Part shown: piece by piece, positions 1 to 41,188 of the stretch | Layout of the letters: the number at the start of each line of letters is the position of its first letter | Position numbering within the stretch: position 1 is the first letter of the stretch | NCBI GenBank assembly: GCA_040081735.1 | Contig: JBEBFX010000001.1 | Span: forward strand, 1 to 41,188 | Source: Alphaproteobacteria bacterium | GTDB taxonomy: Bacteria > Pseudomonadota > Alphaproteobacteria > UBA11222 | DNA: 41,188 nt | Reading direction: 5' to 3' | Position numbers and translations under genes: made by a program | The notes under the pieces: model-generated | Seen by the model: the letters and a program-made list of their open reading frames with translations, nothing else | What the model was told of the DNA's origin: nothing | Databases searched by the model: none

Positions 1-923
1 ATTGAATAGTCTCCCTGAAGCCACAGTTTATGCCGATTTTTGGCTGCCAAAGCTGCTTTGGCGGTTGCCGGTCCGCCGGAGACGACCAATCCGGGTGCAT
101 AATTTCCCGTGCTTTTGCTATGGTTAACATCGCGGGAGATGAACGGATGCGCCCGCCAATCGATCCGATGGCGCCGGCTAAATGTACCGCCCACCCTGCA
201 AGCGGCAGGTTAAGCGTCCGCGCGCCCATAATCTTTGCCGCTGTCCCGGTGATTTCTTCCCATGAATATCCGTCATGGCGGGCGTCGGATATTTCATACA
301 GCCCGCCGGCGGCGGCGCTGGCGCAGAGCGCCGCAACCGCCTCCGCCACATCGCGGGCATGCACAAGACTTACCCGCGCGCCCGGATTTCCGGGCCGCAG
401 TGACACGCCCAGACTTACCGCCTGCATCAGCGTCAATGTCTCCATATCCCAGGGACCGTAAACCGCTGCGGGGCGCAGTATCGTCCAGTGATGGCGTGGC
501 GCGATTGAGGTCCGGACAATTTCCTCGGCGGCCCGTTTTGTTCCGGCATAGGGCGACAGATGCGGCTCGCGCGCGGCCATGGATGAAATCAGCAACAGAC
601 GTGACGCAGCCATTTCCCCATTTAGCGCCGCCACAAGATTGGCCGTTCCCGCAACGTTTACCTGGTGAAACGCGCGCGCATCGCGGGCCTTGATAAGTCC
701 GGCCGCATGCACAACCCGATCGGCGCCCCGCACCAGAGAACCAAGGGCGCCCTGATCCGAAAGATCACCGGGCACAACTTCAAGCGAGAGATCGGAAAAC
801 TGCTCATGAACCGGATAATTGCGCGCCAGAATACGCACCCGCCAGCCCTGTTGTATCAGCGAACGGACAATGTACCGGCCCAGAAACCCGGTTGCGCCAG
901 TTACCGCAACCAGACCCGTCATG
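1..923 (-). CDS. NAD(P)-dependent epimerase/dehydratase-type SDR; the 3' end runs off the window
   Basis: Absent from the ORF track because there is no stop codon inside the window. My translation from the ATG at 923-921 reads MTGLVAVTGATGFLGRYIVRSLIQQGWRVRILARN (GxxGxxG Rossmann motif), then ...HAAGLIKARD...RPAAVYGPWD. The frame stays open to base 1. The start lies 3 nt after the stop of the upstream gene at 926. Confidence 0.7.
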
Positions 924-925
924 GC

Positions 926-2695
926 CTATGCCAGATGGCGCAAGGGCAAGACGGCCCTGCCGCCGTTCGGCTGGCCGGAGAGATAAAGCTGGCGCGCCTG
1001 GGTCCGGCTGAGTTTTCCCGACGAGGTCTGCGGAAGGCTATGTGGCGCCACCAGCATTACTTCGCAATCCAGCCCCGCTCTGGCGCGTATCGTTTCCATA
1101 ATCGCCTGGCGCAGGCCCTCACGATCACTCTCGCCTGTTTTACGGCACTGCGCCAGTAGAACGACCCGCTCGGCAGCCAGCTCATCCACTGAAAATGCCG
1201 CCACATCGCCGCTGCGCAGGCCGTCCACTTCCTGTTCCACCGCCCATTCCAGATCCTGCGGCCAGACGTTGCGGCCATTAATCAGAATAAGGTCCTTGCT
1301 GCGGCCCGTAATAACCAGGGAACCGCCGCTAAGATAGCCAAGATCGCCGGTCTCAAGCCAGCCATCTGCGGACAGGGCCCGTAATGTTTCTTCCTGATTT
1401 CCGAAATATTCCCGCATCAGGCTTGGCCCGCGCACCATAACCCGTCCAGCATGACGTTCCCCAAGCAGCCGGCCTTCCGGATCGCGTATTTCCAGTTCAT
1501 GGCCAGGCAGCACCGGGCCGCAATACACAAATCTGCGGCTGCGTTCTGCCGCAGCGCCGCCCCCGTTGGTCTTGACGGGGGCCGCCACCGCCGACGCCTC
1601 CAGCTGATCAAGACCGATATGATCGATCTCGATGCCGGTGGCCAGCGGCGCAAAGCTGATCGCCAGGGTTGCTTCCGCCATGCCATAGCTGGCGACGAAA
1701 GCCTGTTTGCGAAATCCGCTATGGGCAAAACTTTCGGCAAATTGCGACAATACGGAATCACGGATCATGTCGCCGCCGATGCCCGCTACCCGCCATCTGG
1801 ACAAATCAAGATTTTCCGGGCGGGCGCCGCTTGCGCCGCGGCGCGCGCACAAATCATATCCAAACGACGGGCTGAACGATAATGTGCCGCCATTGCGTGA
1901 AATCAGCGTCGGCCACACCAGCGGGCGGCGGGCAAATTCCCTGGTCGATACATAATCGACGGACATTTGCGTGGCCGCCGGCACCAGCAAAAACCCGACC
2001 AGTCCCATATCATGATAAAACGGCAGCCACGATACGCAGCGGTCGCTGGCAACTATTTTTAGCCCATGCTGGGCGATGGCGCGGCAATTGCTGAGCAGCG
2101 CCCGCTGTGTCACCGCGACCCCAAGCGGAAACCGGGTGCTGCCGGATGAATATTGCAGATAGGAAAGATGATCGGGCGTGATATCGGGCAGGCGGGCGCC
2201 GTCATCGGCAACCGTATCAAATGCCTCCAGGGCGCCGGCAATCTTAAGCCCCAGTCCGTCTGCTGCCTCCAGCGTCATCTCCAGCAGCGGTCTGGGACAA
2301 AGTGCGGCGCTGGCGCCCGCGTTCAGGATCATCCTGCGAATATGGCTGACATAACCGGCCTTGCCGCCAAACGCCATGGGCAGCGGCATCGGCACCGGCG
2401 CCAGGCCTGCATATTGACAGGCGAAAAATGCACGGACAAAATCGCCGTCCGTATCCGCGAGTATCGCCACGCGTTCGCCCTCGCCCAGTCCGGCGCGGCG
2501 CATTGTTCTGGCAATGCGTTGCGCCTGAACCCGCAATTCGGCATAGCTCAGGGCCTCCAGAAGATCGCCCTTGCCGGAATAGAAATTGAGACCTGCCTGA
2601 CCCTGGGCCGCATAATCCAGCGCCTGCGTTAACGTAGCGAAATCCGCAGGACGAAAAATGCCTCCACCGGGGCTGGCGGGCAGCGCTTCCTTCAT
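926..2695 (-). CDS. AMP-dependent adenylating enzyme (fatty acyl-AMP/acyl-CoA ligase-like)
   Basis: 589-aa ORF with adenylation core motifs LQYSSGSTRFPLGV, GWLETGDLG and SSGKLSR. It is tightly linked to the downstream SDR gene. Confidence 0.7.
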   Translation of the reverse strand: MKEALPASPGGGIFRPADFATLTQALDYAAQGQAGLNFYSGKGDLLEALSYAELRVQAQRIARTMRRAGLGEGERVAILADTDGDFVRAFFACQYAGLAPVPMPLPMAFGGKAGYVSHIRRMILNAGASAALCPRPLLEMTLEAADGLGLKIAGALEAFDTVADDGARLPDITPDHLSYLQYSSGSTRFPLGVAVTQRALLSNCRAIAQHGLKIVASDRCVSWLPFYHDMGLVGFLLVPAATQMSVDYVSTREFARRPLVWPTLISRNGGTLSFSPSFGYDLCARRGASGARPENLDLSRWRVAGIGGDMIRDSVLSQFAESFAHSGFRKQAFVASYGMAEATLAISFAPLATGIEIDHIGLDQLEASAVAAPVKTNGGGAAAERSRRFVYCGPVLPGHELEIRDPEGRLLGERHAGRVMVRGPSLMREYFGNQEETLRALSADGWLETGDLGYLSGGSLVITGRSKDLILINGRNVWPQDLEWAVEQEVDGLRSGDVAAFSVDELAAERVVLLAQCRKTGESDREGLRQAIMETIRARAGLDCEVMLVAPHSLPQTSSGKLSRTQARQLYLSGQPNGGRAVLPLRHLA

Positions 2696-2757
2696 ACTGT
2701 TGTGTCTCCCTGCCCGAGGCAGATTCGGGCCTTAAATAACGAATCCAGCATGTGCTT

Positions 2758-4143
2758 TTACGCTGTCACAGCCTGTTGGCGAAGCCATTTTTCCACGGCG
2801 AAGAGCTGACCGGCAAGATTGGTCAGTGAAGCAATCAGCATGGCAAATCCCGCACCCTCTAATCCCAGCCATGAACATAGAAAGAACATAACTGCTGCAT
2901 ACAGCGCTGTCGTCACGAGCCGCACCTGTAATGCCGCCAGCGCCTGACCGGATGATATCAGCATTGGCTCCAGGGGAAAAGACCCCAGCCGGATCGCAGC
3001 GGCAATCCCCAGCACGGCCATCACGCCATAAGCCGGGACAAAATTCTGCCCGGCTACAACCCGCAGCAGCCAAGGTCCCGCAACGATCAGAACAGCCGCC
3101 AGCAGGCTTGCGCCCACGCCCGCGAGCAGGGCGGCCCGCGCCATAAAGCGGCGCATCTCTGCAATGGCGTTGCGCGCGGCCAGCCGGGCCAGTTCGGGAT
3201 AGATGGTCGGCGTCAACAGCTTGACCGGCGTCGTGATGGCTTCGGTCAATTGCCTGGCTATCCGGTACAGCGCCGCTGCGGGCGCGCCAAGCATGGCCCC
3301 CACCGCCAGGGTGCCGAAATGGGTCAGGACAAGCTGCAAGGTCGTATTGAGATTGGCAGACCAGACAAAGCGCCATACCGTGCGATCCGGCGTCCACCGG
3401 ACAGCTCTGGAACCGGCCGTTTCCTGCTGCGGGACCAACACCCCCTGGCGCCGCAATTCGGCAAAAGCCATAGCGCCCAATACCAGGCAGGGAACGATTT
3501 CGGCGATCACCCAGGTGACCAGATAAGCTTCCAGTCCCGCGCCAAAATATAGCGCCAGGGCCGTCCCCAGCAGCTTGATCAGCGCGCCAAGGCTGCTCTG
3601 GGCGGCCGTCAGATCAAAGCGGTCAAATAACCGTAACACCCCGGTTGCCGTGGCAACATCAAAAAATACAATGGAAAACACATAATAAGTGGCCAATTTC
3701 GCGGTATGGGGGTCCCAATCGAACAAATGCTGCGCCAATGGGATACCTGCAAGGGCCACCCCCAGCCCGGCTGCCGCGCCAATCACATCCAGGCGTACTG
3801 AAAACCGCAATATCCGCTGCAAATCCAGTATCCGGCCATCATTGCGGGCTGGCGTGCCATACGACAGCACGGCCTGCCAGGATTGAAATTTTGTAATGTC
3901 GCCAACTGCCTGGGTATAGGTGTGGATCAGAATCAGGGTGCCGAAAGCCTCAAGGCTCAGGCCTCGGGCCGCAAGGGCCAGATAGCCAATGCCAAACAGG
4001 GCCGTTACCGCCTTGCCCCCCATAAGCAGTGAAGCATTGCTTAACAGACGCCGCAGCAATGTATCCGCAGTCCAGCTCTTCCAGACAGGGCGAAACCCCT
4101 TGCCAGACCGGTCGACGCCCTTTTCGGTATCGTCCTGCACCAT
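2758..4143 (-). CDS. Polysaccharide/LPS biosynthesis flippase-like multi-pass membrane protein (MOP/Wzx-like)
   Basis: 461-aa ORF that is hydrophobic throughout, with more than 10 predicted TM segments by eye. The N-terminal LLSNASLLMGGKAVTALFG pattern is typical of Wzx-type proteins. Confidence 0.6.
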   Translation of the reverse strand: MVQDDTEKGVDRSGKGFRPVWKSWTADTLLRRLLSNASLLMGGKAVTALFGIGYLALAARGLSLEAFGTLILIHTYTQAVGDITKFQSWQAVLSYGTPARNDGRILDLQRILRFSVRLDVIGAAAGLGVALAGIPLAQHLFDWDPHTAKLATYYVFSIVFFDVATATGVLRLFDRFDLTAAQSSLGALIKLLGTALALYFGAGLEAYLVTWVIAEIVPCLVLGAMAFAELRRQGVLVPQQETAGSRAVRWTPDRTVWRFVWSANLNTTLQLVLTHFGTLAVGAMLGAPAAALYRIARQLTEAITTPVKLLTPTIYPELARLAARNAIAEMRRFMARAALLAGVGASLLAAVLIVAGPWLLRVVAGQNFVPAYGVMAVLGIAAAIRLGSFPLEPMLISSGQALAALQVRLVTTALYAAVMFFLCSWLGLEGAGFAMLIASLTNLAGQLFAVEKWLRQQAVTA

Positions 4144-4308
4144 TCATCCTTTGCGTTCTCCCGGCCCGGGCCATCCTCCCTATACAGCAGCCCGCTGGCG
4201 GGCGGCAAACATTACATAATTATTATTTCAGCCTGAATCCTGTCGTGCTACACAGATCAAGGACGCGTTGGCAAAACACGCGGCGCGGTCTTGGGCATTC
4301 GGGGTTTC

Positions 4309-5076
4309 ATGAAAGCAATCATCTTAAGCGCGGGACAGGGGCGGCGGCTATTGCCCTACACGGCCAACCTCCCGAAATGTCTGGTGCCCATTGGCGGGCG
4401 GCCGCTTTTGGAATGGCAATTACGCAGCCTGCATGGGTGCGGTATTACCGAAGCCGTCATCGTCACTGGTTTCATGTCAGAAGCGGTAGACGCATTTGCA
4501 AGTCAAACACATTTTCCGGGCCTTGGGGTCCGCACCTTCTTTAATCCATTTTTTGCGGTGGCCGATAATTTGGCCAGCCTGTATCTGGCGGCGGATGAAT
4601 TGCGCAATGGCGGCATTATTCTCAATGGCGACACCCTGTTTGAACCGGCCGTACTCGACAAATTAATCGGCGAAGCGCAGGCGCCCGTAAACGTCACGAT
4701 CGACCGTAAATCCCGTTATGATGACGATGACATGAAGGTGCAGACTGATGGCCTTCGCCTGTGCGCCATCGGCAAGACATTGCCCATGGATGAAACCGAC
4801 GGCGAATCAATCGGCATGCTGCGGCTTAAGCCAGACGGCGCCGCCCTGATGAAATCCGCGATGGAAACGGTATTGCGCGATACGGATGGCTTCCGGCGCT
4901 GGTATTTATCCGCCGTTGACAGGCTGGCGAAAAATGATTTTGGCTCGGTCGCTGCGGTATCCATCGAGGGACTGCGCTGGTGTGAGGTGGATTGCCCCGC
5001 TGACATGTCGCGCGCCGAAACCCTGGTGCGCGGGCTAGCCGCAGAGCAGAAAAAATCCAGAAGCGCTTCGGCCTGA
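4309..5076 (+). CDS. Sugar-/choline-phosphate nucleotidyltransferase (NTP_transferase fold)
   Basis: MKAIILSAGQGRRLLPYTANLPKCLVPIGGRPLLEWQL is the canonical G-x-G-x-R-L nucleotidyltransferase N-terminus. The track ORF begins at TTG 4291, but the ATG at 4309 is more likely. Confidence 0.65.
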   Translation: MKAIILSAGQGRRLLPYTANLPKCLVPIGGRPLLEWQLRSLHGCGITEAVIVTGFMSEAVDAFASQTHFPGLGVRTFFNPFFAVADNLASLYLAADELRNGGIILNGDTLFEPAVLDKLIGEAQAPVNVTIDRKSRYDDDDMKVQTDGLRLCAIGKTLPMDETDGESIGMLRLKPDGAALMKSAMETVLRDTDGFRRWYLSAVDRLAKNDFGSVAAVSIEGLRWCEVDCPADMSRAETLVRGLAAEQKKSRSASA

Positions 5077-5097
5077 GGCCGGTCGATCTAATAATTT

Positions 5098-5244
5098 AGC
5101 AGGCTGCTGAAAAACCCTTCTTTTTGCCATCCTGAGCGGCCCGCTGCGCCAGCGCTTGCGCGTCGAGAGCGAAGGATCTCAGAGGTGCTGGAAACGCTGG
5201 AGATCCTTCAGTCGCTACGCGCCATCAGGATGACAATTCCGGGT
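5098..5244. repeat. Hairpin MITE-like element, copy 1 (right terminal repeat truncated)
   Basis: Aligns almost base for base with 38437-38601: caggctgctgaaaaaccc ... catcctgagcg ... cgaaggatctcagagg ... ggagatccttcagtcgctacgcgccatcaggatgacaattccgggt. It contains the internal inverted repeat gaaggatctc/gagatccttc. Confidence 0.75.
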
Positions 5245-6015
5245 CAAAATCCGCGAGACGAGCGCCAGATCGGCGGGCTTGTCCACATCAATGGCCGCTT
5301 CCGCATAAGGCAGACGCACCACCGCAAGCCTTGCGCCGCAACGCCTGCCAAGCGCATCCAATGCGTGCGTCAGATCAAGCCTGCCCGTGACAAACCGCAC
5401 CAGGGTCCCAAACCCCAGCGTCATGATCAGGCGCAGCGGGCGCTTGCGATTGGTCTCCATCTGCCGCCAGAACGAAACCACCCCTTTGGCGTTCGGGCTT
5501 TGTAATAGAAATAAATTCGCGCCGCTGAACGCCACGTCCCGGAACCGCAGATAGGTGCGCACTGTTTCCGGGTAGGCCGCGTGAATAACCGATTCCTCCA
5601 CCACCGCCGACGTTGCGTCCCCATCTTCGGGCGCATGGTCAAGCAGATGGCTGATCATCTCTTCGCGCAGCAACGGGTGATCCGCCGTTGTCACCAGCAG
5701 CGGCCACGCCGTGCCGGCAGCGTGTATCGCCGCCAGCACACTTTCGCCCGGCGTCCCCGCCGCCGGGATCAGCCGCACGCGCCCGGCCGCACTCCACGCG
5801 GCAATCTGCGGCAATGCCAGCGCCAGTTCCGCCCGATCCATGGAAATCAGAATTTCGCCTATGCGATCACAGCCCAGCAACGCCTCTATTACCCGCTCCA
5901 GCATCGGCTTGCCGCCAACCGGGATCAGCGCCTTGTTCGCGACGCCATTGGCAATGCACAGGGCGTCCGGCGCGCCGCGGCTGCCCGCCAAAACAATAGC
6001 CGCGCATTTCATCAC
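5215..6015 (-). CDS. MobA-like nucleotidyltransferase family protein
   Basis: 266-aa ORF. AAIVLAGSRG...NKALIPVGGKPMLERVIEAL matches the NTP_transf_3-type N-terminus. The last ~10 codons (TRNCHPDGA-stop) lie inside the MITE copy at 5098-5244. Confidence 0.55.
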   Translation of the reverse strand: MMKCAAIVLAGSRGAPDALCIANGVANKALIPVGGKPMLERVIEALLGCDRIGEILISMDRAELALALPQIAAWSAAGRVRLIPAAGTPGESVLAAIHAAGTAWPLLVTTADHPLLREEMISHLLDHAPEDGDATSAVVEESVIHAAYPETVRTYLRFRDVAFSGANLFLLQSPNAKGVVSFWRQMETNRKRPLRLIMTLGFGTLVRFVTGRLDLTHALDALGRRCGARLAVVRLPYAEAAIDVDKPADLALVSRILTRNCHPDGA

Positions 6016-7142
6016 AGGGATTTGCCATAGATGCGATAGGTCTTATACGGCTTTGCGCCAAATTTTCTGAGGATATGCCGCATCGGCAAATTGTCTTCCA
6101 GTATCCACGACAGCTCTACCTGACGAAACCCCATTTCCATCGCCGCATCCCACACCGATGCGATCAGATGCATCGGCATGGCCGCGCCTGCCATTGTGCC
6201 CGATACGCTGCGCCGCACCCCCATCAGGGGAACCCGGGCGCTGGTCACGCCGCGCACCTTCAGCCGCCACAGAAATTTTGCCCAGCCAAACGGCAGCAGA
6301 TTTCCCCGCAGATCATGCAGGGCTTCATTGATGTTGGGCAGCACGACAATAAATCCCGCCGCCTTGCCGCCGACTTCCGCAAAACGCACCAGCCGCTTGT
6401 CCAGCAGCAGCCGCAGATGTTTGCCGAGCGCGGATGTTTCGGCCTGGGTCATGGGCACAAAGCCCCAGTTGCCGCTCCAGGAATCGTTGAAAATATCCAC
6501 CAGAGTCTGAATTTCATTTTCATAATTGGAAAAATCCAGGCCGCGCAGCACGACATTCCCGGCCGGCAAACGGCGCAGCATCGCCGCGCCGGATTTTGAC
6601 ATTGGCTGGGTCAGATCCGCCAGATAGGCATGCATGTCTTTTTCCTTGGCAAGACCAAGGCGCTCCAGATGCGGCCCGGCATAGGCCCGGTCATGCCCCA
6701 TCATCAGCATGGGGGGGGTGTCAAACCCCTCCACCAGCAAACCCGTCTCTTCTTTAACCGACATGCTGAAGGGCCCCAGCATCCGGGTTGCGCCCCGGTC
6801 CCGCAAAAAAGTCTCCGCAGCCTGGAACAGGGCCGCAAAAACGCCGGCGTCGTCAATGGCGCTGATACAGCCAAAATGCCCAACATCCGCCATGGCGCCG
6901 GATTTCAACAGCGGATCAATCTGCGCGCTGATCCGCCCTGCATCCCTGCCGTCTTTTTGCGCAAGAAACAGGCCCACGTCCGAACGCCTGAAAAAATCAT
7001 TGTGACGCGATGAAAAACTCTGGGCGCGTTCCATCCGCAGGGGCGGGATCCACAGGGGATCGTCCCGATGCACCGTATACGGAACTTCAATAAAGCGCCG
7101 CATCAGTTTTTTTCCGCTTACGGGAATAATGGTAACGCTCAC
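6012..7142 (-). CDS. Conserved GNAT-like acyltransferase-fold protein (function unknown)
   Basis: 376-aa ORF with a 4-nt overlap with the downstream gene and 5 nt from the lptG stop. The pattern FIEVPYTVHRDDPLWIPPL...WGFVPMT...VELSWILEDN recalls a conserved alphaproteobacterial N-acyltransferase-like family. This assignment is from memory only. Confidence 0.4.
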   Translation of the reverse strand: MSVTIIPVSGKKLMRRFIEVPYTVHRDDPLWIPPLRMERAQSFSSRHNDFFRRSDVGLFLAQKDGRDAGRISAQIDPLLKSGAMADVGHFGCISAIDDAGVFAALFQAAETFLRDRGATRMLGPFSMSVKEETGLLVEGFDTPPMLMMGHDRAYAGPHLERLGLAKEKDMHAYLADLTQPMSKSGAAMLRRLPAGNVVLRGLDFSNYENEIQTLVDIFNDSWSGNWGFVPMTQAETSALGKHLRLLLDKRLVRFAEVGGKAAGFIVVLPNINEALHDLRGNLLPFGWAKFLWRLKVRGVTSARVPLMGVRRSVSGTMAGAAMPMHLIASVWDAAMEMGFRQVELSWILEDNLPMRHILRKFGAKPYKTYRIYGKSL

Positions 7143-7146
7143 AGAT

Positions 7147-8238
7147 CTATCCTTCGCGGTGCGCCAAAATGCTCGACGTGGCCAGCATAAATATCAGCAC
7201 GGGTCCCCCAACAGCCAGCACCGGCGGCATAACGCCTGATTCTCCTAATGACCGGAAGACCCCGCTGGCCAGCAGATAACCAAATCCCGCCGCAAGCGCC
7301 ACCGCCATATCCCGGGCCCGCGAGGGATACCGCGAAGTGCCAAGCGCCAGCGGCGCTGCCGCCAGCAGCATGATCATCGGCACAAACGGGGCGGCCAGCG
7401 CTTCATAAAAATTAGTCAGATAATAACCAGGGCTGTTGCCGCCTGCCCATATTTTTGCCTCCGGCAAGCCCGGCTGATGCAGACGGACACGGGCATTAAG
7501 AATTGTCGCCGAAAGAATGTCTACCGGCTCGGGGCCATCGGCCAGCGTTAAGGCGCCAGCCTGCGCCTTCGACGCTCCCTCGCGATTGATGGACCGGGCC
7601 GTCACCCCGTCAAACTGCCAGACGCCATCAATCAGGCGGCCCGTGCGGGCCGTTGCATGGCTTACGATCCGGCCGTCTGGCCCGCGCCGGATAAGGGTCA
7701 CATGCTGCATTCGCCGGCCTTCGTCCTCTGCGCGCTCGAACCCCATGATCATCGGTCCGGAACTGATCCAGTACGCGGCCTGCCCCGGCATGCCCGCCGC
7801 GCCGGTGTCAAGGTCCGCCTGTGCTGCCGGTTCTGGTTCGCGCAGCATTTCGTGCACCAGAATTTCCGTATAGGGCGCTGCAACGAAACGCACCCCAAAA
7901 TACACCAGACCGATGACCAGGGTAACCGGGGCCAGCCGCCCCACAATCCAGTAGATCGTCATACCCGAGCTGCGCATGGCGACAATCTCGTTATGCACGG
8001 CAAGATTTCCAAACGTAATCAGCGCGCCGATCAAAGTGGCGATTGGAACCACACTGGCGGCAATCGATGGCATGATCAGGGCGGCATAACTGCCCAGATC
8101 ACCCAGACGGCCGTCCCTCGCAATCACCGCATTCCCGTTGTCAAGCAGGTCCAGCAGTTCGGCCAGCGCGCCCAGCGCCAGCAGCGCCACCCCAACGCTC
8201 AGCGCAAAAATTCGCGTCAGATACAAGGCAAATGTCAT
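7147..8238 (-). CDS. lptG: LPS export ABC transporter permease LptG
   Basis: 363-aa YjgP/YjgQ-type permease: an N-terminal TM bundle, a periplasmic beta-rich insert and C-terminal TMs. It is the second gene of the pair and overlaps lptF by 4 nt. Confidence 0.75.
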   Translation of the reverse strand: MTFALYLTRIFALSVGVALLALGALAELLDLLDNGNAVIARDGRLGDLGSYAALIMPSIAASVVPIATLIGALITFGNLAVHNEIVAMRSSGMTIYWIVGRLAPVTLVIGLVYFGVRFVAAPYTEILVHEMLREPEPAAQADLDTGAAGMPGQAAYWISSGPMIMGFERAEDEGRRMQHVTLIRRGPDGRIVSHATARTGRLIDGVWQFDGVTARSINREGASKAQAGALTLADGPEPVDILSATILNARVRLHQPGLPEAKIWAGGNSPGYYLTNFYEALAAPFVPMIMLLAAAPLALGTSRYPSRARDMAVALAAGFGYLLASGVFRSLGESGVMPPVLAVGGPVLIFMLATSSILAHREG

Positions 8239-9455
8239 GCCGGATTTTTGCTTTCGGGACGTAATGCGCCCGCCAGCCCGCTGACAAGCCCCTCAATCCC
8301 GGCGAAAATGGAATCGAAGGGATTGCCGCCCGGCGAGGCGTCGGTGCGATGAAACGTCAGAATACAAAATCCGGCGAACAGCGCAAACGGCAGCCATATC
8401 GCCATGAGCGGAGAAAACATCCCGCGCTCTACCAGGCTTCCCCCCAGCTGTATCATATGATGATAAAGCACAAGGATCAGACCCCCCGCCGCAATACCCG
8501 TGGCGCGGCTCGCGCGCTGGCTGGCCATGCCCATGGCCATGGCCAGTAATGGCAACAGGGGCAGTGACGCCGCGCGCGCCAGACGGGTATGAAATTCAGC
8601 CGATAATCCGGCGTGCGCCGCGCCCGGGGGTGTTTCGTCCATAAGCCGCCATATTTCGTTGAGCGTCAACTCGCGCCCATCCTTGCCGCGGGCGCGGAAC
8701 GGGGCCGCGTCAAAGGCAAAATCGCGGCCAAAGGTGACGCTGGTAAAACTAACCGTCAGGGTCTCGGCATTTTTCCTGATGGTGGTGCGCGCGCCTTCCC
8801 GCAGCACCAGTTGCAGCCGCGTATGGCTGCCGTCAACCAGCAGCGCGCCGCTTTGCGCCGTCGTCAGTATTTCCGTGCCGTCCCGCGCTTCGCGGATGAA
8901 TATTCCGGCCAGGTGGCGCCCCGTCGCATCGACTTCGTCCGCATAAATCGTCAGCCCGTCACCCAGTTTGGCGAATACCCGTTCACTCAGCGTCGCATTC
9001 CAGGCCGTCGTCGTGACCACATGAATGATTTCGCGATACAGATAACGGCTATAGGGCTGAATATACCCAAACAGCGCGATACTGATAAAGGCAAACCCCA
9101 CCCCGATCATGACCAGCGGGCGGACGATGCGATACAAGGAGAGCCCGGCGCCGCTTATGGTGACGAATTCATTGTTGGAATCGAATCTGGATATCACCAC
9201 AAACAGGCTGATAAAAAATGTCGCAGGCAGCGCCAGCCCCAGATAATGCGGCAGCAGATTCATCGTCAGCTGGAACACCAGCTCCAGCGGGCCGCCATGA
9301 CTGGTTAACAGTTCCAGCAGCCGCAAGGTGCGTTCCAGCAACAGGGCCGCCAGCGTAATCATCAGCGAAAACAACAATGGCCGGGAGGTTTCGCGCACAA
9401 GATAAAAAGTGATCAGGCCGGTTGCCGCACCCTTTCCGGTCACGCGGCGCGCCAC
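8235..9455 (-). CDS. lptF: LPS export ABC transporter permease LptF
   Basis: 406-aa YjgP/YjgQ-type permease (ITFYLVRETSRPLLFSL...). The start is ambiguous: GTG at 9455, or GTG at 9443, which forms a GTGA overlap with the HIT gene stop. Confidence 0.75.
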   Translation of the reverse strand: MARRVTGKGAATGLITFYLVRETSRPLLFSLMITLAALLLERTLRLLELLTSHGGPLELVFQLTMNLLPHYLGLALPATFFISLFVVISRFDSNNEFVTISGAGLSLYRIVRPLVMIGVGFAFISIALFGYIQPYSRYLYREIIHVVTTTAWNATLSERVFAKLGDGLTIYADEVDATGRHLAGIFIREARDGTEILTTAQSGALLVDGSHTRLQLVLREGARTTIRKNAETLTVSFTSVTFGRDFAFDAAPFRARGKDGRELTLNEIWRLMDETPPGAAHAGLSAEFHTRLARAASLPLLPLLAMAMGMASQRASRATGIAAGGLILVLYHHMIQLGGSLVERGMFSPLMAIWLPFALFAGFCILTFHRTDASPGGNPFDSIFAGIEGLVSGLAGALRPESKNPA

Positions 9456-9937
9456 TTCGCGCGCAATGTCTGCACAAGTTCCGCCTGCGCGTCCGGCGGA
9501 AACTGAACCGCCTGATCCAGGCGCGGCGGCCCGGGCCAGCCCGCATCCGGCAGGCTGTGCCCGCGATGTTCGCGTGCGCCTTCATAACGGGGAATGACAT
9601 GAAAATGCACATCCGGGTCAACCATCATCAACATCAGATAATTGATTTTCTGATATTGCACCGCCCCCGCCAGCAACCGTTCGATATTCTTCAGCACCGG
9701 CTGCAGCGCCGCCATTGCCGGGGCGCTGACGTCTCCGAACGCCGTTACCGGCTCGCGGCAAACCAGCACCAGCGATCCAAAAGTCACCTGCTGGGGGCGC
9801 AACAGCACCAGCCATTCGGGGGTTTCGGCAATGCAGGTCCCCGGATACCCGAACTTGCTGGCGGTCGGTGAAACTGCTGGGGCGTCTGGCATGGCGATTC
9901 GTCCGGGCATTGTTGCGGGAGATCGAGTATAAGCCAA
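9440..9937 (-). CDS. HIT-family hydrolase
   Basis: 165-aa ORF carrying the histidine-triad motif in MMVDPDVHFHVIPRY. It is the first gene of the minus-strand operon that includes lptF and lptG. Confidence 0.7.
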   Translation of the reverse strand: MAYTRSPATMPGRIAMPDAPAVSPTASKFGYPGTCIAETPEWLVLLRPQQVTFGSLVLVCREPVTAFGDVSAPAMAALQPVLKNIERLLAGAVQYQKINYLMLMMVDPDVHFHVIPRYEGAREHRGHSLPDAGWPGPPRLDQAVQFPPDAQAELVQTLRAKWRAA

Positions 9938-9956
9938 GCTTGACCTCCACTTCCAC

Positions 9957-10022
9957 TAGACCATGTTCGGATCAGACGGAATCGCCTAAGGCGATCCCGT
10001 CTGATCCGTAAAACATGGTCTA
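9957..10022. repeat. 66-bp near-perfect palindrome (TAGACCATGTT...AACATGGTCTA)
   Basis: The left arm is tagaccatgttcggatcagacggaatcgcc. The reverse complement of the right arm is tagaccatgttttacggatcagacgggatcgc. This gives a ~30-bp stem with one 3-nt bulge and one mismatch. Confidence 0.85.
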
Positions 10023-10032
10023 TCTAATAATT

Positions 10033-10093
10033 TAGAGCAATTTTTCCTTTTATGATTGAACCTGTTGGTTCAATCATAAAAGGAATTGCTCTA
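10033..10093. repeat. 61-bp palindrome (TAGAGCAATT...AATTGCTCTA) abutting the DUF2141 start codon
   Basis: The arms are tagagcaatttttccttttatgattgaacc and ggttcaatcataaaaggaattgctcta, giving a 27-bp stem with a 2-nt bulge. The right arm contains the AAGGA Shine-Dalgarno sequence and ends on the A of the ATG at 10093. The termini resemble the TAGAGCRTTTTGT ends of the 172/199-bp MITE. Confidence 0.85.
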
Positions 10094-10581
10094 TGGCTTG
10101 GCGAATGCCCCGAATCTCCCATTTATTCCTCTCCACCGGCCTGACATTCATACTTCTGGCCTCCATCGCCCTCGCGAAGCCGGCGCCTGACCGCGTCTGC
10201 ACGGCCGCCGATCCGGTCCGGTTGCAGATAAATGTCGCCGGAATCCAGAGCGCCAGGGGAACCATCACCATTATGCTCTATGGCGACCGGGACGAGGACT
10301 TTCTCAAAAAAGGCAAGCGCCTCGCGCGCATCCGCGTTCCGGCCCGCAAGGACGCATTAACCGTCTGCATGCCGGTCCCCCATGCCGGAAGCTACGCCAT
10401 ATCGCTCTATCATGATGAAGACGCCAACAAAAAACTGACCAAAAACTTTCTGGGAGTCCCCACCGAAGGCTATGGCTTTTCCAGGGACGCGGCCGTCAGC
10501 TACCGCCTGCCGCAACTGGATGAAACGGTCTTCACCGCCCTGCCCGGCGACACGCCGGTGCGCATCACGATGCGGTATTAG
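10093..10581 (+). CDS. DUF2141-family secreted protein
   Basis: 162-aa ORF with a signal peptide (LSTGLTFILLASIALA). The pattern GTITIMLYG...YAISLYHDEDANKKLTKNFLGVPTEGYGFSRDA is typical of DUF2141. Confidence 0.7.
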   Translation: MAWRMPRISHLFLSTGLTFILLASIALAKPAPDRVCTAADPVRLQINVAGIQSARGTITIMLYGDRDEDFLKKGKRLARIRVPARKDALTVCMPVPHAGSYAISLYHDEDANKKLTKNFLGVPTEGYGFSRDAAVSYRLPQLDETVFTALPGDTPVRITMRY

Positions 10582-10703
10582 GAATTCATTATAGAAGGCG
10601 GCTGGCCGATCCACATGCTTTTGGAATCTTCGTAATTTTCAATACTGCCAGGAGAAATAATTTCCGGCTTTCCGCCCCCTTGGCAAGGCATTAACATCCG
10701 GCC

Positions 10704-11186
10704 ATGAATTTCTGGTTCTGGCTTTTTATTATTATAATTCCCGCCATCGTCTTCAGCGTAAAGCCAGAGGCGAACCTTTGGCTGCGCATTGGCAGGCTAG
10801 TGCTAGCGGGGGGCCTTGCCTATTTATTCTTAAATCTTTCCCTTCATTTAAAACTTGATCGCATGTGGGAGGCTTACAATTCCTGCCGATTCGAGCACAG
10901 CGGAAACGATGGTCCATATGAGATGAGTCTTGCTCTTAAGATGGATAAAATTTGCCCCCCCGCGCCCAATACTGGCGCTCCATTGGCATTTTATCTGGTT
11001 TTGGGATGGATTCCAGCGGCAGGATATTCAGGTCTTTGGGAATTACTCTGGCGGTTACGCCATCACGACTTCATTCGTACAAGCGGCAAATCCTTCAGAG
11101 GCAAATGGATTAGTAACGCCCTTATTATTTTTTCCGTTATTGCAGCCTATCCCACGTGGATATTTCTTGGCCCTCCGGCGTATTAG
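10704..11186 (+). CDS. Hypothetical 4-TM membrane protein (AT-rich orphan)
   Basis: 160-aa ORF that is visibly lower in G+C than its neighbours, with hydrophobic segments at the N-terminus, the middle and the C-terminus. I recognise no family. Its TAG stop is the first 3 nt of the MITE at 11184. Confidence 0.4.
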   Translation: MNFWFWLFIIIIPAIVFSVKPEANLWLRIGRLVLAGGLAYLFLNLSLHLKLDRMWEAYNSCRFEHSGNDGPYEMSLALKMDKICPPAPNTGAPLAFYLVLGWIPAAGYSGLWELLWRLRHHDFIRTSGKSFRGKWISNALIIFSVIAAYPTWIFLGPPAY

Positions 11187-11355
11187 AGCGTTTTGTGATC
11201 TGATTGAAACAAGCTTGGCTTTCTCGGATGTTGTCGATCCCCACCCTGTCCCTCCCCCTTTCCAAGGTGAGGGAACCTCGCTGCGGATACCTCCTCCCCC
11301 GGAAAGGGGGAGGTTGGGAGGGGGTCCGATTCAATGTGAAAACAAAATGCTCTAG
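11184..11355. repeat. MITE-like element, family 2, copy A (172 bp)
   Basis: About 90% identical to 21521-21719, apart from a ~30-bp indel. The imperfect terminal inverted repeats are TAGAGCGTTTTGT / ACAAAATGCTCTA(G). Two internal GC hairpins are present, for example cctcccccggaaagggggagg. Confidence 0.85.
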
Positions 11356-11443
11356 CAAAATCTTCCCTGTTTGATCATCGCGCACAACAACATCTCAGAG
11401 ACTGAATATGACATGCTCCGCCGGAAAAGAGCGGGCTCAAACG

Positions 11444-11746
11444 TTACTGCATGCGATTACCAATCGTTTTCAGCGCCAGTTCAAGAAATGGCCGCACGCC
11501 CCGTGGCCCCCGGATGGCTATATCCCTATCTGTGCTATTATATATGTCGTTCAATTCGGCGTCGGTGGAATTCCCCCCAAGAAGCGTGGCGAGAAAATCC
11601 CGCAAAACGCCATATTCCTTTTTTTGAACAAATCCCAACGCCCCATTGATCAGGTCCTGCGGCTCGGGGCCATAATCATCGAATGCATCCTGATGAAGGC
11701 CCTGACAAAATTTGTAAAATACTTCCGGGATGTTCATCTGGATCAC
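11444..11746 (-). CDS. Putative CdiI-type immunity protein
   Basis: 100-aa acidic protein. The FYKFCQGLHQDAFDDYG ... LRDFLATLLGGNSTDAELNDIY pattern resembles small contact-dependent-inhibition immunity proteins (from memory). Its GTG start overlaps the toxin TGA (GTGA at 11743-11746), and an alternative ATG lies at 11737. G+C is lower than in the cluster. Confidence 0.5.
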   Translation of the reverse strand: MIQMNIPEVFYKFCQGLHQDAFDDYGPEPQDLINGALGFVQKKEYGVLRDFLATLLGGNSTDAELNDIYNSTDRDIAIRGPRGVRPFLELALKTIGNRMQ

Positions 11747-12381
11747 CGTCCAATTCTTGGGTGATAGTTTCTTGGAAATGCGTTGCGGATACGATAGCCG
11801 GATACCATATGGGTGTCGCGAACAATAAATACGCCAACCTGATAGGTCTTACGTATTCTGATAAGGTCTATGTCTGGCGGGTCCACATAGGCTTCCTTGC
11901 CCGTAGGAAAACCAAACCTGTGTATCAAAAACTCCCCGGCGGATTGGCCGCTTGCCACGCGCGCCACCGCGTCAGGATTCATAACAATCGTGCGTTTGAT
12001 TAAATCCCGTGCATCTTCCTCGGACGCGAACGATCCGTTCCTGTCAATTCCTAAGCTGATAAAGTAGCTGCGATATTGTGATCGCTGGATACGCGCAATC
12101 AGCTCGGCTTCGCTCTTGCCAACGTGCCTGTTTATAATATGCTGGTTAAGATATCTGTCTTCGCCGGGGCGGTCATTATCCGCAACGGGGATAACTCCAT
12201 TATCCCCGTCCGTCCATTGCCCGCCATCCGGATGGCCCGCAGGCACGCGCGGCTGGCTGGGATTGAAGGCGGTTTCAAAAGCCAGTTGCAGCCGCAGCAT
12301 GGCAATATCCATGCGCAGCCCGGCATGCTCCCAGCGCAACCGCGACAGCGCCAGCTCTCTGTCTGAAATGCCCCTAGACAT
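11743..12381 (-). CDS. Putative polymorphic-toxin-type nuclease (RNase A-like CdiA-CT-type domain candidate) with a short helical N-terminus
   Basis: 212-aa ORF. It has an N-terminal helix, a PRVPAGHPDGGQWT linker, and then YLNQHIINRHVGKSEAELIARI. That H-x3-RHVGKS motif recalls RNase A-like toxin domains, from memory. The start ATG overlaps the SleB-type gene stop by 8 nt (ATGTCTAG). Confidence 0.5.
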   Translation of the reverse strand: MSRGISDRELALSRLRWEHAGLRMDIAMLRLQLAFETAFNPSQPRVPAGHPDGGQWTDGDNGVIPVADNDRPGEDRYLNQHIINRHVGKSEAELIARIQRSQYRSYFISLGIDRNGSFASEEDARDLIKRTIVMNPDAVARVASGQSAGEFLIHRFGFPTGKEAYVDPPDIDLIRIRKTYQVGVFIVRDTHMVSGYRIRNAFPRNYHPRIGR

Positions 12382-12826
12382 AAAACATATGCGCGCCGAT
12401 CAGCGCCGTGGGTTTCATGCTTTTCGCCCATACCGGTTCAATGTCATGATGATGATAATGCGTCGCCCCGGCGGCCGGGTCTTTGATCAACCCGCCCCAA
12501 ACCTGGCAGCCAATCGCGAAGGCGCGGCAATAGGCCGCATTCTCAAACCCGATCCGCATCAGTTTTGCCGCATTCGGATCGCCCGGGTTCCAGGCGGAAA
12601 ATTGCCGCGGCGCCCGGCACGCCCCCGCCAGCGTGCCGTCGCCGAATAGCGGATGCGCCCGCTTCTGGCGGGCAACAAACACCTGCGCCGCCGCCACCCG
12701 GTTGCGCATTACCCAGGCCACCGCCGCCTGGCCTTCTTCGCTTTCACCGCGCGCCTCGCCCCAGATGCTGCGCGCGAGCGTCTCCATATCAAACAGGCTG
12801 GCGTTGTTTATGATATGTTCTTTCAT
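12374..12826 (-). CDS. Cell-wall hydrolase, SleB/Hydrolase_2 family
   Basis: 150-aa ORF. LARSIWGEARGESEEGQAAVAWVMRNRV...ATHYH is the hallmark of SleB-type amidase/lytic enzymes. It overlaps the DUF2793 gene by 4 nt. Confidence 0.8.
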   Translation of the reverse strand: MKEHIINNASLFDMETLARSIWGEARGESEEGQAAVAWVMRNRVAAAQVFVARQKRAHPLFGDGTLAGACRAPRQFSAWNPGDPNAAKLMRIGFENAAYCRAFAIGCQVWGGLIKDPAAGATHYHHHDIEPVWAKSMKPTALIGAHMFYV

Positions 12827-13542
12827 GCTGAAGCCGCCAGGGTCAGATAATGAATGGCCACGCGGATCACGCCGCCGCTGAAATTACCCCCCGTTGCGCT
12901 GAACCGGATCGGCGTATTGGCGTAAAACGCTGTCGGCCCGGTGACGCCGATATTGCTGCCGCCGGCAGCTATTCCCAGTGTCCCGCCATATTTGGAAAGA
13001 TCGCCGACAATACCGCAATTATAGGATGTTGCCCCGGTAATGGCCGTCTGTACACGCACGGTTACCCCAAACACGATGGCCCGGTCGGGGATCTGAATTG
13101 CCGTGTCCGATGTGGCGGCCAGCGCCAGTGTGTGGCTTTCCTCCAGTATCCGGAACAGGGTGCGCGCCCCCAGCGGGGCTTTCGCCACATCGCTTTCGCG
13201 CGCCTTCAGGGTGTGCGTCCATGCGCCGCCGTCATAAAACACCGGCGCCGCTTCATCCGCGACCCACGCCTGCCAGCCATTGCGCGGTGTACGGAATATC
13301 CACGCCCCCGCCTGCCAGGCGGCAATCTTGCCTGCCTGCCCGGCCCATGCGCCGGTTGGGCTGCCCGCCACCAGATAACGATCCCCTTCAACGGGGCTAG
13401 CCGGCGGCGCGGCCAGATCGCGGTCCAGAACGCTAAGCTGCACCAGCGTATCCAGTCCGCTCAGCGCCTCGTTCACCGTCACATGCTTTTGCGATTGCGC
13501 CGCCTCCAGATAGGCCAGCGCCAGATTTGCCGAATTAGCCAT
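12823..13542 (-). CDS. DUF2793-family phage/GTA structural protein (fibre/spike-like)
   Basis: 239-aa ORF. The N-terminus LALAYLEAAQSQKHVTVNEALSGLDTLVQLSVLDRDLAAPP...GDRYLV is typical of DUF2793 proteins found after g15 in alphaproteobacterial GTA-like clusters. Confidence 0.7.
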   Translation of the reverse strand: MANSANLALAYLEAAQSQKHVTVNEALSGLDTLVQLSVLDRDLAAPPASPVEGDRYLVAGSPTGAWAGQAGKIAAWQAGAWIFRTPRNGWQAWVADEAAPVFYDGGAWTHTLKARESDVAKAPLGARTLFRILEESHTLALAATSDTAIQIPDRAIVFGVTVRVQTAITGATSYNCGIVGDLSKYGGTLGIAAGGSNIGVTGPTAFYANTPIRFSATGGNFSGGVIRVAIHYLTLAASA

Positions 13543-16500
13543 TGAGTATTTCCTCCTTTGCCATGCCGCGCCCGAAACTCACCGAAACCTGATAGACCGC
13601 CACCTGAAGGGGCAATGCCGGGGCCGCGCCAAAATCCGCCGTTTGCTGCGCTGCGGTGTACACCAATGCCGGGCCCGCAGCCGTCAGGGTGCGCTTGACC
13701 ACCGCCCCGCTCATAATATCCACCTCATAGCGCTCGCTCTCTTCCGCCAACGGCACTTCTGTCTGTTCCCAGCTATCCCCGCCAACGCGGGTGCGCCGTG
13801 CCCAGCTGATGGTCAGATCATTATTCGAAAGATTGCGCGCCACCCGGACCTGCGCCACACTTAGCGGACGAAGGCCGACGCCGCGCCCCGTCACCATCAG
13901 GCTCTGATAGGTAAAATCTTCAAGCGTCCGGGATGCCGGGCCATAGCGCCAGTTCAACGCCAGCCCGCGCTGCTCGGCGCTCAGGCCGGTTTCCTGCACC
14001 GCGCCATTCAGCAATACAAACCGCGCTCCGCCGGCAACCGGATTGCCCATCGCCCGTTCGGTTCCCGCCTGGCCGCGCAGCAGACGCGAGAGCTTGTATT
14101 TATTGGGCGCCACCAGTTCCGCATTGGCGAACTGAAACACTTCCCACGCGCCGCTGGCGTTGCGCATCGCGGCCACATTGGCGCCGCCCAGCACCGCCAG
14201 GTCATCGCGGGATTCCAGCACGCCGCCGAACAGCGTAACCCAAACCGCATTGCCCATATCCCAGCGTCCGGCTGGCCCTGCAAAAAAATCCGTGTCGCTG
14301 TCCCCCATGACCGCCGGGGTCTCGATCCTGCAATCCAGAACATAACCGCTGACGGCCGGGCTTTTGTAGAGCAGGATGGCCCCCGGCCACGGGCTGGCGT
14401 ACGCCGCCGCCCGTAACACATGCCCGGCCTCCGCCCCGTTCAATAAAGGCAGATCAAGAAAATCCACGATCGGCCGCCCCACACTGTTTACCGGCGGCAG
14501 GGCCGGCGCCCGCTCGGGCCCTGCCAGAAACCGGACAAGCCCTGCATCCACCTGTATGGCTTCCACTGTGCGCAAGCCAGCCTCGCCCACACGTTCAATA
14601 CGCATGAAATGGCTGCTTTCAGGCCCGGAAAATTCAATCACATCCCCCGGCTCCAGCGCCATTGAAGACGGCGGCAGCGCAAATCTGGCCCGTTCACGCC
14701 CGGTCCAGGTTTCCTGCAACAGACTGTCGGCAATTTTCTGGCCCTGCGCCTGGCTCATGACAATGGGTAAATTCAATGCCGAAACCCGCGCGCTTGTGCC
14801 CGTCAGCTTGCGGGAATCCACGCTGCCCTGCCGATAATCGGCGGACCCGTCAATATATTGCAGCTTCATGGCCAGTGGCAGTTCGGTTTCCTGGGCGCGG
14901 GTTAACTGATAATCCGGCTGCCCCTCGCCCCCTGACGCGACAAGGTTCGTATGCGACACGCTGGCCACAGGTGTCCGGCTCCGATGCAGCAGACGGATGA
15001 TTCCGGAACTTTCCATGGCGTCAAAAAAATAGGCCTGCATCAGGGGCTGCAACGCCTCGCGCGCTGACATAATCCGGTCAATGACAAAACCATCCACAAC
15101 GCCGGTTAATCCGGTGGCGTCGAACTGGGTGAAGCCATTTTCAAATAAAATTGCCTCCGCCAGTTCCCGCAATCCGCTTGCGCCCAGCCGCCCGGTAATC
15201 CAGTGCCCCAGCCGCCAGTTGCCCGCATCGGTCCACAGATCGGTCCGCGACGGGAAATCAGGCCAGGGCCGGGCGTCCCAGGTCCAGACATAAATATTGT
15301 CCGGATCAACCATCCGGCCGCCATAAACGGTGCTGACCGGATTATTGGCCGCCACAAAGGCCGGGTTGGCGGGGTCCCAGAATTGATGAATGGCCTGTAA
15401 AAACCGGCGCTGAATAAAGTCATCCGGCGTTCTGCGCGAATAATGCGGCGCGAAACTTTCCGATGATTTCGGGTCGATGAATTTATTGGGTTCGTTGGTC
15501 CCCTTGTCTACCGCCGGACAGCCGGTCTCGGTAAACCAGATCGGCTTGCTTTCGGGTGTCCACGCGGTCGGCGTTCCACTTTGCACACCGCCTGGCCGGT
15601 TGAAATGTTGCAGGCCCCACCAGTTCCACAAATCCTTGTAGCGGTACACCCAGGGCTTTGCATAGGCGCCGTCGCTGATCGGCGTGCGGATTTGAGCATC
15701 GCGATTTGCAGGCGATGCGTAATACCAGTCATACCCTTCGCCGCCGCGAATATTGCCCCGCAGATAGGCCAGATCATAAATTGAACTGGCTATCTGCGCG
15801 TCCAGATGCCCATCGCCTTCACGCCAATCGCTTAACGGCATGTAGACATCGACGCCAACAAAATCCACATTGGCGTCAGCCCATAGGGGATCAAGATGGA
15901 AATACACATCGCCGCTGCCATCGGCGGGCTGATGGCCGAAATATTCGGACCAATCCGCCGCATAGGAAATTTTCGCCGCAGGAAGCAACCCTTTCACCGC
16001 GCCTGCCAGACTTTTCAGATGGGCAACGGCGGGATAGGTGCTGACGCTGTCTCGAACCGTGGTAATCCCGATCAACTCGGAACCGATAACAAAGGCGTCA
16101 ACGCCGCCCGCCGCCGCGCACAGATGGGCGTAATGCAACACCATCCGCCGCAACCCGTTATCGCCCGCGCCGCTATAGCTTACCGTGGTTCCGGAGACCG
16201 AAAAATCCCCGGCGTTCGCGCTTCCGAAAAACGCGGCGATCTGGGACGCCGCCGCCGATGTCTTGTCCGGTGTTCCAGTAACTCCCGGCGCCGGATGACA
16301 GGTAATTCTTCCACGCCAGGGATAAACGGGCTGCCCCGCACTTCCCGTATAGGGGTCCGTTAATGTGTTCCCGGCGCCGATGTCCATCATGACAAACGGA
16401 TAAAACAATATCCTGAACCCGCGCGCCTTCAGATCGGCAATCGCGCGCACCACACCGGCGTCCGACGGCGTTCCCCCATAGGCGGGCGTGTCATTGATCT

Positions 16501-17488
16501 GGCTGACCACATGGGCGGAACCGCGCCCCACCCCATCGACCTGCCAGGCGTCGGGCAGCGTAACCTTATCGGCATTCTCGACGCCGGGAAATATCTGACA
16601 GCTTCCGGCGCGCAGATCCGTGCCAAACCACGACACCACCAGCGCCACGGTCTGGCAATTGGCGCAGGTTGCCTGCAACTGATCCAGCGCCAGATCCCAG
16701 TCGCTCGATCCGCCCGAATTATTCTGGTTTTCCGGCGCAGTCCTGCCCTTGCCCAGATCCCTGATCTGAATCTGCGGATCATACCCAAACTCCGTCGATC
16801 CCGGAATCAGGTCAACCCCGCGAATAAGACTTTCAACATCGCTCAGCGCCCGGAATACTTCAAACGACAACTGCGGCACCCGATTGCCAAACTGTTCAAT
16901 GGCCAGATCCTCGAACATTACATAGGCCAGATCGCGGTACGCGGGCGCGTTTCCCGCCCCCTCAATTGCCTCCATTAACGGGTCCGGCATTTGATCCGCC
17001 GTGCCGCGGTACACACGCAGATTTACATCGCTTAAATTCAACGGCCGTCCGTCCGCCCACACCCGGCCGATGCGGGTTATTTCGCCTTCGCACAGGGCCA
17101 CCGCAAAACGCGCAAAATAGGTGTACCGGGTGGTGCTTGTTGTGCTTGCGCCCGTGACCGCGCCCAGTCCCTTGCCGCTTCGCCCCCCTGCGGACTGACT
17201 GCTGGTGCTGGCCACTTCCCTGAATTTTGCCGCCCAGATGACCTGACCGGAAATCCGCGCGCGGCCATAAACCCGTGGGATGGGCGCACCCTCCGTCGAT
17301 GTCAGAATGCGCAATTCATCCAGTCTTGGCCCTTCAAGCTGCCGGCCGCCGGCGCCGCCAAACAGCCGCTGATCAACAAGATTGCCCGCAACCGCCGCGC
17401 CAAGTCCAAGCGCTGCCGTCGCAAAAAATCCAAACCCCGCGCTGCCGGAAATAGCAGTGGCGGCGGATGTCAAAACCAGTGTCGCCAT
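13535..17488 (-). CDS. GTA g15-like host-specificity / baseplate 'megatron' protein
   Basis: 1317-aa ORF in the g15 position after NlpC/P60. It has a central glycoside-hydrolase/TIM-barrel-like region and a C-terminal phage-tail-protein region. Its size and position are characteristic. Confidence 0.85.
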   Translation of the reverse strand: MATLVLTSAATAISGSAGFGFFATAALGLGAAVAGNLVDQRLFGGAGGRQLEGPRLDELRILTSTEGAPIPRVYGRARISGQVIWAAKFREVASTSSQSAGGRSGKGLGAVTGASTTSTTRYTYFARFAVALCEGEITRIGRVWADGRPLNLSDVNLRVYRGTADQMPDPLMEAIEGAGNAPAYRDLAYVMFEDLAIEQFGNRVPQLSFEVFRALSDVESLIRGVDLIPGSTEFGYDPQIQIRDLGKGRTAPENQNNSGGSSDWDLALDQLQATCANCQTVALVVSWFGTDLRAGSCQIFPGVENADKVTLPDAWQVDGVGRGSAHVVSQINDTPAYGGTPSDAGVVRAIADLKARGFRILFYPFVMMDIGAGNTLTDPYTGSAGQPVYPWRGRITCHPAPGVTGTPDKTSAAASQIAAFFGSANAGDFSVSGTTVSYSGAGDNGLRRMVLHYAHLCAAAGGVDAFVIGSELIGITTVRDSVSTYPAVAHLKSLAGAVKGLLPAAKISYAADWSEYFGHQPADGSGDVYFHLDPLWADANVDFVGVDVYMPLSDWREGDGHLDAQIASSIYDLAYLRGNIRGGEGYDWYYASPANRDAQIRTPISDGAYAKPWVYRYKDLWNWWGLQHFNRPGGVQSGTPTAWTPESKPIWFTETGCPAVDKGTNEPNKFIDPKSSESFAPHYSRRTPDDFIQRRFLQAIHQFWDPANPAFVAANNPVSTVYGGRMVDPDNIYVWTWDARPWPDFPSRTDLWTDAGNWRLGHWITGRLGASGLRELAEAILFENGFTQFDATGLTGVVDGFVIDRIMSAREALQPLMQAYFFDAMESSGIIRLLHRSRTPVASVSHTNLVASGGEGQPDYQLTRAQETELPLAMKLQYIDGSADYRQGSVDSRKLTGTSARVSALNLPIVMSQAQGQKIADSLLQETWTGRERARFALPPSSMALEPGDVIEFSGPESSHFMRIERVGEAGLRTVEAIQVDAGLVRFLAGPERAPALPPVNSVGRPIVDFLDLPLLNGAEAGHVLRAAAYASPWPGAILLYKSPAVSGYVLDCRIETPAVMGDSDTDFFAGPAGRWDMGNAVWVTLFGGVLESRDDLAVLGGANVAAMRNASGAWEVFQFANAELVAPNKYKLSRLLRGQAGTERAMGNPVAGGARFVLLNGAVQETGLSAEQRGLALNWRYGPASRTLEDFTYQSLMVTGRGVGLRPLSVAQVRVARNLSNNDLTISWARRTRVGGDSWEQTEVPLAEESERYEVDIMSGAVVKRTLTAAGPALVYTAAQQTADFGAAPALPLQVAVYQVSVSFGRGMAKEEILNG

Positions 17489-17493
17489 GAAAT

Positions 17494-17922
17494 CTATATC
17501 TCCAGTGCTGGAAAACGGAACGCATACGCCCTGCGCCGCGCCCAGGGGCCAAGCGCCTCTTCGCGCACCGCGTGTCCAGAACAGGCATGAATAATCTGTC
17601 CGGGTGCGGATAAAATTCCCGCGTGCCGGGCCGGCCCGCTTCTGATTATCCGGAACATCAGAACGTCGCCCGGCGCTGCATCTGCAACGCCGGTCTCAAG
17701 CAGATGCCGCCGGGCGGCGTCGCGCATCAGCTCCCCGGTGTCTGCCTCTGCCCAGTCCATGGCATAGGGCGGGGCCTGTTCCGGCTCCGCGCCATACAGA
17801 TCGCGCCACACCCCGCGTATCAGGCCAAGACAGTCAGCACCCGCGCCCCGGCAACTGGCCTGATGCTGATAGGGCGTTCCCACCCAGGCGCGCGCCGCCT
17901 CAATAATCCGTTTCCTGATCAT
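17494..17922 (-). CDS. NlpC/P60-family cell-wall peptidase (GTA g14-like)
   Basis: 142-aa ORF with the catalytic Cys context GADCLGLIRGVW and a downstream HAGIL motif, in the conserved g14 position. Confidence 0.8.
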   Translation of the reverse strand: MIRKRIIEAARAWVGTPYQHQASCRGAGADCLGLIRGVWRDLYGAEPEQAPPYAMDWAEADTGELMRDAARRHLLETGVADAAPGDVLMFRIIRSGPARHAGILSAPGQIIHACSGHAVREEALGPWARRRAYAFRFPALEI

Positions 17923-18818
17923 TATAACTGCATGCCGTCATTGCTGTCGCCAGGCCGTGGATAGGACTGAATCCAGTCATTTCCGGGCATCAGGTGAAAG
18001 CCGCGAAAATTCACCGCATTGCTGAATTTGCTCCTGCAGGTCGCAAACTGCTTGTCGCACCCCGCCGTAATGGTGAATGTATCGCCTGCCGCGATGAGGT
18101 GCGGCATCCCCAGCCACAATGCAACGGCCACAACCCCATCCGCCAGCACATGCTCCTTGACCTCCATCGCCAGCCCTGCGTTGGCGCCATTTGTCCAGCG
18201 GATTTTGCCGCGTGAAAACCATTCGCTGGTGAAACCGGACAAACCGTTGGCTATGAACGCCCGCCGGTTATCCGCCAGAACCGGCACGCTCTGAACGCTG
18301 CCCGTCCCCTTGAACGCCGCCGCCGTCAGATCAACCGCGCATCGGCTGCTGCCGACATCTGTGTCACAGCCATACTGGTACAACCGTCCCAGGGGCTGAT
18401 TGAGATGATGCGCCAACCCCCGCATTTCCGCGCGAAACCCAACGGCGCCGCGCGTAACTTCACCAAGATTGCCGCTGGCCAGAATAACCCGCTGGCTGAC
18501 ATTCTGCCAGTTGACGCGCAGAATCTGAATTTGCGCGTTATCAAACATTCCCGCCGCCAGATCGGCTTCATTCAGCGTGGCGGCACTCAACGCCCCGATC
18601 GCCTCAAGATCATCGACATTCAGACCAAGCGAGATTTCTATCGCACTGGCCTCAAATCCGCTTAGCGCGGAATAGGTCACGCCATCAAAATTCAGATCGC
18701 GGTCATGACTGGTAAAACCGGAAACCGCACCGGTAACAAGGCTCAGCTTCCAGCAATAACACAGGCTCGCCGCCCCGCTATCCAGATGGGCCTGCATGCC
18801 TGCGGGCAGTATCCTCAT
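17922..18818 (-). CDS. DUF2163-family distal tail protein (GTA g13-like)
   Basis: 298-aa ORF. The N-terminus is LDSGAASLCYCWKL...GFTSHDRDLNFDGVTY and the C-terminus is CDKQFATCRSKFSNAVNFRGFHLMPG (BR0599-type). Confidence 0.8.
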   Translation of the reverse strand: MRILPAGMQAHLDSGAASLCYCWKLSLVTGAVSGFTSHDRDLNFDGVTYSALSGFEASAIEISLGLNVDDLEAIGALSAATLNEADLAAGMFDNAQIQILRVNWQNVSQRVILASGNLGEVTRGAVGFRAEMRGLAHHLNQPLGRLYQYGCDTDVGSSRCAVDLTAAAFKGTGSVQSVPVLADNRRAFIANGLSGFTSEWFSRGKIRWTNGANAGLAMEVKEHVLADGVVAVALWLGMPHLIAAGDTFTITAGCDKQFATCRSKFSNAVNFRGFHLMPGNDWIQSYPRPGDSNDGMQL

Positions 18819-19444
18819 CGCCGCACCTCCACCAATGGAATATTTAGAATTTGCCCGGCGCTGAAGGCCGCCTGATTGATTTCCAGAAAGTCCGCATCAA
18901 AGCGCACCGGCACATCAAACGCGTATCCGGCGCTGATGCTGACGCCACTGCCCGGGGCCGTTGAGAAAGTCACTATCCCGGTGGCATTATCCACCGTAAA
19001 CAGACCAGCACTTTGCTCCACGCTGTTCAATCCCATGCGCACACTCCCCGCCACGGGCTTGGCGATCGTGCGCGGATAGGATTGGCTGCCGCTGCTATAA
19101 TTTTTATACAGTTGAAAACTGGCGGCGGAACCCGTGCCCGTCGCGATGGTCTGGTCTGTGTGTGCAATCGCGCCGCCCGGCGGGGACGATTGGTAATCAC
19201 TGAAATCCTTGAACCGAAACCCGTGCAGGCGTCCGGCGCGCGCCTCAAAAAATGCGATCACCAGATGAATGTCTGCAAGGGATCGCACCCCATAACCCGC
19301 ATTATAGCGCCGTCTTGAATCCGCCCACGGACTGTTTCTCTCCTCAAAACCGCTGGCCAGCGTTACAATCTCCGTGCGCCGTTCCGGCCCGCCGCTCGCC
19401 CCAAGGCTGATGCCCGTGGGAAACCGTATTTCATGAAACGCCAT
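18815..19444 (-). CDS. DUF2460-family distal tail protein (GTA g12-like)
   Basis: 209-aa ORF. MAFHEIRFPTGISLGASGGPERRTEIVTLASGFEERNSPW is the conserved N-terminus of this family. Confidence 0.8.
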   Translation of the reverse strand: MAFHEIRFPTGISLGASGGPERRTEIVTLASGFEERNSPWADSRRRYNAGYGVRSLADIHLVIAFFEARAGRLHGFRFKDFSDYQSSPPGGAIAHTDQTIATGTGSAASFQLYKNYSSGSQSYPRTIAKPVAGSVRMGLNSVEQSAGLFTVDNATGIVTFSTAPGSGVSISAGYAFDVPVRFDADFLEINQAAFSAGQILNIPLVEVRR

Positions 19445-19458
19445 TACCCGGCTCCCTG

Positions 19459-20097
19459 TTAAAGATTTCGCCCGCCGCGTTGCCCCACCCGTTGCAGCAT
19501 GGCGGCAATCTGCGCTTCTGAACGGCGAAGCCCTTCGGCGTCGGGCGTTGTCACATTGAAATTGATGGTGATCGCGCGGCCTGCGCCGCCATCTCCTCCG
19601 CGCACCCCCAGCCGCCCATCTGGCCCGCGCGTCAGCGGCAGAATGGCTTCCGGTCCGGCCTCTCCCATCAATCCGGTAGCGCCTCCGCCCATCGGAAATA
19701 CGGCGGGGCTGCTGACAATACCCCCGCGCGCCAGGGGGATAACCCGCCCGTTGGAAAATGCATTGCCATTGCCGTTGCGCAGCACATTGCCAAGCAGTCC
19801 GCTCAGCCCCGCCGTCACCACGCCTGAAAATGAATTGGCGGCGGCGCGCACTGTGCGCTGGCTCAGGGACAGGATCACCGATCTGAAACTTTCCGACAGG
19901 TCCTTGCCGCGCAGCGCCGCACCCGTAAAGGCCCGCGCCAGGGTTTCTCCGGTGTCGCGTCCCGCACTGGCAAGCGCGCGTAAATCCTGGCTGTATTCCC
20001 GCGTACGCATGCGCAGTTCGCTTAATTTCTGCAACTGCTGATCAGAGTGCGGCAAAATACTTCCAGCGCTCTCACTTGTTTCATCCATCGGCGGCAT
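19459..20097 (-). CDS. Short tail tape-measure protein (GTA g11-like)
   Basis: The track ORF extends to 20202. The ATG at 20097 is preceded by GGGAG and sits just before the stop of the upstream chaperone ORF, giving ~212 aa (MPPMDETSES...). It is Gly/Ala-rich and lies in the g11 position. Confidence 0.65.
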   Translation of the reverse strand: MPPMDETSESAGSILPHSDQQLQKLSELRMRTREYSQDLRALASAGRDTGETLARAFTGAALRGKDLSESFRSVILSLSQRTVRAAANSFSGVVTAGLSGLLGNVLRNGNGNAFSNGRVIPLARGGIVSSPAVFPMGGGATGLMGEAGPEAILPLTRGPDGRLGVRGGDGGAGRAITINFNVTTPDAEGLRRSEAQIAAMLQRVGQRGGRNL

Positions 20098-20311
20098 CCT
20101 CAACTCCCTGATCTGGATATTGCGCACACAGCGCGTCAAATTCCTGGCGGCCCGGACTTGCCCGTCCCGCCGCCTCCATTCCATCCCCGGCATGGCCATC
20201 AAGGGCCGCCTGCAACTCCTGCGGGCTCATGCGCCAGAATGTGTCCGGCGTCAGATGCAGCGGCCCGAAAGCCAGCCGCATCAGACGCCGCCAGGGAAAG
20301 GGGCGGTACAC
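20081..20311 (-). CDS. Tail assembly chaperone ORF2 (GTA g10.1-like), probably expressed as a -1 frameshift extension
   Basis: 76-aa frame (PFPWRRLMRLAFGPLHLTPDTFWRMSPQELQAAL). It is in the -1 frame relative to 20281-20664 and overlaps it by 31 nt. The frame opens only 3 codons upstream of its GTG. Confidence 0.6.
   Translation of the reverse strand: MYRPFPWRRLMRLAFGPLHLTPDTFWRMSPQELQAALDGHAGDGMEAAGRASPGRQEFDALCAQYPDQGVEDAADG
20246..20302 (-). other. Candidate programmed -1 ribosomal frameshift signal (slippery heptamer plus hairpin)
   Basis: On the minus strand, C CCU UUC occupies 20302-20296 in the zero frame of the g10-like ORF (codons gcC CCU UUC). A 5-nt spacer follows. The stem then pairs 20290-20278 with 20258-20246, giving 13 bp with one U-U mismatch and a 19-nt loop. 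Confidence 0.5.
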
Positions 20312-20664
20312 TCTCCGTCATTCTCTTTTGGCGCAGTATCCGCCTGTCCGTCCGATCCAAACGCGGCCTGCAACAGATCAATAACGAGTGCCAGATATCC
20401 CGGCACGCCGCCCTCCACCTGCATATTGGCCACCTGGTCATCCTGAATATCGTTGCCCCCGCCGCGCAGTCCGCAGCCGATAACGCAGATCGCCTCCCGC
20501 GCCGTGATGCGGCCCGTTTCAAAACGTTGCGCCAACGCCAGAATATCCTTACCGCCCAGACGCTCTTCCAGTTCCGCCAGCGCGCCAAGGGTCAGGCACA
20601 AGGTGTGCGCCCTGCCGTCCAGCATGGCGGATATTTCGCCGCGATGAAGATTGGTCATGTTCAT
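20281..20664 (-). CDS. Tail assembly chaperone ORF1 (GTA g10-like)
   Basis: 127-aa ORF. MNMTNLHRGEISAMLDGRAHTLCLTLGALAELEERLG is the typical GTA-family-protein N-terminus. It has an ATGA overlap with the major tail gene. Confidence 0.7.
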   Translation of the reverse strand: MNMTNLHRGEISAMLDGRAHTLCLTLGALAELEERLGGKDILALAQRFETGRITAREAICVIGCGLRGGGNDIQDDQVANMQVEGGVPGYLALVIDLLQAAFGSDGQADTAPKENDGECTAPFPGGV

Positions 20665-21074
20665 ATCACCGTGAAGGCAAGCTGCCCGGCGCTTTCCAGC
20701 GCGACGGAATAGGTAACCTCGCCGTCATATTCACCGGCATATTCCATCGCACTGATCTGGAACGCGCCCTGAATGACGCCAAAGCTGGGCACAATCAGCT
20801 GCCAGTTCCGCAATGTCCCATTGAAGAAAAATCCGCGCACGGTTTCATCCGCCGCGTCGTCGCGGAACACGCCTGTGCCGCTGATGGATGCGGATTTTAT
20901 GCCCGCCCCCTCCAGAATTTCACGCCAGCCATTGACGCTGTCCGCATTGGTAATATCTACCGGTCTTGCGTTCAGCGACAGGCTGCGGGTGCGCAACCCC
21001 GCCACCGTTACAAAAACACCAGCCCCCGTGCTATCCACTTTCAACAGCAGATCGCGTCCCTTTTGTGCGGCCAT
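20661..21074 (-). CDS. Major tail protein (TP901-1-like, GTA g9-like)
   Basis: 137-aa ORF (MAAQKGRDLLLKVDSTGAG...FVTVAGLRT). Its size and position lie between the tail-completion and chaperone genes. Confidence 0.8.
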   Translation of the reverse strand: MAAQKGRDLLLKVDSTGAGVFVTVAGLRTRSLSLNARPVDITNADSVNGWREILEGAGIKSASISGTGVFRDDAADETVRGFFFNGTLRNWQLIVPSFGVIQGAFQISAMEYAGEYDGEVTYSVALESAGQLAFTVI

Positions 21075-21103
21075 GAGGGCCTCCTTTTAATGAGAGTGAA
21101 AAA

Positions 21104-21490
21104 TCAGAGCGGATGGGTCACGGCGCGAAACCGCACCAGCCCATGACGCGACACGCCATCGGGATCCGGAAATTCATCGGCAAACACAAACCGCAAATCG
21201 ACCAGCTGATGCCCGCTCAGGCTCAGCGCCACGCCATCAAGCGCCGCCATGATCGACGACATGATCTGTTTCATTTCCTTGCGGCCCTGATAGCGCGACC
21301 AGATATGAATGCTCAGCGCATGCTGCTCGCCGCTCAAATCGCCCGCACCCCAGGCCGATACCGCCGCATCCCCCACCACGACATAGGGGAACGGCGCATT
21401 CTGGGGTACGTGATCATAAACCGGCTCCGCCAACAGGGTATCAAGCCGGGCAAAGATCACCTGTTGCAGCTCCCAACCTGCCGCTGTCAT
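21104..21490 (-). CDS. DUF3168-family tail completion/terminator protein (GTA g8-like)
   Basis: 128-aa ORF with the pattern VYDHVPQNAPFPYVVVGD...HALSIHIWSRYQGRKE, in the g8 position. Confidence 0.75.
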   Translation of the reverse strand: MTAAGWELQQVIFARLDTLLAEPVYDHVPQNAPFPYVVVGDAAVSAWGAGDLSGEQHALSIHIWSRYQGRKEMKQIMSSIMAALDGVALSLSGHQLVDLRFVFADEFPDPDGVSRHGLVRFRAVTHPL

Positions 21491-21520
21491 GGGCGTACCT
21501 CGCTGATTAAGTTATTGAAA

Positions 21521-21719
21521 TAGGGCGTTTTGTGATCTGATTGAAACAAGCCTGGCTTTCTCGCATGTTGCCGATCCCCTCTCGCCGCGCTAGCGCTGGC
21601 GCAGCGGGCCCTGTCCCTCCCCTTTGCAAGGGGAGGGAACCTCGACGCGAACACCGCCTCCCCCGGAAAGGGGGAGGTTGGGTGGGGGTCCGATTCAATG
21701 TGAAAACAAAATGCTCTAG
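21521..21719. repeat. MITE-like element, family 2, copy B (199 bp), inside the structural operon
   Basis: It is in the same orientation as 11184-11355 and ~90% identical to it, with an extra ~30 bp (ctctcgccgcgctagcgctggcgcagcgggc). It fills nearly the whole g7-g8 intergenic gap. Confidence 0.85.
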
Positions 21720-21733
21720 GCTCGAAGGCTGCC

Positions 21734-22054
21734 TTACCCGGCAACGCCTTCTTCGCAGCGGCATTCGAGCCACTGGCTGCGCTCATTCACGTTTTTCACG
21801 CTTCGGATATTCAGAATGCGCTGCTGCAACGCCAGCCGGTCGGCCGGCGTAATATCGCCGCGATAACGCATACGGATCAGGTAAGTCTGTGTGGCCTGCA
21901 TTTGCATGGCATGAACGGTTTCGCTGCCCGGCAACGGCGTTATCCTTGCCCACAGCTCAGCAATATCGATCCAGCTCAACGCGGCGCCGCCCCCCGCATC
22001 CGCTGTTTCCAGACGGCGTTGCAGGATGATTTTCCGGCGCATTCCCCCAATCAT
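21734..22054 (-). CDS. Head-tail adaptor / head-closure protein (GTA g7-like)
   Basis: 106-aa ORF with the SPP1 gp16-like pattern RRKIILQRR...WIDIAELWARITPLPGSE...YLIRMRYRGDITPADRL. Confidence 0.75.
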   Translation of the reverse strand: MIGGMRRKIILQRRLETADAGGGAALSWIDIAELWARITPLPGSETVHAMQMQATQTYLIRMRYRGDITPADRLALQQRILNIRSVKNVNERSQWLECRCEEGVAG

Positions 22055-22055
22055 C

Positions 22056-22703
22056 TTACAACCTCATCATTCTGTAGGGCGCCAGCAGATTATGCACGCC
22101 GAGCGGTAAAACCTGCGCCCTGCTGTCTGCGCTCTGCAACACTTCGCGGTTTTCAAAATAATGCGCCGTCAGCATCAGCACCGCCTGGCGCAAGGGCGCA
22201 GGGACGTCTCCCTGTCCAACCCCATAGCCGCAGGTAAAATCAATCTGGAGCCCGTTGGCCGCCCTTTGCGGTTGCGGGGCCGAGGCAGTATTTCGCAACA
22301 CCAGCCTGCCGGGCGTACTTGCGGTATCGGCAAAATAATTGTCCGGTGACCACGCCACCCCCTGATCGGCATCATTGAACAGCGTCACTGAAACGACAGC
22401 CTGCAATGGCGCTTTGGGAATTTCAATGAACCGCGCGGCTCCCGCACGTACTGCGCCCTGACGCACCCCGTCCCACCAGGCGTCCCCGCCAGCGTACGTC
22501 CAGCTATCCATCATCCAGCGCCAGCCCTGACTGATCAGCGCCCTGCCGGTCCAGCTCTCCACCATCTGCCGGGCGGTGCGGATATGCCCAAGCATCAGGG
22601 CCAGCTCATCCTCGCTATCGATGCGCAGATGCGCCAGCGCTTCGGCCTCGCTTACCGGCTCAATCGCGGGCGCGCTCAGCAAACTCAACCGTTCACGGAT
22701 CAT
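22056..22703 (-). CDS. gp6-like head-tail connector protein (GTA g6-like)
   Basis: 215-aa ORF. The N-terminus VSEAEALAHLRIDSEDELALMLGHIRTARQMVESWTGRALISQ is the canonical connector motif. Confidence 0.75.
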   Translation of the reverse strand: MIRERLSLLSAPAIEPVSEAEALAHLRIDSEDELALMLGHIRTARQMVESWTGRALISQGWRWMMDSWTYAGGDAWWDGVRQGAVRAGAARFIEIPKAPLQAVVSVTLFNDADQGVAWSPDNYFADTASTPGRLVLRNTASAPQPQRAANGLQIDFTCGYGVGQGDVPAPLRQAVLMLTAHYFENREVLQSADSRAQVLPLGVHNLLAPYRMMRL

Positions 22704-22978
22704 TATCGTTGCTCCACTCTGACGGTGATGGAACGCTCGTCCGTGCGCCCCTGGGATGTCGTGATGCGGTTTGACATCTGGTAAATCTGCCCCGCAACGC
22801 CGCCGGTGACGGTGACGGTGGCGACGCTGGCCGTATTACCGGCGGCGCTCTGGGTCATATCGCCGGGGAAGATGGTCCAGATACTGCTCGAAAGGGTTTC
22901 ACCGCCCTGCAAATACCCCCCACCCCAGTCGATCGAATAATCCAGTACGGCGCCCGGGTCCTTGACATAAAATTGCAT
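22703..22978 (-). CDS. Small beta-rich phage structural protein (KDPxxxLDYxxDW-type)
   Basis: 91-aa ORF (MQFYVKDPGAVLDYSIDWGGGYLQGGETLSSSIW...). The motif recalls a small Ig-like phage family that some annotations call a fibre-tail adaptor (from memory). It has a TAATG overlap with g6. Confidence 0.4.
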   Translation of the reverse strand: MQFYVKDPGAVLDYSIDWGGGYLQGGETLSSSIWTIFPGDMTQSAAGNTASVATVTVTGGVAGQIYQMSNRITTSQGRTDERSITVRVEQR

Positions 22979-22988
22979 GAATTATCCT

Positions 22989-23381
22989 TTAGGTTGGGTC
23001 GGCGATTTCAACATCGAATGCGTTAACCGTCATGGTGTTGCCAGCCGTCACCGCCTGCGAGGCCGAAAGGCTTGTCACCGCCAGCAGAACGCTTGCCGTA
23101 TCATCCACCAGCGCCACATGATCGGCGGTTCCGCTGACATCCACCGTTATGCCGGTCTGCTGATTGACCGTCAGCTTGCGTCCCGAAACGTCGCCGTTTG
23201 CCGGGCCTGCAAAATTCGCCGATGTAATGGCGCGCTGGCCGCACCTTTTCCCTGTGGGCGAATTGGCATTTGCCTCTGCATAGGTCGCAGGCGCGCCAAT
23301 GCACACCACCAGTTTGTCCGCCGTGGTTTTGATCTGACCCAACGCCGCATCGAGCACGGCGTCATCCACTGTCTTTGTCAT
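22989..23381 (-). CDS. Hypothetical phage structural protein
   Basis: 130-aa ORF, packed 3-10 nt from its neighbours on the same strand. It has Ala/Thr/Val-rich beta-type composition. I recognise no family. Confidence 0.35.
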   Translation of the reverse strand: MTKTVDDAVLDAALGQIKTTADKLVVCIGAPATYAEANANSPTGKRCGQRAITSANFAGPANGDVSGRKLTVNQQTGITVDVSGTADHVALVDDTASVLLAVTSLSASQAVTAGNTMTVNAFDVEIADPT

Positions 23382-23384
23382 CGT

Positions 23385-24515
23385 TTACTCCGTGATTGTT
23401 TTGATTCTGTTTAATGCCGCAACCGATACGGAACGCCCGTCAACGGCTGGCTTGTTTCTGCGTGAATTACCGGCAATCACTGAAATTCTGAACCCCGGTG
23501 CGCCTGGTGCGCCTGCCCCCGGCGATGCGGAATCGAATCCAGACGCCATATGCATGTCCAGCGCCGGTAATAAATGCGCCTGGAAAAGCCCCGGGGTCTC
23601 AAAACCTTCGGCCAGAAATCCATCCATCGGGATCAGATTATGCGCCTGCGACATTGCGGACGGATCGAATGACAAACTATTCAATGTATCGGCAGGGGCA
23701 AGCACTGCATCGCCGCCCGGCGGCGTCCATACGCCGCGCCACTCAGCCATGGGCCGGAACATGCAGAACGGGTCAATGGCCAGCATCCGCATCTCGGCAT
23801 TGCTCAACGCCCGGTTCCAGGCGGCCGCAAAAACGATCGTGCAGGCGGTGTCAATGCGGAAAGTTGTCGTCTCGGGCCGCTGGCCTATGGCGAAACCCAG
23901 CGTTCCCGTTTTTATATCCTGAATCGTTCCGGACGCCGTGGCGCGCAGAACACCGTCAACAAAACCTTCCACATTGGCGCCTGCCCTGCGCCCGCCGAAC
24001 AGATGATATTTGCCGTCAATGGCCCCGGAAACCACCGCATTGGTGTTACTGTTTACGTTACGCGTGTTGAAGGAAAACATTCCCGAGGTGGCCGTGGCCA
24101 CTGACCCCGCCGCATTGTTAAACCCCAGCCACAGATTGGTGTTGTCCGCCACGTTGCCCTGAGCCAGCCCCCAGCTGATCCTGGATTCCGCAATCGGATT
24201 GGCCAGAATAATCATGGTCAGATCACCGGCGCCGGCCTCATCCGATGTTGAAATAAACTCGATATTGTCCTGAGAGAGAAGATTGGACGCTCCCGAAATA
24301 CCTGCGCCCGGCCCATAGGGCGTACCGCGCCATTGCAGGGTTGATCCCGCTGTCAGATTTGCCCCGGCAAGCGGCTGCCCCATGCTGTTCAGAAGCGCGC
24401 CATTACCCGCATTTCCCCATAGCGGCGCAAGGAATGCCAGCCCCTGCCACAGTCTGCGGGAACCGGGCGCAACAAGTGCAGGCGCAATATTCCAGCGTGG
24501 CGGTTTTTGTCGCAT
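23385..24515 (-). CDS. LamG/concanavalin-A-like lectin-fold protein with C-terminal short repeats (fibre/spike candidate)
   Basis: 376-aa ORF. The central region (LTMIILANP...WLGFNN...KYHLFGGRR...GFVDGVL...FAAAWNRALSNAEMRML) follows the Laminin_G_3 jelly-roll pattern. The C-terminus has three Fxxxx(Q)AHxL-like repeats. Confidence 0.5.
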   Translation of the reverse strand: MRQKPPRWNIAPALVAPGSRRLWQGLAFLAPLWGNAGNGALLNSMGQPLAGANLTAGSTLQWRGTPYGPGAGISGASNLLSQDNIEFISTSDEAGAGDLTMIILANPIAESRISWGLAQGNVADNTNLWLGFNNAAGSVATATSGMFSFNTRNVNSNTNAVVSGAIDGKYHLFGGRRAGANVEGFVDGVLRATASGTIQDIKTGTLGFAIGQRPETTTFRIDTACTIVFAAAWNRALSNAEMRMLAIDPFCMFRPMAEWRGVWTPPGGDAVLAPADTLNSLSFDPSAMSQAHNLIPMDGFLAEGFETPGLFQAHLLPALDMHMASGFDSASPGAGAPGAPGFRISVIAGNSRRNKPAVDGRSVSVAALNRIKTITE

Positions 24516-24530
24516 GGGGTGCGCGATCCG

Positions 24531-24911
24531 TCAGCGTTCAATGGCGGGCGTAAACGGCGCCAGGGTTTTTATCGCATTAATCAGCTCCCGGATGGTTTCA
24601 CCCCTCTGGACGCTCAGGGCTTCATTCATTTCGGCCTGGGTCATCTGCCCGGCAAAAGCCTTGGCGCCCTCGGCCTCGTACAGGAACTCAATGCCGTCCG
24701 GGGTTTTCCCGGAAAGTTTGACACGCTCGTTTTCCTTTCCCCCGCACAGTTTCGCATCGATCTGTCCGGTCTGCGCGTCATAGGCAAGCGACGCCTGATT
24801 TATTCCCGCACAGGACGGCGGGCTGGCGCGATACACCGTGCCGCAGGCTGCAAGTGAAACGGCGCCCCCCGCCGCAAAGGCCAATGCCAAAGCAGAATAT
24901 TTCATATTCAT
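24531..24911 (-). CDS. Small lipoprotein
   Basis: 126-aa ORF. The signal peptide carries a lipobox (MNMKYSALALAFAAGGAVSLAAC), and the mature part has three further Cys residues. It lies inside the structural operon. Confidence 0.5.
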   Translation of the reverse strand: MNMKYSALALAFAAGGAVSLAACGTVYRASPPSCAGINQASLAYDAQTGQIDAKLCGGKENERVKLSGKTPDGIEFLYEAEGAKAFAGQMTQAEMNEALSVQRGETIRELINAIKTLAPFTPAIER

Positions 24912-24935
24912 TTCCTTTCCAGCTTCTGTGAAGGG

Positions 24936-25307
24936 TTACGCGCTCACGCCATCCAGCATGTAGGCCCCGCCCATGGTGTAGGTGTTTGTGGCGCCCGTGC
25001 TCAGCCCGCCGATACGGAACTTGCGCACCCCCATCACCGTGAATGCGAAATATTCCGCATTGATGGTCGCGGGCTTGATGGTGAACTGCATGAATGCGAA
25101 CACGTCCCAGGTTTCGCTGGACGCATCCAGCGTTGTGTAAACCGACACCTGCAAACTGTCGGTGACAGCACTTGCGTGCTCGTTGTCAATCTTCAGCTGG
25201 ACATGACATAATTCGCGCGGGTTCAGCGTCACTGAGGCCAGAAATTCCTCTGCCGTATTGTTGATCGCCGTCTGATCGGTAAAGTTCTGTTTCGAGCCCC
25301 AGGCCAT
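24936..25307 (-). CDS. Hypothetical protein directly after the capsid gene (decoration-protein position)
   Basis: 123-aa ORF with a GAGGAG RBS 7 nt upstream and beta-rich composition. I recognise no family. Confidence 0.35.
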   Translation of the reverse strand: MAWGSKQNFTDQTAINNTAEEFLASVTLNPRELCHVQLKIDNEHASAVTDSLQVSVYTTLDASSETWDVFAFMQFTIKPATINAEYFAFTVMGVRKFRIGGLSTGATNTYTMGGAYMLDGVSA

Positions 25308-25330
25308 TTCAAACTCCTCATCAGCGGGAC

Positions 25331-25360
25331 AAAAAAAAGGGTGAAATTTTCATTTCGCCC
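25331..25360 (-). terminator. Intrinsic terminator after the major capsid gene
   Basis: The minus strand reads GGGCGAAA-ugaaaa-UUUCACCC (8-bp stem, one C-A mismatch) followed by U8. It lies 22 nt after the capsid stop. Confidence 0.6.
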
Positions 25361-25381
25361 CAACTTTTTTAACTGGCGAAC

Positions 25382-26623
25382 TTACGAAACGCCGAATTTC
25401 AGCAATTTGATCGCCTCGAAATTCTGCACGCCGCCGCCCACGCGCTTGGTGGTGTAAAACAGCACATAGGGTTTGGCCGTGTACGGATCACGCAGCACAC
25501 GGATGCCCAGCCGGTCCACCACCAGATAGCCGCGCCTGAAATCGCCAAAGGCGATGCTGAAACTGTTGGCGGCCAGGCTTGGCATGTCTTCTGATTCCGT
25601 CACGGGATACCCAAGCAGCGTCGAGGGCTGCCCCGCCAGCAGGGACGGCTGCCACAGATACAACCCGTTGGCGTCCTTGAATTTGCGGATATCCGCCTGC
25701 ACATTGCGGTTCAGCACCCAGTTGGCGTTCGAGCGGTACCCCTGTTTCAGGGTGTAGATCAGATTGACCAGGGCATCGCTGGGATTGCTGGCCGCGAACG
25801 CCGCCGAAACCCCGGTCGCCAGATAGCCCATATTGCCCCACGTCCACGATGCGTTGGCCACATTGGTGTAGGCCAGAAAGCCCTTGGGCTTGTTCACCCC
25901 GTCACCGCTGACAAACGCCAGGCTTTCCTGTTCGGCGAAAATGATCTGCACTTCATCCGCCAGCCAGGCTTCCGTATCCACGGCGGCGTCATCCAGAATG
26001 GTCTGGGTCGCCGACGGCATGGCGTAGATCTCCATCGCCGGGAAACTCAGCTCCACCAGGGTGGGCGTTGTGGTCTGCGGACGCGCCGCCGTTTCACCCA
26101 CCCAGCCGGTGCTGGCGCTGACCGTGGCGAACGGCTTTTTGTAGACATTGCCGCTGATTTTCTGCACCCCGGCAATGGACCGGATGGGCGACGCCACCGA
26201 CAGCAGCCGCTCAATCTGGCGCTCGGTTTCGGCCGGCACCAGATAGCCGCCGTCGGCGCTTACGCCAACAGACAGCGCCTTGCTTTCCAGCTCATGCAGG
26301 CCGTGCTCGACGCCTTTGCGCATGTACAGATCAAAGCCCGCTTTGTGCTCGCGCCCATACATGCCGTGCTGCGCGCCCTCGGATGAAAAATCCGGACGCG
26401 CATGGGCCAGCGCCATTTCATCCATGCGCTGTTTGTGCTCATCCAGCGCCCGGTCATGGCGGTCGAGTTTTTCGCGGGTCAGCACGTCTGCGCCAAGCCG
26501 CGTATCCAGCTCCCGCAACCTTTGATCATTGGTGCTTTTATACGCCTCAAAGGTGCGCTGGAAACTGCCGAACTCGGCTTTCACTTCACGGGCGACGGGT
26601 ATCTCATGGCTGTTCTGGTTCAT
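25382..26623 (-). CDS. HK97-family major capsid protein (GTA g5-like)
   Basis: 413-aa ORF with an N-terminal delta-domain-like coiled region, then GGYLVPAE...FAEQESLAFVSGDGVNKPKGF...YTAKPYVLFYTTKRVGGG, which is typical of HK97-type capsids. Confidence 0.9.
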   Translation of the reverse strand: MNQNSHEIPVAREVKAEFGSFQRTFEAYKSTNDQRLRELDTRLGADVLTREKLDRHDRALDEHKQRMDEMALAHARPDFSSEGAQHGMYGREHKAGFDLYMRKGVEHGLHELESKALSVGVSADGGYLVPAETERQIERLLSVASPIRSIAGVQKISGNVYKKPFATVSASTGWVGETAARPQTTTPTLVELSFPAMEIYAMPSATQTILDDAAVDTEAWLADEVQIIFAEQESLAFVSGDGVNKPKGFLAYTNVANASWTWGNMGYLATGVSAAFAASNPSDALVNLIYTLKQGYRSNANWVLNRNVQADIRKFKDANGLYLWQPSLLAGQPSTLLGYPVTESEDMPSLAANSFSIAFGDFRRGYLVVDRLGIRVLRDPYTAKPYVLFYTTKRVGGGVQNFEAIKLLKFGVS

Positions 26624-26728
26624 ATTTTCCTCATGGTTGCGTTGCAGAAATGCAGCATCCGCTGTGCGGATAAAGCTGCGCGATTAGTAAAAATGCAGGG
26701 CAGGGTCTGTTGAAATTGAAGCGCAAGC

Positions 26729-27313
26729 CTAAATATCAGCTGACATTGCTCTGGCCGCCTGCCGGATGGCGAAGGCAAGTTCACGTAAGTCCTGATCCGA
26801 ATCCTGCGGGAAACTTTCCAAATCGCGCAGGCTATCCGCTTGTTTGACGCCAGCCACCCGCGCCGCGTCATTCATGGGAAAGGTCACGATCGAGATTTCC
26901 CACAAATCTATTTCAAGCAGTGTCCGCACGCCGGTTCGCTCATCCATCCGCGCCCGCACGGTTCTGAAGCCGATGGACAATCCATCAATCGCGCCTGCGC
27001 GCAACAGCGACAGCACCTCGCGGCCCCGCGCCACATCGCCCAACAGACGCCCGCGCACCAACAGGCCGCGCGCATCTTCTGCGATATGCTCCCACACCCC
27101 TATCGGCTCATTCGCATCATGCTGCCACAGCATGCGCACCTGATCCGCCGGCCGCGCCGCCAGCGAGTTTTTGAACGCCCCCGGCGCAACAACATCGCCG
27201 CCAGAATCCGCATTGCCAAAAACACTGGCGTAGCCTTCGATAACGCCATCCTCACCAACGGCGCGCACCTCCGCCCCGGCCAGCTTGACCTCCAGTTGAT
27301 CCTCTACGTGCAT
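26729..27313 (-). CDS. HK97-family prohead protease (GTA g4-like)
   Basis: IEGYASVFGNADSGGDVVAPGAFKNSL is the S78 protease motif. The start is chosen at ATG 27313, with GGGAG 5 nt upstream. The longer track ORF (to 27379) runs through the upstream terminator. Confidence 0.85.
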   Translation of the reverse strand: MHVEDQLEVKLAGAEVRAVGEDGVIEGYASVFGNADSGGDVVAPGAFKNSLAARPADQVRMLWQHDANEPIGVWEHIAEDARGLLVRGRLLGDVARGREVLSLLRAGAIDGLSIGFRTVRARMDERTGVRTLLEIDLWEISIVTFPMNDAARVAGVKQADSLRDLESFPQDSDQDLRELAFAIRQAARAMSADI

Positions 27314-27328
27314 GATAACTCCCGGCAT

Positions 27329-27354
27329 AAAAAAAGCGCCCCGGCTGGAGCGCT
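27329..27354 (-). terminator. Intrinsic terminator closing the inserted two-gene cassette
   Basis: The minus strand reads AGCGCUCC-agcc-GGGGCGCU followed by U7 (plus-strand A-run 27329-27335). It lies directly upstream of the protease RBS. Confidence 0.65.
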
Positions 27355-27435
27355 GTAAATTTTCTTCCCATTCCCTCATTGGGAAAGGGGATGCTTATTC
27401 CGCTTGGCTATATGGCCACCACGATGTTCACTACT

Positions 27436-27987
27436 TCACTTCCTTTGCCGTACTTTTTTTGCAGGCACTTTCTTTGCCTCGACCGGCGTTTCACCGGACT
27501 TGTTCCCCCGCGTAACCAGTATGGAAACGATACTGGCGGCGCCAGCCCCAACCAGCGACATACCCACAGCTGTCGCACCTATGTAAGCGCAATACGCCGC
27601 TCCTGCTATAAAGCCAAAGCTGACTAAGACGCCACTTAGCTGCCCAAAAACTTCACCGAAGGCGCTCCACCTTAAGACCCTGCTCTCAAGGCCTTGCCTG
27701 TGAACCTGCTCTTTTTCCGCCATACTAATGATGCGATTTGCAGAGCCAGAAAGAATTTCTTCATATCCCGCCAGGTGTGCGGGAGGTGGGATTGGTCCCT
27801 GGAACGACTCATACCGTTCCACAGTACGCGTAACAGTCATAACAATCTTATTCTTTGTGTCTTTATTGAGAGACGTTCCCCTAAGTAGAGGCTCAAGTTC
27901 TTCTTCGAGCGCCTCTTTTAGGCCATCCTCATCCGCGTGCTCATTTACTGAGACGGATCGTCCATCGGCGACGGTAGGGTCGCTCAT
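27436..27987 (-). CDS. DUF2335-family membrane protein
   Basis: 183-aa ORF. FQGPIPPPAHLAGYEEILSGSANRIISMAEKEQVHRQ matches the DUF2335 signature. Two C-terminal TM helices are followed by a strongly basic tail (KKVPAKKVRQRK). G+C is lower than in the cluster. Confidence 0.6.
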   Translation of the reverse strand: MSDPTVADGRSVSVNEHADEDGLKEALEEELEPLLRGTSLNKDTKNKIVMTVTRTVERYESFQGPIPPPAHLAGYEEILSGSANRIISMAEKEQVHRQGLESRVLRWSAFGEVFGQLSGVLVSFGFIAGAAYCAYIGATAVGMSLVGAGAASIVSILVTRGNKSGETPVEAKKVPAKKVRQRK

Positions 27988-28265
27988 TTCTTGAATGTAT
28001 GATCTTCAATTGCTGACCAAAGATCCCCGCCAACCTTCGCCCAATCTCCGGCCAGACCTTTACCCTTATAGGCTCGGGCGGATACCGGGGGCATTATTAC
28101 GTTGGCTTGTGCGCTCATCCCCTTCAAGAAACCCCTCTTCAGGCCAGACGTAATTGCGTCAACAACAATACGCCCATCCGAAGCGGTTCTTTTCGCAGTC
28201 TCGCGTTCAGACCGTCTAATACCGTCCTTTGTCAGTGTTTTCATAAAGATTCTCATATAATGCAA
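27984..28265 (-). CDS. Hypothetical small basic protein (first gene of the cassette)
   Basis: 93-aa ORF with a 4-nt overlap with the DUF2335 gene. Alternative ATGs lie at 28256 and 28244. I recognise no family. Confidence 0.35.
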   Translation of the reverse strand: MHYMRIFMKTLTKDGIRRSERETAKRTASDGRIVVDAITSGLKRGFLKGMSAQANVIMPPVSARAYKGKGLAGDWAKVGGDLWSAIEDHTFKK

Positions 28266-28548
28266 TGGGCGATATCGCTAGTTCACTTAATGAATATATA
28301 CCCATAAAGCCTACACTGCAAGACTCGGTTGCTTTTTTACGTCCCAATTTCTATCTAATTGTCAAGTATTTTTTTAAGAAGCTGTAAATTTCGTGGGTCA
28401 TTTGCTTTAAATTGTAGTGTTTCCTAACAAATTGTGGCGGCTCCTCCACCTTTTACAATTCATTTTTCACCACGGGTTTCAGGTATATAATTTCCAACTG
28501 TAAGACTTTACGTCATAAAGTTTCTTTAATTGATTATTTCGAGACACC
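28266..28548 (-). promoter_or_regulatory. AT-rich non-coding region, probably the promoter/operator of the cassette
   Basis: 283 bp with no ORF of 60 aa or more, and far more AT-rich than anything nearby. AATTGT/ACAATT occurs three times (about 28410, 28431, 28455). A TACAAT -10 candidate lies on the minus strand (28416-28411). Confidence 0.4.
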
Positions 28549-28815
28549 CTATCCCCCCTGCATCCGCTCCAGTGTCGCTTCGATGCGTGCCAGCGCCTCC
28601 AGCGTATGACGCAGCTTTTCCTCCTGGCGCACCAGCCGCTCCGACATTTCGGTCTGGAGGGTGGATGCGCTTTCCAGCCGCCGCACCCGCTCGCCCATGC
28701 CGCCCGCCCATATCAGCGCCGTGCCGATCTGCACGCCCAGCAGCACAAACAGCATGACCGGAATTTTGCGGTCGATCCCCCAGCCGGGTTTTTCCGCCCC
28801 GTCAATGGCGCTCAT
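28549..28815 (-). CDS. Small single-pass membrane protein with a coiled-coil tail (g3.5 position)
   Basis: The start is chosen at ATG 28815, with GGGAGG 6 nt upstream. The protein reads MSAIDGAEKPGWGIDRKIPVMLFVLLGVQIGTALIWAGG (TM), followed by a heptad-like RRLES...LEALARIEATLERMQ. Confidence 0.5.
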   Translation of the reverse strand: MSAIDGAEKPGWGIDRKIPVMLFVLLGVQIGTALIWAGGMGERVRRLESASTLQTEMSERLVRQEEKLRHTLEALARIEATLERMQGG

Positions 28816-28834
28816 CCGTAAACCTCCCATTCGT

Positions 28835-30061
28835 TTATGTTTTGTTCTTTAAATCAGCAAGCCGGTCACCCTCTGCGACCGGCGCATATCCCGTAGCGGC
28901 GCGCTTTTCATTGATCGTCAGAAAATCCGCCGCGCGCACCCGCTCCCATAATGAATCCCGGTCCGCCGCCAGCGCCTCCACCTGATCCGCGTCATACCAG
29001 AGCCGCAGCCCCGGCCCAAAGCGCGGCCCCAGCCACTGGGTCATCGCTGCGCACGCCTTGCCCGCCAGCGGCAAAATGGTCTGCCGGTGAAACGCAAGAT
29101 TGGCTTCCCGGTAATTGGCGTAGGTATTGTCGCCCTGTATGCCCAGCAGCATCGGCGGCACCCCGAACGCCAGCGCGATCTCGCGCGCCGCCACATGTTT
29201 GGACTGAATGAAATCCATATCCTTCGGATTGAACGACATTTCCTTCCAGTCCAGCCCGCCTTCCAGCAGCAGCGGGCGTCCTGCATTGGCCGGTCCCTGA
29301 TAATTGTCCGACAATTCCTGCTTGAGACGCGACAGCTGATCCTGGCTTAAATTTGCACTGCCATCCGCGCCATGATAAATCAGCGCGCCCGAGGGCCGCG
29401 CGCCATTATCCAGCAGCGCCTTGTTCCATCCCGCCGCGGCGTTATGAAGATCAATGCCCAGCGCCGCCGCCTCGATGGGCGAGAATCCGTAATGATCGTT
29501 ACTCGGGTGAAACAGACGCATATGCAGAATGGGCGCGCGCCCGCGCGCGGCGTCCATCTCGAAGCGCACACTTTTACCGCCTGTGGAATATTCATAGGCG
29601 GCCGGCCATCCACGCGCGCCCGGTATCACTTTCATCCGGTCCGGACGCAGCACATATAATTCGCGCACCGCCCCGCGCAGATCGGCGGCCTCAATATAGG
29701 CGTTGCCTGCAATCTGCAAAAACCCGAACCAGGCTTCTTTCATCTCGATGCCGCTCTGCAACGGGTTTGGCCGCGCCAGCAGGCTCAACAGCGGATGCGT
29801 GTCCAGCTCCCGCTCGCGCCCGCCCGTGTTTTCATACAATATCCACGGCACGGCGGCGGCGGTTTCACTGATCATCCGTACACAACGATAAGCGATGGCG
29901 TTGCGCGCAAAACCCTCCTGCGCCAGATCGCCATAGTGGCGCGGCGTCCATACCGGCGTCCCCTGGCCATGAAGGGCGATCAGGGAACCGGCGGCGCTTT
30001 GCTTGGCCGCCATTGGCGGGCGAAAACCAAACCGGCGCAGAATGCTGAATGTGTCTCTCAC
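28835..30061 (-). CDS. HK97-family portal protein (GTA g3-like)
   Basis: 408-aa ORF with the typical pattern YRCVRMISETAAAVPW...GNAYIEA...FSPIEAA...IALAFGVPPMLLG. Confidence 0.9.
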   Translation of the reverse strand: MRDTFSILRRFGFRPPMAAKQSAAGSLIALHGQGTPVWTPRHYGDLAQEGFARNAIAYRCVRMISETAAAVPWILYENTGGRERELDTHPLLSLLARPNPLQSGIEMKEAWFGFLQIAGNAYIEAADLRGAVRELYVLRPDRMKVIPGARGWPAAYEYSTGGKSVRFEMDAARGRAPILHMRLFHPSNDHYGFSPIEAAALGIDLHNAAAGWNKALLDNGARPSGALIYHGADGSANLSQDQLSRLKQELSDNYQGPANAGRPLLLEGGLDWKEMSFNPKDMDFIQSKHVAAREIALAFGVPPMLLGIQGDNTYANYREANLAFHRQTILPLAGKACAAMTQWLGPRFGPGLRLWYDADQVEALAADRDSLWERVRAADFLTINEKRAATGYAPVAEGDRLADLKNKT

Positions 30062-30080
30062 GCTCGCTCCTTTCTATCCA

Positions 30081-31418
30081 TCATAGCCGCAGCACGCGCG
30101 GCTCTCCCGCTTCGCCGGTCAGCATCAATTCCGTCAGCGCCCATACCAGCGCATCGACCCGGTCCGGGCTCCACCCCGCAGCGGCGCGGTTGAATCCCCG
30201 GGTAAATTCCGCCATTTCATCCTCCAGCGCCGGTAATGCGCCGACATGATGCACCCGGCCCTGTTCATACAAGGCGGACACAGGCTCAGCCCGCGCCGCC
30301 TTGCCCCGGCTGGCGCGCACGGACCGCACCGGTAAATTTGGATCAACCTGTCTGATCACCGATTCCACCATGTCGCCGCCCTGGTTGACTTCCGCCACCA
30401 GCCTGTCGGCCTGGAAATCGCGATAGGCGGCCACGGCCCTGCTGGCCCAGACATGGGGCGACACGCCCTGGACCGAATAGTCAGCCAGCACGTAGCCTGC
30501 GCCATCCACCCCAAGCCCCGCCACAATAATCCCGCACGCATCACTATTGGCCGTGCTGGCCGCAGGGGGATCAACGGCCACCACAATGCGCCTCATTTCG
30601 GCGGCGGTTTTCACCCTGCATCTGTCGATCTGCGCCCGGCTCCACAATGCGTCTGGATTATCTTCCAGCAGTTCGGCCAGCAATTCCTGGCGTCCCAGCC
30701 GCGTGCCTTCGTACTGCGCCGTTATGCGATCAAAAAACTGCGGCGCCAGATTTGCGGCGTTGGCGTAACTGGTTGCCCGCGACACCACTGTATGTGCATC
30801 CGCCAGCAGATCGCGCAGCAGGCGTTGCGGACGTGGCGTCGTCGTAATCACCTGGCGCGGATCGGCCCCCAGCCGCAGGCCGAATTGCAGCATGTCCCAG
30901 GTTTCACGGCTGTGCCGCCATTTCGTCAATTCATCCGCCCACGCCCCATCGAACTGCGGACCGCGCAGTCCATCGGGATCTTCGGCGGAAAATAACTGCG
31001 CCTGCGCCCCGTTGGGCCAGATCAGGCGGCGTTTGGACGCTTCATATTTTGGCCGCGCCCAGGCGGGCGAAATGGCCAGAATGCCGCTCTCTCCCTCCAC
31101 CATCACATCGCGCGCGCTGCCGATGGTTTCACCGATCAGCGCGATACGTGACCGCTGTCCACGGCCCAGCGGCGTCTTGCCTGCGACGGATGCGCGCACC
31201 CATTCGGCCCCGGCGCGGGTTTTGCCCGCACCCCGTCCGCCCAGCAATAGCCAGCTTACCCATTTACCATCGGGCGCCAGTTGATCCTCGCGCGCCCAGA
31301 AAGGCCATAACCAGAGAAGCTGCCTGCGCAATCCGGGCGCAAGACCGGCAATAATTTCATCCCTCCGGCGTTGCGGCAGCGAGGCGAGCCAGACGGCGTT
31401 GAACTTCATCCCAGCCAT
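30081..31418 (-). CDS. Terminase large subunit (GTA g2-like)
   Basis: 445-aa ORF with Walker A LLGGRGAGKTRAGAEW, a DE-type Walker B (ADELTKW) and a C-terminal nuclease-like region (VAVDPP...DACGIIVAG). Confidence 0.9.
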   Translation of the reverse strand: MAGMKFNAVWLASLPQRRRDEIIAGLAPGLRRQLLWLWPFWAREDQLAPDGKWVSWLLLGGRGAGKTRAGAEWVRASVAGKTPLGRGQRSRIALIGETIGSARDVMVEGESGILAISPAWARPKYEASKRRLIWPNGAQAQLFSAEDPDGLRGPQFDGAWADELTKWRHSRETWDMLQFGLRLGADPRQVITTTPRPQRLLRDLLADAHTVVSRATSYANAANLAPQFFDRITAQYEGTRLGRQELLAELLEDNPDALWSRAQIDRCRVKTAAEMRRIVVAVDPPAASTANSDACGIIVAGLGVDGAGYVLADYSVQGVSPHVWASRAVAAYRDFQADRLVAEVNQGGDMVESVIRQVDPNLPVRSVRASRGKAARAEPVSALYEQGRVHHVGALPALEDEMAEFTRGFNRAAAGWSPDRVDALVWALTELMLTGEAGEPRVLRL

Positions 31419-31905
31419 CCAGCGCCCCCAAATTATTCTCTGCCATTATGGCGTCCGCTTCAATGACGCTGCCGGGATGGGCGCCGGCTTCACGCTCCAG
31501 CACAATCAGCTTCTCCAGCGCCCGCGCCAGAGATGTCAGAATGTCCGCCGCGCCCTTTTTTTCCGTGGCGCTCATAACTCCCTCATTGGGATGATCCAGA
31601 TGCAGTTCCAGCTCATCCGCCAGCCGGTTGACGATGTTCATCATGCGCGCCAGCGCCCGGGCCGCGTTGACGTCACCCCCGGCCATCGCAAATTTCAGAC
31701 GCCTGTTTTTGATGCTCGGGCGGCGCGCCGGTTTGCCGGGTTTTACAGTATCGCTGGTGCCGGGCCGCGCCCAGCAGCAGCGATTGGCTTTGGCATAAAT
31801 GCTCACCGGCGCCAGCCCATGCTTGCGGGCAATTTCCGGCACCGGCATGGCGCCCGCATGATAGTCCCGCGAAACGGCCTCCCAATCAATCTGACGCTTC
31901 GTCAT
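31357..31905 (-). CDS. HTH protein in the small-terminase (g1) position
   Basis: The start is chosen at ATG 31905, with AGGGAG upstream. MTKRQIDWEAVSRDYHAGAMPVPEIARKHGLAPVSIYAKANRCCW looks like an N-terminal HTH. The gene overlaps terL by ~60 nt. Confidence 0.45.
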   Translation of the reverse strand: MTKRQIDWEAVSRDYHAGAMPVPEIARKHGLAPVSIYAKANRCCWARPGTSDTVKPGKPARRPSIKNRRLKFAMAGGDVNAARALARMMNIVNRLADELELHLDHPNEGVMSATEKKGAADILTSLARALEKLIVLEREAGAHPGSVIEADAIMAENNLGALDGWDEVQRRLARLAAATPEG

Positions 31906-32034
31906 CGTCGCTCCCTGAAAAAATATGGTTACGCACAAGCCACAAAAAAAAGCGTCTCACTTGCGCGGGCGCTTTTCATCGTGTTGCGTGACGTTAGTTC
32001 GTTTTTTGATCAGGTTGAATCGCCTCACCCACTG

Positions 32035-32123
32035 TGTCACCCCGCACTTGTTGCGGGGTCCAGGTACAAAATTACTGGCTTTTCTTTGTGGCTCCTGGAC
32101 CCCGGAATAAATCCGGGGTGACA
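32035..32123. repeat. Pair of REP-like GC hairpins in inverted orientation
   Basis: The sequence is tgtcaccccgcacttgttgcggggtccagg ... cctggaccccggaataaatccggggtgaca. Each half is a 7-bp hairpin. The outer 10-mer (32035-32044/32114-32123) and the inner 11-mer (32054-32064/32094-32104) are also perfectly complementary. Confidence 0.8.
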
Positions 32124-32281
32124 GGCTGAATCCGGGATATGCGTCAATCTGAACAGAAAACGATCTAAATCTGCGTCATGGCCATTGGCCGCCGCCGCGT
32201 CTGAAACACGTCAGGCGGGAGACACACTTTCGACCATGGACAAATGTATACGCTATAGCGTTACGAATAGCAAGCATTATT

Positions 32282-33133
32282 TTACGTATTATGTAAATTA
32301 TTTTCATCTGAAACGTGCACGGTTCGCGGCGAGTGCACCCCGGGCCTGTTTTTTGGCGCGTCCTTCCGGGCAATGCCATAATACGCTGCCAGCCGGTCCA
32401 GAGCGATCCCCAGAACCACCTTGCCCGCCCGCACGGGCCAGCCCAGATGCCGCTCGGCCGCCGCCAGTCCATTCAAATAACAGCATACCTGCAACAATAT
32501 GCCGCCCAGATCGGGGCCGACGGCGTCAATCGCGGCCCATAGCCGGTCCTTGGCGGCGATCATCGTATCGTTCATGCTGGCCTGATCGCTGCCCGCCCCC
32601 CGCCCTGCGCGATTGATTGGCATGCCCCATGACGCGGTTACTCTCGGGGCCAGGTTGGCAAGGGTAAAGTCTCGCCGCAGGCGTTCCCCGGCGGCAAACT
32701 GTTCAATAGTAATCAATGGTTTGCCATGTTTATCTTTATGGCTGACCAGCCATCCCAACGGGCTTTCCGCATGATTGACGCGCACCACAACTGCTTCACC
32801 TTTTTCTGTGCGCTGTTCCTTAAGGTCAAGTATCTGATGCTGGCTGCGATAGGGGGAATCTGGCGCCTGCCTGCGCCGCAGACGCGCGCGCCCCAGCCGG
32901 GAAATACGCCACTCACCAGGTGTCTTGTCCGATGCCAGAATCAGTTCCTCAGTCATCAGCTGGCGAACGGCCTTCTCGCCCGCAACCAGCACAGGCCTGG
33001 CAAATCTGTTCCTGGGGACAAAAACCCCCATCCCGCCCCCGTCCGTCAAGCGGCCAACTGCCTGAAATTCGCCAAGGTGAAACAGAACAGCCTCGACTTC
33101 AGACGTTTTCTCTTTTTTATCGGTGATTTTCAT
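32282..33133 (-). CDS. DUF6456-type protein, candidate GafZ/GafA-C-terminal-like GTA activator
   Basis: 283-aa ORF. ESPLGWLVSHKDKHGKPLITIEQFAAGERLRRDFTLANLAPRVTASW ... DRLWAAIDAVGPDLGGILLQVCCYLNGLAAAERHLGWPVRAGKVVLGIALDRLAAYYGI matches my memory of the alphaproteobacterial DUF6456 pattern. A GAGGT RBS is present. Confidence 0.55.
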   Translation of the reverse strand: MKITDKKEKTSEVEAVLFHLGEFQAVGRLTDGGGMGVFVPRNRFARPVLVAGEKAVRQLMTEELILASDKTPGEWRISRLGRARLRRRQAPDSPYRSQHQILDLKEQRTEKGEAVVVRVNHAESPLGWLVSHKDKHGKPLITIEQFAAGERLRRDFTLANLAPRVTASWGMPINRAGRGAGSDQASMNDTMIAAKDRLWAAIDAVGPDLGGILLQVCCYLNGLAAAERHLGWPVRAGKVVLGIALDRLAAYYGIARKDAPKNRPGVHSPRTVHVSDENNLHNT

Positions 33134-33278
33134 AACATACCTCTATAAGATGCAGGTTTATATTCCTTTTATAGGACTTATTGCTGAATTACAAGTTAAA
33201 AATATTTCCTATAACATTCGTTTAATTTTGTTATATTCTCGTTTATCGTAAATTTATTGATTCGGAACATTCTGGTTC
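33134..33278. promoter_or_regulatory. AT-rich divergent control region with repeated CTATAA half-sites
   Basis: CTATAA occurs at 33143-33148 and 33209-33214, and inverted (TTATAG) at 33169-33174. Two of these are embedded in TCCTATAA. The region lies between the divergent activator-like and repressor-like genes. Confidence 0.5.
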
Positions 33279-33857
33279 ATGCATAATAAAATCCGTCATT
33301 ACCGTAAACAGCGTGGCTTGACGCTGGCCTCGCTCGGGGCCGCCATCGGCCTGACGCCGCAATCCGTATCGCGCATTGAAACTGACAAAATGCGGCTGTC
33401 CACCGTGTGGATGGAACGCATCGGGGCTGCGCTGAATGTCAGCCCGGTGGATCTGATTGAGGCCGCCCTCCCCGGCGGCGGGGCCGAATTGATCGGCGAG
33501 ATCGGCGCAAATGGCGCCTGCGCCCCGCTTGATCCGCAACCCTTCCGGATGGCGCTTCCCGGACCGGACACCAAGGTCATCCGGCTGGCGCGCGCCTGCG
33601 GGCCGTATCGCGCCGGGGAATATCTGGTGTGCACCCGGCTTCCGGAACCCCGGCATGAAACAGCGCTAGGGCTTGATTGTCTTGTTGAATTAACCGGCGG
33701 CGCCCGGAACTTATGCCGCGTCGTGACACAATCCGCCAAACCGGGAAAAGTCAAAACCTTCACATTGGCGGGGATCGATTCGGGAAGCTGGGTGTTGCGC
33801 AAACAGCGGATCGCCTGGATCGCCCCGGTGCGCATGCGCCTGCAATTCACCGCCTGA
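33279..33857 (+). CDS. XRE-family HTH regulator with a cI/LexA-like C-terminal domain
   Basis: 192-aa ORF. The HTH is IRHYRKQRGLTLASLGAAIGLTPQSVSRIETDKMRLSTVWMERIGAALNVSPVDL. The C-terminal beta-rich domain is laid out like peptidase S24, but I cannot find the GxSM...K catalytic pattern. Confidence 0.7.
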   Translation: MHNKIRHYRKQRGLTLASLGAAIGLTPQSVSRIETDKMRLSTVWMERIGAALNVSPVDLIEAALPGGGAELIGEIGANGACAPLDPQPFRMALPGPDTKVIRLARACGPYRAGEYLVCTRLPEPRHETALGLDCLVELTGGARNLCRVVTQSAKPGKVKTFTLAGIDSGSWVLRKQRIAWIAPVRMRLQFTA

Positions 33858-33874
33858 CCAAAACCCCCAAACCT

Positions 33875-35275
33875 CTACAGATACCAGGCGTATTCCTGCG
33901 GCGATATGGTCAGCAGAAACTTGTCCAGTTCCCGGCGCTTGGCGTCCACATACAACGCGCCATAATTACCCGGGAAATATTCCGGCAGGATTTTCCCCCT
34001 GGCAAGGGCGTCCAGCGCCGCCCAGATATTCTGCGGCAGATCCGGCGTCAGTTGCGCGCCTGCATTACCCGCCACCGGCGGACCCGGATCGGCCCTGGTG
34101 ACCAGACCATAATGCACGCCGGCCAATATTGCGGCCACAACAAGATAGGGATTGGCGTCAGAACCGGCCACCCGATGCTCCAGCCGGCGGGCGTCATCGG
34201 GGCCGGCAGGCACCCGCACCGCAACCGAGCGATTATTGTAGCCCCAGCAATCTGCGACCGGCACGAACAGATTGGCCCCATAGCGCCGGAAGGCCCCCAG
34301 GCTTGGGGCAAAGATCGCCATGGATTGGGCCATGCTCCGGCACACGCCGCCAATGGCGTGGCGTAACTGGGGACTGCCGTCGGCCCCGTTGCCCTCAAAT
34401 ATATTGCGCCCCGTCTGATCAAGCAGACTGATATGCACATGCAGGCCGCTGCCCACCTTGTCCGCATAGGGCTTGGACATAAAGCTGGCTTCCATGCCCC
34501 GCGCCTGGGCCGCCGCCTTGACCAGACGCCGCAACAGCGCCGCGTCATCCGCCGCGCGCATCGCGTCCGGGCGATGCCGCAGATTGATCTCGAACTGGCC
34601 TGGCCCAAATTCGGCGCTGGCCATGGTTACAGGAACCCCCTGCAACGCGCTCCAGCGCTGCAAATCCGTCATGAAAGCCTGATAATAGTCCAGCTCTTCC
34701 AGCGAATAGACCTGGTTGCTGAGATCGCGGCGTCCCGATCCGGGCAGTTTTGGCGGCTGCGGAAGCCCGCCGGGTCCCCGCTCACTGTCAATCAGATAAA
34801 ATTCCAGCTCACAGGCCACCACCGGGGTCAGTCCCATGGCCGTAAACTTCTCAACAACCGCCGCCAGCACATTGCGCGGATCATAACAGAAGTCCTGGCG
34901 CCGCGGTTCCTGCAGGCTCATCAAAACCTGACCCAGCCCTGGACCCGCCCACGGTGCGGGCGCCAAAGTCCCCGCGACAGGAAAGCCCGTGCCGTCTGGG
35001 TCGCCGTCTGTAAATCCGCGCCCCAGCACGTCCAGCTGGTCCCCGGTCACATCCAGAAGATAGATACTGGCGGGCAGGTTCATCCCGTGGCGGTAAAGCC
35101 CGGCCAGTTCGTTGATGGGAAGACGTTTGCCCCGCGCCATGCCGCACATATCAATAAATATGGCGTCAACAAAGCGTATCTCGGGATAGCGCCGGCAAAA
35201 TTCCCCGGCTTCCGGGGAAATCCGCGCTGTCGCACCGCCAGTCGCACTGGCAGGCGAATCGGTCACATTCAGCAT
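33875..35275 (-). CDS. Glutamine synthetase family protein (gamma-glutamyl-amine ligase-like)
   Basis: 466-aa ORF with the GS catalytic-domain pattern: ELEFYL, SAEFGPGQFEINL, GSGLHVHISL, NRSVAVRVP. Confidence 0.8.
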   Translation of the reverse strand: MLNVTDSPASATGGATARISPEAGEFCRRYPEIRFVDAIFIDMCGMARGKRLPINELAGLYRHGMNLPASIYLLDVTGDQLDVLGRGFTDGDPDGTGFPVAGTLAPAPWAGPGLGQVLMSLQEPRRQDFCYDPRNVLAAVVEKFTAMGLTPVVACELEFYLIDSERGPGGLPQPPKLPGSGRRDLSNQVYSLEELDYYQAFMTDLQRWSALQGVPVTMASAEFGPGQFEINLRHRPDAMRAADDAALLRRLVKAAAQARGMEASFMSKPYADKVGSGLHVHISLLDQTGRNIFEGNGADGSPQLRHAIGGVCRSMAQSMAIFAPSLGAFRRYGANLFVPVADCWGYNNRSVAVRVPAGPDDARRLEHRVAGSDANPYLVVAAILAGVHYGLVTRADPGPPVAGNAGAQLTPDLPQNIWAALDALARGKILPEYFPGNYGALYVDAKRRELDKFLLTISPQEYAWYL

Positions 35276-35359
35276 AAATCACCAAAACGGCGAGGATTCG
35301 CCGCTGTCCTTAAACATAGCGCAAAACGGGTTATTTGGCAACCGCATTTTGCGTTCGTG

Positions 35360-35393
35360 AACAGGACGGCGGCAACCGGGCCGCCGTCCTGTT
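35360..35393 (-). terminator. Perfect 14-bp GC hairpin downstream of the PEP-CTERM gene (no U-tract)
   Basis: The sequence is aacaggacggcggc-aaccgg-gccgccgtcctgtt. It lies 24 nt after the stop at 35417. The lack of a T-run keeps confidence low. Confidence 0.35.
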
Positions 35394-35416
35394 ATTCCAT
35401 GATCCTGTCCCGGCTT

Positions 35417-36931
35417 CTATCCCCGGCGGCGGCGCAGCCACGCCATACCGCCCAATCCGGACAGCAACAGCGCACTGGTTACCGGTTCCGGCACTTCCGC
35501 GAAGGACAGGATGGAGGACCGCAGCAATTCAGACCCAACCGGACAACCGCCGCCAAATGTATTGTCGTAGGTATAAACACCGGTGCTGGTGTTCCGGCAA
35601 ACATCGAATTGTTCACCGCTTCCCGACTGGGTCACGCTGACGTCATTGTCATTGGCGATCATCAGGGTCCTTCTGCCATTTGGCAATGTGGGGCCAAACA
35701 TCAGGCCTTCGTATTTCTCCAGAACCGGCAGGTTCGCTGCCAGCAAGGCCGCCTGAATATCAATGTAAAGCGATTTGGTCACCGGTATGACGCCGCCCGG
35801 CAAACTGTTGCTGCCCGCCAGGCTGATGCCTGACACATCCGTGGCGCCGCTGATGTCAATCTGGTACACGCGCTTGCTGGCAACCGGCAGCGCGTTCGCG
35901 GCGGGATCAACGCCGACGCCCCGATTGTCGCGTTCCAGCACCAGAAATTTATCATCGCCCATCGCGAGGATCGCGCTGACCCCGATGCTGCGGCCCTGCT
36001 GGTTTTCCGTAAAATCATTGTCGCCCACGCCGGGTGTGCGTGCATTGATATCGGCGATGCTTTCAAGCTGATACACCACCTGCTTGGTCGCCAGCCCGGT
36101 TGCCGTATCAAACTCGACGATGCGCAGGTTCGGGCTGCGGCGGCCCTGATTACCGGACCCTTCATTCACCAGCGCATCCTGCAGAATCGCATACATTTTG
36201 CTTCCGTCCTCGCTGACGGTCAGTCCTTCAAAGCCGCGATTATCCTGACGGCCATTGGTGATCGTGGGGCGGCCATCGACATAGTTCAAATCGGGGGCCG
36301 TGCCCGCGTCCGCGCCATCGGGCTGGGTCGGGATTAGATTCGCGGGCGTGGTAAATTGACGCACAAAGCTGCCCGTCTCGTCAAACTCGATCACCGACGG
36401 CCCGTATTCATCGGCCACATACATGTGCCCGTTGGACTTGTTCACCACCAGGCCTTCCGGATCAAAGCTGTTGCCCAGCACGCTCTTGTCCCCATTCTGC
36501 AAACCGGGGTTCAGGCCATTATAGGCGCCCGAGCCATTACTGAATTTGATAGTGTCCAGAAGCTGGAAATTGGAAATCGCGCCGGTTGCCGCATGGACAT
36601 CCATGGTGAATTTCTCGACCCGCGTTTCAAACGAAATCAGACCGCCGCCGGGGCCGCGATCGACGAGACCGTACCAGACATTATTTGTATCATCATAAAA
36701 CAGATCAGAGCCAAACCCGCCAAGCCGGTTCTGGTTGGGGGTGCTGCCGTCGGGCGCGCCCGGCGCTGCATCCAGCATTTCACCCGGTATGGTGATCTGA
36801 TTGACGAAGTTAAACTGTACCGCCTGCACAGGTGACACAAAGCCAAACGTTAACGCCGCCGCACTAACCGCAAGACGTAAAAGTGGCGCTTTATCAGTAA
36901 AAGACACTTTGCCCATAAGCTGGTTCTCCAA
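35417..36931 (-). CDS. Secreted phytase-like/esterase-like beta-propeller protein with a PEP-CTERM anchor
   Basis: 504-aa ORF with an N-terminal signal peptide (LAVSAAALTFGFVSPVQA). The body has FEGL/ADEYGP-type phytase-like motifs. The C-terminus is VPEPVTSALLLSGLGGMAWLRRRRG, which is VPEP plus a TM plus an Arg cluster. Confidence 0.65.
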   Translation of the reverse strand: MENQLMGKVSFTDKAPLLRLAVSAAALTFGFVSPVQAVQFNFVNQITIPGEMLDAAPGAPDGSTPNQNRLGGFGSDLFYDDTNNVWYGLVDRGPGGGLISFETRVEKFTMDVHAATGAISNFQLLDTIKFSNGSGAYNGLNPGLQNGDKSVLGNSFDPEGLVVNKSNGHMYVADEYGPSVIEFDETGSFVRQFTTPANLIPTQPDGADAGTAPDLNYVDGRPTITNGRQDNRGFEGLTVSEDGSKMYAILQDALVNEGSGNQGRRSPNLRIVEFDTATGLATKQVVYQLESIADINARTPGVGDNDFTENQQGRSIGVSAILAMGDDKFLVLERDNRGVGVDPAANALPVASKRVYQIDISGATDVSGISLAGSNSLPGGVIPVTKSLYIDIQAALLAANLPVLEKYEGLMFGPTLPNGRRTLMIANDNDVSVTQSGSGEQFDVCRNTSTGVYTYDNTFGGGCPVGSELLRSSILSFAEVPEPVTSALLLSGLGGMAWLRRRRG

Positions 36932-37086
36932 TAAAATATCGTAAAAAAGGCCCTCGCATATTGCTTTCAGGCTTTAAGAAATAATTAAGCAACAATGTTT
37001 CGGCTTGATGGCAGTCAGGTTACAGCGCGGTTAACAGGCGCATCGGCCCCTCCAGGCCCCGCAAATTCACGGCTGCATAAACCTTC

Positions 37087-37111
37087 TACATGATGTAAAA
37101 GCTGCTTACAT
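37087..37111. promoter_or_regulatory. Operator-like inverted repeats upstream of tetR
   Basis: TACATGATGTA (37087-37097) and ATGTAA-N7-TTACAT (37093-37111) lie 23 nt upstream of the TetR start. The half-site is the same as at 37829-37848. Confidence 0.45.
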
Positions 37112-37133
37112 TTCATGGCAAGCAGGATTCGCA

Positions 37134-37760
37134 ATGAGCCGCCGCACCTATCATCATGGCAATCTGCGTGAAGCGCTGATCCAGGCCGCGCTGGAACTGA
37201 TTGGTGAAAAGGGCCATGCCGGGTTCACCTTTGCCGATGCGGCCCGCCTCGCGGGCGTGAGCCCCGCCGCGCCCTACCGGCATTTTCGCGACCGTGACGC
37301 CCTGATGGCTGACGTCGCGCGGCTTGGCTTTGAACAGTTTGAAATTGCCTTGAGCCGCGCCTGGAACGGCGGCGCACCGGACCCGCTCAGCGCCCTCGCC
37401 CGGCTTGGACGCGCCTATCTGGCCTTTGCACGCACGGAACCAGCCTATTATTCCTCGATGTTCGAGGCGGGCGTACCGCCTGAATCCGACGCCGCTCTGG
37501 TTCAGGCGGGCGAACGGGTATTCGCGATCCTGCGCCAGGCCGCCGGGGCTCTTGTGGCCAGACTGCCGGAACCGGGCCGTCCGCCTTCGTTGATGATCGC
37601 GCTGCATATCTGGTCGCTATCCCATGGGGTTGCGGCCCTGTTTGGCAGGGGCGACAGAGCCCGGCGCAAACTGCCCATGTCGCCGGAGGACCTGCTGGAA
37701 GCAGGCGTGCTGGTGTATCTGCATGGCCTCGGGATCGGTCTGCCCCCCGCCCCCGGCTGA
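37134..37760 (+). CDS. TetR/AcrR-family transcriptional regulator
   Basis: 208-aa ORF. TYHHGNLREALIQAALELIGEKGHAGFTFADAARLAGVSPAAPYRHFRDRDAL is the canonical TetR HTH. Confidence 0.8.
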   Translation: MSRRTYHHGNLREALIQAALELIGEKGHAGFTFADAARLAGVSPAAPYRHFRDRDALMADVARLGFEQFEIALSRAWNGGAPDPLSALARLGRAYLAFARTEPAYYSSMFEAGVPPESDAALVQAGERVFAILRQAAGALVARLPEPGRPPSLMIALHIWSLSHGVAALFGRGDRARRKLPMSPEDLLEAGVLVYLHGLGIGLPPAPG

Positions 37761-37795
37761 CTTCGAAAAAATCCGGATTATTTTATAAGGGCCTC

Positions 37796-37848
37796 TTGAC
37801 AGCGCCAACCCGAATGCATAATTCTGTGAATGTAAATTACATTTACAT
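37796..37848 (+). promoter_or_regulatory. Sigma70-like promoter plus TetR-type operator for the DUF2852 gene
   Basis: TTGACA (37796-37801) is followed by a 17-nt spacer and TAATTC. Next comes the perfect palindrome AATGTAA-A-TTACATT (37829-37843) and a third TTACAT (37843-37848). GGAGG and the ATG at 37864 follow. Confidence 0.55.
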
Positions 37849-37863
37849 GGAGGCCCGCGGGGC

Positions 37864-38322
37864 ATGGAAAACATCGTACAAAAACTCGACAGCATGGGGA
37901 AACCGGCCTGGATCGGCCTGATGGTTCTTAGTTTTATATTGTTTTGGCCCATAGGCCTGGCGGTGCTGGCCTATCTCATATGGAGTGGCAGAATGGGACA
38001 CAGACATCGACATGGACGCGGCCGCTGGCATTTTGAGCCAGCCGATGGAAATCTTGAAGGTGAGCAAACGGGCGGCCGCTGCGGACACCGCCGCGACCGG
38101 CAGTCCAGCGCCCCAAGCCGTTCCAGCGGCAACCTGGCCTTCGATGAATACCGCGAGGAAACCCTGAAACGCCTGGAGCAGGAACAACAGCAGTTCACCG
38201 ATTTCCTCGAACGCCTGCGCTTTGCCAAGGACAAGTCGGAATTTGACCAGTTCCTGGCCGACCGCCGCAATGTTCCCGCAGCGCCAGAAGGGCCTGAGGC
38301 CCAAGCGCCGGGTCAGCCGTAA
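37864..38322 (+). CDS. DUF2852-family small membrane protein
   Basis: 152-aa ORF. MGKPAWIGLMVLSFILFWPIGLAVLAYLIWSGRM ... FDEYREETLKRLEQEQQQFTDFLERLRFAKDKSEFDQF is the DUF2852 pattern. Confidence 0.65.
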   Translation: MENIVQKLDSMGKPAWIGLMVLSFILFWPIGLAVLAYLIWSGRMGHRHRHGRGRWHFEPADGNLEGEQTGGRCGHRRDRQSSAPSRSSGNLAFDEYREETLKRLEQEQQQFTDFLERLRFAKDKSEFDQFLADRRNVPAAPEGPEAQAPGQP

Positions 38323-38350
38323 ATAGTGGACGGATGAAGTAGCCCCGCAC

Positions 38351-38420
38351 TGTCATCCTGAGCCGCGGGCGAAGTATCTCCTTTAACCAATCGAGATTCT
38401 TCGCTCCGCTTAGAATGACA
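38351..38420. repeat. 70-bp imperfect palindromic element (GTCATCCTGAGC type)
   Basis: The sequence is tgtcatcctgagccgcgggcgaagtatctc ... gagattcttcgctccgcttagaatgaca. It shares the catcctgagc/gaag-atctc core with the neighbouring larger element. Confidence 0.7.
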
Positions 38421-38436
38421 AGAAGTTTTGTTTTCT

Positions 38437-38601
38437 CTGGCAGGCTGCTGAAAAACCCGGAATTGTCATCCTGAGCGACCCGCTGCGCCAGCGCTTGCGC
38501 GGCGAGAGCGAAGGATCTCAGAGGCGCCATAAACGCTGGAGATCCTTCAGTCGCTACGCGCCATCAGGATGACAATTCCGGGTTTTTCAGCAGCCTGCTA
38601 G
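38437..38601. repeat. Hairpin MITE-like element, copy 2 (complete)
   Basis: It has 38-bp terminal inverted repeats with one mismatch (ctggcaggctgctgaaaaacccggaattgtcatcctga / tcaggatgacaattccgggtttttcagcagcctgctag). The right-end CTAG contains the TAG stop of the OMP gene. Confidence 0.85.
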
Positions 38602-40142
38602 AAATCCCAGGCGCGATTAAACATGAATTGGCCCCGGTAATTATCATATTGATAATTCGGGATGTTCGAATGCGAATCCTGATAGCCGGCGGTAAGGTTC
38701 AGCACGATCTCGCGCAACGGCGCGGGCCCCGCCGGATTTTCACTTATCAGGCCGATTACGGTTCCTACCGGAACGCCGTAAGTCAGGTCGATTTCCCAAT
38801 CCCGGTCTTCGCGGGTGCCGCCGGAAATGAAGGGATCATTGCCATCATAAAATTGTTTCTCGAGCGAAACGCTGGCCAGCAGGAATGTGCCGCGCGGCAA
38901 TACCTTGGTCAGCGTAGCGGCAACGTCAAAGCCGTCATAGCCTTCATAGGCCAGATCGGCGTCGACACTGTTAAAGGCGCCAGCAAGGCGAAGTCCGGTG
39001 GTTGCATTAAATTGCCGGTCGCCGCCAATTTCGACGCGCTGATAATTGCCGTCCTGTTCGCTTGAAAAGGGCAGGCTGGTGGTATTGTTATATTTGCGCC
39101 ATCCCGTCGTAATCTGGGCGTAGGCCTTGATTTTGGATTTGAAGACTGGCCGCTGGGCGCGCAGCGAAAGTCCGTAATCGCGGGAGTATTTGTTGCTGTC
39201 CAGTTCGATCCAGCTGGCATGAACTGCGGGGATAAGATCGCCGTAAATCGTCTTGTACAGAAATCCCGTATTTATCAGCAGGGCATTCACGTCCAGAGCG
39301 TCAACTTCGACCTGATCATCATACAGCACCGCCACATCGGCAAATATCTGCTGGAGATTCTGGTGGCCGGTATCCTTGGCGATCTGGGCGGAGCCAATGG
39401 CAAGACGGCCCCAATCGTCGATCTCGCCCGACGGAATCACGAAGGGTATGTCGCGTATCAAGACCTTGCCATTATCGGGAAATGTGTTGCGGTTTGTGTC
39501 AAAGTGCATGCCAAGGCTGAGGGCGGCGTTCCGCTTGAGTGGATTTAGGCGCTGCTTGATCAAATCGCGATAACGGGCAATCTCGCCCTGAAGGGGCCCG
39601 GATGGCTTGTGCATTTGCAGTATGTCGAGTTGAACCGATGCTTCGTCCAGCACGTCCATACGGTATAGCAGGACGGCGTACAGCAGTCTGACATCGTCGG
39701 CTTCGGGATATTGCAGCAAAATGCGTTCCGTGGTTGCCGCCGCCAGCTGCACATTGCCCTTGGCGATCAGATCCTTGACATAGCGCAGATTAAGCGACGG
39801 GTCGTCGGGCGCCGCCAGAACTTCGGAATATCCAACCCCTGGCAATCCCTTTGCCTGTTCAACCATGTTCTGGGTGTTCGTGGCGCGTGACACCTGGGTG
39901 GCGGTTTCACCGCGCACATCTTCGGCCGCTTCGCGATTTGAACCCTGCGCGAACCCAGGTCCCTGTAGCGATAGCAGACCCGCAATTACCGCCGTCAGGC
40001 CGGATAGTTTGGCATGCCGCCAGCCGTTTACGCCCCTATGCTTCACGAGCACCCCCTCCGGTAACGCCATTAATATTCGCCAGTGAGAGTTTTTATGCCT
40101 TTCACTGGTTAACCAAGCAAGCTTATAATTGTCTATAAACAT
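38598..40142 (-). CDS. TPR-containing beta-barrel outer-membrane protein (possibly DUF560/Slam-like)
   Basis: 514-aa ORF. A signal-like segment (LTAVIAGLLSLQGPGFAQ) suggests the true start is downstream of 40142. It has TPR-like helices, then alternating beta-strand patterns, and ends in ...NRAWDF. The family call is tentative. Confidence 0.4.
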   Translation of the reverse strand: MFIDNYKLAWLTSERHKNSHWRILMALPEGVLVKHRGVNGWRHAKLSGLTAVIAGLLSLQGPGFAQGSNREAAEDVRGETATQVSRATNTQNMVEQAKGLPGVGYSEVLAAPDDPSLNLRYVKDLIAKGNVQLAAATTERILLQYPEADDVRLLYAVLLYRMDVLDEASVQLDILQMHKPSGPLQGEIARYRDLIKQRLNPLKRNAALSLGMHFDTNRNTFPDNGKVLIRDIPFVIPSGEIDDWGRLAIGSAQIAKDTGHQNLQQIFADVAVLYDDQVEVDALDVNALLINTGFLYKTIYGDLIPAVHASWIELDSNKYSRDYGLSLRAQRPVFKSKIKAYAQITTGWRKYNNTTSLPFSSEQDGNYQRVEIGGDRQFNATTGLRLAGAFNSVDADLAYEGYDGFDVAATLTKVLPRGTFLLASVSLEKQFYDGNDPFISGGTREDRDWEIDLTYGVPVGTVIGLISENPAGPAPLREIVLNLTAGYQDSHSNIPNYQYDNYRGQFMFNRAWDF

Positions 40143-40175
40143 TTGGTAAACAAATGATAAGTAGGTTGCCTGGAT

Positions 40176-41188
40176 ATGAAGGGAATTAGCAGCATGGGCA
40201 AGATCAGGACAATGGATGCAGGCCGCAAGATTGCCCTGGACATGATGGGCGGTTGCGCCCTTGCGTTGCTCGGCTTCTCGTCCCTCTCCGCATCGCTTCC
40301 GGCGCTGGCCGCCCAGCAGGCGGGAGTCGCTGCCGGGGTGATTGGGGTTTTACGGGTGTCCGAGGGTGAACGTCCCCAGGCCGAGCAGGTTAAATCCGGC
40401 ATGGACATGCTGCTTGGAGATCGCGTCAATAGCGAGAAGGCTTCGCGGATGCAGGTGCTGCTGCTGGATGAAACGGTGTTCACCATCGGTCCGGACAGTG
40501 ATCTGGTTATTGATGAATTTGTCTATGATCCCGGTACGCAGACCGGGCGCCTGACCGCTAACTTCACCAAGGGTGTTTTGCGTTATGTGTCTGGCAAGGT
40601 GGCGCTTTCCAGCCCGACAGCGGTCACGATCAAGGCGCGGGACGCGACCATCGGCGTGCGTGGCACGGCATTGTTCGCGATGGACGACCCCGAATCGCCC
40701 GACGGCAGCCAGTTTATCGGACTGCTGGGGCCGGGGGGGCGCAACGATGGCGGGTTAAAGGTCGGCGGCATGACGGTGTCCACCCCGCAAGGGAGCACGG
40801 ATATTTTCCGGGCGGGTTTTGGAACCTTTGTCTCACCTGGCAAGGCCCCCGGGCCGGCTGTGCTGACACCGCCACGGCTGACGCTGCTGCTGCAAACCCA
40901 GCTGACGGCGCCGGTTGCGGCGTCAGAGGCGCCCGCCGGCGGAGAAGGTGAATCGGACAGTGGCGGGGGCGCTACTGAATCCGGAACCTCGGAAAGCACT
41001 GCATCTGATGTATCGGGCGAATCAACGGCCGCCACCGGACTGGATTCCCAGCAGGTGGCAGGCGTGCTGTCAGAATTGGGCGTGGTTGCAAACACAGTTG
41101 TTCAGGCGGAAGAAGCAGGCATAGAGTCGGAAACGCAATCTCCGCCGCCACCGCCTGTTTCGCCGCCGCCGCCACCCCCGGCTGTTGC
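40176..41188 (+). CDS. FecR-domain protein with an acidic/Ser-Gly-rich and proline-rich C-terminal region; the 3' end runs off the window
   Basis: Absent from the ORF track because there is no stop codon in the window. My translation from ATG 40176 (or 40194) gives the signal peptide ALALLGFSSLSASLPALAAQQ. It continues with GDRVNSEKASRMQVLLLDETVFTIGPDSDLVIDEF...ATIGVRGT (FecR-type), then ...ESGTSESTASDVSGE...SPPPPPVSPPPPPPAV. Confidence 0.6.
   Translation, partial: MKGISSMGKIRTMDAGRKIALDMMGGCALALLGFSSLSASLPALAAQQAGVAAGVIGVLRVSEGERPQAEQVKSGMDMLLGDRVNSEKASRMQVLLLDETVFTIGPDSDLVIDEFVYDPGTQTGRLTANFTKGVLRYVSGKVALSSPTAVTIKARDATIGVRGTALFAMDDPESPDGSQFIGLLGPGGRNDGGLKVGGMTVSTPQGSTDIFRAGFGTFVSPGKAPGPAVLTPPRLTLLLQTQLTAPVAASEAPAGGEGESDSGGGATESGTSESTASDVSGESTAATGLDSQQVAGVLSELGVVANTVVQAEEAGIESETQSPPPPPVSPPPPPPAV

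Follow-up and report, generated by a model that had tools for sequence, protein, structure and literature searches.

A probable gene transfer agent of the RcGTA type, maintained by selection, in a genus of uncultured Alphaproteobacteria

Results

The cluster and its setting

The window analysed in this work is an entire contig of 41 kb (41,188 nucleotides) from a MAG in 316 contigs. At positions 11444–33857 it carries a cluster of genes g1 to g15, joined by genes for a DUF2793 fibre protein and a hydrolase of the SleB type, as assigned with Pfam, NCBIfam and PHROGs, and these assignments bear out the order from terL to SleB given in a preliminary description. The structural genes from terS to the SleB-type hydrolase gene lie on the minus strand throughout. 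The block is, however, not wholly co-directional as first claimed: its end coordinate is that of a plus-strand gene at 33279–33857, which had been taken for terS but encodes a candidate cI-like repressor, with terS itself at 31357–31905. The original gene list also omitted a DUF6456/GafA-type regulator gene at 32282–33133 and ended with SleB, after which a gene for a CdiA-CT RNase-A-like protein and a 100-aa ORF follow. GC content is 59.1% in the cluster versus 57.8% in the genome.

As described before, housekeeping genes abut the cluster directly at both ends; the flanks hold genes for LptF/LptG and for polysaccharides and nucleotide sugars, plus one resembling glutamine synthetase and one resembling a phytase. 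No tRNA is present on the contig, and among its scanned ORFs no match to integrase, excisionase or replication families was found, in agreement with the initial reading. A lysogeny or replication module is absent from the flanks of 11 kb and 7 kb, and each of the three tyrosine recombinases in the genome is encoded on a contig other than that of the cluster. The claim that flanking direct repeats are missing needs qualification, since a repeat pair exists at 11184–11355 and 21521–21719, which does not bracket the cluster. Neither a holin, again as stated earlier, nor a complete lysis system was identified; a GH108 search gave no match, and its controls likewise remained without a match. For DNA uptake, the genome encodes ComEC and DprA.

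Head, tail and baseplate genes

All genes of this section are on the minus strand. The small terminase gene terS (g1; phrog_1206, E 1.7e-14) probably starts at 31905 (RBS and ATG), sharing the reading frame of the TTG listed at 31938, and overlaps the start of the large terminase gene terL (g2, 30081–31418; Terminase_6N/6C, ω ~0.09). The portal gene follows (g3, 28835–30061; Phage_portal, E 7e-93), with RcGTA Rcc01684 as best PDB match (E 8.6e-124). At the g3.5 position, a gene at 28549–28830 encodes a 93-aa single-pass membrane and coiled-coil protein (TM segment at residues 23–41) that is kept in every GTA cluster compared. The prohead protease (g4, 26729–27379; Peptidase_S78, E 1e-38) and the HK97-fold major capsid protein (g5, 25382–26623; Phage_capsid, E 6e-89; E 9e-100 against RcGTA Rcc01687) are succeeded by the head-tail connector or adaptor (g6, 22056–22703; Phage_connect_1) and the head completion protein (g7, 21734–22054; Phage_HCP, E 3e-24).

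On the tail side, we found the tail completion protein gp17, formerly DUF3168 (g8, 21104–21490; Tail_completion_gp17, E 2e-31), and the tail tube (g9, 20661–21074; Phage_tail_2), which aligns with RcGTA Rcc01691 over 137/137 aa (E 1.4e-46). Two tail assembly chaperone genes, g10 (20281–20664; Phage_TAC_11) and g10.1 (20081–20311; Phage_TAC_6), share a slippery heptamer C_CCU_UUC at 20296–20302 that is read in both frames, suggestive of a frameshift between them. The short tape measure (g11, 19459–20202) matches NF058675 RcGTA_tape over residues 39–246 with E 6e-53 and 179.7 bits, below the equivalog cutoff of 220 bits. The baseplate genes comprise the distal tail protein (g12, DUF2460, 18815–19444; Pfam; PDB Rcc01695, E 5e-76), the hub (g13, formerly DUF2163, with BR0599, 17922–18818; Pfam; PDB 6tba_7A, E 2e-64), an NlpC/P60 protein (g14, 17494–17922; Pfam) and the megatron, a 1317-aa GTA_TIM protein (g15, 13535–17488; Pfam) that matches PDB Rcc01698 over its full length with 1101 bits. 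Thus for capsid, portal, tube, g12, g13 and g15 the best full-length PDB matches are RcGTA particle proteins (E 1e-46 to 0).

The DUF2793 tail-fibre-type gene (12823–13542; PF10983, E 3e-34; baseplate chain 8gtc_S, E 3e-31) overlaps the g15 stop and is located directly 3' of g15 in 16/19 clusters. The SleB-type cell-wall hydrolase (12374–12826; Hydrolase_2 and DUF7742) has neither a signal peptide nor a TM segment and is kept across the genus with ω ~0.2.

Fibre cassette and cargo

Between the capsid and connector genes, a genus-specific cassette of five minus-strand genes occupies 22703–25307, with a capsid-to-connector gap of 2.7 kb here versus 23–739 bp in ~75 other clusters. It encodes a 123-aa protein (24936–25307), a 126-aa lipoprotein with an LAAC lipobox (24531–24911), a 376-aa ConA-like lectin-fold protein (23385–24515; pLDDT >90 for residues 20–255), a 130-aa weakly Gp80-like protein (22989–23381; 18.8 bits, below the Gp80 cutoff) and a 91-aa Gp77 fibre adaptor (22703–22978; E 3.7e-26; 8jou_D, E 1e-4). 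The cassette is of phage origin, with homologues of its proteins encoded by true phages, and its genes are under selection (ω 0.05–0.33). Paralogues occur elsewhere in the genome, and contig C58 carries a second fibre-type locus.

Other inserts on the minus strand appear as cargo. A 93-aa basic protein (27984–28265) and a DUF2335 two-TM membrane protein (27436–27987; PF10097; phrog_3996, a 'moron' membrane protein) fill a slot at 27436–28265 that in most relatives holds an acyl-CoA dehydrogenase gene instead and in one relative holds both. Minus-strand hairpins resembling intrinsic terminators lie just upstream of the protease gene (27335–27354, with U7) and after the capsid gene (25339–25360, with U8). 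Between g7 and g8, at 21521–21719, we found a MITE-like dispersed repeat (repeat families D1 and D4) that has a second copy at 11184–11355 and many more in the genome; copies of 96% identity are located on contigs C75 and C144, and its 30-nt core recurs on >40 contigs. It is without counterpart at the g7–g8 position in relatives and might exert a polar effect on the tail genes. An ORF at 21487–21786 was rejected as a gene, as it is this repeat.

At the tail-side end, minus-strand genes encode a polymorphic-toxin-like protein of 212 aa that carries a CdiA-CT RNase A domain (11743–12381; PF18431, E 5e-11) and a 100-aa immunity candidate (11444–11746). The overlap of this pair with the last structural genes raises the idea that the main selected role is antagonism, in which polymorphic toxins would be delivered to non-kin cells with DNA transfer being secondary. 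MuF polymorphic toxins are associated with phages (PMC5576092), and in three relatives genes for MuF-domain proteins and neighbouring membrane proteins separate g15 from the fibre gene. We consider this role very improbable. The toxin cassettes are variable and missing from many genus members, the present pair being found only in the source genome and in G004 (60% and 35% identity). Moreover, the toxin N-terminal module recurs off the cluster in a C64 protein whose C-terminus differs, and MuF pairs are encoded on C206 and C13. Such variability and the copies outside the cluster rather fit mobile cassettes that landed at cluster edges.

Regulatory end

Upstream of terS, the plus-strand XRE-family repressor candidate (33279–33857, 192 aa; HTH_31/HTH_3, E~1e-10) is divergent from the gafA-type gene. 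Its AlphaFold model (pLDDT 87) has a lambda-cI-like two-domain fold, with lambda cI 3bdn_A (E 1.3e-5) and a lambda-186 hybrid repressor as best whole-chain PDB matches; no conserved Ser-Lys dyad was found among the invariant columns. The gene is kept adjoining glnA and gafA in genus relatives. In the AT-rich control region between the divergent genes (33134–33278), sequence and motif positions revealed an inverted TCCTATAA pair at 33169–33176 and 33207–33214, a predicted operator. A perfect CtrA box is not present in this gafA promoter region.

The minus-strand gene at 32282–33133 encodes a candidate GafA/GafZ-type activator and anti-terminator (PF20057, E 9e-47, residues 117–253); GafA itself is annotated as DUF6456 (PMC9638019, PMC9765227). 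The gene is present in one copy in the genome, has ω ~0.28 and keeps its place upstream of terS both across the genus and in G011. Just downstream, alignment A2 and the sequence show a promoter-like TTGCTA-17 nt-TATACA on the minus strand (32245–32273), within a block of ~85 bp (about 32221–32304) that hardly varies among four genomes of the genus. A long variable leader follows (31906–32244, minus strand; inverted repeat I2; fold −19.3 kcal/mol, z −2.07), with paired REP-like hairpins at 32035–32123 and a hairpin with U8 immediately before terS (about 31940–31975). A hairpin and U-tract before terS are found in G001 and G007 too. The cluster was previously called self-contained. This holds insofar as it encodes in cis the activator, a candidate repressor, a tail fibre and a wall hydrolase, but not for lysis, for which a holin or complete system was not identified, nor in view of the second fibre-type locus on C58.

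Conservation, selection and capsid phylogeny

The GTA_TIM gene is present in one copy in the genome and was found in eight of the nine other genus genomes and in all three other family genomes. The order glnA, XRE, gafA, g1 to g15, DUF2793 and SleB is common to G001, G004, G007 and L134/L135, so that synteny and conservation of the locus within the genus, the subject of an earlier suggested check, are borne out; at the tail-side junction, by contrast, genus members differ. Every cluster gene is under purifying selection (ω 0.05–0.5), with ω of 0.06–0.14 for core genes versus 0.13–0.19 for the glnA-like gene in the flank. Values of dS (about 0.6–1.4) are similar inside and outside the cluster.

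These values bear on whether the cluster might be a defective prophage remnant, not yet degraded, that has neither maintained function nor particles. The lack of lysogeny and replication genes and of an identified holin, the MITE-like insertion between g7 and g8, cargo at several positions and the rearranged tail-side flank would all agree with decay. A neutral remnant, however, would be expected to show ω near 1 and stop codons at such dS values, whereas all ~30 genes are intact in at least four genus genomes and core genes evolve with ω at or below that of their housekeeping neighbour. Regulator pair, promoter block and slippery site are also conserved, and the same glnA-like gene adjoins the cluster across the genus. 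Domestication and maintenance fit better than decay, and we regard a remnant as unlikely, although less so than the other alternatives.

The capsid tree unites 30 chromosomal clusters in one clade (SH-aLRT 95), with subclades that track host families; two true phages, MW202777 and the Desulfofustis phage, fall outside it. The capsid thus groups with chromosomal clusters with short tape measures, apart from true phages. The RcGTA capsid itself lies outside this 30-row clade, on a long branch that is not resolved, so that the tree gives no shared clade with RcGTA. The two best 'phage' capsid matches were rejected as phages, being bacterial contigs with short tape measures.

This phylogeny also speaks to the proposal that the cluster supplies the structural part of a temperate or satellite-helper phage that still functions, with lysogeny and replication genes elsewhere, e.g. 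on the phage-like contigs C28 and C58 of the MAG. C28 encodes a terS, an SU10-type portal, an SSB and a terL that shares 54% identity with that of the GTA; C58 encodes Gp80, C13 and C15 paralogues; the XRE protein has its cI-like fold, and phages carrying RcGTA-like modules exist (PMC11409702). With its own terminase and podophage-type portal, C28 is nevertheless a separate element. The capsid outside the true-phage clade, the short GTA-type tape measure, the housekeeping genes directly at both ends and the fixed position next to one glnA-like gene in members of the genus that come from different samples make a divided phage scarcely credible.

Discussion

Synteny, capsid tree, selection and module-free flanks all support the initial view of a GTA or domesticated prophage and not a viable temperate phage. 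With a probability of roughly 0.85, we hence regard the cluster as a vertically inherited, selectively maintained RcGTA-type GTA of an uncultured alphaproteobacterial genus.

From the gene architecture, we propose that the cI-like XRE protein holds the divergent gafA off. Once expressed, the DUF6456 protein would switch on the conserved promoter that lies just 3' of gafA and would afterwards let RNA polymerase read on through the long leader and past the internal hairpin/U-tract terminators. The resulting single transcript of ~20 kb would yield terminase, portal, protease, capsid, neck, short tail and baseplate, products with homology to solved RcGTA particle proteins. The tape measure of ~210–250 aa would set the short tail, and the g12–g15 baseplate may bear DUF2793 fibres. 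The genus particle is probably also decorated with the horizontally acquired Gp77-type adaptor, small fibre subunit and lectin-fold protein, whose position on the particle we infer. The terminase might pack heads with pieces of host DNA smaller than the 22-kb cluster, and lysis would free the particles, with the SleB-type hydrolase as candidate contributor. The variable slots presumably hold cargo outside the particle make-up.

XRE repressors of gafYZ and GafZ anti-termination have been described (PMC13236601, PMC11150451). Our model of XRE–gafA repression follows these XRE repressors in Caulobacter, and the anticipated DUF6456 role likewise follows GafYZ anti-termination there, with the promoter block and terminator-like elements being the counterpart seen here. 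True phages with an RcGTA-like module have tape measures of ~630–700 aa, in contrast to the short RcGTA type of this cluster, and frames of 178–260 aa prevail in chromosomal clusters (one of 371); such phages also encode DNA polymerase, helicase, recombinase and lysins. Rhodobacter-type GTAs ship random host DNA between cells, and for RcGTA the particle proteins have been solved. RcGTA-type clusters are a common, well-known kind of domesticated phage head-and-tail gene set; distinctive here are the adjoining putative on/off switch, the additional fibre cassette from phages and a number of cargo genes.

Gene content and boundaries of the cluster

The gene content supports a reading of the locus at 11444–33857 as a putative RcGTA-type gene transfer agent (GTA) that is maintained by selection. 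The window comprises contig C174 in full (41,188 bp), which belongs to a 3.23-Mb genome of 316 contigs, the close relatives of which are all metagenome-assembled, uncultured Alphaproteobacteria. Every sizeable ORF of the window was scanned against Pfam, NCBIfam and PHROGs, and the resulting map reproduced the g1–g15 order of RcGTA. The run lies on the minus strand and starts with a GafA-type DUF6456 regulator of 283 aa (32282–33133), followed by terS (31357–31905/31938), terL, the portal, a 93-aa single-pass membrane protein at the g3.5 position, a two-gene cargo cassette (another 93-aa protein and a DUF2335 membrane protein), the S78 protease and the HK97 capsid. Five extra genes (22703–25307) stand between the capsid and the connector, after which come head completion, tail completion and tail tube proteins, the chaperones g10 and g10.1, a tape measure of the RcGTA_tape type, and then DUF2460, hub, NlpC/P60 and the 1317-aa GTA_TIM protein, or megatron (g15). 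A DUF2793 protein, a SleB-type hydrolase, a CdiA-CT RNase-A-like protein and a 100-aa ORF close the run, also on the minus strand.

The preliminary description of a head–tail cluster stood with respect to its gene set and its housekeeping flanks, but its outermost gene had to be reassigned: 33279–33857 is not terS but an XRE-HTH gene on the plus strand, transcribed away from gafA. It sets the upper coordinate of the cluster. A minus-strand ORF at 33299–33850, for which no family match was found, was rejected in favor of this plus-strand frame, which gave clear XRE-HTH matches. The flanks (11.4 kb and 7.3 kb) consist of host housekeeping genes, with LptF/LptG, polysaccharide, nucleotide-sugar, glutamine-synthetase-like, PEP-CTERM phytase-like, TetR and FecR genes.

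No integrase was found on the contig, as already described from the sequence; the integrases of this genome sit on other contigs. Nor does the contig carry an integrase/att pair, an immunity-and-replication module or a lysis cassette next to the structural genes, and the sole phage-regulator-like gene on it encodes the cI-fold XRE protein. The earlier claim that flanking repeats and tRNA genes are missing held for tRNAs, none of which occur on the contig, and for att-like direct repeats bracketing the cluster. It needs amending for a repeat pair at 11184–11355 and 21521–21719, which is a dispersed, MITE-like element of about 200 bp with many genomic copies. The copy at 21521–21719 separates g7 from g8 and could exert a polar effect on the tail genes; contigs C75 and C144 of the same genome carry copies with 96% identity to it. 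A 30-nt core of the element recurs on more than 40 contigs and at 5138–5169 and 38479–38508 of the window. An ORF at 21487–21786 corresponds to this repeat and was rejected as a gene.

Neither a holin nor a complete lysis system was identified. A GH108 family search of the genome gave no match, which is uninformative because the controls were equally silent. The SleB-type hydrolase has no signal peptide or transmembrane segment, and might serve in particle release or entry.

Two other kinds of element were considered. A tailocin was rejected because capsid, portal and terminase genes are present, and a PICI-type satellite because integrase and replication genes are missing from a cluster with a complete head–tail set.

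Relationship to the RcGTA particle

The best full-length PDB matches of six components were proteins of the solved RcGTA particle. These were Rcc01687 for the capsid (E 9e-100), Rcc01684 for the portal (E 9e-124), Rcc01691 for the tube (E 1e-46, 137/137 aa), Rcc01695 for the distal tail protein (E 5e-76), 6tba_7A for the hub (E 2e-64) and Rcc01698 for the megatron, with 1101 bits over residues 1–1311. For the DUF2793 protein, a match was found in the marine siphophage structure 8GTC, to one of its baseplate chains. Where g10 and g10.1 overlap, a canonical −1 slippery heptamer, C_CCU_UUC, is found at 20296–20302. Altogether at least 14 of the 17 head–tail genes were recognized; the completeness criterion for RcGTA-like clusters is likewise at least 14 of 17 (PMC10883770). 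The tape measure ORF has at most 247 aa, and its match to NF058675, although below the equivalog cutoff, spans profile positions 17–219 of 220 (E 6e-53).

Distinction from bacteriophages

An RcGTA-like module alone cannot separate a GTA from a phage, because true phages carry it too, among them MW202777 (circular, 45 kb), a Desulfofustis phage and Rhodobacter phage RcFrancesLouise, in which g15 is 44–48% identical. True siphophages (RcFrancesLouise, Desulfofustis phage LS06-2018-MD02, Caudoviricetes sp. MW202777 and the Roseobacter RDJL phages) share with our cluster the g12–g15 quartet, a g15 protein of 42–48% identity to that of the window and a DUF2793-type fibre after g15; in some of them (MW202777, Desulfofustis phage) the HK97 capsid is 47–50% identical. 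They differ in having genomes of 41–46 kb, tape measures of roughly 630–700 aa and genes for DNA polymerase, helicase, recombinase and holin/endolysin or muramidase, and the clade of chromosomal clusters does not include their capsids. Tape-measure open frames in about 75 chromosomal clusters, which we fetched with the capsid, span 178–260 aa, with one of 371 aa; the tape measure of our cluster is within this range.

In the maximum-likelihood capsid tree, the window's capsid belongs to a clade comprising 30 chromosomal clusters (SH-aLRT 95); the two true phages, MW202777 and the Desulfofustis phage, lie outside it. Subclades match host families (Rhizobiaceae, Aestuariivirgaceae, Micropepsaceae, Parvibaculaceae), and the genus of our genome, together with a sister genus, adjoins the Micropepsaceae group. 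The capsid of RcGTA itself forms a long branch, the position of which is not settled by this tree. The best two "phage" capsid matches, with 55–56% identity, came from MW091529.1 and MW462191.1. Both were deposited as "Bacteriophage sp." and are bacterial contigs with RcGTA-like clusters, with tape measures of 176–181 aa; efflux, PBP and Ccm genes adjoin their GTA genes. Such records make GTA capsids look more phage-like than they are.

The GTA_TIM gene is single-copy in the source genome and occurs in 8 of 9 other genomes of the genus and in all three other genomes of the family. The order glnA-like gene, XRE gene, gafA, g1 to g15, DUF2793 and SleB is common to three long-contig genomes of the genus and to a further member, which was recovered from several metagenomes. 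These genomes share the junction on the glnA side, whereas at the tail-side junction each genus genome has a different neighbor.

Nei–Gojobori (NG86) estimates against three genus relatives gave omega values of 0.06–0.14 for terL, portal, capsid, tube, g8, g12, g15 and DUF2793, of 0.05–0.53 across all cluster genes and of 0.13–0.19 for the flanking glnA-like gene. Synonymous divergence (dS) amounted to 0.5–1.4 for most cluster genes, reaching 2.1, and to 0.8–1.3 in the flanks, and the GC content of the cluster (59.1%) lies close to that of the genome (57.8%). These values are characteristic of an element that has been resident for long and is under selection, and they do not fit a prophage in decay or a newcomer, in agreement with the mostly vertical inheritance of alphaproteobacterial GTAs (PMC10883770). 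The genome also has ComEC and DprA, which do not discriminate between the readings. Selection, the short tape measure, the capsid clade and the conserved host context thus all favor the GTA over the phage, as the preliminary description had proposed.

A putative fibre cassette between capsid and connector

The gap between capsid and connector measures about 2.7 kb in the window's genus only, compared with 23–739 bp in about 75 other clusters. All five genes inserted here are under purifying selection (omega 0.05–0.33, NG86). The 91-aa protein belongs to the Gp77 family PF23148 (91.9 bits at a cutoff of 27, residues 6–87) and matches 8jou_D with E 1e-4. The 130-aa protein scored 18.8 bits with the Gp80 family PF23140, under the cutoff of 27, and PDB sequence searches with it and with the 123-aa protein gave no significant match. 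The 126-aa protein is a lipoprotein. With 47–52% identity, the 376-aa protein is the product of the most divergent gene of the cluster. Its predicted structure contains a confident ConA-like lectin jelly-roll at residues 20–255, followed by a variable C-terminus of low confidence. Its top fold matches are lectin-like binding subdomains found in a wide range of unrelated proteins (7–14% identity), and we take them only as pointing to a predicted ConA-like carbohydrate- or receptor-binding fold, nothing further.

Genuine phages of three different morphotypes encode homologs of the lectin-fold protein: one SU10-like and one P22-like podophage, and also a siphophage, the tail module of which ends in the 123-aa gene, the lectin gene and the Gp77 gene, in this order. 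The same genome harbors a second fibre-type locus at C58:13862–18160, which housekeeping genes adjoin. It encodes a Gp80-family protein of 146 aa (64.9 bits, PF23140 cutoff 27), a 123-aa paralog of the protein encoded at 24936–25307 of the window (78% identity) and a 444-aa lectin-fold paralog, which is 76% identical over its first 268 aa and then continues in a different, repeat-rich C-terminus. This locus may belong to the tail genes of a prophage or be a GTA locus at an ectopic site. A podophage-type prophage is represented by a piece at C28:2929–11776 with genes for SSB, terS, a terL of 614 aa (54% identity to its GTA counterpart) and a portal of the SU10 type; between the contig ends of C28 and C58, no overlap was found. 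Given the homologs in phages, the C58 paralogs and the C28 prophage piece, we therefore read the five-gene insert as a putative captured, portable phage fibre cassette.

Regulatory architecture

The DUF6456 gene is single-copy in the genome and lies directly upstream of the cluster. DUF6456 is the annotation borne by GafA, the direct activator of RcGTA (PMC9638019, PMC9765227), and the family was also matched in Caulobacter, which served as a control. There the homologous GafY/GafZ pair activates the GTA cluster, with GafZ helping RNA polymerase past internal terminators and along a long leader (PMC11150451), and the gafYZ promoter is repressed by XRE-family proteins (PMC13236601).

In our cluster, a block of about 85 bp just 3′ of the gafA stop codon is almost invariant in four genus genomes, with synonymous sites near saturation. 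It contains a promoter-like TTGCTA-17 nt-TATACA (32273–32245) and is followed by a variable leader of 170–375 nt, which in three of the four genomes has a hairpin and U-tract before terS. Further canonical hairpin/U7-8 elements precede the protease gene and follow the capsid gene. In a genus relative (L135:8040–8861), a toxin–antitoxin-like DUF4258 and HTH pair is inserted in the gafA–terS leader.

The XRE protein (192 aa) has a predicted fold with a pLDDT of 87, and its best whole-chain matches were lambda cI and a lambda-186 hybrid repressor. Its invariant columns contain no conserved Ser-Lys dyad, and RecA-type self-cleavage is hence not supported. The 145-bp divergent region between the XRE gene and gafA contains an inverted TCCTATAA pair. 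As the motif is not over-represented across the window (14 found, 10.8 expected), it is the placement of the pair, and nothing else about it, that is suggestive. No perfect TTAA-N7-TTAA CtrA box was present in the control regions. The only one in the window is located at 36974–36988, upstream of the PEP-CTERM phytase-like gene. From this architecture, we infer putative regulatory functions for gafA, the XRE gene, the promoter and the terminators.

Cargo genes in fixed slots

The space between g3.5 and the protease gene is occupied, in relatives from both genera of the family, by an acyl-CoA dehydrogenase gene in the same orientation as the cluster, and the conservation of a metabolic gene within a GTA operon is odd. 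Complete copies occur at the relatives' loci L021, L024, L018–L019, L027 and L134:2333–3472, corresponding to about 27380–28548 of the window, where the gene is absent. At L024 (genome G007), the dehydrogenase is accompanied by an AAA_15/AAA_21 ATPase (393 aa) and a DUF3226 protein (215 aa), a pair that looks like a defense-system cassette. Another relative combines the dehydrogenase with the DUF2335 cassette, and the window has the 93-aa/DUF2335 cassette only. A gap at this position, of 46–3457 bp, is common across GTA clusters.

A second slot lies between g15 and DUF2793, which follow each other without an intervening gene in 16 of 19 clusters. In three relatives from the genus, the slot holds genes for a MuF-domain protein and an oppositely oriented multi-TM protein, which may form a MuF polymorphic toxin/immunity cassette. 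In the source genome, such pairs are found on contigs C206 and C13. The multi-TM family has 160 aa and its MuF-domain partners 272–304 aa; an orphan copy of the multi-TM membrane gene (10704–11186, plus strand) is located just outside the cluster. Among the papers searched, none connects MuF toxins with GTAs.

The third slot is the 3′ end. Its RNase-A-type toxin gene and 100-aa ORF were found in no genome other than ours and genus genome G004 (60% and 35% identity). The RNase-A-type protein (11743–12381) shares an N-terminal module of about 60 aa with the motif QPRVPAGHPDGGQW with a 222-aa protein encoded at C64:2960–3628 of the same genome, the C-terminus of which is unrelated. As predicted from sequence, this arrangement is a polymorphic toxin layout. 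That toxin, MuF, acyl-CoA dehydrogenase and defense-like genes occupy fixed positions shows GTA operons to be landing pads for mobile cassettes, which affects the annotation of such clusters.

Discussion

Another RcGTA-like cluster was to be expected, because such clusters have already been predicted in 701 of 1,642 alphaproteobacterial genomes (PMC10883770). The kind of GTA is itself well known; this new member has a compact regulatory and structural layout, a lineage-specific fibre cassette and mobile cargo. Our analysis extends well-preserved GTAs to an uncultured family known from MAGs only. An activator, a candidate repressor with a cI-like fold, a conserved predicted promoter, predicted internal terminators, a tail fibre and a wall hydrolase are all found on one 22-kb stretch, and one cloned fragment would therefore suffice for testing the two-tier GafA/anti-termination model. 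The fibre cassette specific to the genus, with its close genomic paralogs and its relatives in three phage morphotypes, provides a case for how GTAs gain and change receptor specificity.

There is also a broader reading that we consider unlikely, at a probability of roughly one in eight, namely that the GTA is not a frozen relic but an evolving, host-tuned vehicle with a portable fibre cassette, toxin cargo and a cis-linked switch of cI-like repressor and GafA. The cassette may then consist of a Gp77 adaptor, one small subunit of a fibre and a receptor-binding protein that has the lectin fold and a C-terminus that can be swapped. It may be exchanged with the second fibre locus or with a resident podophage of the same genome and thereby re-target the particles. 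The cluster may also carry polymorphic toxin/immunity cassettes, of the RNase-A type here and with MuF domains in relatives. Were particles to contain such toxins, the GTA would also serve as a delivery device that discriminates kin.

Comparison with known systems

With RcGTA of Rhodobacter capsulatus (rcc01682–rcc01698; 6TBA, 6TB9, 6TEH), our cluster has in common the gene order g1–g15, a short tape measure of the RcGTA_tape family, the g10/g10.1 chaperone pair and a GafA-type (DUF6456) regulator. It differs in the five-gene fibre cassette between g5 and g6 and in its capsid, which is only distantly related, with RcGTA on a long branch in the tree. Moreover, gafA, the cI-like repressor candidate, the DUF2793 fibre gene and the wall hydrolase gene here lie in or beside the cluster. 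In R. capsulatus, gafA (rcc01865) is unlinked to its GTA cluster. Receptor-binding proteins (head spikes and tail fibres) and the lytic module are likewise encoded there at ectopic loci (bioRxiv 10.64898/2026.07.19.739414; PMC5026251).

CcGTA of Caulobacter crescentus (CCNA_02880–02861, GafYZ, RogA/CdxB, LypABC) is also a chromosomal RcGTA-like cluster and has XRE-family repressors on the activator promoter, a long 5′ leader and internal terminators, which GafZ bypasses (PMC11150451, PMC13236601); our cluster offers candidate counterparts of these. No canonical holin–endolysin pair was found there either. In contrast, GafY and GafZ are separate proteins in Caulobacter, whereas a single 283-aa DUF6456 protein is encoded directly upstream here; the genes for RogA and CdxB sit elsewhere in that genome (PMC9632790, PMC13236601), whereas our repressor candidate is adjacent and divergent. 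The tail-fibre homolog CCNA_02456 lies outside the core cluster of Caulobacter.

For the fibre cassette, the closest analogy is the Ralstonia podophage GP4 (8JOU), in which gp77 is the fibre-tail adaptor and gp80 the monomer of a chain-like fibre. The 91-aa protein is a Gp77-family member, and the likeness extends to the weak Gp80 match of the 130-aa protein and to the clear Gp80-family paralog on C58. Unlike in GP4, the setting here is a GTA cluster of siphovirus type, and the neighbors of these genes encode a lectin-fold protein, a lipoprotein and the 123-aa protein.

Follow-up and report, generated by a model that had tools for sequence, protein, structure and literature searches.

A polymorphic toxin-immunity pair at the end of an RcGTA-like gene cluster of an alphaproteobacterium and its possible role as particle cargo

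The window analyzed here, that is, the whole stretch of 41,188 nucleotides (contig JBEBFX010000001.1 of the Alphaproteobacteria assembly GCA_040081735.1), comes from a metagenome-assembled genome and contains a structural gene cluster of the RcGTA type (Table 1). The cluster runs from a small-terminase-like ORF through TerL, portal, S78 prohead protease, HK97-type capsid, connectors and tail tube to a tape-measure-like ORF (no Pfam match), DUF2460, hub and NlpC/P60 genes, followed by a 1317-aa GTA_TIM protein and a DUF2793 fibre-like gene. The RcGTA hallmark set, TerL through GTA_TIM ("g15"), is present and in order. Housekeeping genes (LptF/G, HIT-like, GlnA-like and polysaccharide genes) flank the cluster, the 41-kb contig shows neither an integrase nor genes for replication or lysogeny, and tRNA and Rfam scans of the window gave no match. 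Judged by its gene content, the cluster would be a working GTA. From the small-terminase-like ORF (31357..31938) down to position 11444 everything is encoded on the minus strand, the largest gap being 283 nt (28266-28548), while the next gene downstream of the immunity gene is on the opposite strand. A previous reading of this DNA, made from the letters alone (the sequence-only reading), had placed a toxin and its partner as the last genes of a structural operon of about 20 kb, and the two do close a same-strand RcGTA-like cluster of 20.5 kb. A consensus scan of the junction between the SleB-type gene and the toxin gene found no promoter or terminator better than chance.

The ATG of the 212-aa toxin ORF is located inside ATGTCTAG and overlaps the TAG of the SleB-type ORF, as had been proposed and as the ORF coordinates bear out (12374..12826 versus 11743..12381). 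At the other end, the toxin TGA falls within a GTGA (11743-11746) that is also a potential start of a 100-aa ORF. This second overlap, also pointed out before, does exist, but the likelier start of the partner is the ATG at 11735-11737, 5 nt beyond the toxin TGA, given that the NCBI product has 97 aa (P0096) and that homologues align starting at the Met of this ATG. The immunity gene probably begins there and not at the overlapping GTG. Whichever of the two starts is used, the toxin and partner genes are closely coupled.

Table 1. Features of the window around the toxin-immunity pair, with their coordinates and strand.
Feature	Coordinates	Strand	Remarks
RcGTA-like structural cluster	12823..31938	minus	Pfam and PHROGs matches
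SleB-type cell-wall hydrolase gene, 150 aa	12374..12826	minus	PF07486 Hydrolase_2, E = 6e-14
Toxin gene, 212 aa	11743..12381	minus	N-terminal helix, junction motif, short linker, RNase A-like domain
Single long helix, toxin residues 3-38	12268..12375	minus	AlphaFold2, pLDDT 84-97; heptad pattern xxxxxLR
Invariant junction (pre-toxin) motif, toxin residues 41-57, NPSQPRVPAGHPDGGQWT	12211..12261	minus	Predicted unstructured; G+C break at 3' end
RNase A-like (CdiA-CT Ykris-type) toxin domain, residues 80-204	11770..12144	minus	Pfam, phmmer, Foldseek
Immunity gene, acidic, all-helical (predicted)	11444..11737	minus	97 aa from ATG; 100 aa from GTG at 11746
Low-G+C island	10600..12210	.	Toxin C-terminal part, immunity gene, inverted repeats, 160-aa membrane-protein ORF
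G/C-rich inverted repeats	11249-11325		Within low-G+C island
160-aa membrane-protein ORF	10704-11186	plus	Within low-G+C island

The toxin is a basic protein (pI 9.6), identical to NCBI protein P0001 ("RNase A-like domain-containing protein"). In the AlphaFold2 model, the N-terminal helix is followed by an unstructured stretch that includes PRVPAGHPDGGQWT and by a confident alpha/beta domain (pLDDT > 90) that includes HIINRHVGKSEAEL, an arrangement (residues 3-38, 39-79 and 80-204) that matches the helical N-terminus, linker and C-terminal domain predicted earlier. Residues 81-203 matched PF18431 with 43.8 bits (cut-off 27, E = 5e-11, profile positions 2-113 of 113). A phmmer search of the PDB found 5e3e_B (E = 6e-4), and the same chain was retrieved by Foldseek with the model (E = 1e-8, TM [target] 0.85, rmsd 2.5 Å), which has the kidney-shaped alpha/beta fold of RNase A-like proteins. 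Sequence and predicted structure thus agree on an RNase A-like nuclease of the CdiA-CT Ykris type; the family named in the sequence-only reading was the right one, and the HMM and structure searches that it had suggested gave the above-threshold Pfam match and the fold match just described.

Like CdiA-CT of Yersinia kristensenii (PDB 5E3E; Batot et al. 2017, PMC5435912), the window toxin carries HxxxRHVGK(S/T)EAEL early and GY(R/K)I..(A/G)(Y/F)P late in the domain, and it shares the fold and the equivalents of His175 and Arg186; its partner resembles the corresponding CdiI in being small (ca. 97 aa), acidic and, as predicted, all helical. Unlike CdiA, the window toxin has no filamentous haemagglutinin body, VENN motif, cytoplasm-entry domain or CdiB, and Thr276 is replaced by Asn. 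Membership in the CDI systems was rejected, as this is a 212-aa protein with PF18431 as its sole Pfam domain and GTA genes as neighbors, in contrast to a large CdiA with its two-partner-secretion domain and FHA repeats. When aligned to CdiA-CT Ykris, toxin residues H86, R97, N200 and F202 correspond to His175, Arg186, Thr276 and Tyr278, the active-site set of that protein, in which Phe is tolerated at position 278 and T276A abolishes growth inhibition (PMC5435912). RNase activity of the window toxin is therefore not guaranteed. Asn is rare at this position, being found in 2 of the 62 sequences with a residue there (alignment of 64 homologues: T 51, S 8, N 2, A 1, gap 2). This substitution, as well as the many truncated fragments in databases that consist of the N-terminus and the motif described below, could indicate a decaying remnant, an inactive relic that plays no present role in the organism. 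We find this scarcely credible, as the toxin and partner ORFs are both intact, the His, the Arg and other subfamily-invariant residues are retained, the domain is modeled with confidence, and other intact homologues have Ser, Asn or Ala in the Thr276 column. An intact orthologous pair also occupies the same position in a relative whose flanking genes are ca. 80% identical at the DNA level.

What had been taken for a linker between the helix and the nuclease domain, NPxQPRVPAGxPDGGQWT, turned out to mark the invariant junction in a family of polymorphic toxins. When the window is translated in all six frames, the motif appears a single time. Residues Q43, R45, V46, A48, G49, P51, D52, G53, G54, Q55 and W56 are invariant in 22 proteins with differing C-termini, and the motif is kept in 144 proteins, among which clustering of the last 110 residues distinguished at least 45 unrelated C-terminal clusters. 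The C-termini found after the motif include RNase A-like, colicin E5, colicin E3-type and barnase-type domains, MafB19-like deaminases, GHH-/HNH-like nucleases and many unknown ones; seven Pfam toxin families are represented, and approximately two thirds of those examined matched nothing in Pfam. The motif was located at 256 places in species-representative genomes (confirmed by tblastn), and a profile search gave 4548 cluster representatives with a match to the motif family at E ≤ 1e-3. A protein search with the 42-aa motif profile returned only fragments of 41 to 74 aa. The comparison shows a putative carrier before the motif and an interchangeable toxin after it, with a matching immunity gene directly downstream. 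The earlier statement that no trafficking domain precedes the toxin is misleading, since the helix and the motif make up a conserved pre-toxin module that defines the family. The sequence of the helix is poorly kept, even in the closest syntenic relative, and we infer that it might be the adaptor for loading into the particle. In the window it is of a simple type that is also found in stand-alone loci, whereas a type with RWxRPDA repeats is restricted to head modules.

The end of the motif coincides with a marked compositional break, G+C falling from 0.64 to 0.50. Toxin residues 1-57 are similar to the cluster (G+C 0.637, GC3 0.72), while residues 80-212 (0.50 and 0.54, respectively) belong to the low-G+C island, with G+C of 0.45-0.53 against 0.60-0.64 on either side and GC3 of 0.50-0.55 against 0.68-0.73. 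This break suggests that toxin/immunity cassettes are gained by recombination at the motif. The partner gene shares the low values (G+C 0.495 versus ca. 0.62 for the cluster, GC3 0.55) and encodes 97 aa with a pI of 4.8, in agreement with its earlier description as small, acidic and lower in G+C. AlphaFold2 predicted six helices from an alignment of three sequences (pLDDT 79.8 in one of five models). The partner is a member of a family of 90 to 100 aa encoded directly 3' of the RNase A-type toxins of the family, and 38 of 39 such toxins are followed by a small ORF from one of two families, of which that of the partner is one. This supports the earlier reading of the partner as a cognate immunity gene. 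Its resemblance to CdiI, also put forward earlier, is weakly hinted at by the partner family profile, which reached 5e3e_A at E = 0.18, and by two relatives that scored 15.8 and 18.1 bits against PF18593 (CdiI_2, CdiI Ykris), colinear with the profile and below its cut-off of 26.7. However, the window protein itself did not match PF18593, and its model, derived from the shallow three-sequence alignment, gave no significant fold match with Foldseek. There is no orphan immunity copy within the window, and relatives do have them: in one relative (L001) the immunity gene is present twice, and orphan arrays are found in others, such as that of L035, in which immunity genes alternate, four plus four, in the stretch that separates the protease gene from the capsid gene. 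Both toxin and immunity genes diverge faster than their neighbors. The features by which polymorphic toxins are recognized (Zhang et al. 2012) were all found, i.e., a conserved N-terminal part with unrelated C-terminal toxins, cognate immunity downstream with orphan cassettes in some loci (38/39; L035 and others), and a recombination junction at the pre-toxin motif, seen as the break in G+C and GC3.

The family is large and apparently undescribed, and found in GTA clusters of many soil and water bacteria. NCBIfam, PHROGs and PADLOC contain no family for the toxin N-terminus or the immunity protein, and the motif peptide had no tblastn match among 50,697 isolated-phage records (INPHARED), a search in which the short query and the low-complexity filter may mask matches. 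In the literature searched, which included few subscription journals, we found no description of the motif string, of GTAs in connection with polymorphic toxins, immunity or kin discrimination, or of prohead proteases in connection with polymorphic toxins; nor was there any paper on a toxin module wired into a GTA operon, and the sequence-only reading was likewise aware of none.

The order SleB-toxin-immunity is repeated in L001 (60% amino acid identity), where a separate MuF gene follows g15. To evaluate the association of the family with GTAs, we considered only well-flanked loci of species-representative genomes (at least 18 kb of sequence) and counted as GTA linked those with at least two homologues of RcGTA structural genes that share their strand and are no more than 10 kb away. 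By this measure, 22 of 54 loci are co-directional and inside RcGTA-like clusters, whereas 32 have no GTA gene within 10 kb, among them Methylobacterium loci beside glnA and one beside flagellar genes (L168). Occurrence of the pair away from phage or GTA loci had been named beforehand as a point against a particle-borne toxin, and these 32 loci, more than half of those counted, do speak against it. A survey of GTA clusters for variable toxin/immunity cargo had been suggested, and the GTA-linked loci do show swappable toxins, mostly inside the head module, between portal, prohead protease and capsid genes. The toxin gene of the window is found at the tail end, outside the head module, which is a minority arrangement. 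In one locus (L007), five motif toxins are interleaved with the TerL, portal, protease and capsid genes; in others, the toxin start overlaps the stop of the portal gene (L166) or of the protease gene (L035). There are also in-frame fusions, in which the motif and toxin follow a portal (L029 and L042) or an S78 protease (L003, L045 and L049), and a verified portal of a non-GTA phage is fused to the motif and an effector (L119). For L111 and L138, comparison with PDB sequences did not confirm a portal at the N-terminus, L119 being the only one verified, and apparent N-terminal fusions in L009, L036, L038 and L083 proved false when the sequences were read, being due to long-ORF calling in high-G+C DNA. 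At the level of gene order, the comparison shows a strong, co-directional association of the motif family with RcGTA-like clusters. The GTA/phage-like particle suggested earlier as the delivery context gains strong comparative support from the co-directional clusters, the interleaving and the fusions.

The numerous family members that stand alone amid housekeeping genes might rather suggest an addiction or selfish cassette, a toxin-antitoxin-like pair that is never exported and kills upon loss, with GTA clusters serving as tolerant landing sites or being stabilized by it. The close coupling of the two genes, their location within a horizontally acquired low-G+C island and their faster evolution compared to neighboring genes would fit as well. 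We nevertheless consider it unlikely. Fusions in frame to portal or prohead protease would be purposeless for an intracellular module, up to eight orphan immunity genes in arrays point to exposure to incoming foreign toxins, the toxin precedes the immunity gene, the partner lacks a DNA-binding domain, and PADLOC gave no matches. Besides, delivered toxins are typically recognized by exchangeable C-termini behind an N-terminal carrier that is conserved (PMC3482391). The same fusions bear on a bacteriocin-like toxin, co-expressed with the GTA genes in the lysing subpopulation and acting outside particles. The toxin gene does adjoin a cell-wall hydrolase gene at the operon end, and GTA release requires lysis of the producer (PMC13236601). 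However, the 212 aa comprise a helix, a linker and an RNase domain, with nothing for receptor binding or translocation, and the portal and protease fusions would be left unexplained, so we give this alternative very little weight.

Among known systems, the closest parallels involve phage particles. Polymorphic toxins of the MuF type, found in temperate phages and prophage remnants, were proposed to be loaded into capsids (Zhang et al. 2012, PMC3482391; Jamet et al. 2017, PMC5576092). As in the window family, they have an N-terminal part tied to the head, an interchangeable toxin and a downstream immunity gene; their genes are located amid terminase, portal and capsid genes, and capsid-like loading is proposed for both. 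MuF membership of the window toxin was rejected, as it has no match to PF04233. Its carrier is a short helix (a portal or S78 protease in relatives), and the junction of the family is a distinct invariant motif. The hosts also differ, being Alphaproteobacteria with RcGTA-like clusters, mainly Hyphomicrobiales, for the window family and prophages of Firmicutes and others for MuF. PVC/eCIS and T6SS payloads are similar to the window toxin in that a phage-derived machine carries toxins encoded at the end of the structural operon, but those machines are contractile, DNA-free tails, while a GTA (here judged by gene content) would be a siphovirus-like particle with head and tail that also packages DNA. 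In phage T4, an N-terminal capsid-targeting sequence loads the internal proteins and Alt, and the prohead protease cuts it. By analogy, and with no sequence similarity between them and the window family, they could serve as a working model for the helix and motif, with a targeting peptide, a processing site and a cargo ejected together with DNA. Two further classes were considered and rejected for the pair: an anti-phage defence system, and a type II toxin-antitoxin module, given the toxin-then-partner order, a partner without HTH/RHH/AbrB matches and a toxin with a conserved N-terminal module.

Iyer et al. 2017 (PMC5512222) described effectors fused to portal and MuF proteins, the portal-fused nucleases of phages being packaged in the head and injected. 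The junction motif itself is present 5 to 7 times, one per domain boundary, in giant, head-packaged polyvalent proteins of phages, where it separates domains as in the window family. This use of the same motif in polyvalent proteins and after phage portals, together with the view of these authors that such cargo aids invasion, raises the possibility of an effector inherited from a phage ancestor, injected by the particle to subdue the recipient (e.g., by RNA degradation that blunts its defences), with the downstream gene protecting the producer only during assembly. Nonetheless, polyvalent proteins are multi-effector invasion aids without cognate immunity, whereas the window has a single toxin with an immunity gene, cassette polymorphism and a non-replicating GTA. 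Lacking replication in the recipient, a GTA would gain nothing from harming that cell, and hypervariable C-termini, cognate immunity and orphan arrays fit inter-strain conflict better than host takeover. We regard an ancestral effector of this kind as improbable, to much the same degree as an addiction cassette.

The interpretation that we favor, and hold to be slightly on the probable side, is that the pair is a polymorphic toxin-immunity module for a phage-type particle, a cassette-swappable cargo analogous to MuF toxins, with delivery presumed from the genomic context. The toxin would enter the particle during assembly, in most relatives likely the head interior near the portal and protease, with the junction motif either tethering the toxin flexibly or being cut to release it, and the producer would be shielded by the immunity protein. 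Once the particle attaches to another cell, the toxin would travel along with the DNA. Cells with the same cluster would be protected because they carry the immunity gene, while non-kin cells, or those that have lost the cluster, would be poisoned through RNA degradation, and recombination at the motif would bring in new toxin/immunity cassettes. RcGTA has been reported to release DNA into the periplasm. Since the toxin lacks a recognizable cytoplasm-entry domain, this leaves unexplained the route by which an RNase would reach the RNA of the recipient. The toxin family associated with GTAs, including the fusions to head proteins, suggests that these particles carry weapons besides DNA.

GTAs are regarded as benign, altruistic devices for DNA exchange, and their maintenance by selection is an open question. 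If particles do carry the toxin, GTAs would have a further part to play in conflict between strains and in kin discrimination, and a class of toxin trafficking would be added beyond MuF. The short invariant junction motif, common to phage polyvalent proteins, may signal the loading or processing of cargo inside heads and offers an easy way to search for further toxin and immunity families that are new. A broader proposition, which we offer tentatively and rather doubt at present, is that GTA particles of many Alphaproteobacteria carry polymorphic toxins together with DNA, that cluster-borne immunity spares only kin and that the motif is the loading and processing signal for this head-internal cargo. 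Because only kin that retain the cluster would survive the particles, the toxin cargo would enforce kin-restricted gene exchange. If true, it would punish cheaters that drop the costly, lysis-dependent GTA genes, which would explain in concrete terms why selection keeps GTAs.

The 212-aa toxin matched the Pfam family of bacterial CdiA-CT RNase A domains (PF18431) at 43.8 bits (threshold, 27) and, in a sequence search, a Yersinia kristensenii CdiA-CT chain (5e3e_B; E = 6e-4). Its AlphaFold2 model, built from 64 homologues (mean pLDDT, 86.9), consists of a long helix (residues 3 to 38), an unstructured stretch (39 to 79) and a confident alpha/beta domain (80 to 204), and its only significant fold matches in the PDB were two chains of 5e3e, the best being 5e3e_B (E = 1e-8, TM 0.85, rmsd 2.5 Å). 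The RNase A-like CdiA-CT domain proposed by the sequence-only reading is thus borne out in both sequence and fold. In a comparison with the active site described by Batot et al. 2017 (PMC5435912), H86 and R97 correspond to His175 and Arg186, and F202 occupies the position of Tyr278, where Phe is common. The position of Thr276, reported as invariant in the CdiA-CT Ykris family, is taken by N200. Across the 64 homologues, this column holds T in 51, S in 8, N in 2, A in 1 and a gap in 2, the second Asn belonging to a 62%-identical homologue (P0007); Asn is unusual here, not unique, and because of it the activity of the toxin is uncertain.

Many homologues of the whole protein share just the first ~60 residues. 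In their alignment, a junction motif, NPxQPRVPAG(H/N)PDGGQWT (residues 41 to 57 of the toxin), is invariant or nearly so, and all sequence after it varies; this stretch, named a linker in the sequence-only reading, is the most important feature of the protein. Among the domains that follow are RNase A-like, colicin E5 tRNase, colicin E3-type "Cytotoxic," barnase-type ribonuclease, MafB19-like deaminase, an ADP-ribosyltransferase, and GHH- and HNH-like sequences, besides many without a Pfam match; when 144 nonidentical members were compared over their last 110 residues, at least 45 sequence clusters emerged. A profile search of 1.84 billion cluster representatives returned 4548 proteins at E <= 1e-3. 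Within the window, base composition changes at the end of the motif, codons 1 to 57 resembling the GTA genes, and the usual composition of the genome returns at ~10600. Taken together, the invariant motif, the variable C termini and the composition break mark a polymorphic toxin system, one whose C-terminal toxin/immunity cassettes are swapped through recombination at a conserved pretoxin motif.

Many stubs of 41 to 90 aa comprise the N terminus and motif only (database proteins P0099-P0157, and L007:5374-5640 and L049:9476-10237 in two relative loci), and the L007 stub is followed by a deaminase-type toxin domain in a different frame; they may be toxin heads that were frameshifted or displaced when a cassette was replaced. 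In the window, the 257-nt spacer 3' of the immunity gene contains nested G/C-rich inverted repeats (for example, CCTCCCCCTTTCC / GGAAAGGGGGAGG, with 13-nt arms) that may represent a terminator or an intergenic repeat. The 160-aa ORF beyond it looks from its sequence like a multipass membrane protein and had no Pfam or PADLOC match.

Genes and sequence features of the toxin locus and the neighboring RcGTA-like cluster
Feature	Position	Strand	G+C	GC3	Remark
160-aa ORF	10704-11186	+	0.47		Opposite strand; convergent with immunity gene; same low-G+C island
Inverted repeats	11249-11325				Inside low-G+C island
Immunity gene		-	0.495	0.55	Preferred start, ATG 11735-11737
Toxin ORF, 212 aa	11743..12381	-			ATG inside ATGTCTAG
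Toxin codons 1-57		-	0.637	0.72	Helix + motif
Toxin codons 80-212		-	0.50	0.54	RNase domain
Toxin codon N200	11782-11784	-			
Hydrolase_2/SleB-type ORF, 150 aa	12374..12826	-			TAG overlapped by toxin start
Extra genes, capsid-connector interval	22703-24515	-			One like podophage GP4 fiber-tail adaptor Gp77; one weakly Gp80-like; 376-aa ORF with weak Laminin_G_3 match
Two ORFs, 123 and 126 aa	24531-25307				No match
Small gene, portal-protease interval	27436-27987	-			
Small gene, portal-protease interval	27984-28265	-			
Small gene, portal-protease interval	28549-28830	-			
DUF6456 protein, 283 aa	32282-33133	-			Just 5' of small-terminase-like gene, same strand

The toxin TGA lies within a GTGA, the GTG of which is a possible start of a 100-aa ORF. 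That overlap, pointed out from the sequence alone, does exist, but an ATG 5 nt further on is favored as the partner start by the NCBI call (P0096, 97 aa) and by the alignment of homologues; toxin and partner genes are tightly coupled whichever start applies. The placing of the pair at the distal end of the structural operon agrees with the overlap between the toxin ATG and the hydrolase TAG. A consensus scan of the hydrolase/toxin junction found no promoter or terminator above chance, and cotranscription of the pair with the cluster genes is plausible.

The partner is acidic (pI 4.8) and the toxin basic (pI 9.6). The partner is predicted with moderate confidence to be all helical (AlphaFold2, three-sequence alignment); it had no match in Pfam, NCBIfam, PHROGs or PADLOC, and a fold search with its model gave none. 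When we took the next ORF 3' of each of 39 RNase A-type toxins bearing the motif, 38 were followed by a small ORF belonging to one of two families, the first with 22 members of ~90 to 100 aa, the window partner among them, and the second with 16 members of 76 to 84 aa. Because of this consistent pairing, we consider the partner an immunity protein. The immunity role suggested initially therefore stands, while the CdiI-type kinship suggested with it is only hinted at, by a colinear alignment of the family profile with 5e3e_A (E = 0.18) and by below-threshold PF18593 matches in two relatives.

On the complete 41,188-bp contig of this alphaproteobacterial metagenome-assembled genome (MAG), the hydrolase gene is preceded on the same strand by a DUF2793 fiber-like gene and then a 1317-aa GTA_TIM/Rcc01698-type gene. 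Further 5' lie NlpC/P60, baseplate hub, DUF2460 and tape-measure-like (no Pfam match) ORFs, then tail tube, tail completion, head completion and connector genes, an insert of Gp77/Gp80-like and Laminin_G-like genes between the connector and capsid genes, and finally HK97-type capsid, S78 prohead protease, portal, TerL and small-terminase-like genes. Judged by its gene content, this set is a 20.5-kb RcGTA-like cluster; it is flanked by housekeeping genes, and a search of the 41,188 bp for an integrase, tRNA or Rfam element found none. The extra genes between capsid and connector may encode head spikes or fibers, and the DUF6456 protein could be a cluster-associated regulator. The portal-protease interval, which is a toxin slot in relatives, contains three small genes here, one of them encoding a DUF2335 membrane protein (PHROG 3996, "moron" category); all three lack the motif and match neither immunity family.

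The closest syntenic relative, a MAG (L001) with a 60%-identical toxin, has the same order of g15 (the GTA_TIM gene), DUF2793, hydrolase, toxin and immunity genes, followed by a second immunity paralogue. Between g15 and DUF2793 (L001:6717-8064), it also has a 293-aa Phage_Mu_F gene and a 168-aa ORF that have no counterpart in the window; MuF is the carrier of known phage polymorphic toxins (Zhang et al. 2012, PMC3482391; Jamet et al. 2017, PMC5576092). In L007, a 47-kb contig, five motif toxin genes and their small downstream genes are interleaved with TerL, portal, S78 protease and capsid. The portal stop is overlapped by a toxin start within the complete RcGTA-like cluster of L166, as is the protease stop in Nitrobacter sp. 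MAG AFB05 (L035). In the latter, the protease-capsid interval (L035:9222-13555) holds one toxin and then eight immunity genes alternating between the two families (four each), so that a GTA head module here includes an array of orphan immunity genes.

In a motif scan that took one genome per GTDB species, 256 of 302 pattern matches were confirmed, and the best 80 were nearly all from Alphaproteobacteria, mainly Hyphomicrobiales. Proximity to GTA genes was evaluated with the window's GTA proteins as tblastn probes at the 54 loci with sequences of 18 kb or more. At least two RcGTA structural homologues lay within 10 kb at 22 loci (41%), always on the same strand, against a chance expectation of ~1% (a rough estimate assuming a 20-kb cluster in a ~5-Mb genome). 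The other 32 well-flanked loci were away from GTA genes; accessory genes of GTAs are scattered, and stand-alone loci are therefore compatible with action in trans. The commonest slots for motif ORFs were protease-capsid (19), capsid-connector (6) and portal-protease (5), and ~7 lay, like the window toxin, after g15, DUF2793 or the hydrolase. At loci with GTA genes, 23 motif ORFs had a repeated RWxRPDAxRW(I/V)RPDAxRF segment and a charged coiled-coil-like stretch 5' of the motif (L007, L009, L011, L025, L028, L072 and L073 among them). Nearly all of these were in the head module, one being between the tube and tape-measure genes; outside GTA loci, 1 of 85 ORFs had the repeat, and no ORF at a cluster tail end did. 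The window toxin lacks it, having the simple helix type of N terminus seen at tail ends and stand-alone loci. This distribution suggests that the adaptors come in distinct classes suited to different assembly partners.

Direct fusions were also found. A full-length portal is joined in frame to motif and toxin in L029 (RNase A type) and L042 (HNH-like), and the S78 prohead protease in L003 (twice), L045 and L049, the fused protease of L045 (Phyllobacterium) being the sole one detected in its cluster. The portal C terminus and the prohead protease are both inside the phage head, so the fused toxins would be head internal. Together with the 22 codirectional loci, these fusions support and extend the initial proposal of a GTA- or phage-like particle as the delivery context. 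The IMG/VR search confirmed the motif at 179 places, and 51 of the 78 loci kept had homologues of the window's GTA proteins, in some TerL only; many had full RcGTA-like clusters. Others belonged to different phages with portals bearing motif and effector (the N-terminal 534 aa of L119 matched a solved portal at E = 2e-132). Giant proteins of 1148 to 2254 aa had 4 to 8 matched motif copies, and the three that we read had 5 to 7 copies of [FY]xPxQPRxPxGxxxGG[QER]W, each between two domains. Such polyvalent proteins are P0163, P0213 and P0187 and those of IMG/VR loci L127 and L138, and we found no description of their motif in the literature searched. Given its position at domain boundaries, the motif looks like a common junction in phage cargo associated with the head, and in head-packaged phage polyproteins it may generally act as a processing or tether signal.

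Very probably, the pair consists of a polymorphic RNase toxin and its immunity protein and belongs to a family linked to GTAs and phages. MuF polymorphic toxins are the closest concept, although MuF toxin identity was rejected since the window protein has no MuF domain. Zhang et al. 2012 (PMC3482391) proposed "a capsid packaging-like mechanism" for MuF toxins in prophage remnants, Jamet et al. 2017 (PMC5576092) described them in temperate phages, and Iyer et al. 2017 (PMC5512222) covered MuF- and portal-fused effectors and polyvalent proteins in an account from which the motif is absent. A CDI protein was rejected as well (no CdiA body, no VENN motif), and membership tests placed the pair neither among type II toxin-antitoxin pairs nor in a known defense system. 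In the literature searched, which was of limited coverage, no paper linked GTAs to polymorphic toxins or mentioned the motif. We regard it as a polymorphic toxin of the phage-head type that is new in its carriers, its junction motif and its host, the gene transfer agent.

As to its action, we slightly favor a toxin that is loaded into the particle and delivered. It would be incorporated into the particle, the stand-alone N-terminal helix serving as adaptor and the motif as a flexible tether or processing site, and would then exit with the DNA and poison cells without the matching immunity gene. Weighing against this reading are the 32 well-flanked loci away from GTA genes, the simple helix type of the window toxin, N200, and the need for an RNase to get from the particle into the recipient cytoplasm. 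The pair could instead be an intracellular addiction module that involves no delivery, but orphan immunity arrays make sense only with foreign toxins arriving from outside and therefore favor delivery. It would surprise a GTA specialist that, in dozens of species, weapon cassettes lie among GTA structural genes and are even fused to them, and they make the upkeep of GTAs by selection approachable by experiment.

Follow-up and report, generated by a model that had tools for sequence, protein, structure and literature searches.

Gene transfer agents can carry accessory adhesins, and the particle of Rhodobacter capsulatus, RcGTA, is said to bear head spikes and tail fibres. In tailed phages, fibres may be mounted at the neck. 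The reports on the Ralstonia podophage GP4 describe gp77 as a 15-mer ring, placed around the 12-mer adaptor, that holds the fibres (PMC11445570), and the complex of this fibre-tail adaptor with the rope and fibre I gp80 as PDB 8JOU (Zheng et al. 2023, J Mol Biol 435:168258; PMC11445570, PMC13730344). In the myophages Bas63 (PDB 9MT4) and Sf14 (PDB 9C39), an Ig-like collar lies where adaptor and head-completion protein meet and carries whisker dimers strung on a rope domain (PMC12609058, PMC11821841), and the Bas63 whiskers were proposed mainly as braces of the head-tail joint (PMC12609058). This neck design, recently solved in three phages, has not been reported for gene transfer agents. The Anabaena myophage A-1(L) has neck fibres in the form of bead chains, with a gp5 pentadecamer and gp82/gp81/gp80 (PMC10966104).

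We analysed a stretch of alphaproteobacterial DNA of 41,188 nucleotides (the window), which contains an RcGTA-type gene-transfer-agent cluster with a block of five genes, named A to E. From the genes alone, we consider it fairly probable that C, D and E, probably together with A, form a fibre of collar, rope and whiskers at the neck of this agent.

Layout of the five-gene block

The five genes are co-directional minus-strand ORFs at 22703-25307, between the genes of the major capsid protein and of the gp6-type adaptor (Table 1), and the ORF list agrees with the tight packing and product lengths given in the earlier note. The intergenic gaps A-B, B-C, C-D and D-E measure 24, 15, 3 and 10 nt, respectively. 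A to E are real genes under purifying selection and not chance ORFs, since their order is kept in eight related MAG loci and their median dN/dS values are 0.07-0.27.

Table 1. Features of the block and of its surroundings in the window.
Feature	Coordinates	Strand	Evidence
DUF6456/GafZ-like gene	32282-33133
Major capsid gene	25382-26623	-	PF05065, 6e-89
Terminator-like hairpin + U8, directly 3' of capsid gene	25331-25361	-	sequence reading, RNA fold
A, 123 aa	24936-25307	-	ORF list
B, 126 aa	24531-24911	-	ORF list
B, lipobox Cys23	24843-24845	-	sequence
C, 376 aa	23385-24515	-	ORF list
C residues 1-257, LamG/concanavalin-like head and conserved N-terminal segment	23745-24515	-	PF13385 at 8e-4
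C residues 272-339, three tandem 22-aa units	23499-23702	-	alignment; xxDxxxxxxFE/DxPxxSQAHxL, third degenerate
C residues 340-376, C-terminal tail PGFR...RxKxITE	23388-23498	-	conserved in orthologues despite varying unit number
D, 130 aa	22989-23381	-	ORF list
E, 91 aa	22703-22978	-	ORF list
gp6-type head-tail adaptor (connector)	22056-22703	-	PF05135, phrog_442, TIGR02215 at 4.8e-44
gp6 residues 74-90, 17-aa insertion	22434-22484	-	sequence comparison

An intrinsic terminator had been noted after the capsid gene. A hairpin of nine pairs, including one C/A mismatch and one G-U pair, is indeed followed by U8 on the coding strand (MFE -17 kcal/mol, z = -2.0), but it is plausible as a moderate terminator candidate only, because the consensus terminator scanner scored it on the plus strand only, opposite to the coding strand. 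An A-run upstream of the hairpin gives it a bidirectional look. The hairpin could lower the expression of the block. Read-through into the block is plausible, given the GafZ-like gene in the window and the role of GafZ as an anti-terminator in the Caulobacter GTA (PMC11150451).

A terminator-like hairpin preceding the block would also suit non-structural cargo (defence, exclusion or lysis-related), either the whole block or at least A and B, with D and E as a decayed remnant that does not assemble. The same reading is favoured by the variability of the capsid-adaptor slot across the class and by the export of B, which has no known family. Such cargo has, in our opinion, very little probability, since no fewer than nine genomes keep all five genes intact, D is under stronger constraint than the capsid protein (dN/dS 0.07 vs. 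0.13) and the block is tightly coupled to gp6, which argues for co-expression with structural genes.

Proteins E, D and C

By sequence, E is a clear member of the Pfam family Gp77 (PF23148) of Ig-like collar or fibre-tail adaptor proteins, to which GP4 gp77 belongs (3.7e-26; 91.9 bits as compared to a cut-off of 27 bits), and it also matches the PDB chain 8jou_D (9.7e-5). The earlier assignment to a small Ig-like phage family, made from the KDPxxxLDYxxDW motif, was thus right.

Structure prediction, a check proposed in the earlier note, gave for D an AF2 model with a pLDDT of 97.4, which consists of an N-terminal helix and a beta-sandwich. The top Foldseek matches were the Sf14 neck protein (9c39_K) and the Bas63 connector (9mt4_K/L/M), with a probability of 1.0 and target-normalised TM scores of 0.73-0.76; the match to GP4 fibre I (8jou_a) was weaker (TM 0.55). 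D is kin to the solved whisker proteins at the fold level only (18-22% identity), and its profile gave no match among PDB sequences. PF23140 (Gp80) matches D over its full length at 0.0021, with 18.8 bits as compared to a cut-off of 27 bits; it is the only phage family matched within the D family, in 7 of 57 members, and hhalign of D against GP4 gp80 alone was weak (E = 0.018). The D family comprises 1390 representatives, and D is better conserved than any other gene of the block (88-95% identity). On the basis of the modelled fold, D is most likely a whisker bead protein.

A LamG-like pattern had been seen in C, and PF13385 does match 12 of the 20 members of the C family (best 6.4e-8) and a further relative at 5.7e-17, the match of the window's own protein being below the cut-off (20 vs. 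27.6 bits). The mean identity of the LamG head within the genus is 55%. The short C-terminal repeats, also pointed out before, are two full units and one degenerate unit, and their number varies from 2 to 6 among nine orthologues. This architecture looks like that expected of a rope on which beads are threaded. Ropes of the SQxH type pair with D-family beads in GTA clusters and in a podophage-like contig (D HMM 3e-50), and other unit types pair with other bead proteins, including a PF23140 protein, so that rope type and bead type appear to co-vary. When C was compared to all GP4 proteins, among which the rope sequence itself is not pinpointed, no sequence similarity was detectable. The fast evolution of C (dN/dS 0.26; identity 55% and 44%) is as expected for a part that would contact the host.

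We propose that a ring of E encircles the gp6 adaptor, its putative docking partner, at the head-tail joint, and that C is held on this ring through its conserved C-terminal tail, a candidate anchor to the collar. The 22-residue units would be the rope and dimers of D the beads strung on it, with each segment of the rope supplying what the open beta-sandwich of one bead lacks. The LamG-like head, at the free end of the whisker, would act as a distal sugar-binding tip, which most likely binds the surface polysaccharide of the recipient and thus may provide a first, reversible attachment. The rope-bead and collar-adaptor contacts are those we infer from the three solved phages.

As in this locus, the rope of GP4 is a separate protein, the genes of collar, bead and rope are clustered and the bead is small (140 aa). 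GP4 is however a podophage, whereas the agent considered here is long-tailed and known from genes alone; the GP4 rope strings five dimers, while C has a LamG-like head and about three units; and the block lacks fibre II and III genes and adds the jelly-roll gene A and the lipoprotein gene B. Bas63 and Sf14, the source of the best structural matches of D, have an Ig-like collar on the adaptor with bead-like whisker dimers threaded on a rope, as proposed here, and a collar gene that adjoins the adaptor gene. The Bas63 rope, unlike C, extends the collar protein at its N-terminus and holds two dimers; the lectin-like head of C and the lack of a sequence-level match for D distinguish the block from both myophages.

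The spikes and fibres of RcGTA may be a functional analogue of the LamG whisker, being accessory adhesins through which a gene transfer agent binds surface polysaccharide and achieves a higher transfer frequency, but their genes lie outside the main cluster, they occupy another site on the particle and they belong to unrelated protein families. The fibres of A-1(L) share with the proposed whisker a symmetry-mismatched neck ring, many copies of a small bead and a distal carbohydrate-binding module, although their beads are trimers and their proteins are unrelated to A-E. Since the tip of the A-1(L) neck fibre failed to bind host cells (PMC10966104), a role in adsorption is not a given for neck fibres.

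Protein A and linkage to the adaptor gene

The AF2 model of A (pLDDT 89.7) is a jelly-roll beta-sandwich of seven strands, whose structural matches are generic jelly-rolls only; no family match was found in Pfam, PHROGs or NCBIfam. We found 94 homologues of A, and in five unrelated contexts, with tail or podophage-like surroundings, a homologue directly precedes the gene of a LamG/repeat protein. A thus seems to be a constant upstream partner of LamG-rope genes, and it would probably be either another distal part of the fibre or a factor in its assembly. Like D and E, A is strongly constrained (dN/dS 0.10, in a range of 0.07-0.14 for the three).

The head-decoration reading of the earlier note, in which the proteins would bind the capsid shell as decoration or head fibres, draws on the position of the block directly after the capsid gene, on the small beta-sandwich of A, which has a size typical of decoration proteins, and on the contacts that GP4 fibre I and the up-facing whiskers of Bas63 make with the capsid. 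None of the five proteins matches a decoration-protein family in Pfam or PHROGs, and D and E are similar to proteins that sit at the neck in GP4, Sf14 and Bas63. A itself was rejected as a capsid decoration, because its homologues in other phages lie directly upstream of LamG-rope genes and are not linked to capsid genes. This reading is therefore not supported and quite improbable. Nor are the five proteins the standard conserved head-completion proteins considered in the same note, although the genus does conserve them.

The stop codon of E overlaps the start of gp6 by 1 nt, and two other alphaproteobacterial families likewise have E immediately ahead of gp6. In a set of 80 viral contigs, 14 have a D-like gene immediately upstream of E, and about 19 have a GTA-type gp6 no more than 1 kb downstream; the gene that follows E codes for an adaptor or head-completion protein in 10 of 72 cases and for a portal protein in 7 of 72, neck and portal genes being the commonest identifiable neighbours. 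D, E and gp6 thus appear tightly coupled, with translational coupling predicted between E and gp6. This arrangement, together with the place of the collar in the three solved phages, always on the adaptor or neck, makes it unlikely that the same proteins form a side tail fibre on the tube end or baseplate, next to the adaptor gene only incidentally. For such a mount speak four of the five contexts mentioned above, where the A, LamG-rope and Gp77-like genes follow tape-measure and distal-tail genes and lie near lysis genes, a genome with a Gp77-like gene about 14 kb downstream of gp6, and the collar of the podophage GP4, which in effect belongs to the tail. As the cassette stands at the end of the tail block in several phages, gene position alone is no proof of the neck site that we favour.

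The gp6 protein carries a 17-aa insertion (DAWWDGVRQGAVRAGAA), found in every E-bearing cluster examined and absent in the sister genus and several others. Since five clusters that lack E have it too, the insertion is only a weak lead.

Lipoprotein B and distribution of the block

B (MNMKYSALALAFAAGGAVSLAAC) has a signal peptide and, as noted earlier, a lipobox (L-A-A-C, residues 20-23), and three cysteines, Cys23, Cys34 and Cys56, do not vary among the six orthologues. Only 25 homologues were found, all at least 54% identical, with no family match in Pfam, NCBIfam, PHROGs or PADLOC and no special co-variation with the LamG head of C; dN/dS is 0.27. Outside the clade, the homologues of A and C adjoin directly, and B appears to be a predicted lipoprotein limited to this clade and inserted between them. 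The suggestion of a moron is not supported in its classical form, because B has neither promoter nor terminator of its own and is present in every orthologous block. Being an exported lipoprotein, B would be made in producer cells only and is unlikely to belong to the particle.

Phage T5 Llp and phi80/T1 Cor are exclusion lipoproteins that mask receptors, and the earlier note saw in B a candidate superinfection-exclusion factor of this kind. By analogy, our guess is that B might mask the ligand of the fibre on producer envelopes or debris. Like them, it is a small exported lipoprotein with conserved cysteines, encoded beside the gene of a presumed receptor-binding protein; unlike them, it is co-transcribed within a late structural operon, and it has no sequence or profile similarity to them.

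Comparative genomics, also proposed in the earlier note, found the block in eight of the nine genomes of the same genus and in one neighbouring genus; it was found neither in the sister genus nor in any of the other 48 families sampled. The direct passage from capsid to connector, given before as the RcGTA-type rule, holds for the sister genus and several other families, but in many alphaproteobacterial clusters the gap is filled by 0.3-2.9 kb of other genes. The direct adjacency in the sister genus and other families, seen where checked, suggests that the block is a clade-specific insertion, which would have been acquired in this slot by the ancestor of a single genus-level clade and then kept by purifying selection. 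The pair of A and a LamG-rope gene, the D-like beads and the Gp77-like collars turn up repeatedly in tail contexts of siphophage, podophage-like and GTA-like type, and the block looks like a fibre module resembling a mobile cassette shared with phages, in keeping with the captured fibre cassette envisaged at the outset.

Gene order and distribution of the five-gene block

From the terminase genes to g15, the genes of the window follow the synteny of RcGTA-type clusters and include a short tape measure gene. Cellular genes border the cluster at both ends (glutamine synthetase at one, LptF/LptG at the other); the terminase genes are preceded by a gene for a DUF6456 (GafZ-like) protein, and the window has neither integrase nor replication genes. 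For these reasons the element is, judging from its gene content, a gene transfer agent (GTA) cluster, which is single-copy and syntenic across the genus of the window. Of the three small genes between those of the portal and the prohead protease, where the G+C content is lower (0.51-0.55), one encodes a membrane protein of the DUF2335 family (2.2e-15). The segment downstream of g15, at 11743-13542, encodes a DUF2793 protein, a PF07486 cell-wall hydrolase and a product whose CdiA-CT RNase A-like toxin domain matches PF18431 (5e-11).

Features of the GTA cluster in the window; A to E are the genes of the capsid-adaptor interval
Feature	Position	Strand	Size or family match
Small terminase-like gene	31357-31938	minus	
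Large terminase	30081-31418	minus	
Portal	28835-30061	minus	
Three small ORFs between portal and prohead protease	27436-28830	minus	
Prohead protease	26729-27379	minus	
Major capsid protein	25382-26623	minus	PF05065, 6e-89
A	24936-25307	minus	123 aa
B	24531-24911	minus	126 aa
C	23385-24515	minus	376 aa
D	22989-23381	minus	130 aa
E	22703-22978	minus	91 aa
gp6-type adaptor	22056-22703	minus	PF05135; TIGR02215 at 4.8e-44
Head completion protein	21734-22054	minus	PF05521
Tail terminator-like gene, major tail protein, chaperones, short tape measure, g12-g15	end at 13535	minus	

The five ORFs that the earlier note had described between the capsid and adaptor genes are found in the ORF listing of the window, at the positions and with the sizes claimed for them. 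A to E are real genes, conserved in identical order in eight related metagenome-assembled genomes. The intergenic gaps A-B, B-C, C-D and D-E measure 24, 15, 3 and 10 nt, respectively, and the stop codon of E overlaps the ATG of the adaptor gene gp6 by one base. The median pairwise dN/dS was 0.10 for A, 0.27 for B, 0.26 for C, 0.07 for D and 0.14 for E, as compared to 0.13 for the capsid protein and 0.20 for gp6; dS being close to saturation, these ratios are rough. The capsid gene is followed, at 25331-25361, by a hairpin of moderate stability (-17 kcal/mol, z = -2.0) with eight U on the coding strand, and an A-run upstream of it gives it a bidirectional look. In the Caulobacter GTA, GafZ is an anti-terminator and RNA polymerase bypasses the terminators inside the cluster (PMC11150451), so a terminator at this place need not prevent the genes behind it from being expressed.

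In the genus of the window, eight of nine genomes have D, one copy each, and D is likewise present once per genome in one neighbouring genus. A third, sister genus of this family lacks it, as do the other 48 families that were sampled from the class. In the sister genus and in two other families, the capsid gene (60-68% identical) is directly followed by gp6. On this comparison of gene orders, the five-gene block is an insertion fixed in one clade. The claim that RcGTA-type clusters go straight from capsid to connector thus describes the nearest outgroup well, but does not hold as a general rule: in 20 further clusters of the class, the content of the gap ranged from nothing up to 2.9 kb, and the gap is often filled, by 0.3-2.9 kb. 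A conserved protein of about 125-150 aa, starting with M(T)TRDL... and carrying the motif ...VGYxGxxRYxR, occupies it in 10 of about 20 clusters (L051-L070 and L049); A and this protein are unrelated by hhalign. In two clusters (G216 and G037) the gap holds an approximately 88-aa protein and a 690-830-aa protein. A different fibre set is present in the same slot of a genome from another family (G155, locus L049, 2247-6098), where genes for proteins of 148 aa, 563 aa (with about 17 'SLDAAVQAxxT' repeats), 184 aa and 99 aa precede a Gp77-like collar gene that abuts gp6. In alphaproteobacterial GTAs, the gap between capsid and adaptor genes thus serves as a cargo slot.

Probable collar, bead and rope proteins

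The product of E matches the family PF23148 (Gp77) over profile positions 1-84 of 84, with 91.9 bits against a cut-off of 27 (E = 3.7e-26), and matches chain D of the structure of podophage GP4 (8jou_D) at 9.7e-5 by phmmer. A search of the PDB with the A6 profile was uninformative, because gp77 itself is in the alignment. PF23148 is described in Pfam as 'podophage GP4 fiber-tail adaptor gp77' and also comprises Ig-like neck collars; in GP4, the Ig-like gp77 (93 aa) is present in fifteen copies, which surround the head-tail adaptor, itself twelve-fold, and carry three fibre sets (PMC11445570). E-family genes are rare in the class (10 of 401 genomes). An E-like gene immediately precedes gp6 in two other alphaproteobacterial families (L047 and L049), and in L049 the slot upstream of it is filled by a repeat protein and a small protein of other kinds. 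Of 80 viral contigs carrying E-like genes, 14 have a D-like gene immediately upstream of it, and about 19 have a gp6 of the GTA type at most 1 kb downstream. The immediate downstream neighbours (n = 72), where identifiable, are mainly portal (7), head completion (5), MuF/minor capsid (5), gp6-like (4) and SU10 adaptor (1) genes. We have little doubt that E is a collar-family protein. In the window it is linked to the candidate bead and rope genes, with D 10 nt upstream and C just before D.

The sole family match of D is PF23140 ('GP4 fiber I gp80'), full-length and below the gathering score (18.8 bits vs. 27, E = 0.0021). A profile built from nine orthologues collected 1390 representative clusters of proteins of about 125-135 aa. 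In a sample of 57 members of this family, PF23140 was matched at E < 0.01 by seven, the best at 4.9e-7, and no other phage family was matched. Judging from these profile matches, D is best treated as a sister family to PF23140. The AlphaFold2 model computed on the D-family alignment (pLDDT 97.4) has an N-terminal helix (residues 7-20) followed by nine strands forming a beta-sandwich. When this model was compared with the PDB by Foldseek, the top four matches were 9c39_K, from the neck of myophage Sf14, and 9mt4_K/L/M, from the connector of myophage Bas63, all with probability 1.0, target-normalised TM of 0.73-0.76 and rmsd of 2.9-3.6; GP4 fibre I (8jou_a) came next, with a TM of 0.55. The predicted fold, an N-terminal helix and an open beta-sandwich, is like that of the solved whisker monomers.

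In Bas63, the whisker proteins have an N-terminal helix and an incomplete sandwich, and their dimers are strung, 'like beads on a string', along a rope domain, which completes the bead sandwiches and extends from an Ig-like collar at the interface of adaptor and head completion protein (PMC12609058). The same authors report homology to the GP4 fibre I complex, whose rope forms a protein of its own (PMC12609058). The description of Sf14 is similar (PMC11821841), and the bead fold recurs in the chain-like fibres of A1002 and VP1 (PMC13730344). The link between D and the whiskers comes from the fold search only: pairwise BLASTP of D with GP4 gp80 gave nothing significant, hhalign of the D family with single sequences (GP4 gp80 and the 140-aa protein of L017) was weak or empty, and the D-family profile had no match among PDB sequences. 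D is very probably a bead of the whisker type. The bead family, with its 1390 representative clusters, is large and nearly all unannotated.

C is composed of a head, a series of repeats and a tail. Residues 1-257 are common to about 50 homologues. The window protein scores 20 bits against the LamG profile PF13385 (cut-off 27.6), and 12 of 20 sampled members of the C family match this profile at E < 1e-3, the best at 6.4e-8. A conserved EWRGVWTP motif is followed by tandem units of 22 residues, whose pattern is xxDxxxxxxFETPxxSQxHxL. The earlier note had C ending in three short repeats: the units are present, but in the window two are good and one is degenerate (residues 272-339), and a conserved tail, PGFR...RSKSITE, follows them. 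In eight orthologues, the number of units varies from two to six. A tandem-repeat search of the rope region at the DNA level found a 9-bp duplication only, so that the units are repeats at the protein level only. Other members of the C family keep the LamG head and carry quite different and more numerous repeats, and distant cassettes with other unit types were found in L015, L017, L030 and L049.

Searched with the single C sequence, the genome contigs gave no match, whereas the C alignment as query did; tblastn of C against the phage collection was also without match. Short tandem units of variable number, encoded beside bead and collar genes, are what a rope would be expected to look like, and we lean towards C being the rope. 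A 751-aa relative of C (L016, 7393-9648) contains two LamG-type modules, each behind a 'KPxRWN...' leader, which points to duplication of LamG tips as modules; a repeat-rich 502-aa protein and small proteins are encoded after it. In the GP4 genome, gp79 (L002, 10948-11925, 325 aa), located between gp80 and gp78, consists of many short G-rich tandem units (..GxGxIxLxGxG..) and may be the GP4 rope, which in that case would have been modelled with no sequence assigned to it. Pairwise BLASTP of C with gp79 gave nothing significant, and gp79 had no match among PDB sequences.

A natural swap backs the link between rope and bead. The podophage-like contig L031 has units of the SQxH type together with a D homologue (HMM 3e-50), whereas L030 and L032 have other unit types and no D-family protein, L032 carrying a PF23140 protein instead. 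Since L031 combines a D homologue with an SQxH-type rope, the bead-rope pair appears to move between a phage lineage and the GTA clade. In this contig, which has an SU10-type capsid gene, positions 4674-7467 encode the D homologue, a close one, alongside a LamG protein that contains six SQxH/TQNH 22-aa units; neither A nor a Gp77-like gene is found nearby.

A putative neck whisker and its jelly-roll partner

From these features we infer an assembly in which E would form a ring on the gp6 adaptor, 12- or 15-meric as in its family, and C would be held by its C-terminal tail. By analogy with the solved whiskers, the 22-residue units of C would carry dimers of D through strand complementation. In Bas63 the rope is N-terminal to the collar domain, and the orientation of C agrees with this arrangement. 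The LamG-like head would then lie at the free end and make the first, reversible contact with a surface polysaccharide, a role reportedly played in RcGTA by the head spikes and tail fibres. The selection pattern fits such a whisker, the beads and the collar being highly constrained, the tip and the rope fast-evolving and length-variable. We consider the collar-rope-whisker reading as a whole to be the probable one. A role of the whisker in adsorption is proposed more tentatively and falls somewhat short of an even chance, because the tip of the neck fibre of cyanophage A-1(L) does not bind to the host (PMC10966104), and the authors of the Bas63 structure also weigh a bracing role (PMC12609058).

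According to the earlier note, the block could instead be a head-decoration module. None of A to E matches a decoration family in Pfam or PHROGs, and homologues of A adjoin LamG-rope genes in tail and podophage contexts; this option, like a function as capsid cement, was not supported. A has 94 homologues, all of about 120 aa, and no match in Pfam, PHROGs or NCBIfam. A homologue stands immediately upstream of a LamG/repeat protein gene in five unrelated contexts (a siphophage tail end, two podophage-like contigs and two GTA-like tail ends), and A is therefore to be counted with the fibre cassette, not with the capsid. The other option of that note, a captured fibre cassette, was supported, in that the parts recur as a swappable cassette in phage and GTA contexts, as the surroundings of A and contig L031 illustrate. 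The model of A is a seven-stranded jelly roll (pLDDT 89.7) with generic structural matches only, to a domain of lambda gpJ, carbohydrate-binding modules and Ena pilins. The ideas that A is another type of bead or decorates the capsid were dropped, its model being a generic jelly roll with no specific relative. It may be a distal fibre component or an assembly factor.

The collar-rope-bead design was already known from GP4 (2023) and from Sf14 and Bas63 (2025), VP1 and A1002 have related chain-like fibres, and two Pfam families (PF23148 and PF23140) already cover some of the parts. The block differs from these systems in its carrier, which is a long-tailed GTA, in a putative rope whose separate protein also bears a LamG-like head, and in the constant jelly-roll partner gene A and the added lipoprotein gene B. 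In a full-text literature search, no paper tying GTAs to collars, whiskers or LamG fibres was found. To our knowledge, GTA recipient choice has been described only for Rhodobacter capsulatus, where the genes for head spikes and tail fibres lie at other sites of the genome. The block would be an adhesin module of different design, built into the main GTA cluster. If the reading is correct, the collar-rope-whisker architecture extends to long-tailed domesticated particles, beyond the one podophage and two myophages solved in 2023-2025. In the comparative data, the parts behave as a swappable cassette made up of a collar, a bead and a rope whose tips and unit numbers can be exchanged, and the LamG tip is a candidate determinant of GTA host range. 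Annotators could now label the small ORFs of such blocks.

Predicted lipoprotein B and the gp6 insertion

The N-terminus of B, MNMKYSALALAFAAGGAVSLAAC, has L-A-A-C at residues 20-23. When examined for a basic n-region, a hydrophobic h-region and the lipobox [LVI][ASTVI][GAS]C, B is a predicted lipoprotein with signal peptide and lipobox, as the earlier note had said in calling the lipobox textbook; the lipobox cysteine is invariant in six of six orthologues, and the residue at -3 is atypical in two. Three cysteines are invariant in these six proteins. All 25 homologues of B come from the clade of the window, and B had no match in Pfam, PHROGs, NCBIfam or PADLOC, including to any known exclusion protein. 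Since homologues of A and C are directly adjacent outside the clade, B appears to have been inserted between them. B lacks its own promoter and terminator and evolves at about the rate of C (dN/dS 0.27 vs. 0.26). Co-evolution of B with the LamG head was considered and gave no signal (Spearman 0.21), B tracking gp6 and D, that is, the phylogeny.

B is predicted to be exported and is therefore unlikely to be a component of the particle. The Llp protein of phage T5 masks the receptor FhuA, and by analogy our best guess for B, though a rather unlikely one, is that it masks the ligand of the fibre on the envelopes of producing cells. GTA clusters are expressed only in a lysing subpopulation; masking would thus spare the particles from binding to debris and would not make the siblings refractory. 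The most extended reading, in which fast-evolving, lectin-tipped neck whiskers set the choice of GTA recipients and B, produced solely in lysing producer cells, hides their ligand on the envelopes of these cells, leaving siblings that make no particles receptive, is frankly improbable. If true, a trick like that of T5 Llp would be used in a domesticated gene-exchange system.

The adaptor gp6 contains a 17-aa insertion at residues 74-90 (window 22434-22484), DAWWDGVRQGAVRAGAA (WWDGVRxGA...), which is common to all E-bearing clusters, from three families, and which the sister genus as well as several further families lack. In a wider sample, five clusters without E also had it, so that the association between E and the insertion is one-way only; a docking loop specific to the collar was rejected on this ground, and the insertion is kept as a weak lead. 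The insertion might serve neck add-ons in general as a docking loop, or might just mark a gp6 subfamily.

Follow-up and report, generated by a model that had tools for sequence, protein, structure and literature searches.

Gene content and borders of the insert

The window, which is the whole stretch of 41,188 nucleotides analysed here (contig JBEBFX010000001.1 of assembly GCA_040081735.1, Alphaproteobacteria), carries on its minus strand a gene-transfer agent (GTA) cluster, in which an insert of about 1.2 kb separates the g3.5-like gene from the prohead protease gene. The cluster, known here from its genes alone, was assigned to the RcGTA type by its hallmark genes, which follow the canonical order (terminase, portal, S78 protease, HK97 capsid, DUF2460, BR0599 hub, NlpC/P60, and GTA_TIM/Rcc01698 g15), with domain matches to GTA_TIM, Rcc01698_C, DUF2460, and BR0599. 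The relevant features are as follows.

33133-32282, just upstream of the cluster: DUF6456 gene (GafA C-terminal-type)
31418-30081, minus strand: terL
30061-28835, minus strand: portal gene
28830-28549, minus strand: g3.5-like single-TM protein, 93 aa; GTA backbone and left border of the cargo slot
28548-28245, minus strand: AT-rich, non-coding spacer, GC 0.35
28244-27984, minus strand: predicted small ORF of 86 aa (p86), ATG at 28244; its stop overlaps the DUF2335 start (ATGA)
27987-27436, minus strand: predicted DUF2335 inner-membrane protein, 183 aa (PF10097, phrog_3996)
27389-27367, minus strand: hairpin 1, C-rich/G-rich, in the MFE fold; conserved backbone leader of the protease gene
27354-27335 (hairpin) and 27335-27329 (T7), minus strand: predicted intrinsic terminator, 15 nt before the protease start
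27313-26729, minus strand: prohead protease (Peptidase_S78; Pfam 1.4e-38); GTA backbone and right border of the slot
26623-25382, minus strand: capsid gene
12826-12374: Hydrolase_2 cell-wall hydrolase gene

All of the elements described in the original prediction were found, at coordinates that were exact or off by a few bases. The portal-to-protease distance in 73 related clusters ranged from 36 to 3502 bp and was mostly below 700 bp, and this comparison bore out that a g3.5-to-protease interval of 1.2 kb is unusual. The g3.5-like protein has a TM segment at approximately residues 21-46 (KD hydropathy) and a GC3 of 0.79, and it is 62-77% identical to its counterparts in the eight closest relatives and 46% identical to those in L009 and L011. 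An Rfam scan of 27200-28900 gave a sole, sub-threshold match (ncS54, 20 bits against a cut-off of 43).

The small ORF had a GC3 of 0.48 and the DUF2335 gene one of 0.51, compared with 0.63-0.79 for the structural genes, in agreement with the claim that the two genes are poorer in G+C than their structural neighbours. Besides the spacer, only one other region of the 41-kb window has a GC below 0.42, in keeping with the AT-rich stretch reported at the start of the insert. Thus, the composition of the cassette is foreign, showing the deviation that is characteristic of morons.

The DUF2335 assignment of the overlapping 183-aa gene was verified by a PF10097 match of 56.7 bits (cut-off, 25; E = 2.2e-15; residues 67-108). 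The protein also matched phrog_3996, a membrane protein that PHROGs classes in the moron category (E = 4.4e-29; residues 43-167 against positions 19-142 of the 152 in the profile). Behind an acidic N-terminus come a cytoplasmic helix region with the conserved GP(I/L)PxP...Y...HR, a TM hairpin of two helices at approximately residues 110-161 by hydropathy, and a basic C-tail. The AF2 model (pLDDT 71) had helices at 82-136 and 139-161, and a Foldseek search with it against PDB and BFVD returned no match at E <= 0.001. Its sub-lineage comprised eight matches (seven without the window's own) at 54-87% identity, all in this GTA slot. Neither this protein nor the g3.5-like protein gave an NCBIfam result, and our literature search found no experimental function for any DUF2335 protein. 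The "DUF2335 phospholipase" or Tle1-like lipase of type VI secretion (T6SS) papers does not match a helical membrane family of this kind and seems to be a misnumbering of a different DUF.

The small upstream gene had been described as encoding a 93-aa basic protein. Its basic character was retained (pI 10.2), whereas the length was revised, as the most likely start, judged from an ATG and an upstream TGAGA box kept in four lineages and from relatives' gene calls of 78-86 aa, is ATG 28244, which would give 86 aa. The p86 protein is small and soluble and has the C-terminal motif GDWAKVGGDLWSAIED. It had no match in Pfam or NCBIfam, matched phrog_26284 only weakly (E = 0.18), and, like the DUF2335 and g3.5-like proteins, had no match in PADLOC-DB 2.0 at E <= 0.1. 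The AF2 model was of low confidence (pLDDT 47) except for a helix at 68-84 and was too poor for a structure search, and p86 is accordingly predicted to be a mostly disordered cytoplasmic protein. The dN/dS values were 0.19-0.26 for p86 and 0.16-0.35 for the DUF2335 gene, indicating that both genes are real and under purifying selection.

Spacer and terminator

Alignment of the spacer with those of cassette-bearing relatives separated it into two parts, with the following features.

28548-28400, minus strand: window-specific AT-rich segment, missing from the other cassette-bearing relatives (spacer alignment)
28399-28245, minus strand: conserved part upstream of the small ORF, a candidate regulatory region
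28388-28374, minus strand: TTTA-N7-TTAA box (spacer alignment)
28366-28357, minus strand: invariant CTTGACAATT (spacer alignment)
28353-28348, minus strand: TAGAAA box (spacer alignment)
28322-28317 and 28299-28294, minus strand: candidate promoter, CTTGCA and ATATAT, N17 apart (spacer alignment)
28256-28252, minus strand: Shine-Dalgarno-like TGAGA, 8-12 nt ahead of the small-ORF ATG

The spacer contained four copies of AATTGT/ACAATT (P = 2e-4 against shuffles) instead of the three counted originally, and those at 28410, 28430, and 28455 fall within the window-specific segment, as does a weak terminator-like hairpin at 28450-28436. The blocks of 28399-28245 were invariant or nearly so across four lineages, despite coding dS values of 0.9-1.3. 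An independent cassette promoter is plausible from the conservation of CTTGACAATT and of the CTTGCA-N17-ATATAT blocks, and we consider it rather probable that the cassette has a promoter of its own. A consensus scan for a strict sigma-70 promoter gave no match on the window's coding strand, and a weak match was present in L081 only (ATGAGA-16-TAGAAT, 9/12). Since the cassette shares its strand with the GTA operon and the upstream hairpin is weak, it could also be expressed from the late operon only. A possible CtrA box, TTAA-N7-TTAA, lies upstream of the cassette; L003 and L086 have the site without a mismatch, and the window copy deviates at one position.

At the other end of the insert, the predicted hairpin and U7 terminator was present and was the top-ranked terminator-like site of the 20-kb cluster, with an 8-bp stem (6 G-C pairs), a 4-nt loop, and T7. 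The part of the claim that made it the cassette's own needs correcting; the same stem precedes the protease gene in every close relative with any type of cargo, namely ACAD alone, PDC-M38 with ACAD, two small ORFs with ACAD, and a pair of small unassigned ORFs. A terminator restricted to the cassette was therefore rejected. Across nine loci the stem was nearly invariant and the loop fully variable. Among the 73 related clusters, a terminator was found ahead of the protease gene only where cargo was present (13/27, compared with 0/46 cargo-free clusters; P = 2e-7), and in L081 it was brought in together with the cassette. The hairpin and T7, as read from the sequence, would functionally close the cargo region. 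Counterparts of hairpin 1 (CCC.../GGG...) were found at the same place in L002, L003, L004, L006, and L086. For the protease, the most likely start is ATG 27313, a candidate preceded by a predicted GGGAG Shine-Dalgarno sequence at 27323-27319, and the block TTTTTTTATG.C.GGAG....ATG at this start is kept in relatives.

Variation of the cargo slot

The presence or absence of the cassette in related clusters, which had been suggested as a check, was found to vary at exactly this position, between the g3.5-like gene and the protease gene, with just four lineages among the close relatives carrying it. The original prediction had held that universal conservation at this position would speak against it, and the presence/absence polymorphism therefore removes that objection. 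The cassette differed in presence between L081 and L006, the portals of which are 99% identical, and between L003 and L001 (96%), and all of its close homologues were in the same slot. Relatives carry other cargo there, including ACAD (an acyl-CoA dehydrogenase), A and B of PDC-M38, a candidate defence system (5e-85 and 3e-56), a CdiA-CT RNase A-like toxin, and other small ORFs, indicating that the slot is a cargo hot spot.

The L081 locus has a window-like segment extending from p86 to approximately codon 30 of the protease gene, with 84% nucleotide identity over 1,025 bp. This segment sits in an L006-like backbone, and fragments of the g3.5 3' end and of the terminator/protease 5' end are duplicated. 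Thus, the cassette has been gained or lost between near-identical GTA clusters and moved by recombination. The idea that the window merely lost an ACAD gene is unneeded because L081 shows that a donor with the order cassette-terminator-protease existed. The literature searches turned up no paper describing GTA clusters with morons or ACAD genes.

Distribution of the gene pair

In all 21 of the unrelated loci examined, which come from phages, plasmids, and chromosomes, the DUF2335 gene is immediately preceded by a small partner ORF (16/16 from phages and plasmids, followed by 5/5 further loci). The module was defined as a DUF2335 gene together with a small ORF that immediately precedes or overlaps it and has the motif [DS][WFM]xx[VIT]Gx[DH][LMFI]xx[AV], and the partner ORFs of the 16 loci all share the pattern G.hG...P...Y / [DS][WFM]xx[VIT]Gx[DH][LMFI]xx[AV]. 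The window pair has GDWAKVGGDLWSAIED in p86, and a profile built from the 16 unrelated partner ORFs matched p86 with E = 1.4e-5 in a search of 14,093 six-frame ORFs. The profile, although built from foreign sequences, singled out just four GTA-lineage ORFs (E of 5e-8 to 1.5e-4), with the next non-family match at 0.74. Therefore, the small ORF is no orphan but belongs to a conserved partner family of DUF2335 that is previously undescribed. In a search of 1.84 billion representative proteins, a p86 profile found six matches only, because the partner family is too divergent for such a narrow profile. Gene order and the shared motif showed that the predicted pair is kept together as a unit in Firmicutes, Spirochaetes, Bacteroidota, and Proteobacteria.

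Most of the 21 loci were classic cargo positions, and the annotated phage and prophage copies were shown to lie at positions typical of temperate-phage cargo. The cargo positions included the following.

IME-SA4 and Javan433: after the lysin, next to the integrase or the prophage end
MD8: adjoining the integrase
Rahnella: after a Q-type antiterminator
L119: directly behind a CI-like S24 repressor gene and in the same orientation
RAH1 and L120: within tail and baseplate operons
L114: beside AAA_21+RloB and HIRAN genes

Discussion

It is very probable that the insert is an accessory mobile module. Our overall explanation, in which a horizontally exchanged moron-type two-gene module in a recurrent cargo slot of an RcGTA-type cluster works by the mechanism proposed below, has a slightly better than even chance of being correct. 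The moron reading of the original prediction has thus largely stood, in variable presence, deviant composition, and PHROGs category, with two corrections, in that the terminator is not specific to the cassette and the small ORF is no orphan. In the proposed mechanism, p86 would be translationally coupled to the DUF2335 inner-membrane protein, and the module would be transcribed outside GTA induction, by way of a promoter that it carries within the conserved, AT-rich leader. The terminator would keep this transcription out of the protease and capsid genes, and GTA late transcription would pass it by GafA/GafZ-type antitermination, with the DUF6456 gene lying near the cluster. In Caulobacter, GafZ enables RNA polymerase to pass terminators within the GTA cluster, and the C-terminal domain of GafA is a GafZ homologue (PMC11150451); antitermination by the DUF6456 protein here would be an extrapolation from Caulobacter. 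The probability that the terminator serves as an insulator with an antitermination bypass is about evenly balanced.

The module product may act in conflict at the inner membrane, by superinfection exclusion or abortive infection, and p86 may regulate or sense through the conserved cytoplasmic helix of DUF2335. Because of genomic position alone, that is, by guilt by association, we infer an exclusion or defence function, which is tentative and has somewhat less than an even chance. Phage exclusion or defence is, most likely, a better description of its role than particle building. In GTA clusters of this alphaproteobacterial lineage, the slot could possibly be a "safe harbour" in which conflict systems, PDC-M38, toxins, and ACAD are swapped by recombination, possibly via GTA transfer. 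The joint claim that the two genes form a widespread and hitherto undescribed conflict system acting at the membrane, that the slot is such a terminator-insulated harbour, and that the downstream structural genes depend on GafA-type antitermination is rather unlikely to hold in all its parts.

A toxin-antitoxin or addiction module, with p86 as a labile antitoxin and DUF2335 as a membrane toxin that stabilise the carrier DNA, would accord with the ATGA overlap of a small upstream gene with a larger downstream one, as in type II operons, with the co-occurrence of the two genes in every locus examined, and with the mobile and patchy distribution. However, no DNA-binding or antitoxin fold is recognisable in p86, which also matched nothing in Pfam, NCBIfam, or PADLOC and has a model that is disordered apart from one helix; this does not correspond to a type II system. 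Furthermore, a membrane protein with a large cytoplasmic domain is unlike known toxins of this kind, and the module occupies positions of lysogenic-conversion cargo and not plasmid-stability loci. We consider this reading improbable.

A lysis accessory has a yet smaller probability. Here, a holin-like or permeabilising DUF2335 protein, co-transcribed with the late operon, would aid particle release, with p86 as a regulator or antiholin. The two TM helices and basic C-tail, the location on the GTA operon strand downstream of no strong terminator, and the presence of a Hydrolase_2 cell-wall hydrolase in a window with no recognised holin are consistent with it, and in Caulobacter the co-opted immune system LypABC drives GTA lysis (PMC13236601). 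The approximately 110 cytoplasmic residues ahead of the TM hairpin are, however, atypical of holins, and the 183-aa protein is not the small, endolysin-linked membrane protein that defines them; the nearest hydrolase is 15 kb off, with no adjacent endolysin. In addition, Javan433, IME-SA4, and BUCT711 each have a separately annotated holin besides the module, the cassette is missing from most sister GTA clusters, and its composition is foreign. The holin alternative raised originally is accordingly unlikely. A structural or assembly part of the GTA head, extending the g3.5 function and required in this lineage, would suit the co-oriented position between the portal/g3.5 genes and the protease gene, but it is very improbable, given that the cassette is absent where portals and capsids are 96-99% identical, that the module lies outside head modules in unrelated phages, and that its composition is foreign.

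GTA clusters are usually portrayed as compact, vertically inherited, and cargo-free. Comparison of this locus with its relatives shows that an RcGTA-type cluster can host accessory cassettes like those of phages, that it does so at one particular hot spot, and that such cassettes are exchanged between GTA clusters. The finding of a mid-operon terminator in cargo-bearing clusters only makes the GafA/GafZ antitermination proposal directly testable outside Caulobacter. DUF2335, a family that occurs in thousands of prophages of enterobacteria, pseudomonads, staphylococci, and streptococci, also gains a defined genetic unit with an obligate small partner and a clear motif, which should be a practical start for exploring its function.

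Comparison with known systems

Morons of the HK97/lambda type are "more DNA" units, among which HK97 gp15 is a superinfection-exclusion moron. As in these, the window's extra genes lie between genes that are adjacent in relatives, have a deviant composition and a downstream terminator, are placed inside a late structural operon, and encode a membrane protein of the PHROGs moron category. Unlike them, the unit resides in a gene-transfer agent, which is a domesticated element and not an infectious phage; every type of cargo in the slot has the same terminator, the promoter is a candidate only, and the unit consists of two genes with an obligate small partner. The window protein has the GPLPxP...Y...HR region followed by a TM hairpin, as do the temperate-phage proteins of PF10097/PHROG 3996, but it belongs to a small sub-lineage of this GTA slot.

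The rexAB and sieB genes of lambda and those of the P22 sieA type are prophage exclusion genes expressed in lysogeny. [quoted passage not shown] Compared with the Caulobacter terGTA (PMC11150451), which consists of 150-bp repeats after the first gene, the window terminator is a simple hairpin with T7 before the protease gene, its occurrence tracks cargo, and its bypass is a candidate; as in Caulobacter, an intrinsic terminator lies within the GTA operon, and a regulator gene of the GafA C-terminal type (DUF6456) is present upstream of the window's cluster.

Composition and content of the insert

An RcGTA-type head-tail cluster is encoded on the minus strand of the window; in it, 1.2 kb separates the g3.5-like gene from the prohead protease gene. 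The relevant features are as follows.

33133-32282: DUF6456 gene, just upstream of the cluster, with an XRE regulator
Head genes (minus strand): terL, portal (PF04860), 93-aa single-TM g3.5-like ORF (ending at 28549), S78 protease, HK97-type capsid
Downstream of the head genes (minus strand): connector, tail tube, DUF2460, BR0599 hub, NlpC/P60, 1,317-aa GTA_TIM/Rcc01698 protein
Insert (minus strand): spacer of GC 0.35, small ORF (p86, 28244-27984), ATGA-overlapping 183-aa ORF, hairpin 27354-27335 with a T7 run
27313 (minus strand): most likely ATG start of the protease, behind GGGAG

The GC3 of the two cassette genes was 0.48 and 0.51 versus 0.63-0.79 for the structural genes, and within the 41 kb only one stretch besides the spacer falls below 0.42 GC. 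The AATTGT/ACAATT motifs of the original prediction were found in the spacer, in four copies (P = 2e-4 versus shuffles) rather than three. The 183-aa ORF scored 56.7 bits with PF10097 (DUF2335), for which the cut-off is 25, and matched phrog_3996, which is categorized as 'moron' in PHROGs, at 4e-29. The ORF, composition and Pfam/PHROG data thus bear out the proposed insert with its AT-rich spacer, two low-G+C genes and hairpin, and indicate that it is a genuine feature rather than a chance one, and a moron of a known kind, the DUF2335/phrog_3996 family. Not evident from the sequence alone were the putative obligate partner family, the cargo hot spot and the closing terminator that implies antitermination. 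Strong AT-richness recurs in the window at just one other place (32971-33414, GC down to 0.28-0.36), flanked by the DUF6456 (GafA C-terminal-type) gene and the divergent XRE regulator; this is presumably the GTA regulatory region.

A cargo slot between g3.5 and the protease

A portal-based scan, with one genome per species, yielded 80 related clusters. The tblastn queries found both portal and protease in 73 of these loci, and the two genes there were 36 to 3,502 bp apart, mostly less than 700 bp. The closest relatives (portal identity 73-90%) were all uncultured Alphaproteobacteria, and all had extra DNA at the g3.5-protease junction, with varying content:

acyl-CoA dehydrogenase (ACAD) alone
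PDC-M38 A and B, a PADLOC candidate defence pair, with ACAD
two small ORFs with ACAD
a pair of small ORFs without family match
p86 and DUF2335 with ACAD

More distant clusters carried a CdiA-CT RNase A-like toxin or a HATPase_c pair in the slot, and among the loci seen, p86 and DUF2335 without ACAD occurred only in the window. The slot is thus a cargo hot spot in GTA clusters.

ACAD, a metabolic gene within the GTA head module between g3.5 and the protease, was complete in most close relatives, with three ACAD Pfam domains and native-like GC3 (L001 7575-8717, L002 9475-10614, L003 8602-9744 and L086 8694-9833); it is absent from the equivalent position of the window (27400-28548). The PDC-M38 pair of L002 (7557-9387) encodes an AAA_15/21 AbiL-like ATPase (A, 5e-85) and a DUF3226 protein (B, 3e-56), and its GC3 is low (0.45-0.50). 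Elsewhere in the window, a 126-aa lipoprotein-like ORF (24531-24911, minus strand), flanked by the 123-aa post-capsid gene and the Laminin_G_3 protein, was found in L001, L003 and L006 and was missing in L086, so that this position may be a second variable slot. At the distal end after g15 (11743-13542, minus strand), the cluster encodes a DUF2793 protein, a cell-wall hydrolase (Hydrolase_2) and a 212-aa protein (12381-11743, minus strand). The last of these has a CdiA-CT RNase A-like toxin domain, which also occurs in the portal-protease slot of L033.

Mobility of and selection on the cassette

A collection of 5.8 billion proteins contained seven close homologues of the DUF2335 protein (54-87% identity, the weakest being a partial match), and all those with retrievable context were in the same GTA slot. 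The presence of the cassette was patchy: L081 has it and L006 lacks it, with 99% identical portals, and L003 has it and L001 lacks it, with 96% identical portals. Together with the deviant composition, this upholds the proposal of an accessory insert at this position. Furthermore, a 1,025-bp stretch of L081, running from p86 through DUF2335 and the terminator to about codon 30 of the protease, was 84% identical to the window and sat within an L006-like backbone. After this stretch, the 3' end of g3.5 recurs, and ACAD comes next. This region (7733-8920) is chimeric: at an ATCGAGG microhomology, the first ~30 protease codons run in frame into the duplicated part of g3.5. The L081 chimera indicates that recombination carried the cassette from one GTA cluster to another, the donor having had the gene order of the window. 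The dN/dS of p86 and the DUF2335 gene was 0.16-0.35 across four lineages, and both are therefore functional coding sequences. Taken together, the cassette is very probably a mobile accessory module.

A small partner of DUF2335

The small protein, originally read as 93 aa, is most likely 86 aa long from ATG 28244, which is conserved with a TGAGA box in four lineages. A tblastn search of phage and plasmid records with the DUF2335 protein gave 31 records, and in all 16 loci inspected, an ORF of 65-160 aa lay immediately upstream of or overlapped the DUF2335 gene. Common to these ORFs are G.hG...P...Y and, at the C-terminus, [DS][WFM]xx[VIT]Gx[DH][LMFI]xx[AV], which in p86 reads GDWAKVGGDLWSAIED. 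When 14,093 six-frame ORFs were searched with a profile built from the 16 foreign ORFs only, the small ORFs of the four GTA lineages and no others were retrieved (E 5e-8 to 1.5e-4), with the best remaining match at 0.74; in five further independent loci, the top match of the profile was the ORF just upstream of DUF2335. Pfam has no family for the partner, and phrog_26284 weakly matched three members. p86 is basic (pI 10.2) and predicted to be disordered except for the motif helix (68-84). These profile comparisons argue that DUF2335 has an obligate small-partner family.

Possible functions of the cassette

The DUF2335 protein was modelled as all-helical, with a long helix leading into a TM hairpin (residues 82-136, 139-161) and a basic tail; the model had no fold match in PDB or BFVD, and a literature search found no function assigned to DUF2335. 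A T6SS/T4SS lipase toxin domain is labelled 'DUF2335' in three reports (10.1101/2023.07.16.549128, PMC6267618, PMC13600407). PF10097 is a small helical membrane family, and the label therefore seems to have been given in error for a different DUF, probably that of the Tle1 family.

Outside GTA clusters, the module was observed mostly at cargo positions:

prophage end, after the lysin
beside an integrase
after a Q-type antiterminator
L119 3814-4465, co-directional, immediately downstream of a CI-like S24 repressor gene
L102 (Klebsiella phage RAH1) 2703-3342, tail operon, between major tail and tape-measure genes
L120 (E. coli prophage) 3778-4573, baseplate operon
beside AAA_21+RloB and HIRAN genes

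Because of these cargo positions, expression contexts such as that just behind a repressor gene, and defence and toxin genes as further cargo of this GTA slot, we tentatively regard the cassette as a membrane-acting conflict module for superinfection exclusion or abortive infection, a reading to which we give somewhat less than even weight. In such a module, the conserved cytoplasmic region of DUF2335 would be the binding site for the small partner. The cassette could conceivably contribute to killing or release during GTA production, since it is co-oriented with the late operon; an immune system recruited to GTA lysis is already on record (PMC13236601). A toxin-antitoxin module fits the gene layout but is without fold or family support. 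The holin or lysis role raised in the original prediction is unlikely, given the long cytoplasmic N-terminus, the lack of an adjacent endolysin (the nearest hydrolase is the Hydrolase_2 protein at 12826-12374, minus strand), the occurrence of the module alongside annotated holins in Javan433, IME-SA4 and BUCT711, and its absence from most sister GTA clusters. A structural role is incompatible with the occurrence of the cassette in only some of the clusters.

Expression of the cassette and closure of the slot

A strict sigma-70 scan gave no match on the coding strand. In an alignment of the four lineages (coding dS ~1), CTTGACAATT at 28366-28357 was invariant, and the leader showed a CTTGCA-N17-ATATAT arrangement (28322-28294) and a T(A/G)GAA(T/A) box, with which L081 gives a weak 9/12 sigma-70 match. 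Just upstream of CTTGACAATT, a CtrA-box-like TTAA-N7-TTAA was perfect in L003 (~7545-7560) and L086 (~7640-7655) and had one mismatch in the window (28388-28374) and in L081; the only perfect copy elsewhere in the window is at 36974. From these leader motifs, an autonomous promoter is plausible.

Of all terminator-like sites in the 20-kb cluster, the hairpin with T7 ranked first. The same stem, GCGC(T/G)CC...GGGGCGC, followed by T7 and ATG.C.GGAG....ATG, precedes the protease in every close relative with any cargo, and also in the duplicated copy of L081, and its 4-nt loop varies freely. Thus, the predicted terminator exists, but it probably belongs to the slot and not to this cassette, because the stem is common to all cargo variants. 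Among 73 clusters (L001-L080), the 160 nt before the protease contained a terminator in 13 of the 27 with a gap of at least 1 kb versus none of the 46 compact ones (Fisher P = 2e-7), and the hairpins were of several distinct sequences in different lineages. By this distribution, the terminator appears to be a functional closure of the cargo.

There is no room for a promoter between the terminator and the protease, and GTA late transcription would therefore have to read through. In the Caulobacter GTA cluster, GafZ, to which the C-terminal domain of GafA is homologous, enables RNA polymerase to bypass internal terminators (PMC11150451). By analogy, the upstream DUF6456 gene is an antitermination candidate, whose product would allow late transcription to cross the terminator by GafZ-like antitermination.

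Follow-up and report, generated by a model that had tools for sequence, protein, structure and literature searches.

In the analysed DNA, a stretch of 41,188 nucleotides from a contig of a metagenome-assembled genome, hereafter called the window, a repressor-like gene and a GafZ-like gene transcribed divergently from it are located directly upstream of terS, terL and the remaining genes of an RcGTA-type structural cluster. The same pair was found directly before terS in about 19 loci from uncultured freshwater and groundwater alphaproteobacteria, and the compact, cluster-linked control unit proposed in a preliminary description of this DNA is a recurrent layout. Taken together, these genes and the non-coding elements around them probably constitute a control module in which gafZ would be controlled by the repressor and the GafZ protein would act by Q-like antitermination at a terminator in the leader of the cluster. 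The features considered are the following.

11743–31418, minus strand: RcGTA-type structural cluster (Pfam, NCBIfam and further annotation).
31357–31905, minus strand: terS, terminase small subunit (PHROG 1206, E 1.7e-14), probable start ATG 31905.
31944–31977, minus strand: terminator-like hairpin GAAAAGCGCC...GACGC followed by U8, 39 nt before the terS ATG (fold and conservation).
31994–32168, no strand assigned: nested palindromic element of about 175 nt in the leader (inverted repeats; absent from most relatives).
32225–32292, minus strand: candidate GTA-cluster promoter block, beginning at the gafZ stop codon (13-locus alignment).
32239–32225, minus strand: conserved CCATGGTCGAAAGTG of the promoter block.
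32250–32245, minus strand: candidate -10, TATACA, of the promoter block.
32261–32250, minus strand: palindrome ACGCTATAGCGT in the 17-nt -35/-10 spacer of the promoter block.
32273–32268, minus strand: candidate -35, TTGCTA, of the promoter block.
32289–32278, minus strand: ATACGTAAAATA of the promoter block, which includes the gafZ stop codon.
32282–33133, minus strand: GafZ-like gene, 283 aa (ORF and Pfam DUF6456).
33134–33278, no strand assigned: divergent AT-rich control region, 145 bp (GC 0.27; 12-locus alignment).
33149–33177, no strand assigned: GATGCAGGTTTATATTCCTTTTATAGGAC, most conserved non-coding block of the spacer and candidate operator (12-locus alignment columns).
33169–33214, no strand assigned: inverted repeat with arms 33169–33182 and 33201–33214 (TCCTATAA in both orientations).
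33243–33255, plus strand: TTATCGTAAATTT block upstream of the repressor start (locus comparison).
33279–33857, plus strand: repressor-like gene, RogA-like in architecture, 192 aa (ORF, Pfam HTH_3/HTH_31, fold).

The preliminary description had reported a minus-strand ORF of 283 aa ending about 340 bp from a terS-like gene and, divergent from it across a 145-bp AT-rich region, a plus-strand XRE-HTH protein of 192 aa. Both ORFs and the region between them were found as described, and the distance is 343 bp if terS is taken to begin at TTG 31938, the start of the mechanically called ORF. The ATG at 31905 is the likelier start, with a GGGAG ribosome-binding site and a beginning (MTKRQ) conserved in relatives, and from there the distance is 376 bp.

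The product of terL matched Pfam Terminase_6N/6C. The genes at 11743–31418 comprise a head part (terL, portal, DUF2335, S78 protease, capsid, fibre-like genes and connectors), a tail part (tail, tape measure, distal tail, hub, NlpC/P60 and megatron) and genes for a DUF2793 protein, a cell-wall hydrolase and an RNase-A-like toxin-domain protein. NCBIfam returned the GTA_megatron equivalog with 1812 bits, as well as TIGR02217, TIGR02218, TIGR02219 and RcGTA_tape. The flanks of the element are host genes. These matches support its assignment as a chromosomal RcGTA-type gene transfer agent (GTA).

The preliminary description had suggested profile searches with both regulatory proteins and given DUF6456 as the family of GafZ and of the C-terminal part of GafA. 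In agreement with this and with the literature (PMC9638019, PMC9765227), the 283-aa protein matched Pfam PF20057 (DUF6456) with E 9.3e-47 and 159 bits (cut-off 26.3), the match covering aa 117–253 of the protein and positions 1–135 of the 136 in the profile. The motifs quoted earlier (AESPLGWL, AGERLRRD, VCCYLNGL, WPVRAGKVVL and AYYG) are all present in the translation, and an identical NCBI protein carries the name "DUF6456 domain-containing protein". A total of 265 homologues were obtained, with PF20057 in all 120 listed. The structure model (pLDDT 74.6) predicted a winged-helix-like N-terminal domain at about aa 10–90, followed by DUF6456 with a sigma-region-4-like HTH at its end, with helices at 189–252. 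Foldseek aligned the model with SigD region 4 (3vfz) over 60 residues (TM 0.87, rmsd 1.3, probability 0.96, E about 1), and there were also weak domain-level matches to Rio2, eS10 and ETS winged helices, every E being above 0.1. The N-terminal 116 aa were considered as a hidden GafY and rejected, since GafZ proteins that have a separate GafY carry the same domain.

The 192-aa protein consists of an XRE helix-turn-helix at aa 1–60 and a beta-rich C-terminal domain at aa 68–188. Pfam returned HTH_31/HTH_3 at aa 5–60 and nothing else, thus no S24 match, and the PDB profile matches (SinR, 434 cI and P22 c2) were restricted to the HTH part. With the AlphaFold2 model (pLDDT 87), Foldseek retrieved the lambda repressor (3bdn, E 8e-5) and the lambda cI C-terminal domain (2ho0, TM 0.56) from the PDB, a moderate fold match (TM about 0.55) in a search in which HTH-cupin proteins scored too, and phage CI/LexA-like repressors from BFVD with E down to 1e-13. 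The alignment of 21 homologues showed nine invariant C-terminal residues (G108, Y110, E114, L116, D133, C134, L135, L145 and R147). Neither Ser nor Lys is among the invariant residues of this domain, and the linker has no conserved Ala-Gly. The predicted two-domain fold is cI/LexA-like and without a Ser/Lys dyad, in line with the preliminary description.

The proposed alignment with S24 peptidases gave a divided answer: the loss of the dyad held across the 21 homologues, and similarity to S24 in sequence did not appear, hhalign of the C-terminal domain giving no signal against lambda cI or against a small LexA/lambda cI/UmuD alignment. Because the sequence-profile comparisons gave nothing, the S24-like assignment is made solely from the predicted fold. 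An alignment by eye, with G108/P109 at LexA Ser119 and C146-R147 at K156-R157, was dropped as evidence, as no tool backed this placement. Lacking both the dyad and an Ala-Gly (or Cys-Gly) site, the protein is not filed here among the LexA/cI S24 self-cleaving repressors, and it appears unable to cleave itself.

The gene order glnA-like/repressor, divergent gafZ, terS, terL and portal was found in L001–L005, L007–L008 and L010–L017. The core of repressor, divergent gafZ, terS and terL is kept in L009, which has MucR on the other flank, and in L018, where no glnA-like gene was found. Most of the related loci, which come from metagenome-assembled genomes (MAGs), share the chromosomal site and the host flank with its glutamine-synthetase-like gene (GlnA-like identity 74–80%), which argues for vertical inheritance. 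Relatives of the repressor were also found divergent beside gafY-gafZ in 13/13 further loci from other alphaproteobacteria (10 of the Parvibaculum/Rhodobiaceae type and three more distant family members picked for their long contigs). The genomic linkage is strong in that the repressor family divergently adjoins gafZ or gafY-gafZ in every locus examined.

The GafY (Bac_DnaA_C) partner immediately adjoins gafZ in all 13 of these other-lineage loci. In the window, where the preliminary description had seen no GafY partner, neither tblastn nor an HMM of eight GafY sequences against the six-frame translation found one (best E 5.8), and no Bac_DnaA_C-like ORF is present in the 41 kb or in 13 related loci of roughly 5–21 kb each. 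In this clade gafY could lie elsewhere in the genomes. GafY is not a universal partner, as 494 of 759 GafZ homologues have it adjacent (PMC9632790). Three differences are observed in the about 19 loci: the pair is fused to the cluster head, gafY is undetectable, and a promoter-like block is located at the gafZ stop codon.

The region between the two regulatory genes has a GC content of 0.27, against about 0.6 on both sides. The three CTATAA half-sites reported earlier, two of them inverted, are at 33143–33148, 33169–33176 (minus strand) and 33207–33214 (plus strand), the latter two as TCCTATAA, which occurs three times in 41 kb against 0.44 expected. In 11 related loci the middle site, within CCTTTTATAGGA, is the only one strongly conserved; the right site is partly conserved and the left is not. 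The inverted repeat at 33169–33214 has 14-nt arms that are 86% complementary, the left arm being conserved and the right one only partly, and it brackets the candidate gafZ -35 (TTGTAA, 33194–33189) and extends to the -35 position of a candidate repressor promoter (-10 TATATT).

The GATGCAGGTTTATATTCCTTTTATAGGAC block, with invariant and near-invariant columns in the alignment of 12 loci, contains alternating AGG/CCT/AGGA half-sites 16–44 bp from the gafZ-like start codon and overlaps the candidate gafZ -10 (TATAAA or TAAAAG, minus strand, about 33166–33173). We take this block to be a candidate operator. CCTTTTATAGGA has a single occurrence in the window at 0 mismatches, with no convincing further copies of the operator-like motif elsewhere in it. 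The counterpart of TTATCGTAAATTT is TTATACGTACATAT in relatives, and TTTCGTACATATCGGGG is found at the same place in Parvibaculum-type loci. The promoter hexamers and operators of this spacer were read by eye from the conserved sequence; a simple promoter scan did not report them.

At its other end the GafZ-like gene extends, with its final codons and stop, into the upstream element of the next promoter block. The alignment of this TTGCnA-17-TATAAn/CCATGGTCGA block from 13 loci showed 20 invariant columns, and TTGCnA-17-TATAAn directly follows the gafZ stop in 13/13 loci. Short inverted repeats within or beside the -35/-10 spacer accompany the pattern in related loci; these palindromes are AT-rich and differ in register among loci, and some could be chance occurrences. 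Both motifs searched for are unique in the window, where no convincing further copies of the promoter-block motifs were found.

The leader that follows is variable, the gafZ–terS spacer of relatives being of 129–1119 nt. In the window the leader fold has -112.6 kcal/mol (z -6.2), and the nested palindromic element at 31994–32168 is probably a MITE/REP-like insertion. The terminator-like hairpin before terS has -18.8 kcal/mol with a z of only -2.4, and the copy in the window has one mismatch; an equivalent hairpin with a T-run is clear in 9 of 14 loci and weak or absent in L012, L013 and L015. Insertions (a toxin–antitoxin pair, repeats, the palindromic element) are always placed between the promoter block and the hairpin, both of which stay intact. 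We take the hairpin as a candidate target of antitermination. The promoter block and hairpin were identified by conservation across loci and not by the consensus promoter and terminator scan, which reported none of the proposed elements and missed the hairpin because its loop exceeds 8 nt. An Rfam scan of 31800–33400 gave no match.

In the proposed mechanism the repressor would bind the AGG/CCT-type block overlapping the gafZ-like core promoter and keep gafZ off, as RogA does at PgafYZ, and it probably would bind its own promoter too. Since it has neither the Ser/Lys dyad nor the Ala-Gly site, its removal would depend on some other signal rather than on RecA-stimulated self-cleavage. The GafZ-like protein would then act at the near-consensus sigma-70-type promoter beginning at the stop codon of its gene, by way of the palindrome located between the two hexamers (the same position as the Caulobacter GafZ-binding element), and would let RNA polymerase pass the terminator-like hairpin just before terS, so that the whole cluster is switched on. 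Given the good promoter hexamers and the lack of a linked gafY, the GafY/IHF activation tier of Caulobacter may be dispensable, and the switch would then have two components, repressor and antiterminator. A stronger form of this proposal, possible but doubtful, is a self-contained phage-like late switch in which a non-cleavable cI/RogA-like repressor holds off GafZ as the only regulator. GafZ, without GafY or IHF, would provide Q-like processive antitermination for transcription that starts at a constitutive promoter and meets a leader terminator. On this view the contiguous layout would go back to the late-control region of the ancestral phage, and the dispersed rogA, gafYZ and cluster of the model organisms would be derived.

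It is unlikely, by comparison, that the GafZ-like protein is a classical activator similar to GafA or GafY-GafZ, with GafY encoded elsewhere, that brings RNA polymerase to the cluster promoter. The pre-terS hairpin would in that case not be a regulated terminator; it might, for example, stabilise or insulate, or be what is left of a bidirectional terminator. Such a role would agree with the Caulobacter system, where gafY and gafZ are both needed for GTA induction and gafZ alone is insufficient (PMC9632790), with the presence of GafA/GafZ homologues in 94% of GTA-bearing genomes (Kogay et al.), often with gafY adjacent (PMC9765227, PMC9632790), and with the binding of the GafA C-terminal domain to the -35/-10/TSS region of the RcGTA promoter (PMC9638019); the weak hairpin of some loci and the limited sequence per genome covered by the gafY search also fit. 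It is less easily reconciled with the absence of gafY from the window and the 13 related loci, as against its place beside gafZ in the 13 loci of other lineages, with promoter hexamers so near to consensus that less help would be needed, and with a hairpin and U-run that hold their position just before terS despite large upstream insertions.

Very improbable is a temperate prophage, intact or recently decayed, whose lysogeny switch, rather than a host-integrated GTA control, would be formed by the pair as cI-like repressor and late-gene activator. A cI-like repressor opposite a late regulator, with terS following directly, does resemble a phage late-control region, and the cluster-linked accessory genes (fibre-like genes, DUF2793, hydrolase) are more numerous than in RcGTA, but no integrase, excisionase or replication gene is present in the 41 kb, the GTA-specific equivalog matches are strong, and the shared site and host flank of most related loci point to vertical inheritance. 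Moreover, a search with both regulators against 50,697 phage records brought up no relative of either: the sole match beyond the HTH sits in a bacterial contig misfiled as phage, and the single match of the repressor spans aa 1–56 only. About as improbable is that the HTH gene has no part in GTA control, either because it is unrelated to gafZ or because it regulates the glutamine-synthetase-like gene on its other side. The distance to that gene is 17 bp, and XRE regulators are very common (a profile search of 1.84 billion representatives with the repressor family gave 14,888 matches, most of them to the HTH only). The two genes converge, however, and so share no promoter region, and the divergent place beside gafZ is kept in loci that differ in the other flank (MucR in L009, mucR/sufE synteny elsewhere). 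Repressor control of gafZ with GafZ-dependent antitermination is the preferred reading.

Both types of regulator are known, and their fusion to a GTA cluster without the usual partner GafY appears to be undescribed. The finding is less new than the preliminary description held, in that a non-cleavable cI-like repressor is already the description of RogA (PMC9632790) and members of the repressor family adjoin gafY-gafZ, in a conserved divergent orientation, in further alphaproteobacteria. Knowledge of how GTAs are regulated comes from two model organisms only, with the regulators scattered over the genome in both. In the window, a single stretch of about 2 kb joins the repressor and GafZ genes, the candidate promoter and leader terminator, and the structural genes, without a linked GafY; it offers a minimal cassette that bears on whether GafZ alone suffices as antiterminator and on what removes a RogA-type repressor that does not cleave itself. 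The arrangement also bears on the origin of GTA regulators, either by descent from the region that governed late genes in the progenitor phage or by recruitment from the host, and the repressor–gafZ pair with its conserved promoter block should be a good marker to find and delimit RcGTA-type elements in metagenome-assembled genomes.

The closest known system is RogA-GafYZ of Caulobacter, whose GTA repressor RogA consists of an HTH and an S24-like domain without catalytic residues and represses PgafYZ (Gozzi et al. 2022, PMC9632790), and in which a palindrome between -35 and -10 is the site where GafZ loads as an anti-terminator (Tran and Le 2024, PMC11150451). Common to both are a repressor whose HTH is followed by a domain devoid of catalytic residues, which in the window is cI/LexA-like by predicted fold, a GafZ-type regulator with DUF6456, an RcGTA-type cluster as target, and a palindrome between the -35 and -10 of the cluster promoter (a candidate promoter in the window) with an early-transcript terminator that would fit antitermination. 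The likeness of the repressor to RogA (CCNA_00080, 213 aa) is drawn here from architecture. Whereas rogA, gafYZ and the cluster occupy three separate loci in Caulobacter, repressor gene, gafZ and cluster are contiguous here, with no linked gafY and with no RogA box (GGAA-N4-TTCC) in the 145-bp spacer. The candidate terminator precedes the first gene, that of Caulobacter following it (after gtaT), and the promoter hexamers are near consensus, in contrast to the degenerate -35 of Caulobacter, where a consensus -35 in place of the native one removes the need for the activator (PMC11150451).

At the Hyphomicrobiales-type gafY-gafZ locus, for which synteny with an upstream "helix-turn-helix containing gene" was noted by Sherlock and Fogg (2022, PMC9638019), the same repressor family (31–40% identity) is divergent beside the same GafZ family (about 40%), and the cluster-linked L009 retains mucR on the far side as there. 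Unlike the window, those loci have gafY (a Bac_DnaA_C protein), are flanked by mucR and sufE at a distance from any terminase, and carry TTTGCATATTTCGTACATATCGGGGATAAA as spacer motif in place of the TATAGGA block. GafA of Rhodobacter capsulatus, for which direct binding to the core promoter of the GTA cluster is known (Fogg 2019, PMC6363796), shares the C-terminal DUF6456 module. In contrast to the protein described here, GafA is a fusion of 42 kDa in which a DnaA-like domain forms the N-terminal part and an omega-binding region the centre. It is encoded away from the cluster and is controlled by CtrA and GtaR, with no linked repressor, whereas the GafZ-like gene is cluster-linked.

Lambdoid late control employs the cI repressor, the Q antiterminator, the promoter PR' and the terminator tR'. 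GafZ resembles Q neither in sequence nor in fold (PMC11150451; Foldseek in this work), and the repressor, unlike the lambdoid one, is directly opposite the late regulator and seems incapable of self-cleavage. In logic and layout the lambdoid system and the proposed module are alike: a cI-like two-domain repressor is present, the gene of the late regulator is followed at once by a strong promoter with a regulator site between -35 and -10, and a short leader ends in a terminator, after which come the terminase and structural genes.

The preliminary description had placed a 283-aa ORF on the minus strand at 32282-33133 and a divergent 192-aa ORF on the plus strand at 33279-33857, and both were found at exactly these positions. 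The former is followed by structural genes:

minus strand, downstream of the GafZ-like gene: terS (PHROG 1206, E 1.7e-14)
minus strand, after terS: terL, portal, S78 protease and capsid genes

The tail module matched the RcGTA-specific NCBIfam equivalogs GTA_megatron (1812 bits), TIGR02217, TIGR02218, TIGR02219 and RcGTA_tape, no integrase or replication genes were found in the window, and the flanks carry host genes (glutamine-synthetase-like, LptF/G, sugar-nucleotide and polysaccharide genes). The element is therefore an RcGTA-type gene transfer agent (GTA) cluster with the regulator pair at its head.

Directly 3′ of the megatron gene, at 11743-13542, are genes for three proteins: one with DUF2793 (239 aa), a cell-wall hydrolase of the Hydrolase_2 type (150 aa), and one of 212 aa in which Pfam recognized a bacterial CdiA-CT RNase A toxin domain (E 5e-11). 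It is unusual for a GTA cluster to end in a nuclease domain of the polymorphic-toxin type. Genes beyond the canonical RcGTA head-tail order were also observed at 22703-24515 and 27436-28830. Between capsid and connector these encode Gp77/Gp80-like fibre adaptors and fibres and a 376-aa Laminin_G_3 protein; portal and protease are separated by a DUF2335 membrane-protein gene and two 93-aa ORFs. The cluster seems to have gathered accessory functions in a single locus. In several relatives, an acyl-CoA dehydrogenase gene not present in the window lies inside the cluster, between the DUF2335 and prohead protease genes:

related locus L001, 2333-3472: acyl-CoA dehydrogenase insertion
related locus L004, 3226-4365: acyl-CoA dehydrogenase insertion
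related locus L007, 120-1259: acyl-CoA dehydrogenase insertion

The assignment of the 283-aa protein to DUF6456 was confirmed by Pfam (E 9.3e-47, aa 117-253); this family comprises GafZ and the C-terminal part of GafA (PMC9638019, PMC9765227). The predicted structure (pLDDT 74.6) consists of an N-terminal domain, a beta-hairpin and a helical C-terminal part. The N-terminal domain (aa 10-90) was modelled with confidence and gave weak winged-helix matches, and the helices at the C-terminal end are similar to sigma region 4 (3vfz, TM 0.87 over 60 residues), the whole-chain match being not significant. The possibility that the N-terminal domain is a hidden GafY was rejected, since it is common to GafZ proteins having a separate GafY. 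Scanning the window and 13 related loci with an 8-sequence GafY HMM gave no match (best E 1.9), in agreement with the absence of a GafY partner noted previously. The protein qualifies as a DUF6456/GafZ family member but has no adjacent GafY; such a neighbour is common but not universal in this family. Its tail ..NNLHNT* (32278-32300, minus strand) is conserved in the cluster-linked clade only; its codons coincide with ATACGTAAAATA, an upstream element belonging to the promoter that follows, so it may be the DNA and not the protein sequence that is conserved.

In the 192-aa protein, Pfam recognized only XRE-type HTH models (aa 5-60). With 21 homologues as input, AlphaFold2 gave a model (pLDDT 87) in which a five-helix HTH domain is joined through a disordered linker to a beta-rich domain (aa 68-188). 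Foldseek against the PDB placed full-length lambda repressor first (3bdn, E 8e-5), followed by the lambda cI C-terminal domain (2ho0, TM 0.56) with HTH-cupin enzymes close behind, and the best matches among predicted viral structures have two domains and carry the annotation repressor CI or LexA-like (to E 1e-13). No S24 signal was detected in the sequence by Pfam, PDB profile search or hhalign. The invariant C-terminal residues of the family are G108, Y110, E114, L116, D133, C134, L135, L145 and R147, and no conserved Ser, Lys or Ala-Gly was found. On the basis of these matches and absences, the earlier view of a cI/LexA-like layout lacking the catalytic dyad holds for the architecture and the predicted fold. 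The protein does not appear to be a self-cleaving S24 repressor; by architecture and genomic association it qualifies as RogA-like, as judged against the published description of RogA, the Caulobacter GTA repressor, as an HTH protein whose S24-like domain has no catalytic residues (PMC9632790).

A word-indexed search returned 32 close relatives of the repressor, and the counts from an exhaustive profile search (58 clusters at E <=1e-30, >100 full-length two-domain matches) establish that the family is large. Seventeen loci from freshwater and groundwater alphaproteobacterial MAGs, all uncultured, have a glnA-like gene, the repressor gene divergent from gafZ, and then terS, terL and portal; these include L001-L005, L007-L008 and L010-L017. 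The repressor-gafZ-terS-terL core is also kept in the more distant L009 (48% identity), with MucR on the other flank, and in L018 (62% identity), at which no glnA-like gene was found. The common chromosomal site of the glnA-like-flanked loci indicates vertical inheritance. In Parvibaculum/Rhodobiaceae-type genomes the same repressor family (31-40% identity) is found opposite a gafY-gafZ operon, beyond which lies mucR, and no terminase was found near these loci. Three further, more distant members, chosen solely for their long contigs, face gafY-gafZ with mucR and sufE, the same arrangement as the "Hyphomicrobiales synteny" of Sherlock and Fogg, with its upstream "mucR or helix-turn-helix containing gene" (PMC9638019). 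Further DUF6456 genes are likewise distant from any terminase. Since the same repressor family stands beside gafZ in both cluster-linked and gafY-bearing loci, the pairing is old and widespread; particular to this clade are the fusion of the pair to the structural-cluster head and the lack of a linked gafY.

One further gafY-gafZ locus (L050; GenBank MW462191.1, 67082-85594), filed as "Bacteriophage sp." among phage records, encodes protease II, a MucR-like regulator, GafY-GafZ and SufE; given this bacterial Hyphomicrobiales-type synteny in the region examined, the 103-kb record looks like a misfiled bacterial contig. In another (L048, 3909-4340), a divergent 143-aa protein with no Pfam match replaces the 190-aa HTH repressor beside gafY-gafZ and may be a truncated or a different partner.

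The divergent spacer (33134-33278) comprises 145 bp with 27% GC against a background of ~60%, and contains two of the window's three TCCTATAA octamers, in inverted orientation within the inverted repeat I7. Alignment of 12 loci revealed a single block of strong conservation, TTGTAGGtTTATATtCCTTTTATAGGAtAt (33149-33177), which lies 16-44 bp away from the start of gafZ. Among the three CTATAA sites reported earlier, the middle one was strongly conserved and the other two were not. Read on the minus strand, TTGTAGGtTTATATtCCTTTTATAGGAtAt overlaps a candidate -10 (TATAAA or TAAAAG) downstream of a candidate gafZ -35 (TTGTAA in the window, TTGTCA in several relatives). The block has the position of RogA at Caulobacter PgafYZ, where the core promoter is occupied (PMC9632790), but differs in sequence; the Caulobacter box GGAA-N4-TTCC is absent from the spacer.

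The gafZ-terS spacer is more informative. All 13 aligned loci have ~70 nt in common starting at the gafZ stop codon, in the order ATACGyAAAATA, TTGCnA, exactly 17 nt, TATAAn and CCATGGTCGAAAtTGcGTCC. In the window, the gafZ-terS spacer holds these elements:

32273-32268, minus strand: candidate -35, from TTGCnA conservation
32261-32250: perfect palindrome ACGCTATAGCGT, between the -35 and -10
32250-32245, minus strand: candidate -10, from TATAAn conservation
31994-32168: nested palindrome of ~175 nt within the leader, after the candidate GTA promoter and before the hairpin
31977-31944, minus strand: terminator-like hairpin (-18.8 kcal/mol, z -2.4)

In Caulobacter, GafZ binds a near-perfect palindrome that lies between the two hexamers (-35 and -10) of the cluster promoter (PMC11150451). 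In the conserved initial-transcribed block CCATGGTCGAAAGTG (32225-32239, minus strand), an invariant ATG ~8 nt past the candidate -10 opens a short ORF (MVESVSPA* in the window, MVEIAS... in relatives), which could be a leaderless small ORF or an antiterminator loading/pause element.

The leader is very variable in length, and a clear GC-rich hairpin with a T-run of at least 6 was found in 9 of 14 loci (L004: -20.8 kcal/mol, z -3.8); in most of these it precedes the terS ATG by ~40-60 nt. In L010 the hairpin is followed by a T5 run, and in L009 it is shifted. Insertions always lie between promoter block and hairpin, both of which remain intact, and the leader seems to be a preferred site for them: L001 and L002 (each 8040-8861) carry DUF4258 toxin-like and HTH antitoxin-like genes in the same orientation, and L010 and L012 carry repeats. 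The nested palindrome (outer arms 31994-32018 and 32144-32168; inner arms 32035-32064 and 32094-32123, each containing its own small hairpin) is missing in most relatives and has the appearance of a MITE/REP-type insertion. Folding of the 277-nt leader gives -112.6 kcal/mol (z -6.2).

The analysis establishes the protein identities, the linkage and the conservation; the observations of the preliminary description are confirmed and its overall interpretation is supported, and the two genes probably form a RogA-like/GafZ-like control pair of the GTA. In the mechanism proposed, the repressor would keep the gafZ promoter off until a RecA-independent signal lifted repression; the GafZ-like protein would then load at the promoter beginning at the stop codon of its own gene and take RNA polymerase past the leader terminator into terS and the ~20-kb cluster. 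This proposal draws on Caulobacter, in which GafZ is an experimentally established anti-terminator with NusA, NusG and NusE, and the need for GafY as activator disappears once the -35 is consensus (PMC11150451). Control here may nevertheless depend on a GafY gene at another site, gafZ alone being insufficient in Caulobacter (PMC9632790), and the hairpin, which is weak or missing in three loci, may not be a regulated terminator. Antitermination by the GafZ-like protein as the sole mode of control is tentative and slightly more doubtful than probable.

The region lends itself to use as a minimal GTA switch that can be synthesised, and it hints at a phage ancestry of GTA regulators; specialists are unlikely to be surprised, and the source organisms are uncultured. 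Full-text searches returned no description of a cluster-adjacent gafZ, which is weak negative evidence. The components were already known; what appears to be undescribed is that they are fused to the cluster, that gafY is missing and that promoter, leader and terminator are arranged in this way. The nearest known counterpart as a system is RogA-GafYZ of Caulobacter, and as a gene arrangement the Hyphomicrobiales gafY-gafZ locus, which has an HTH gene upstream; in its logic the layout is similar to lambdoid Q-PR′-tR′.
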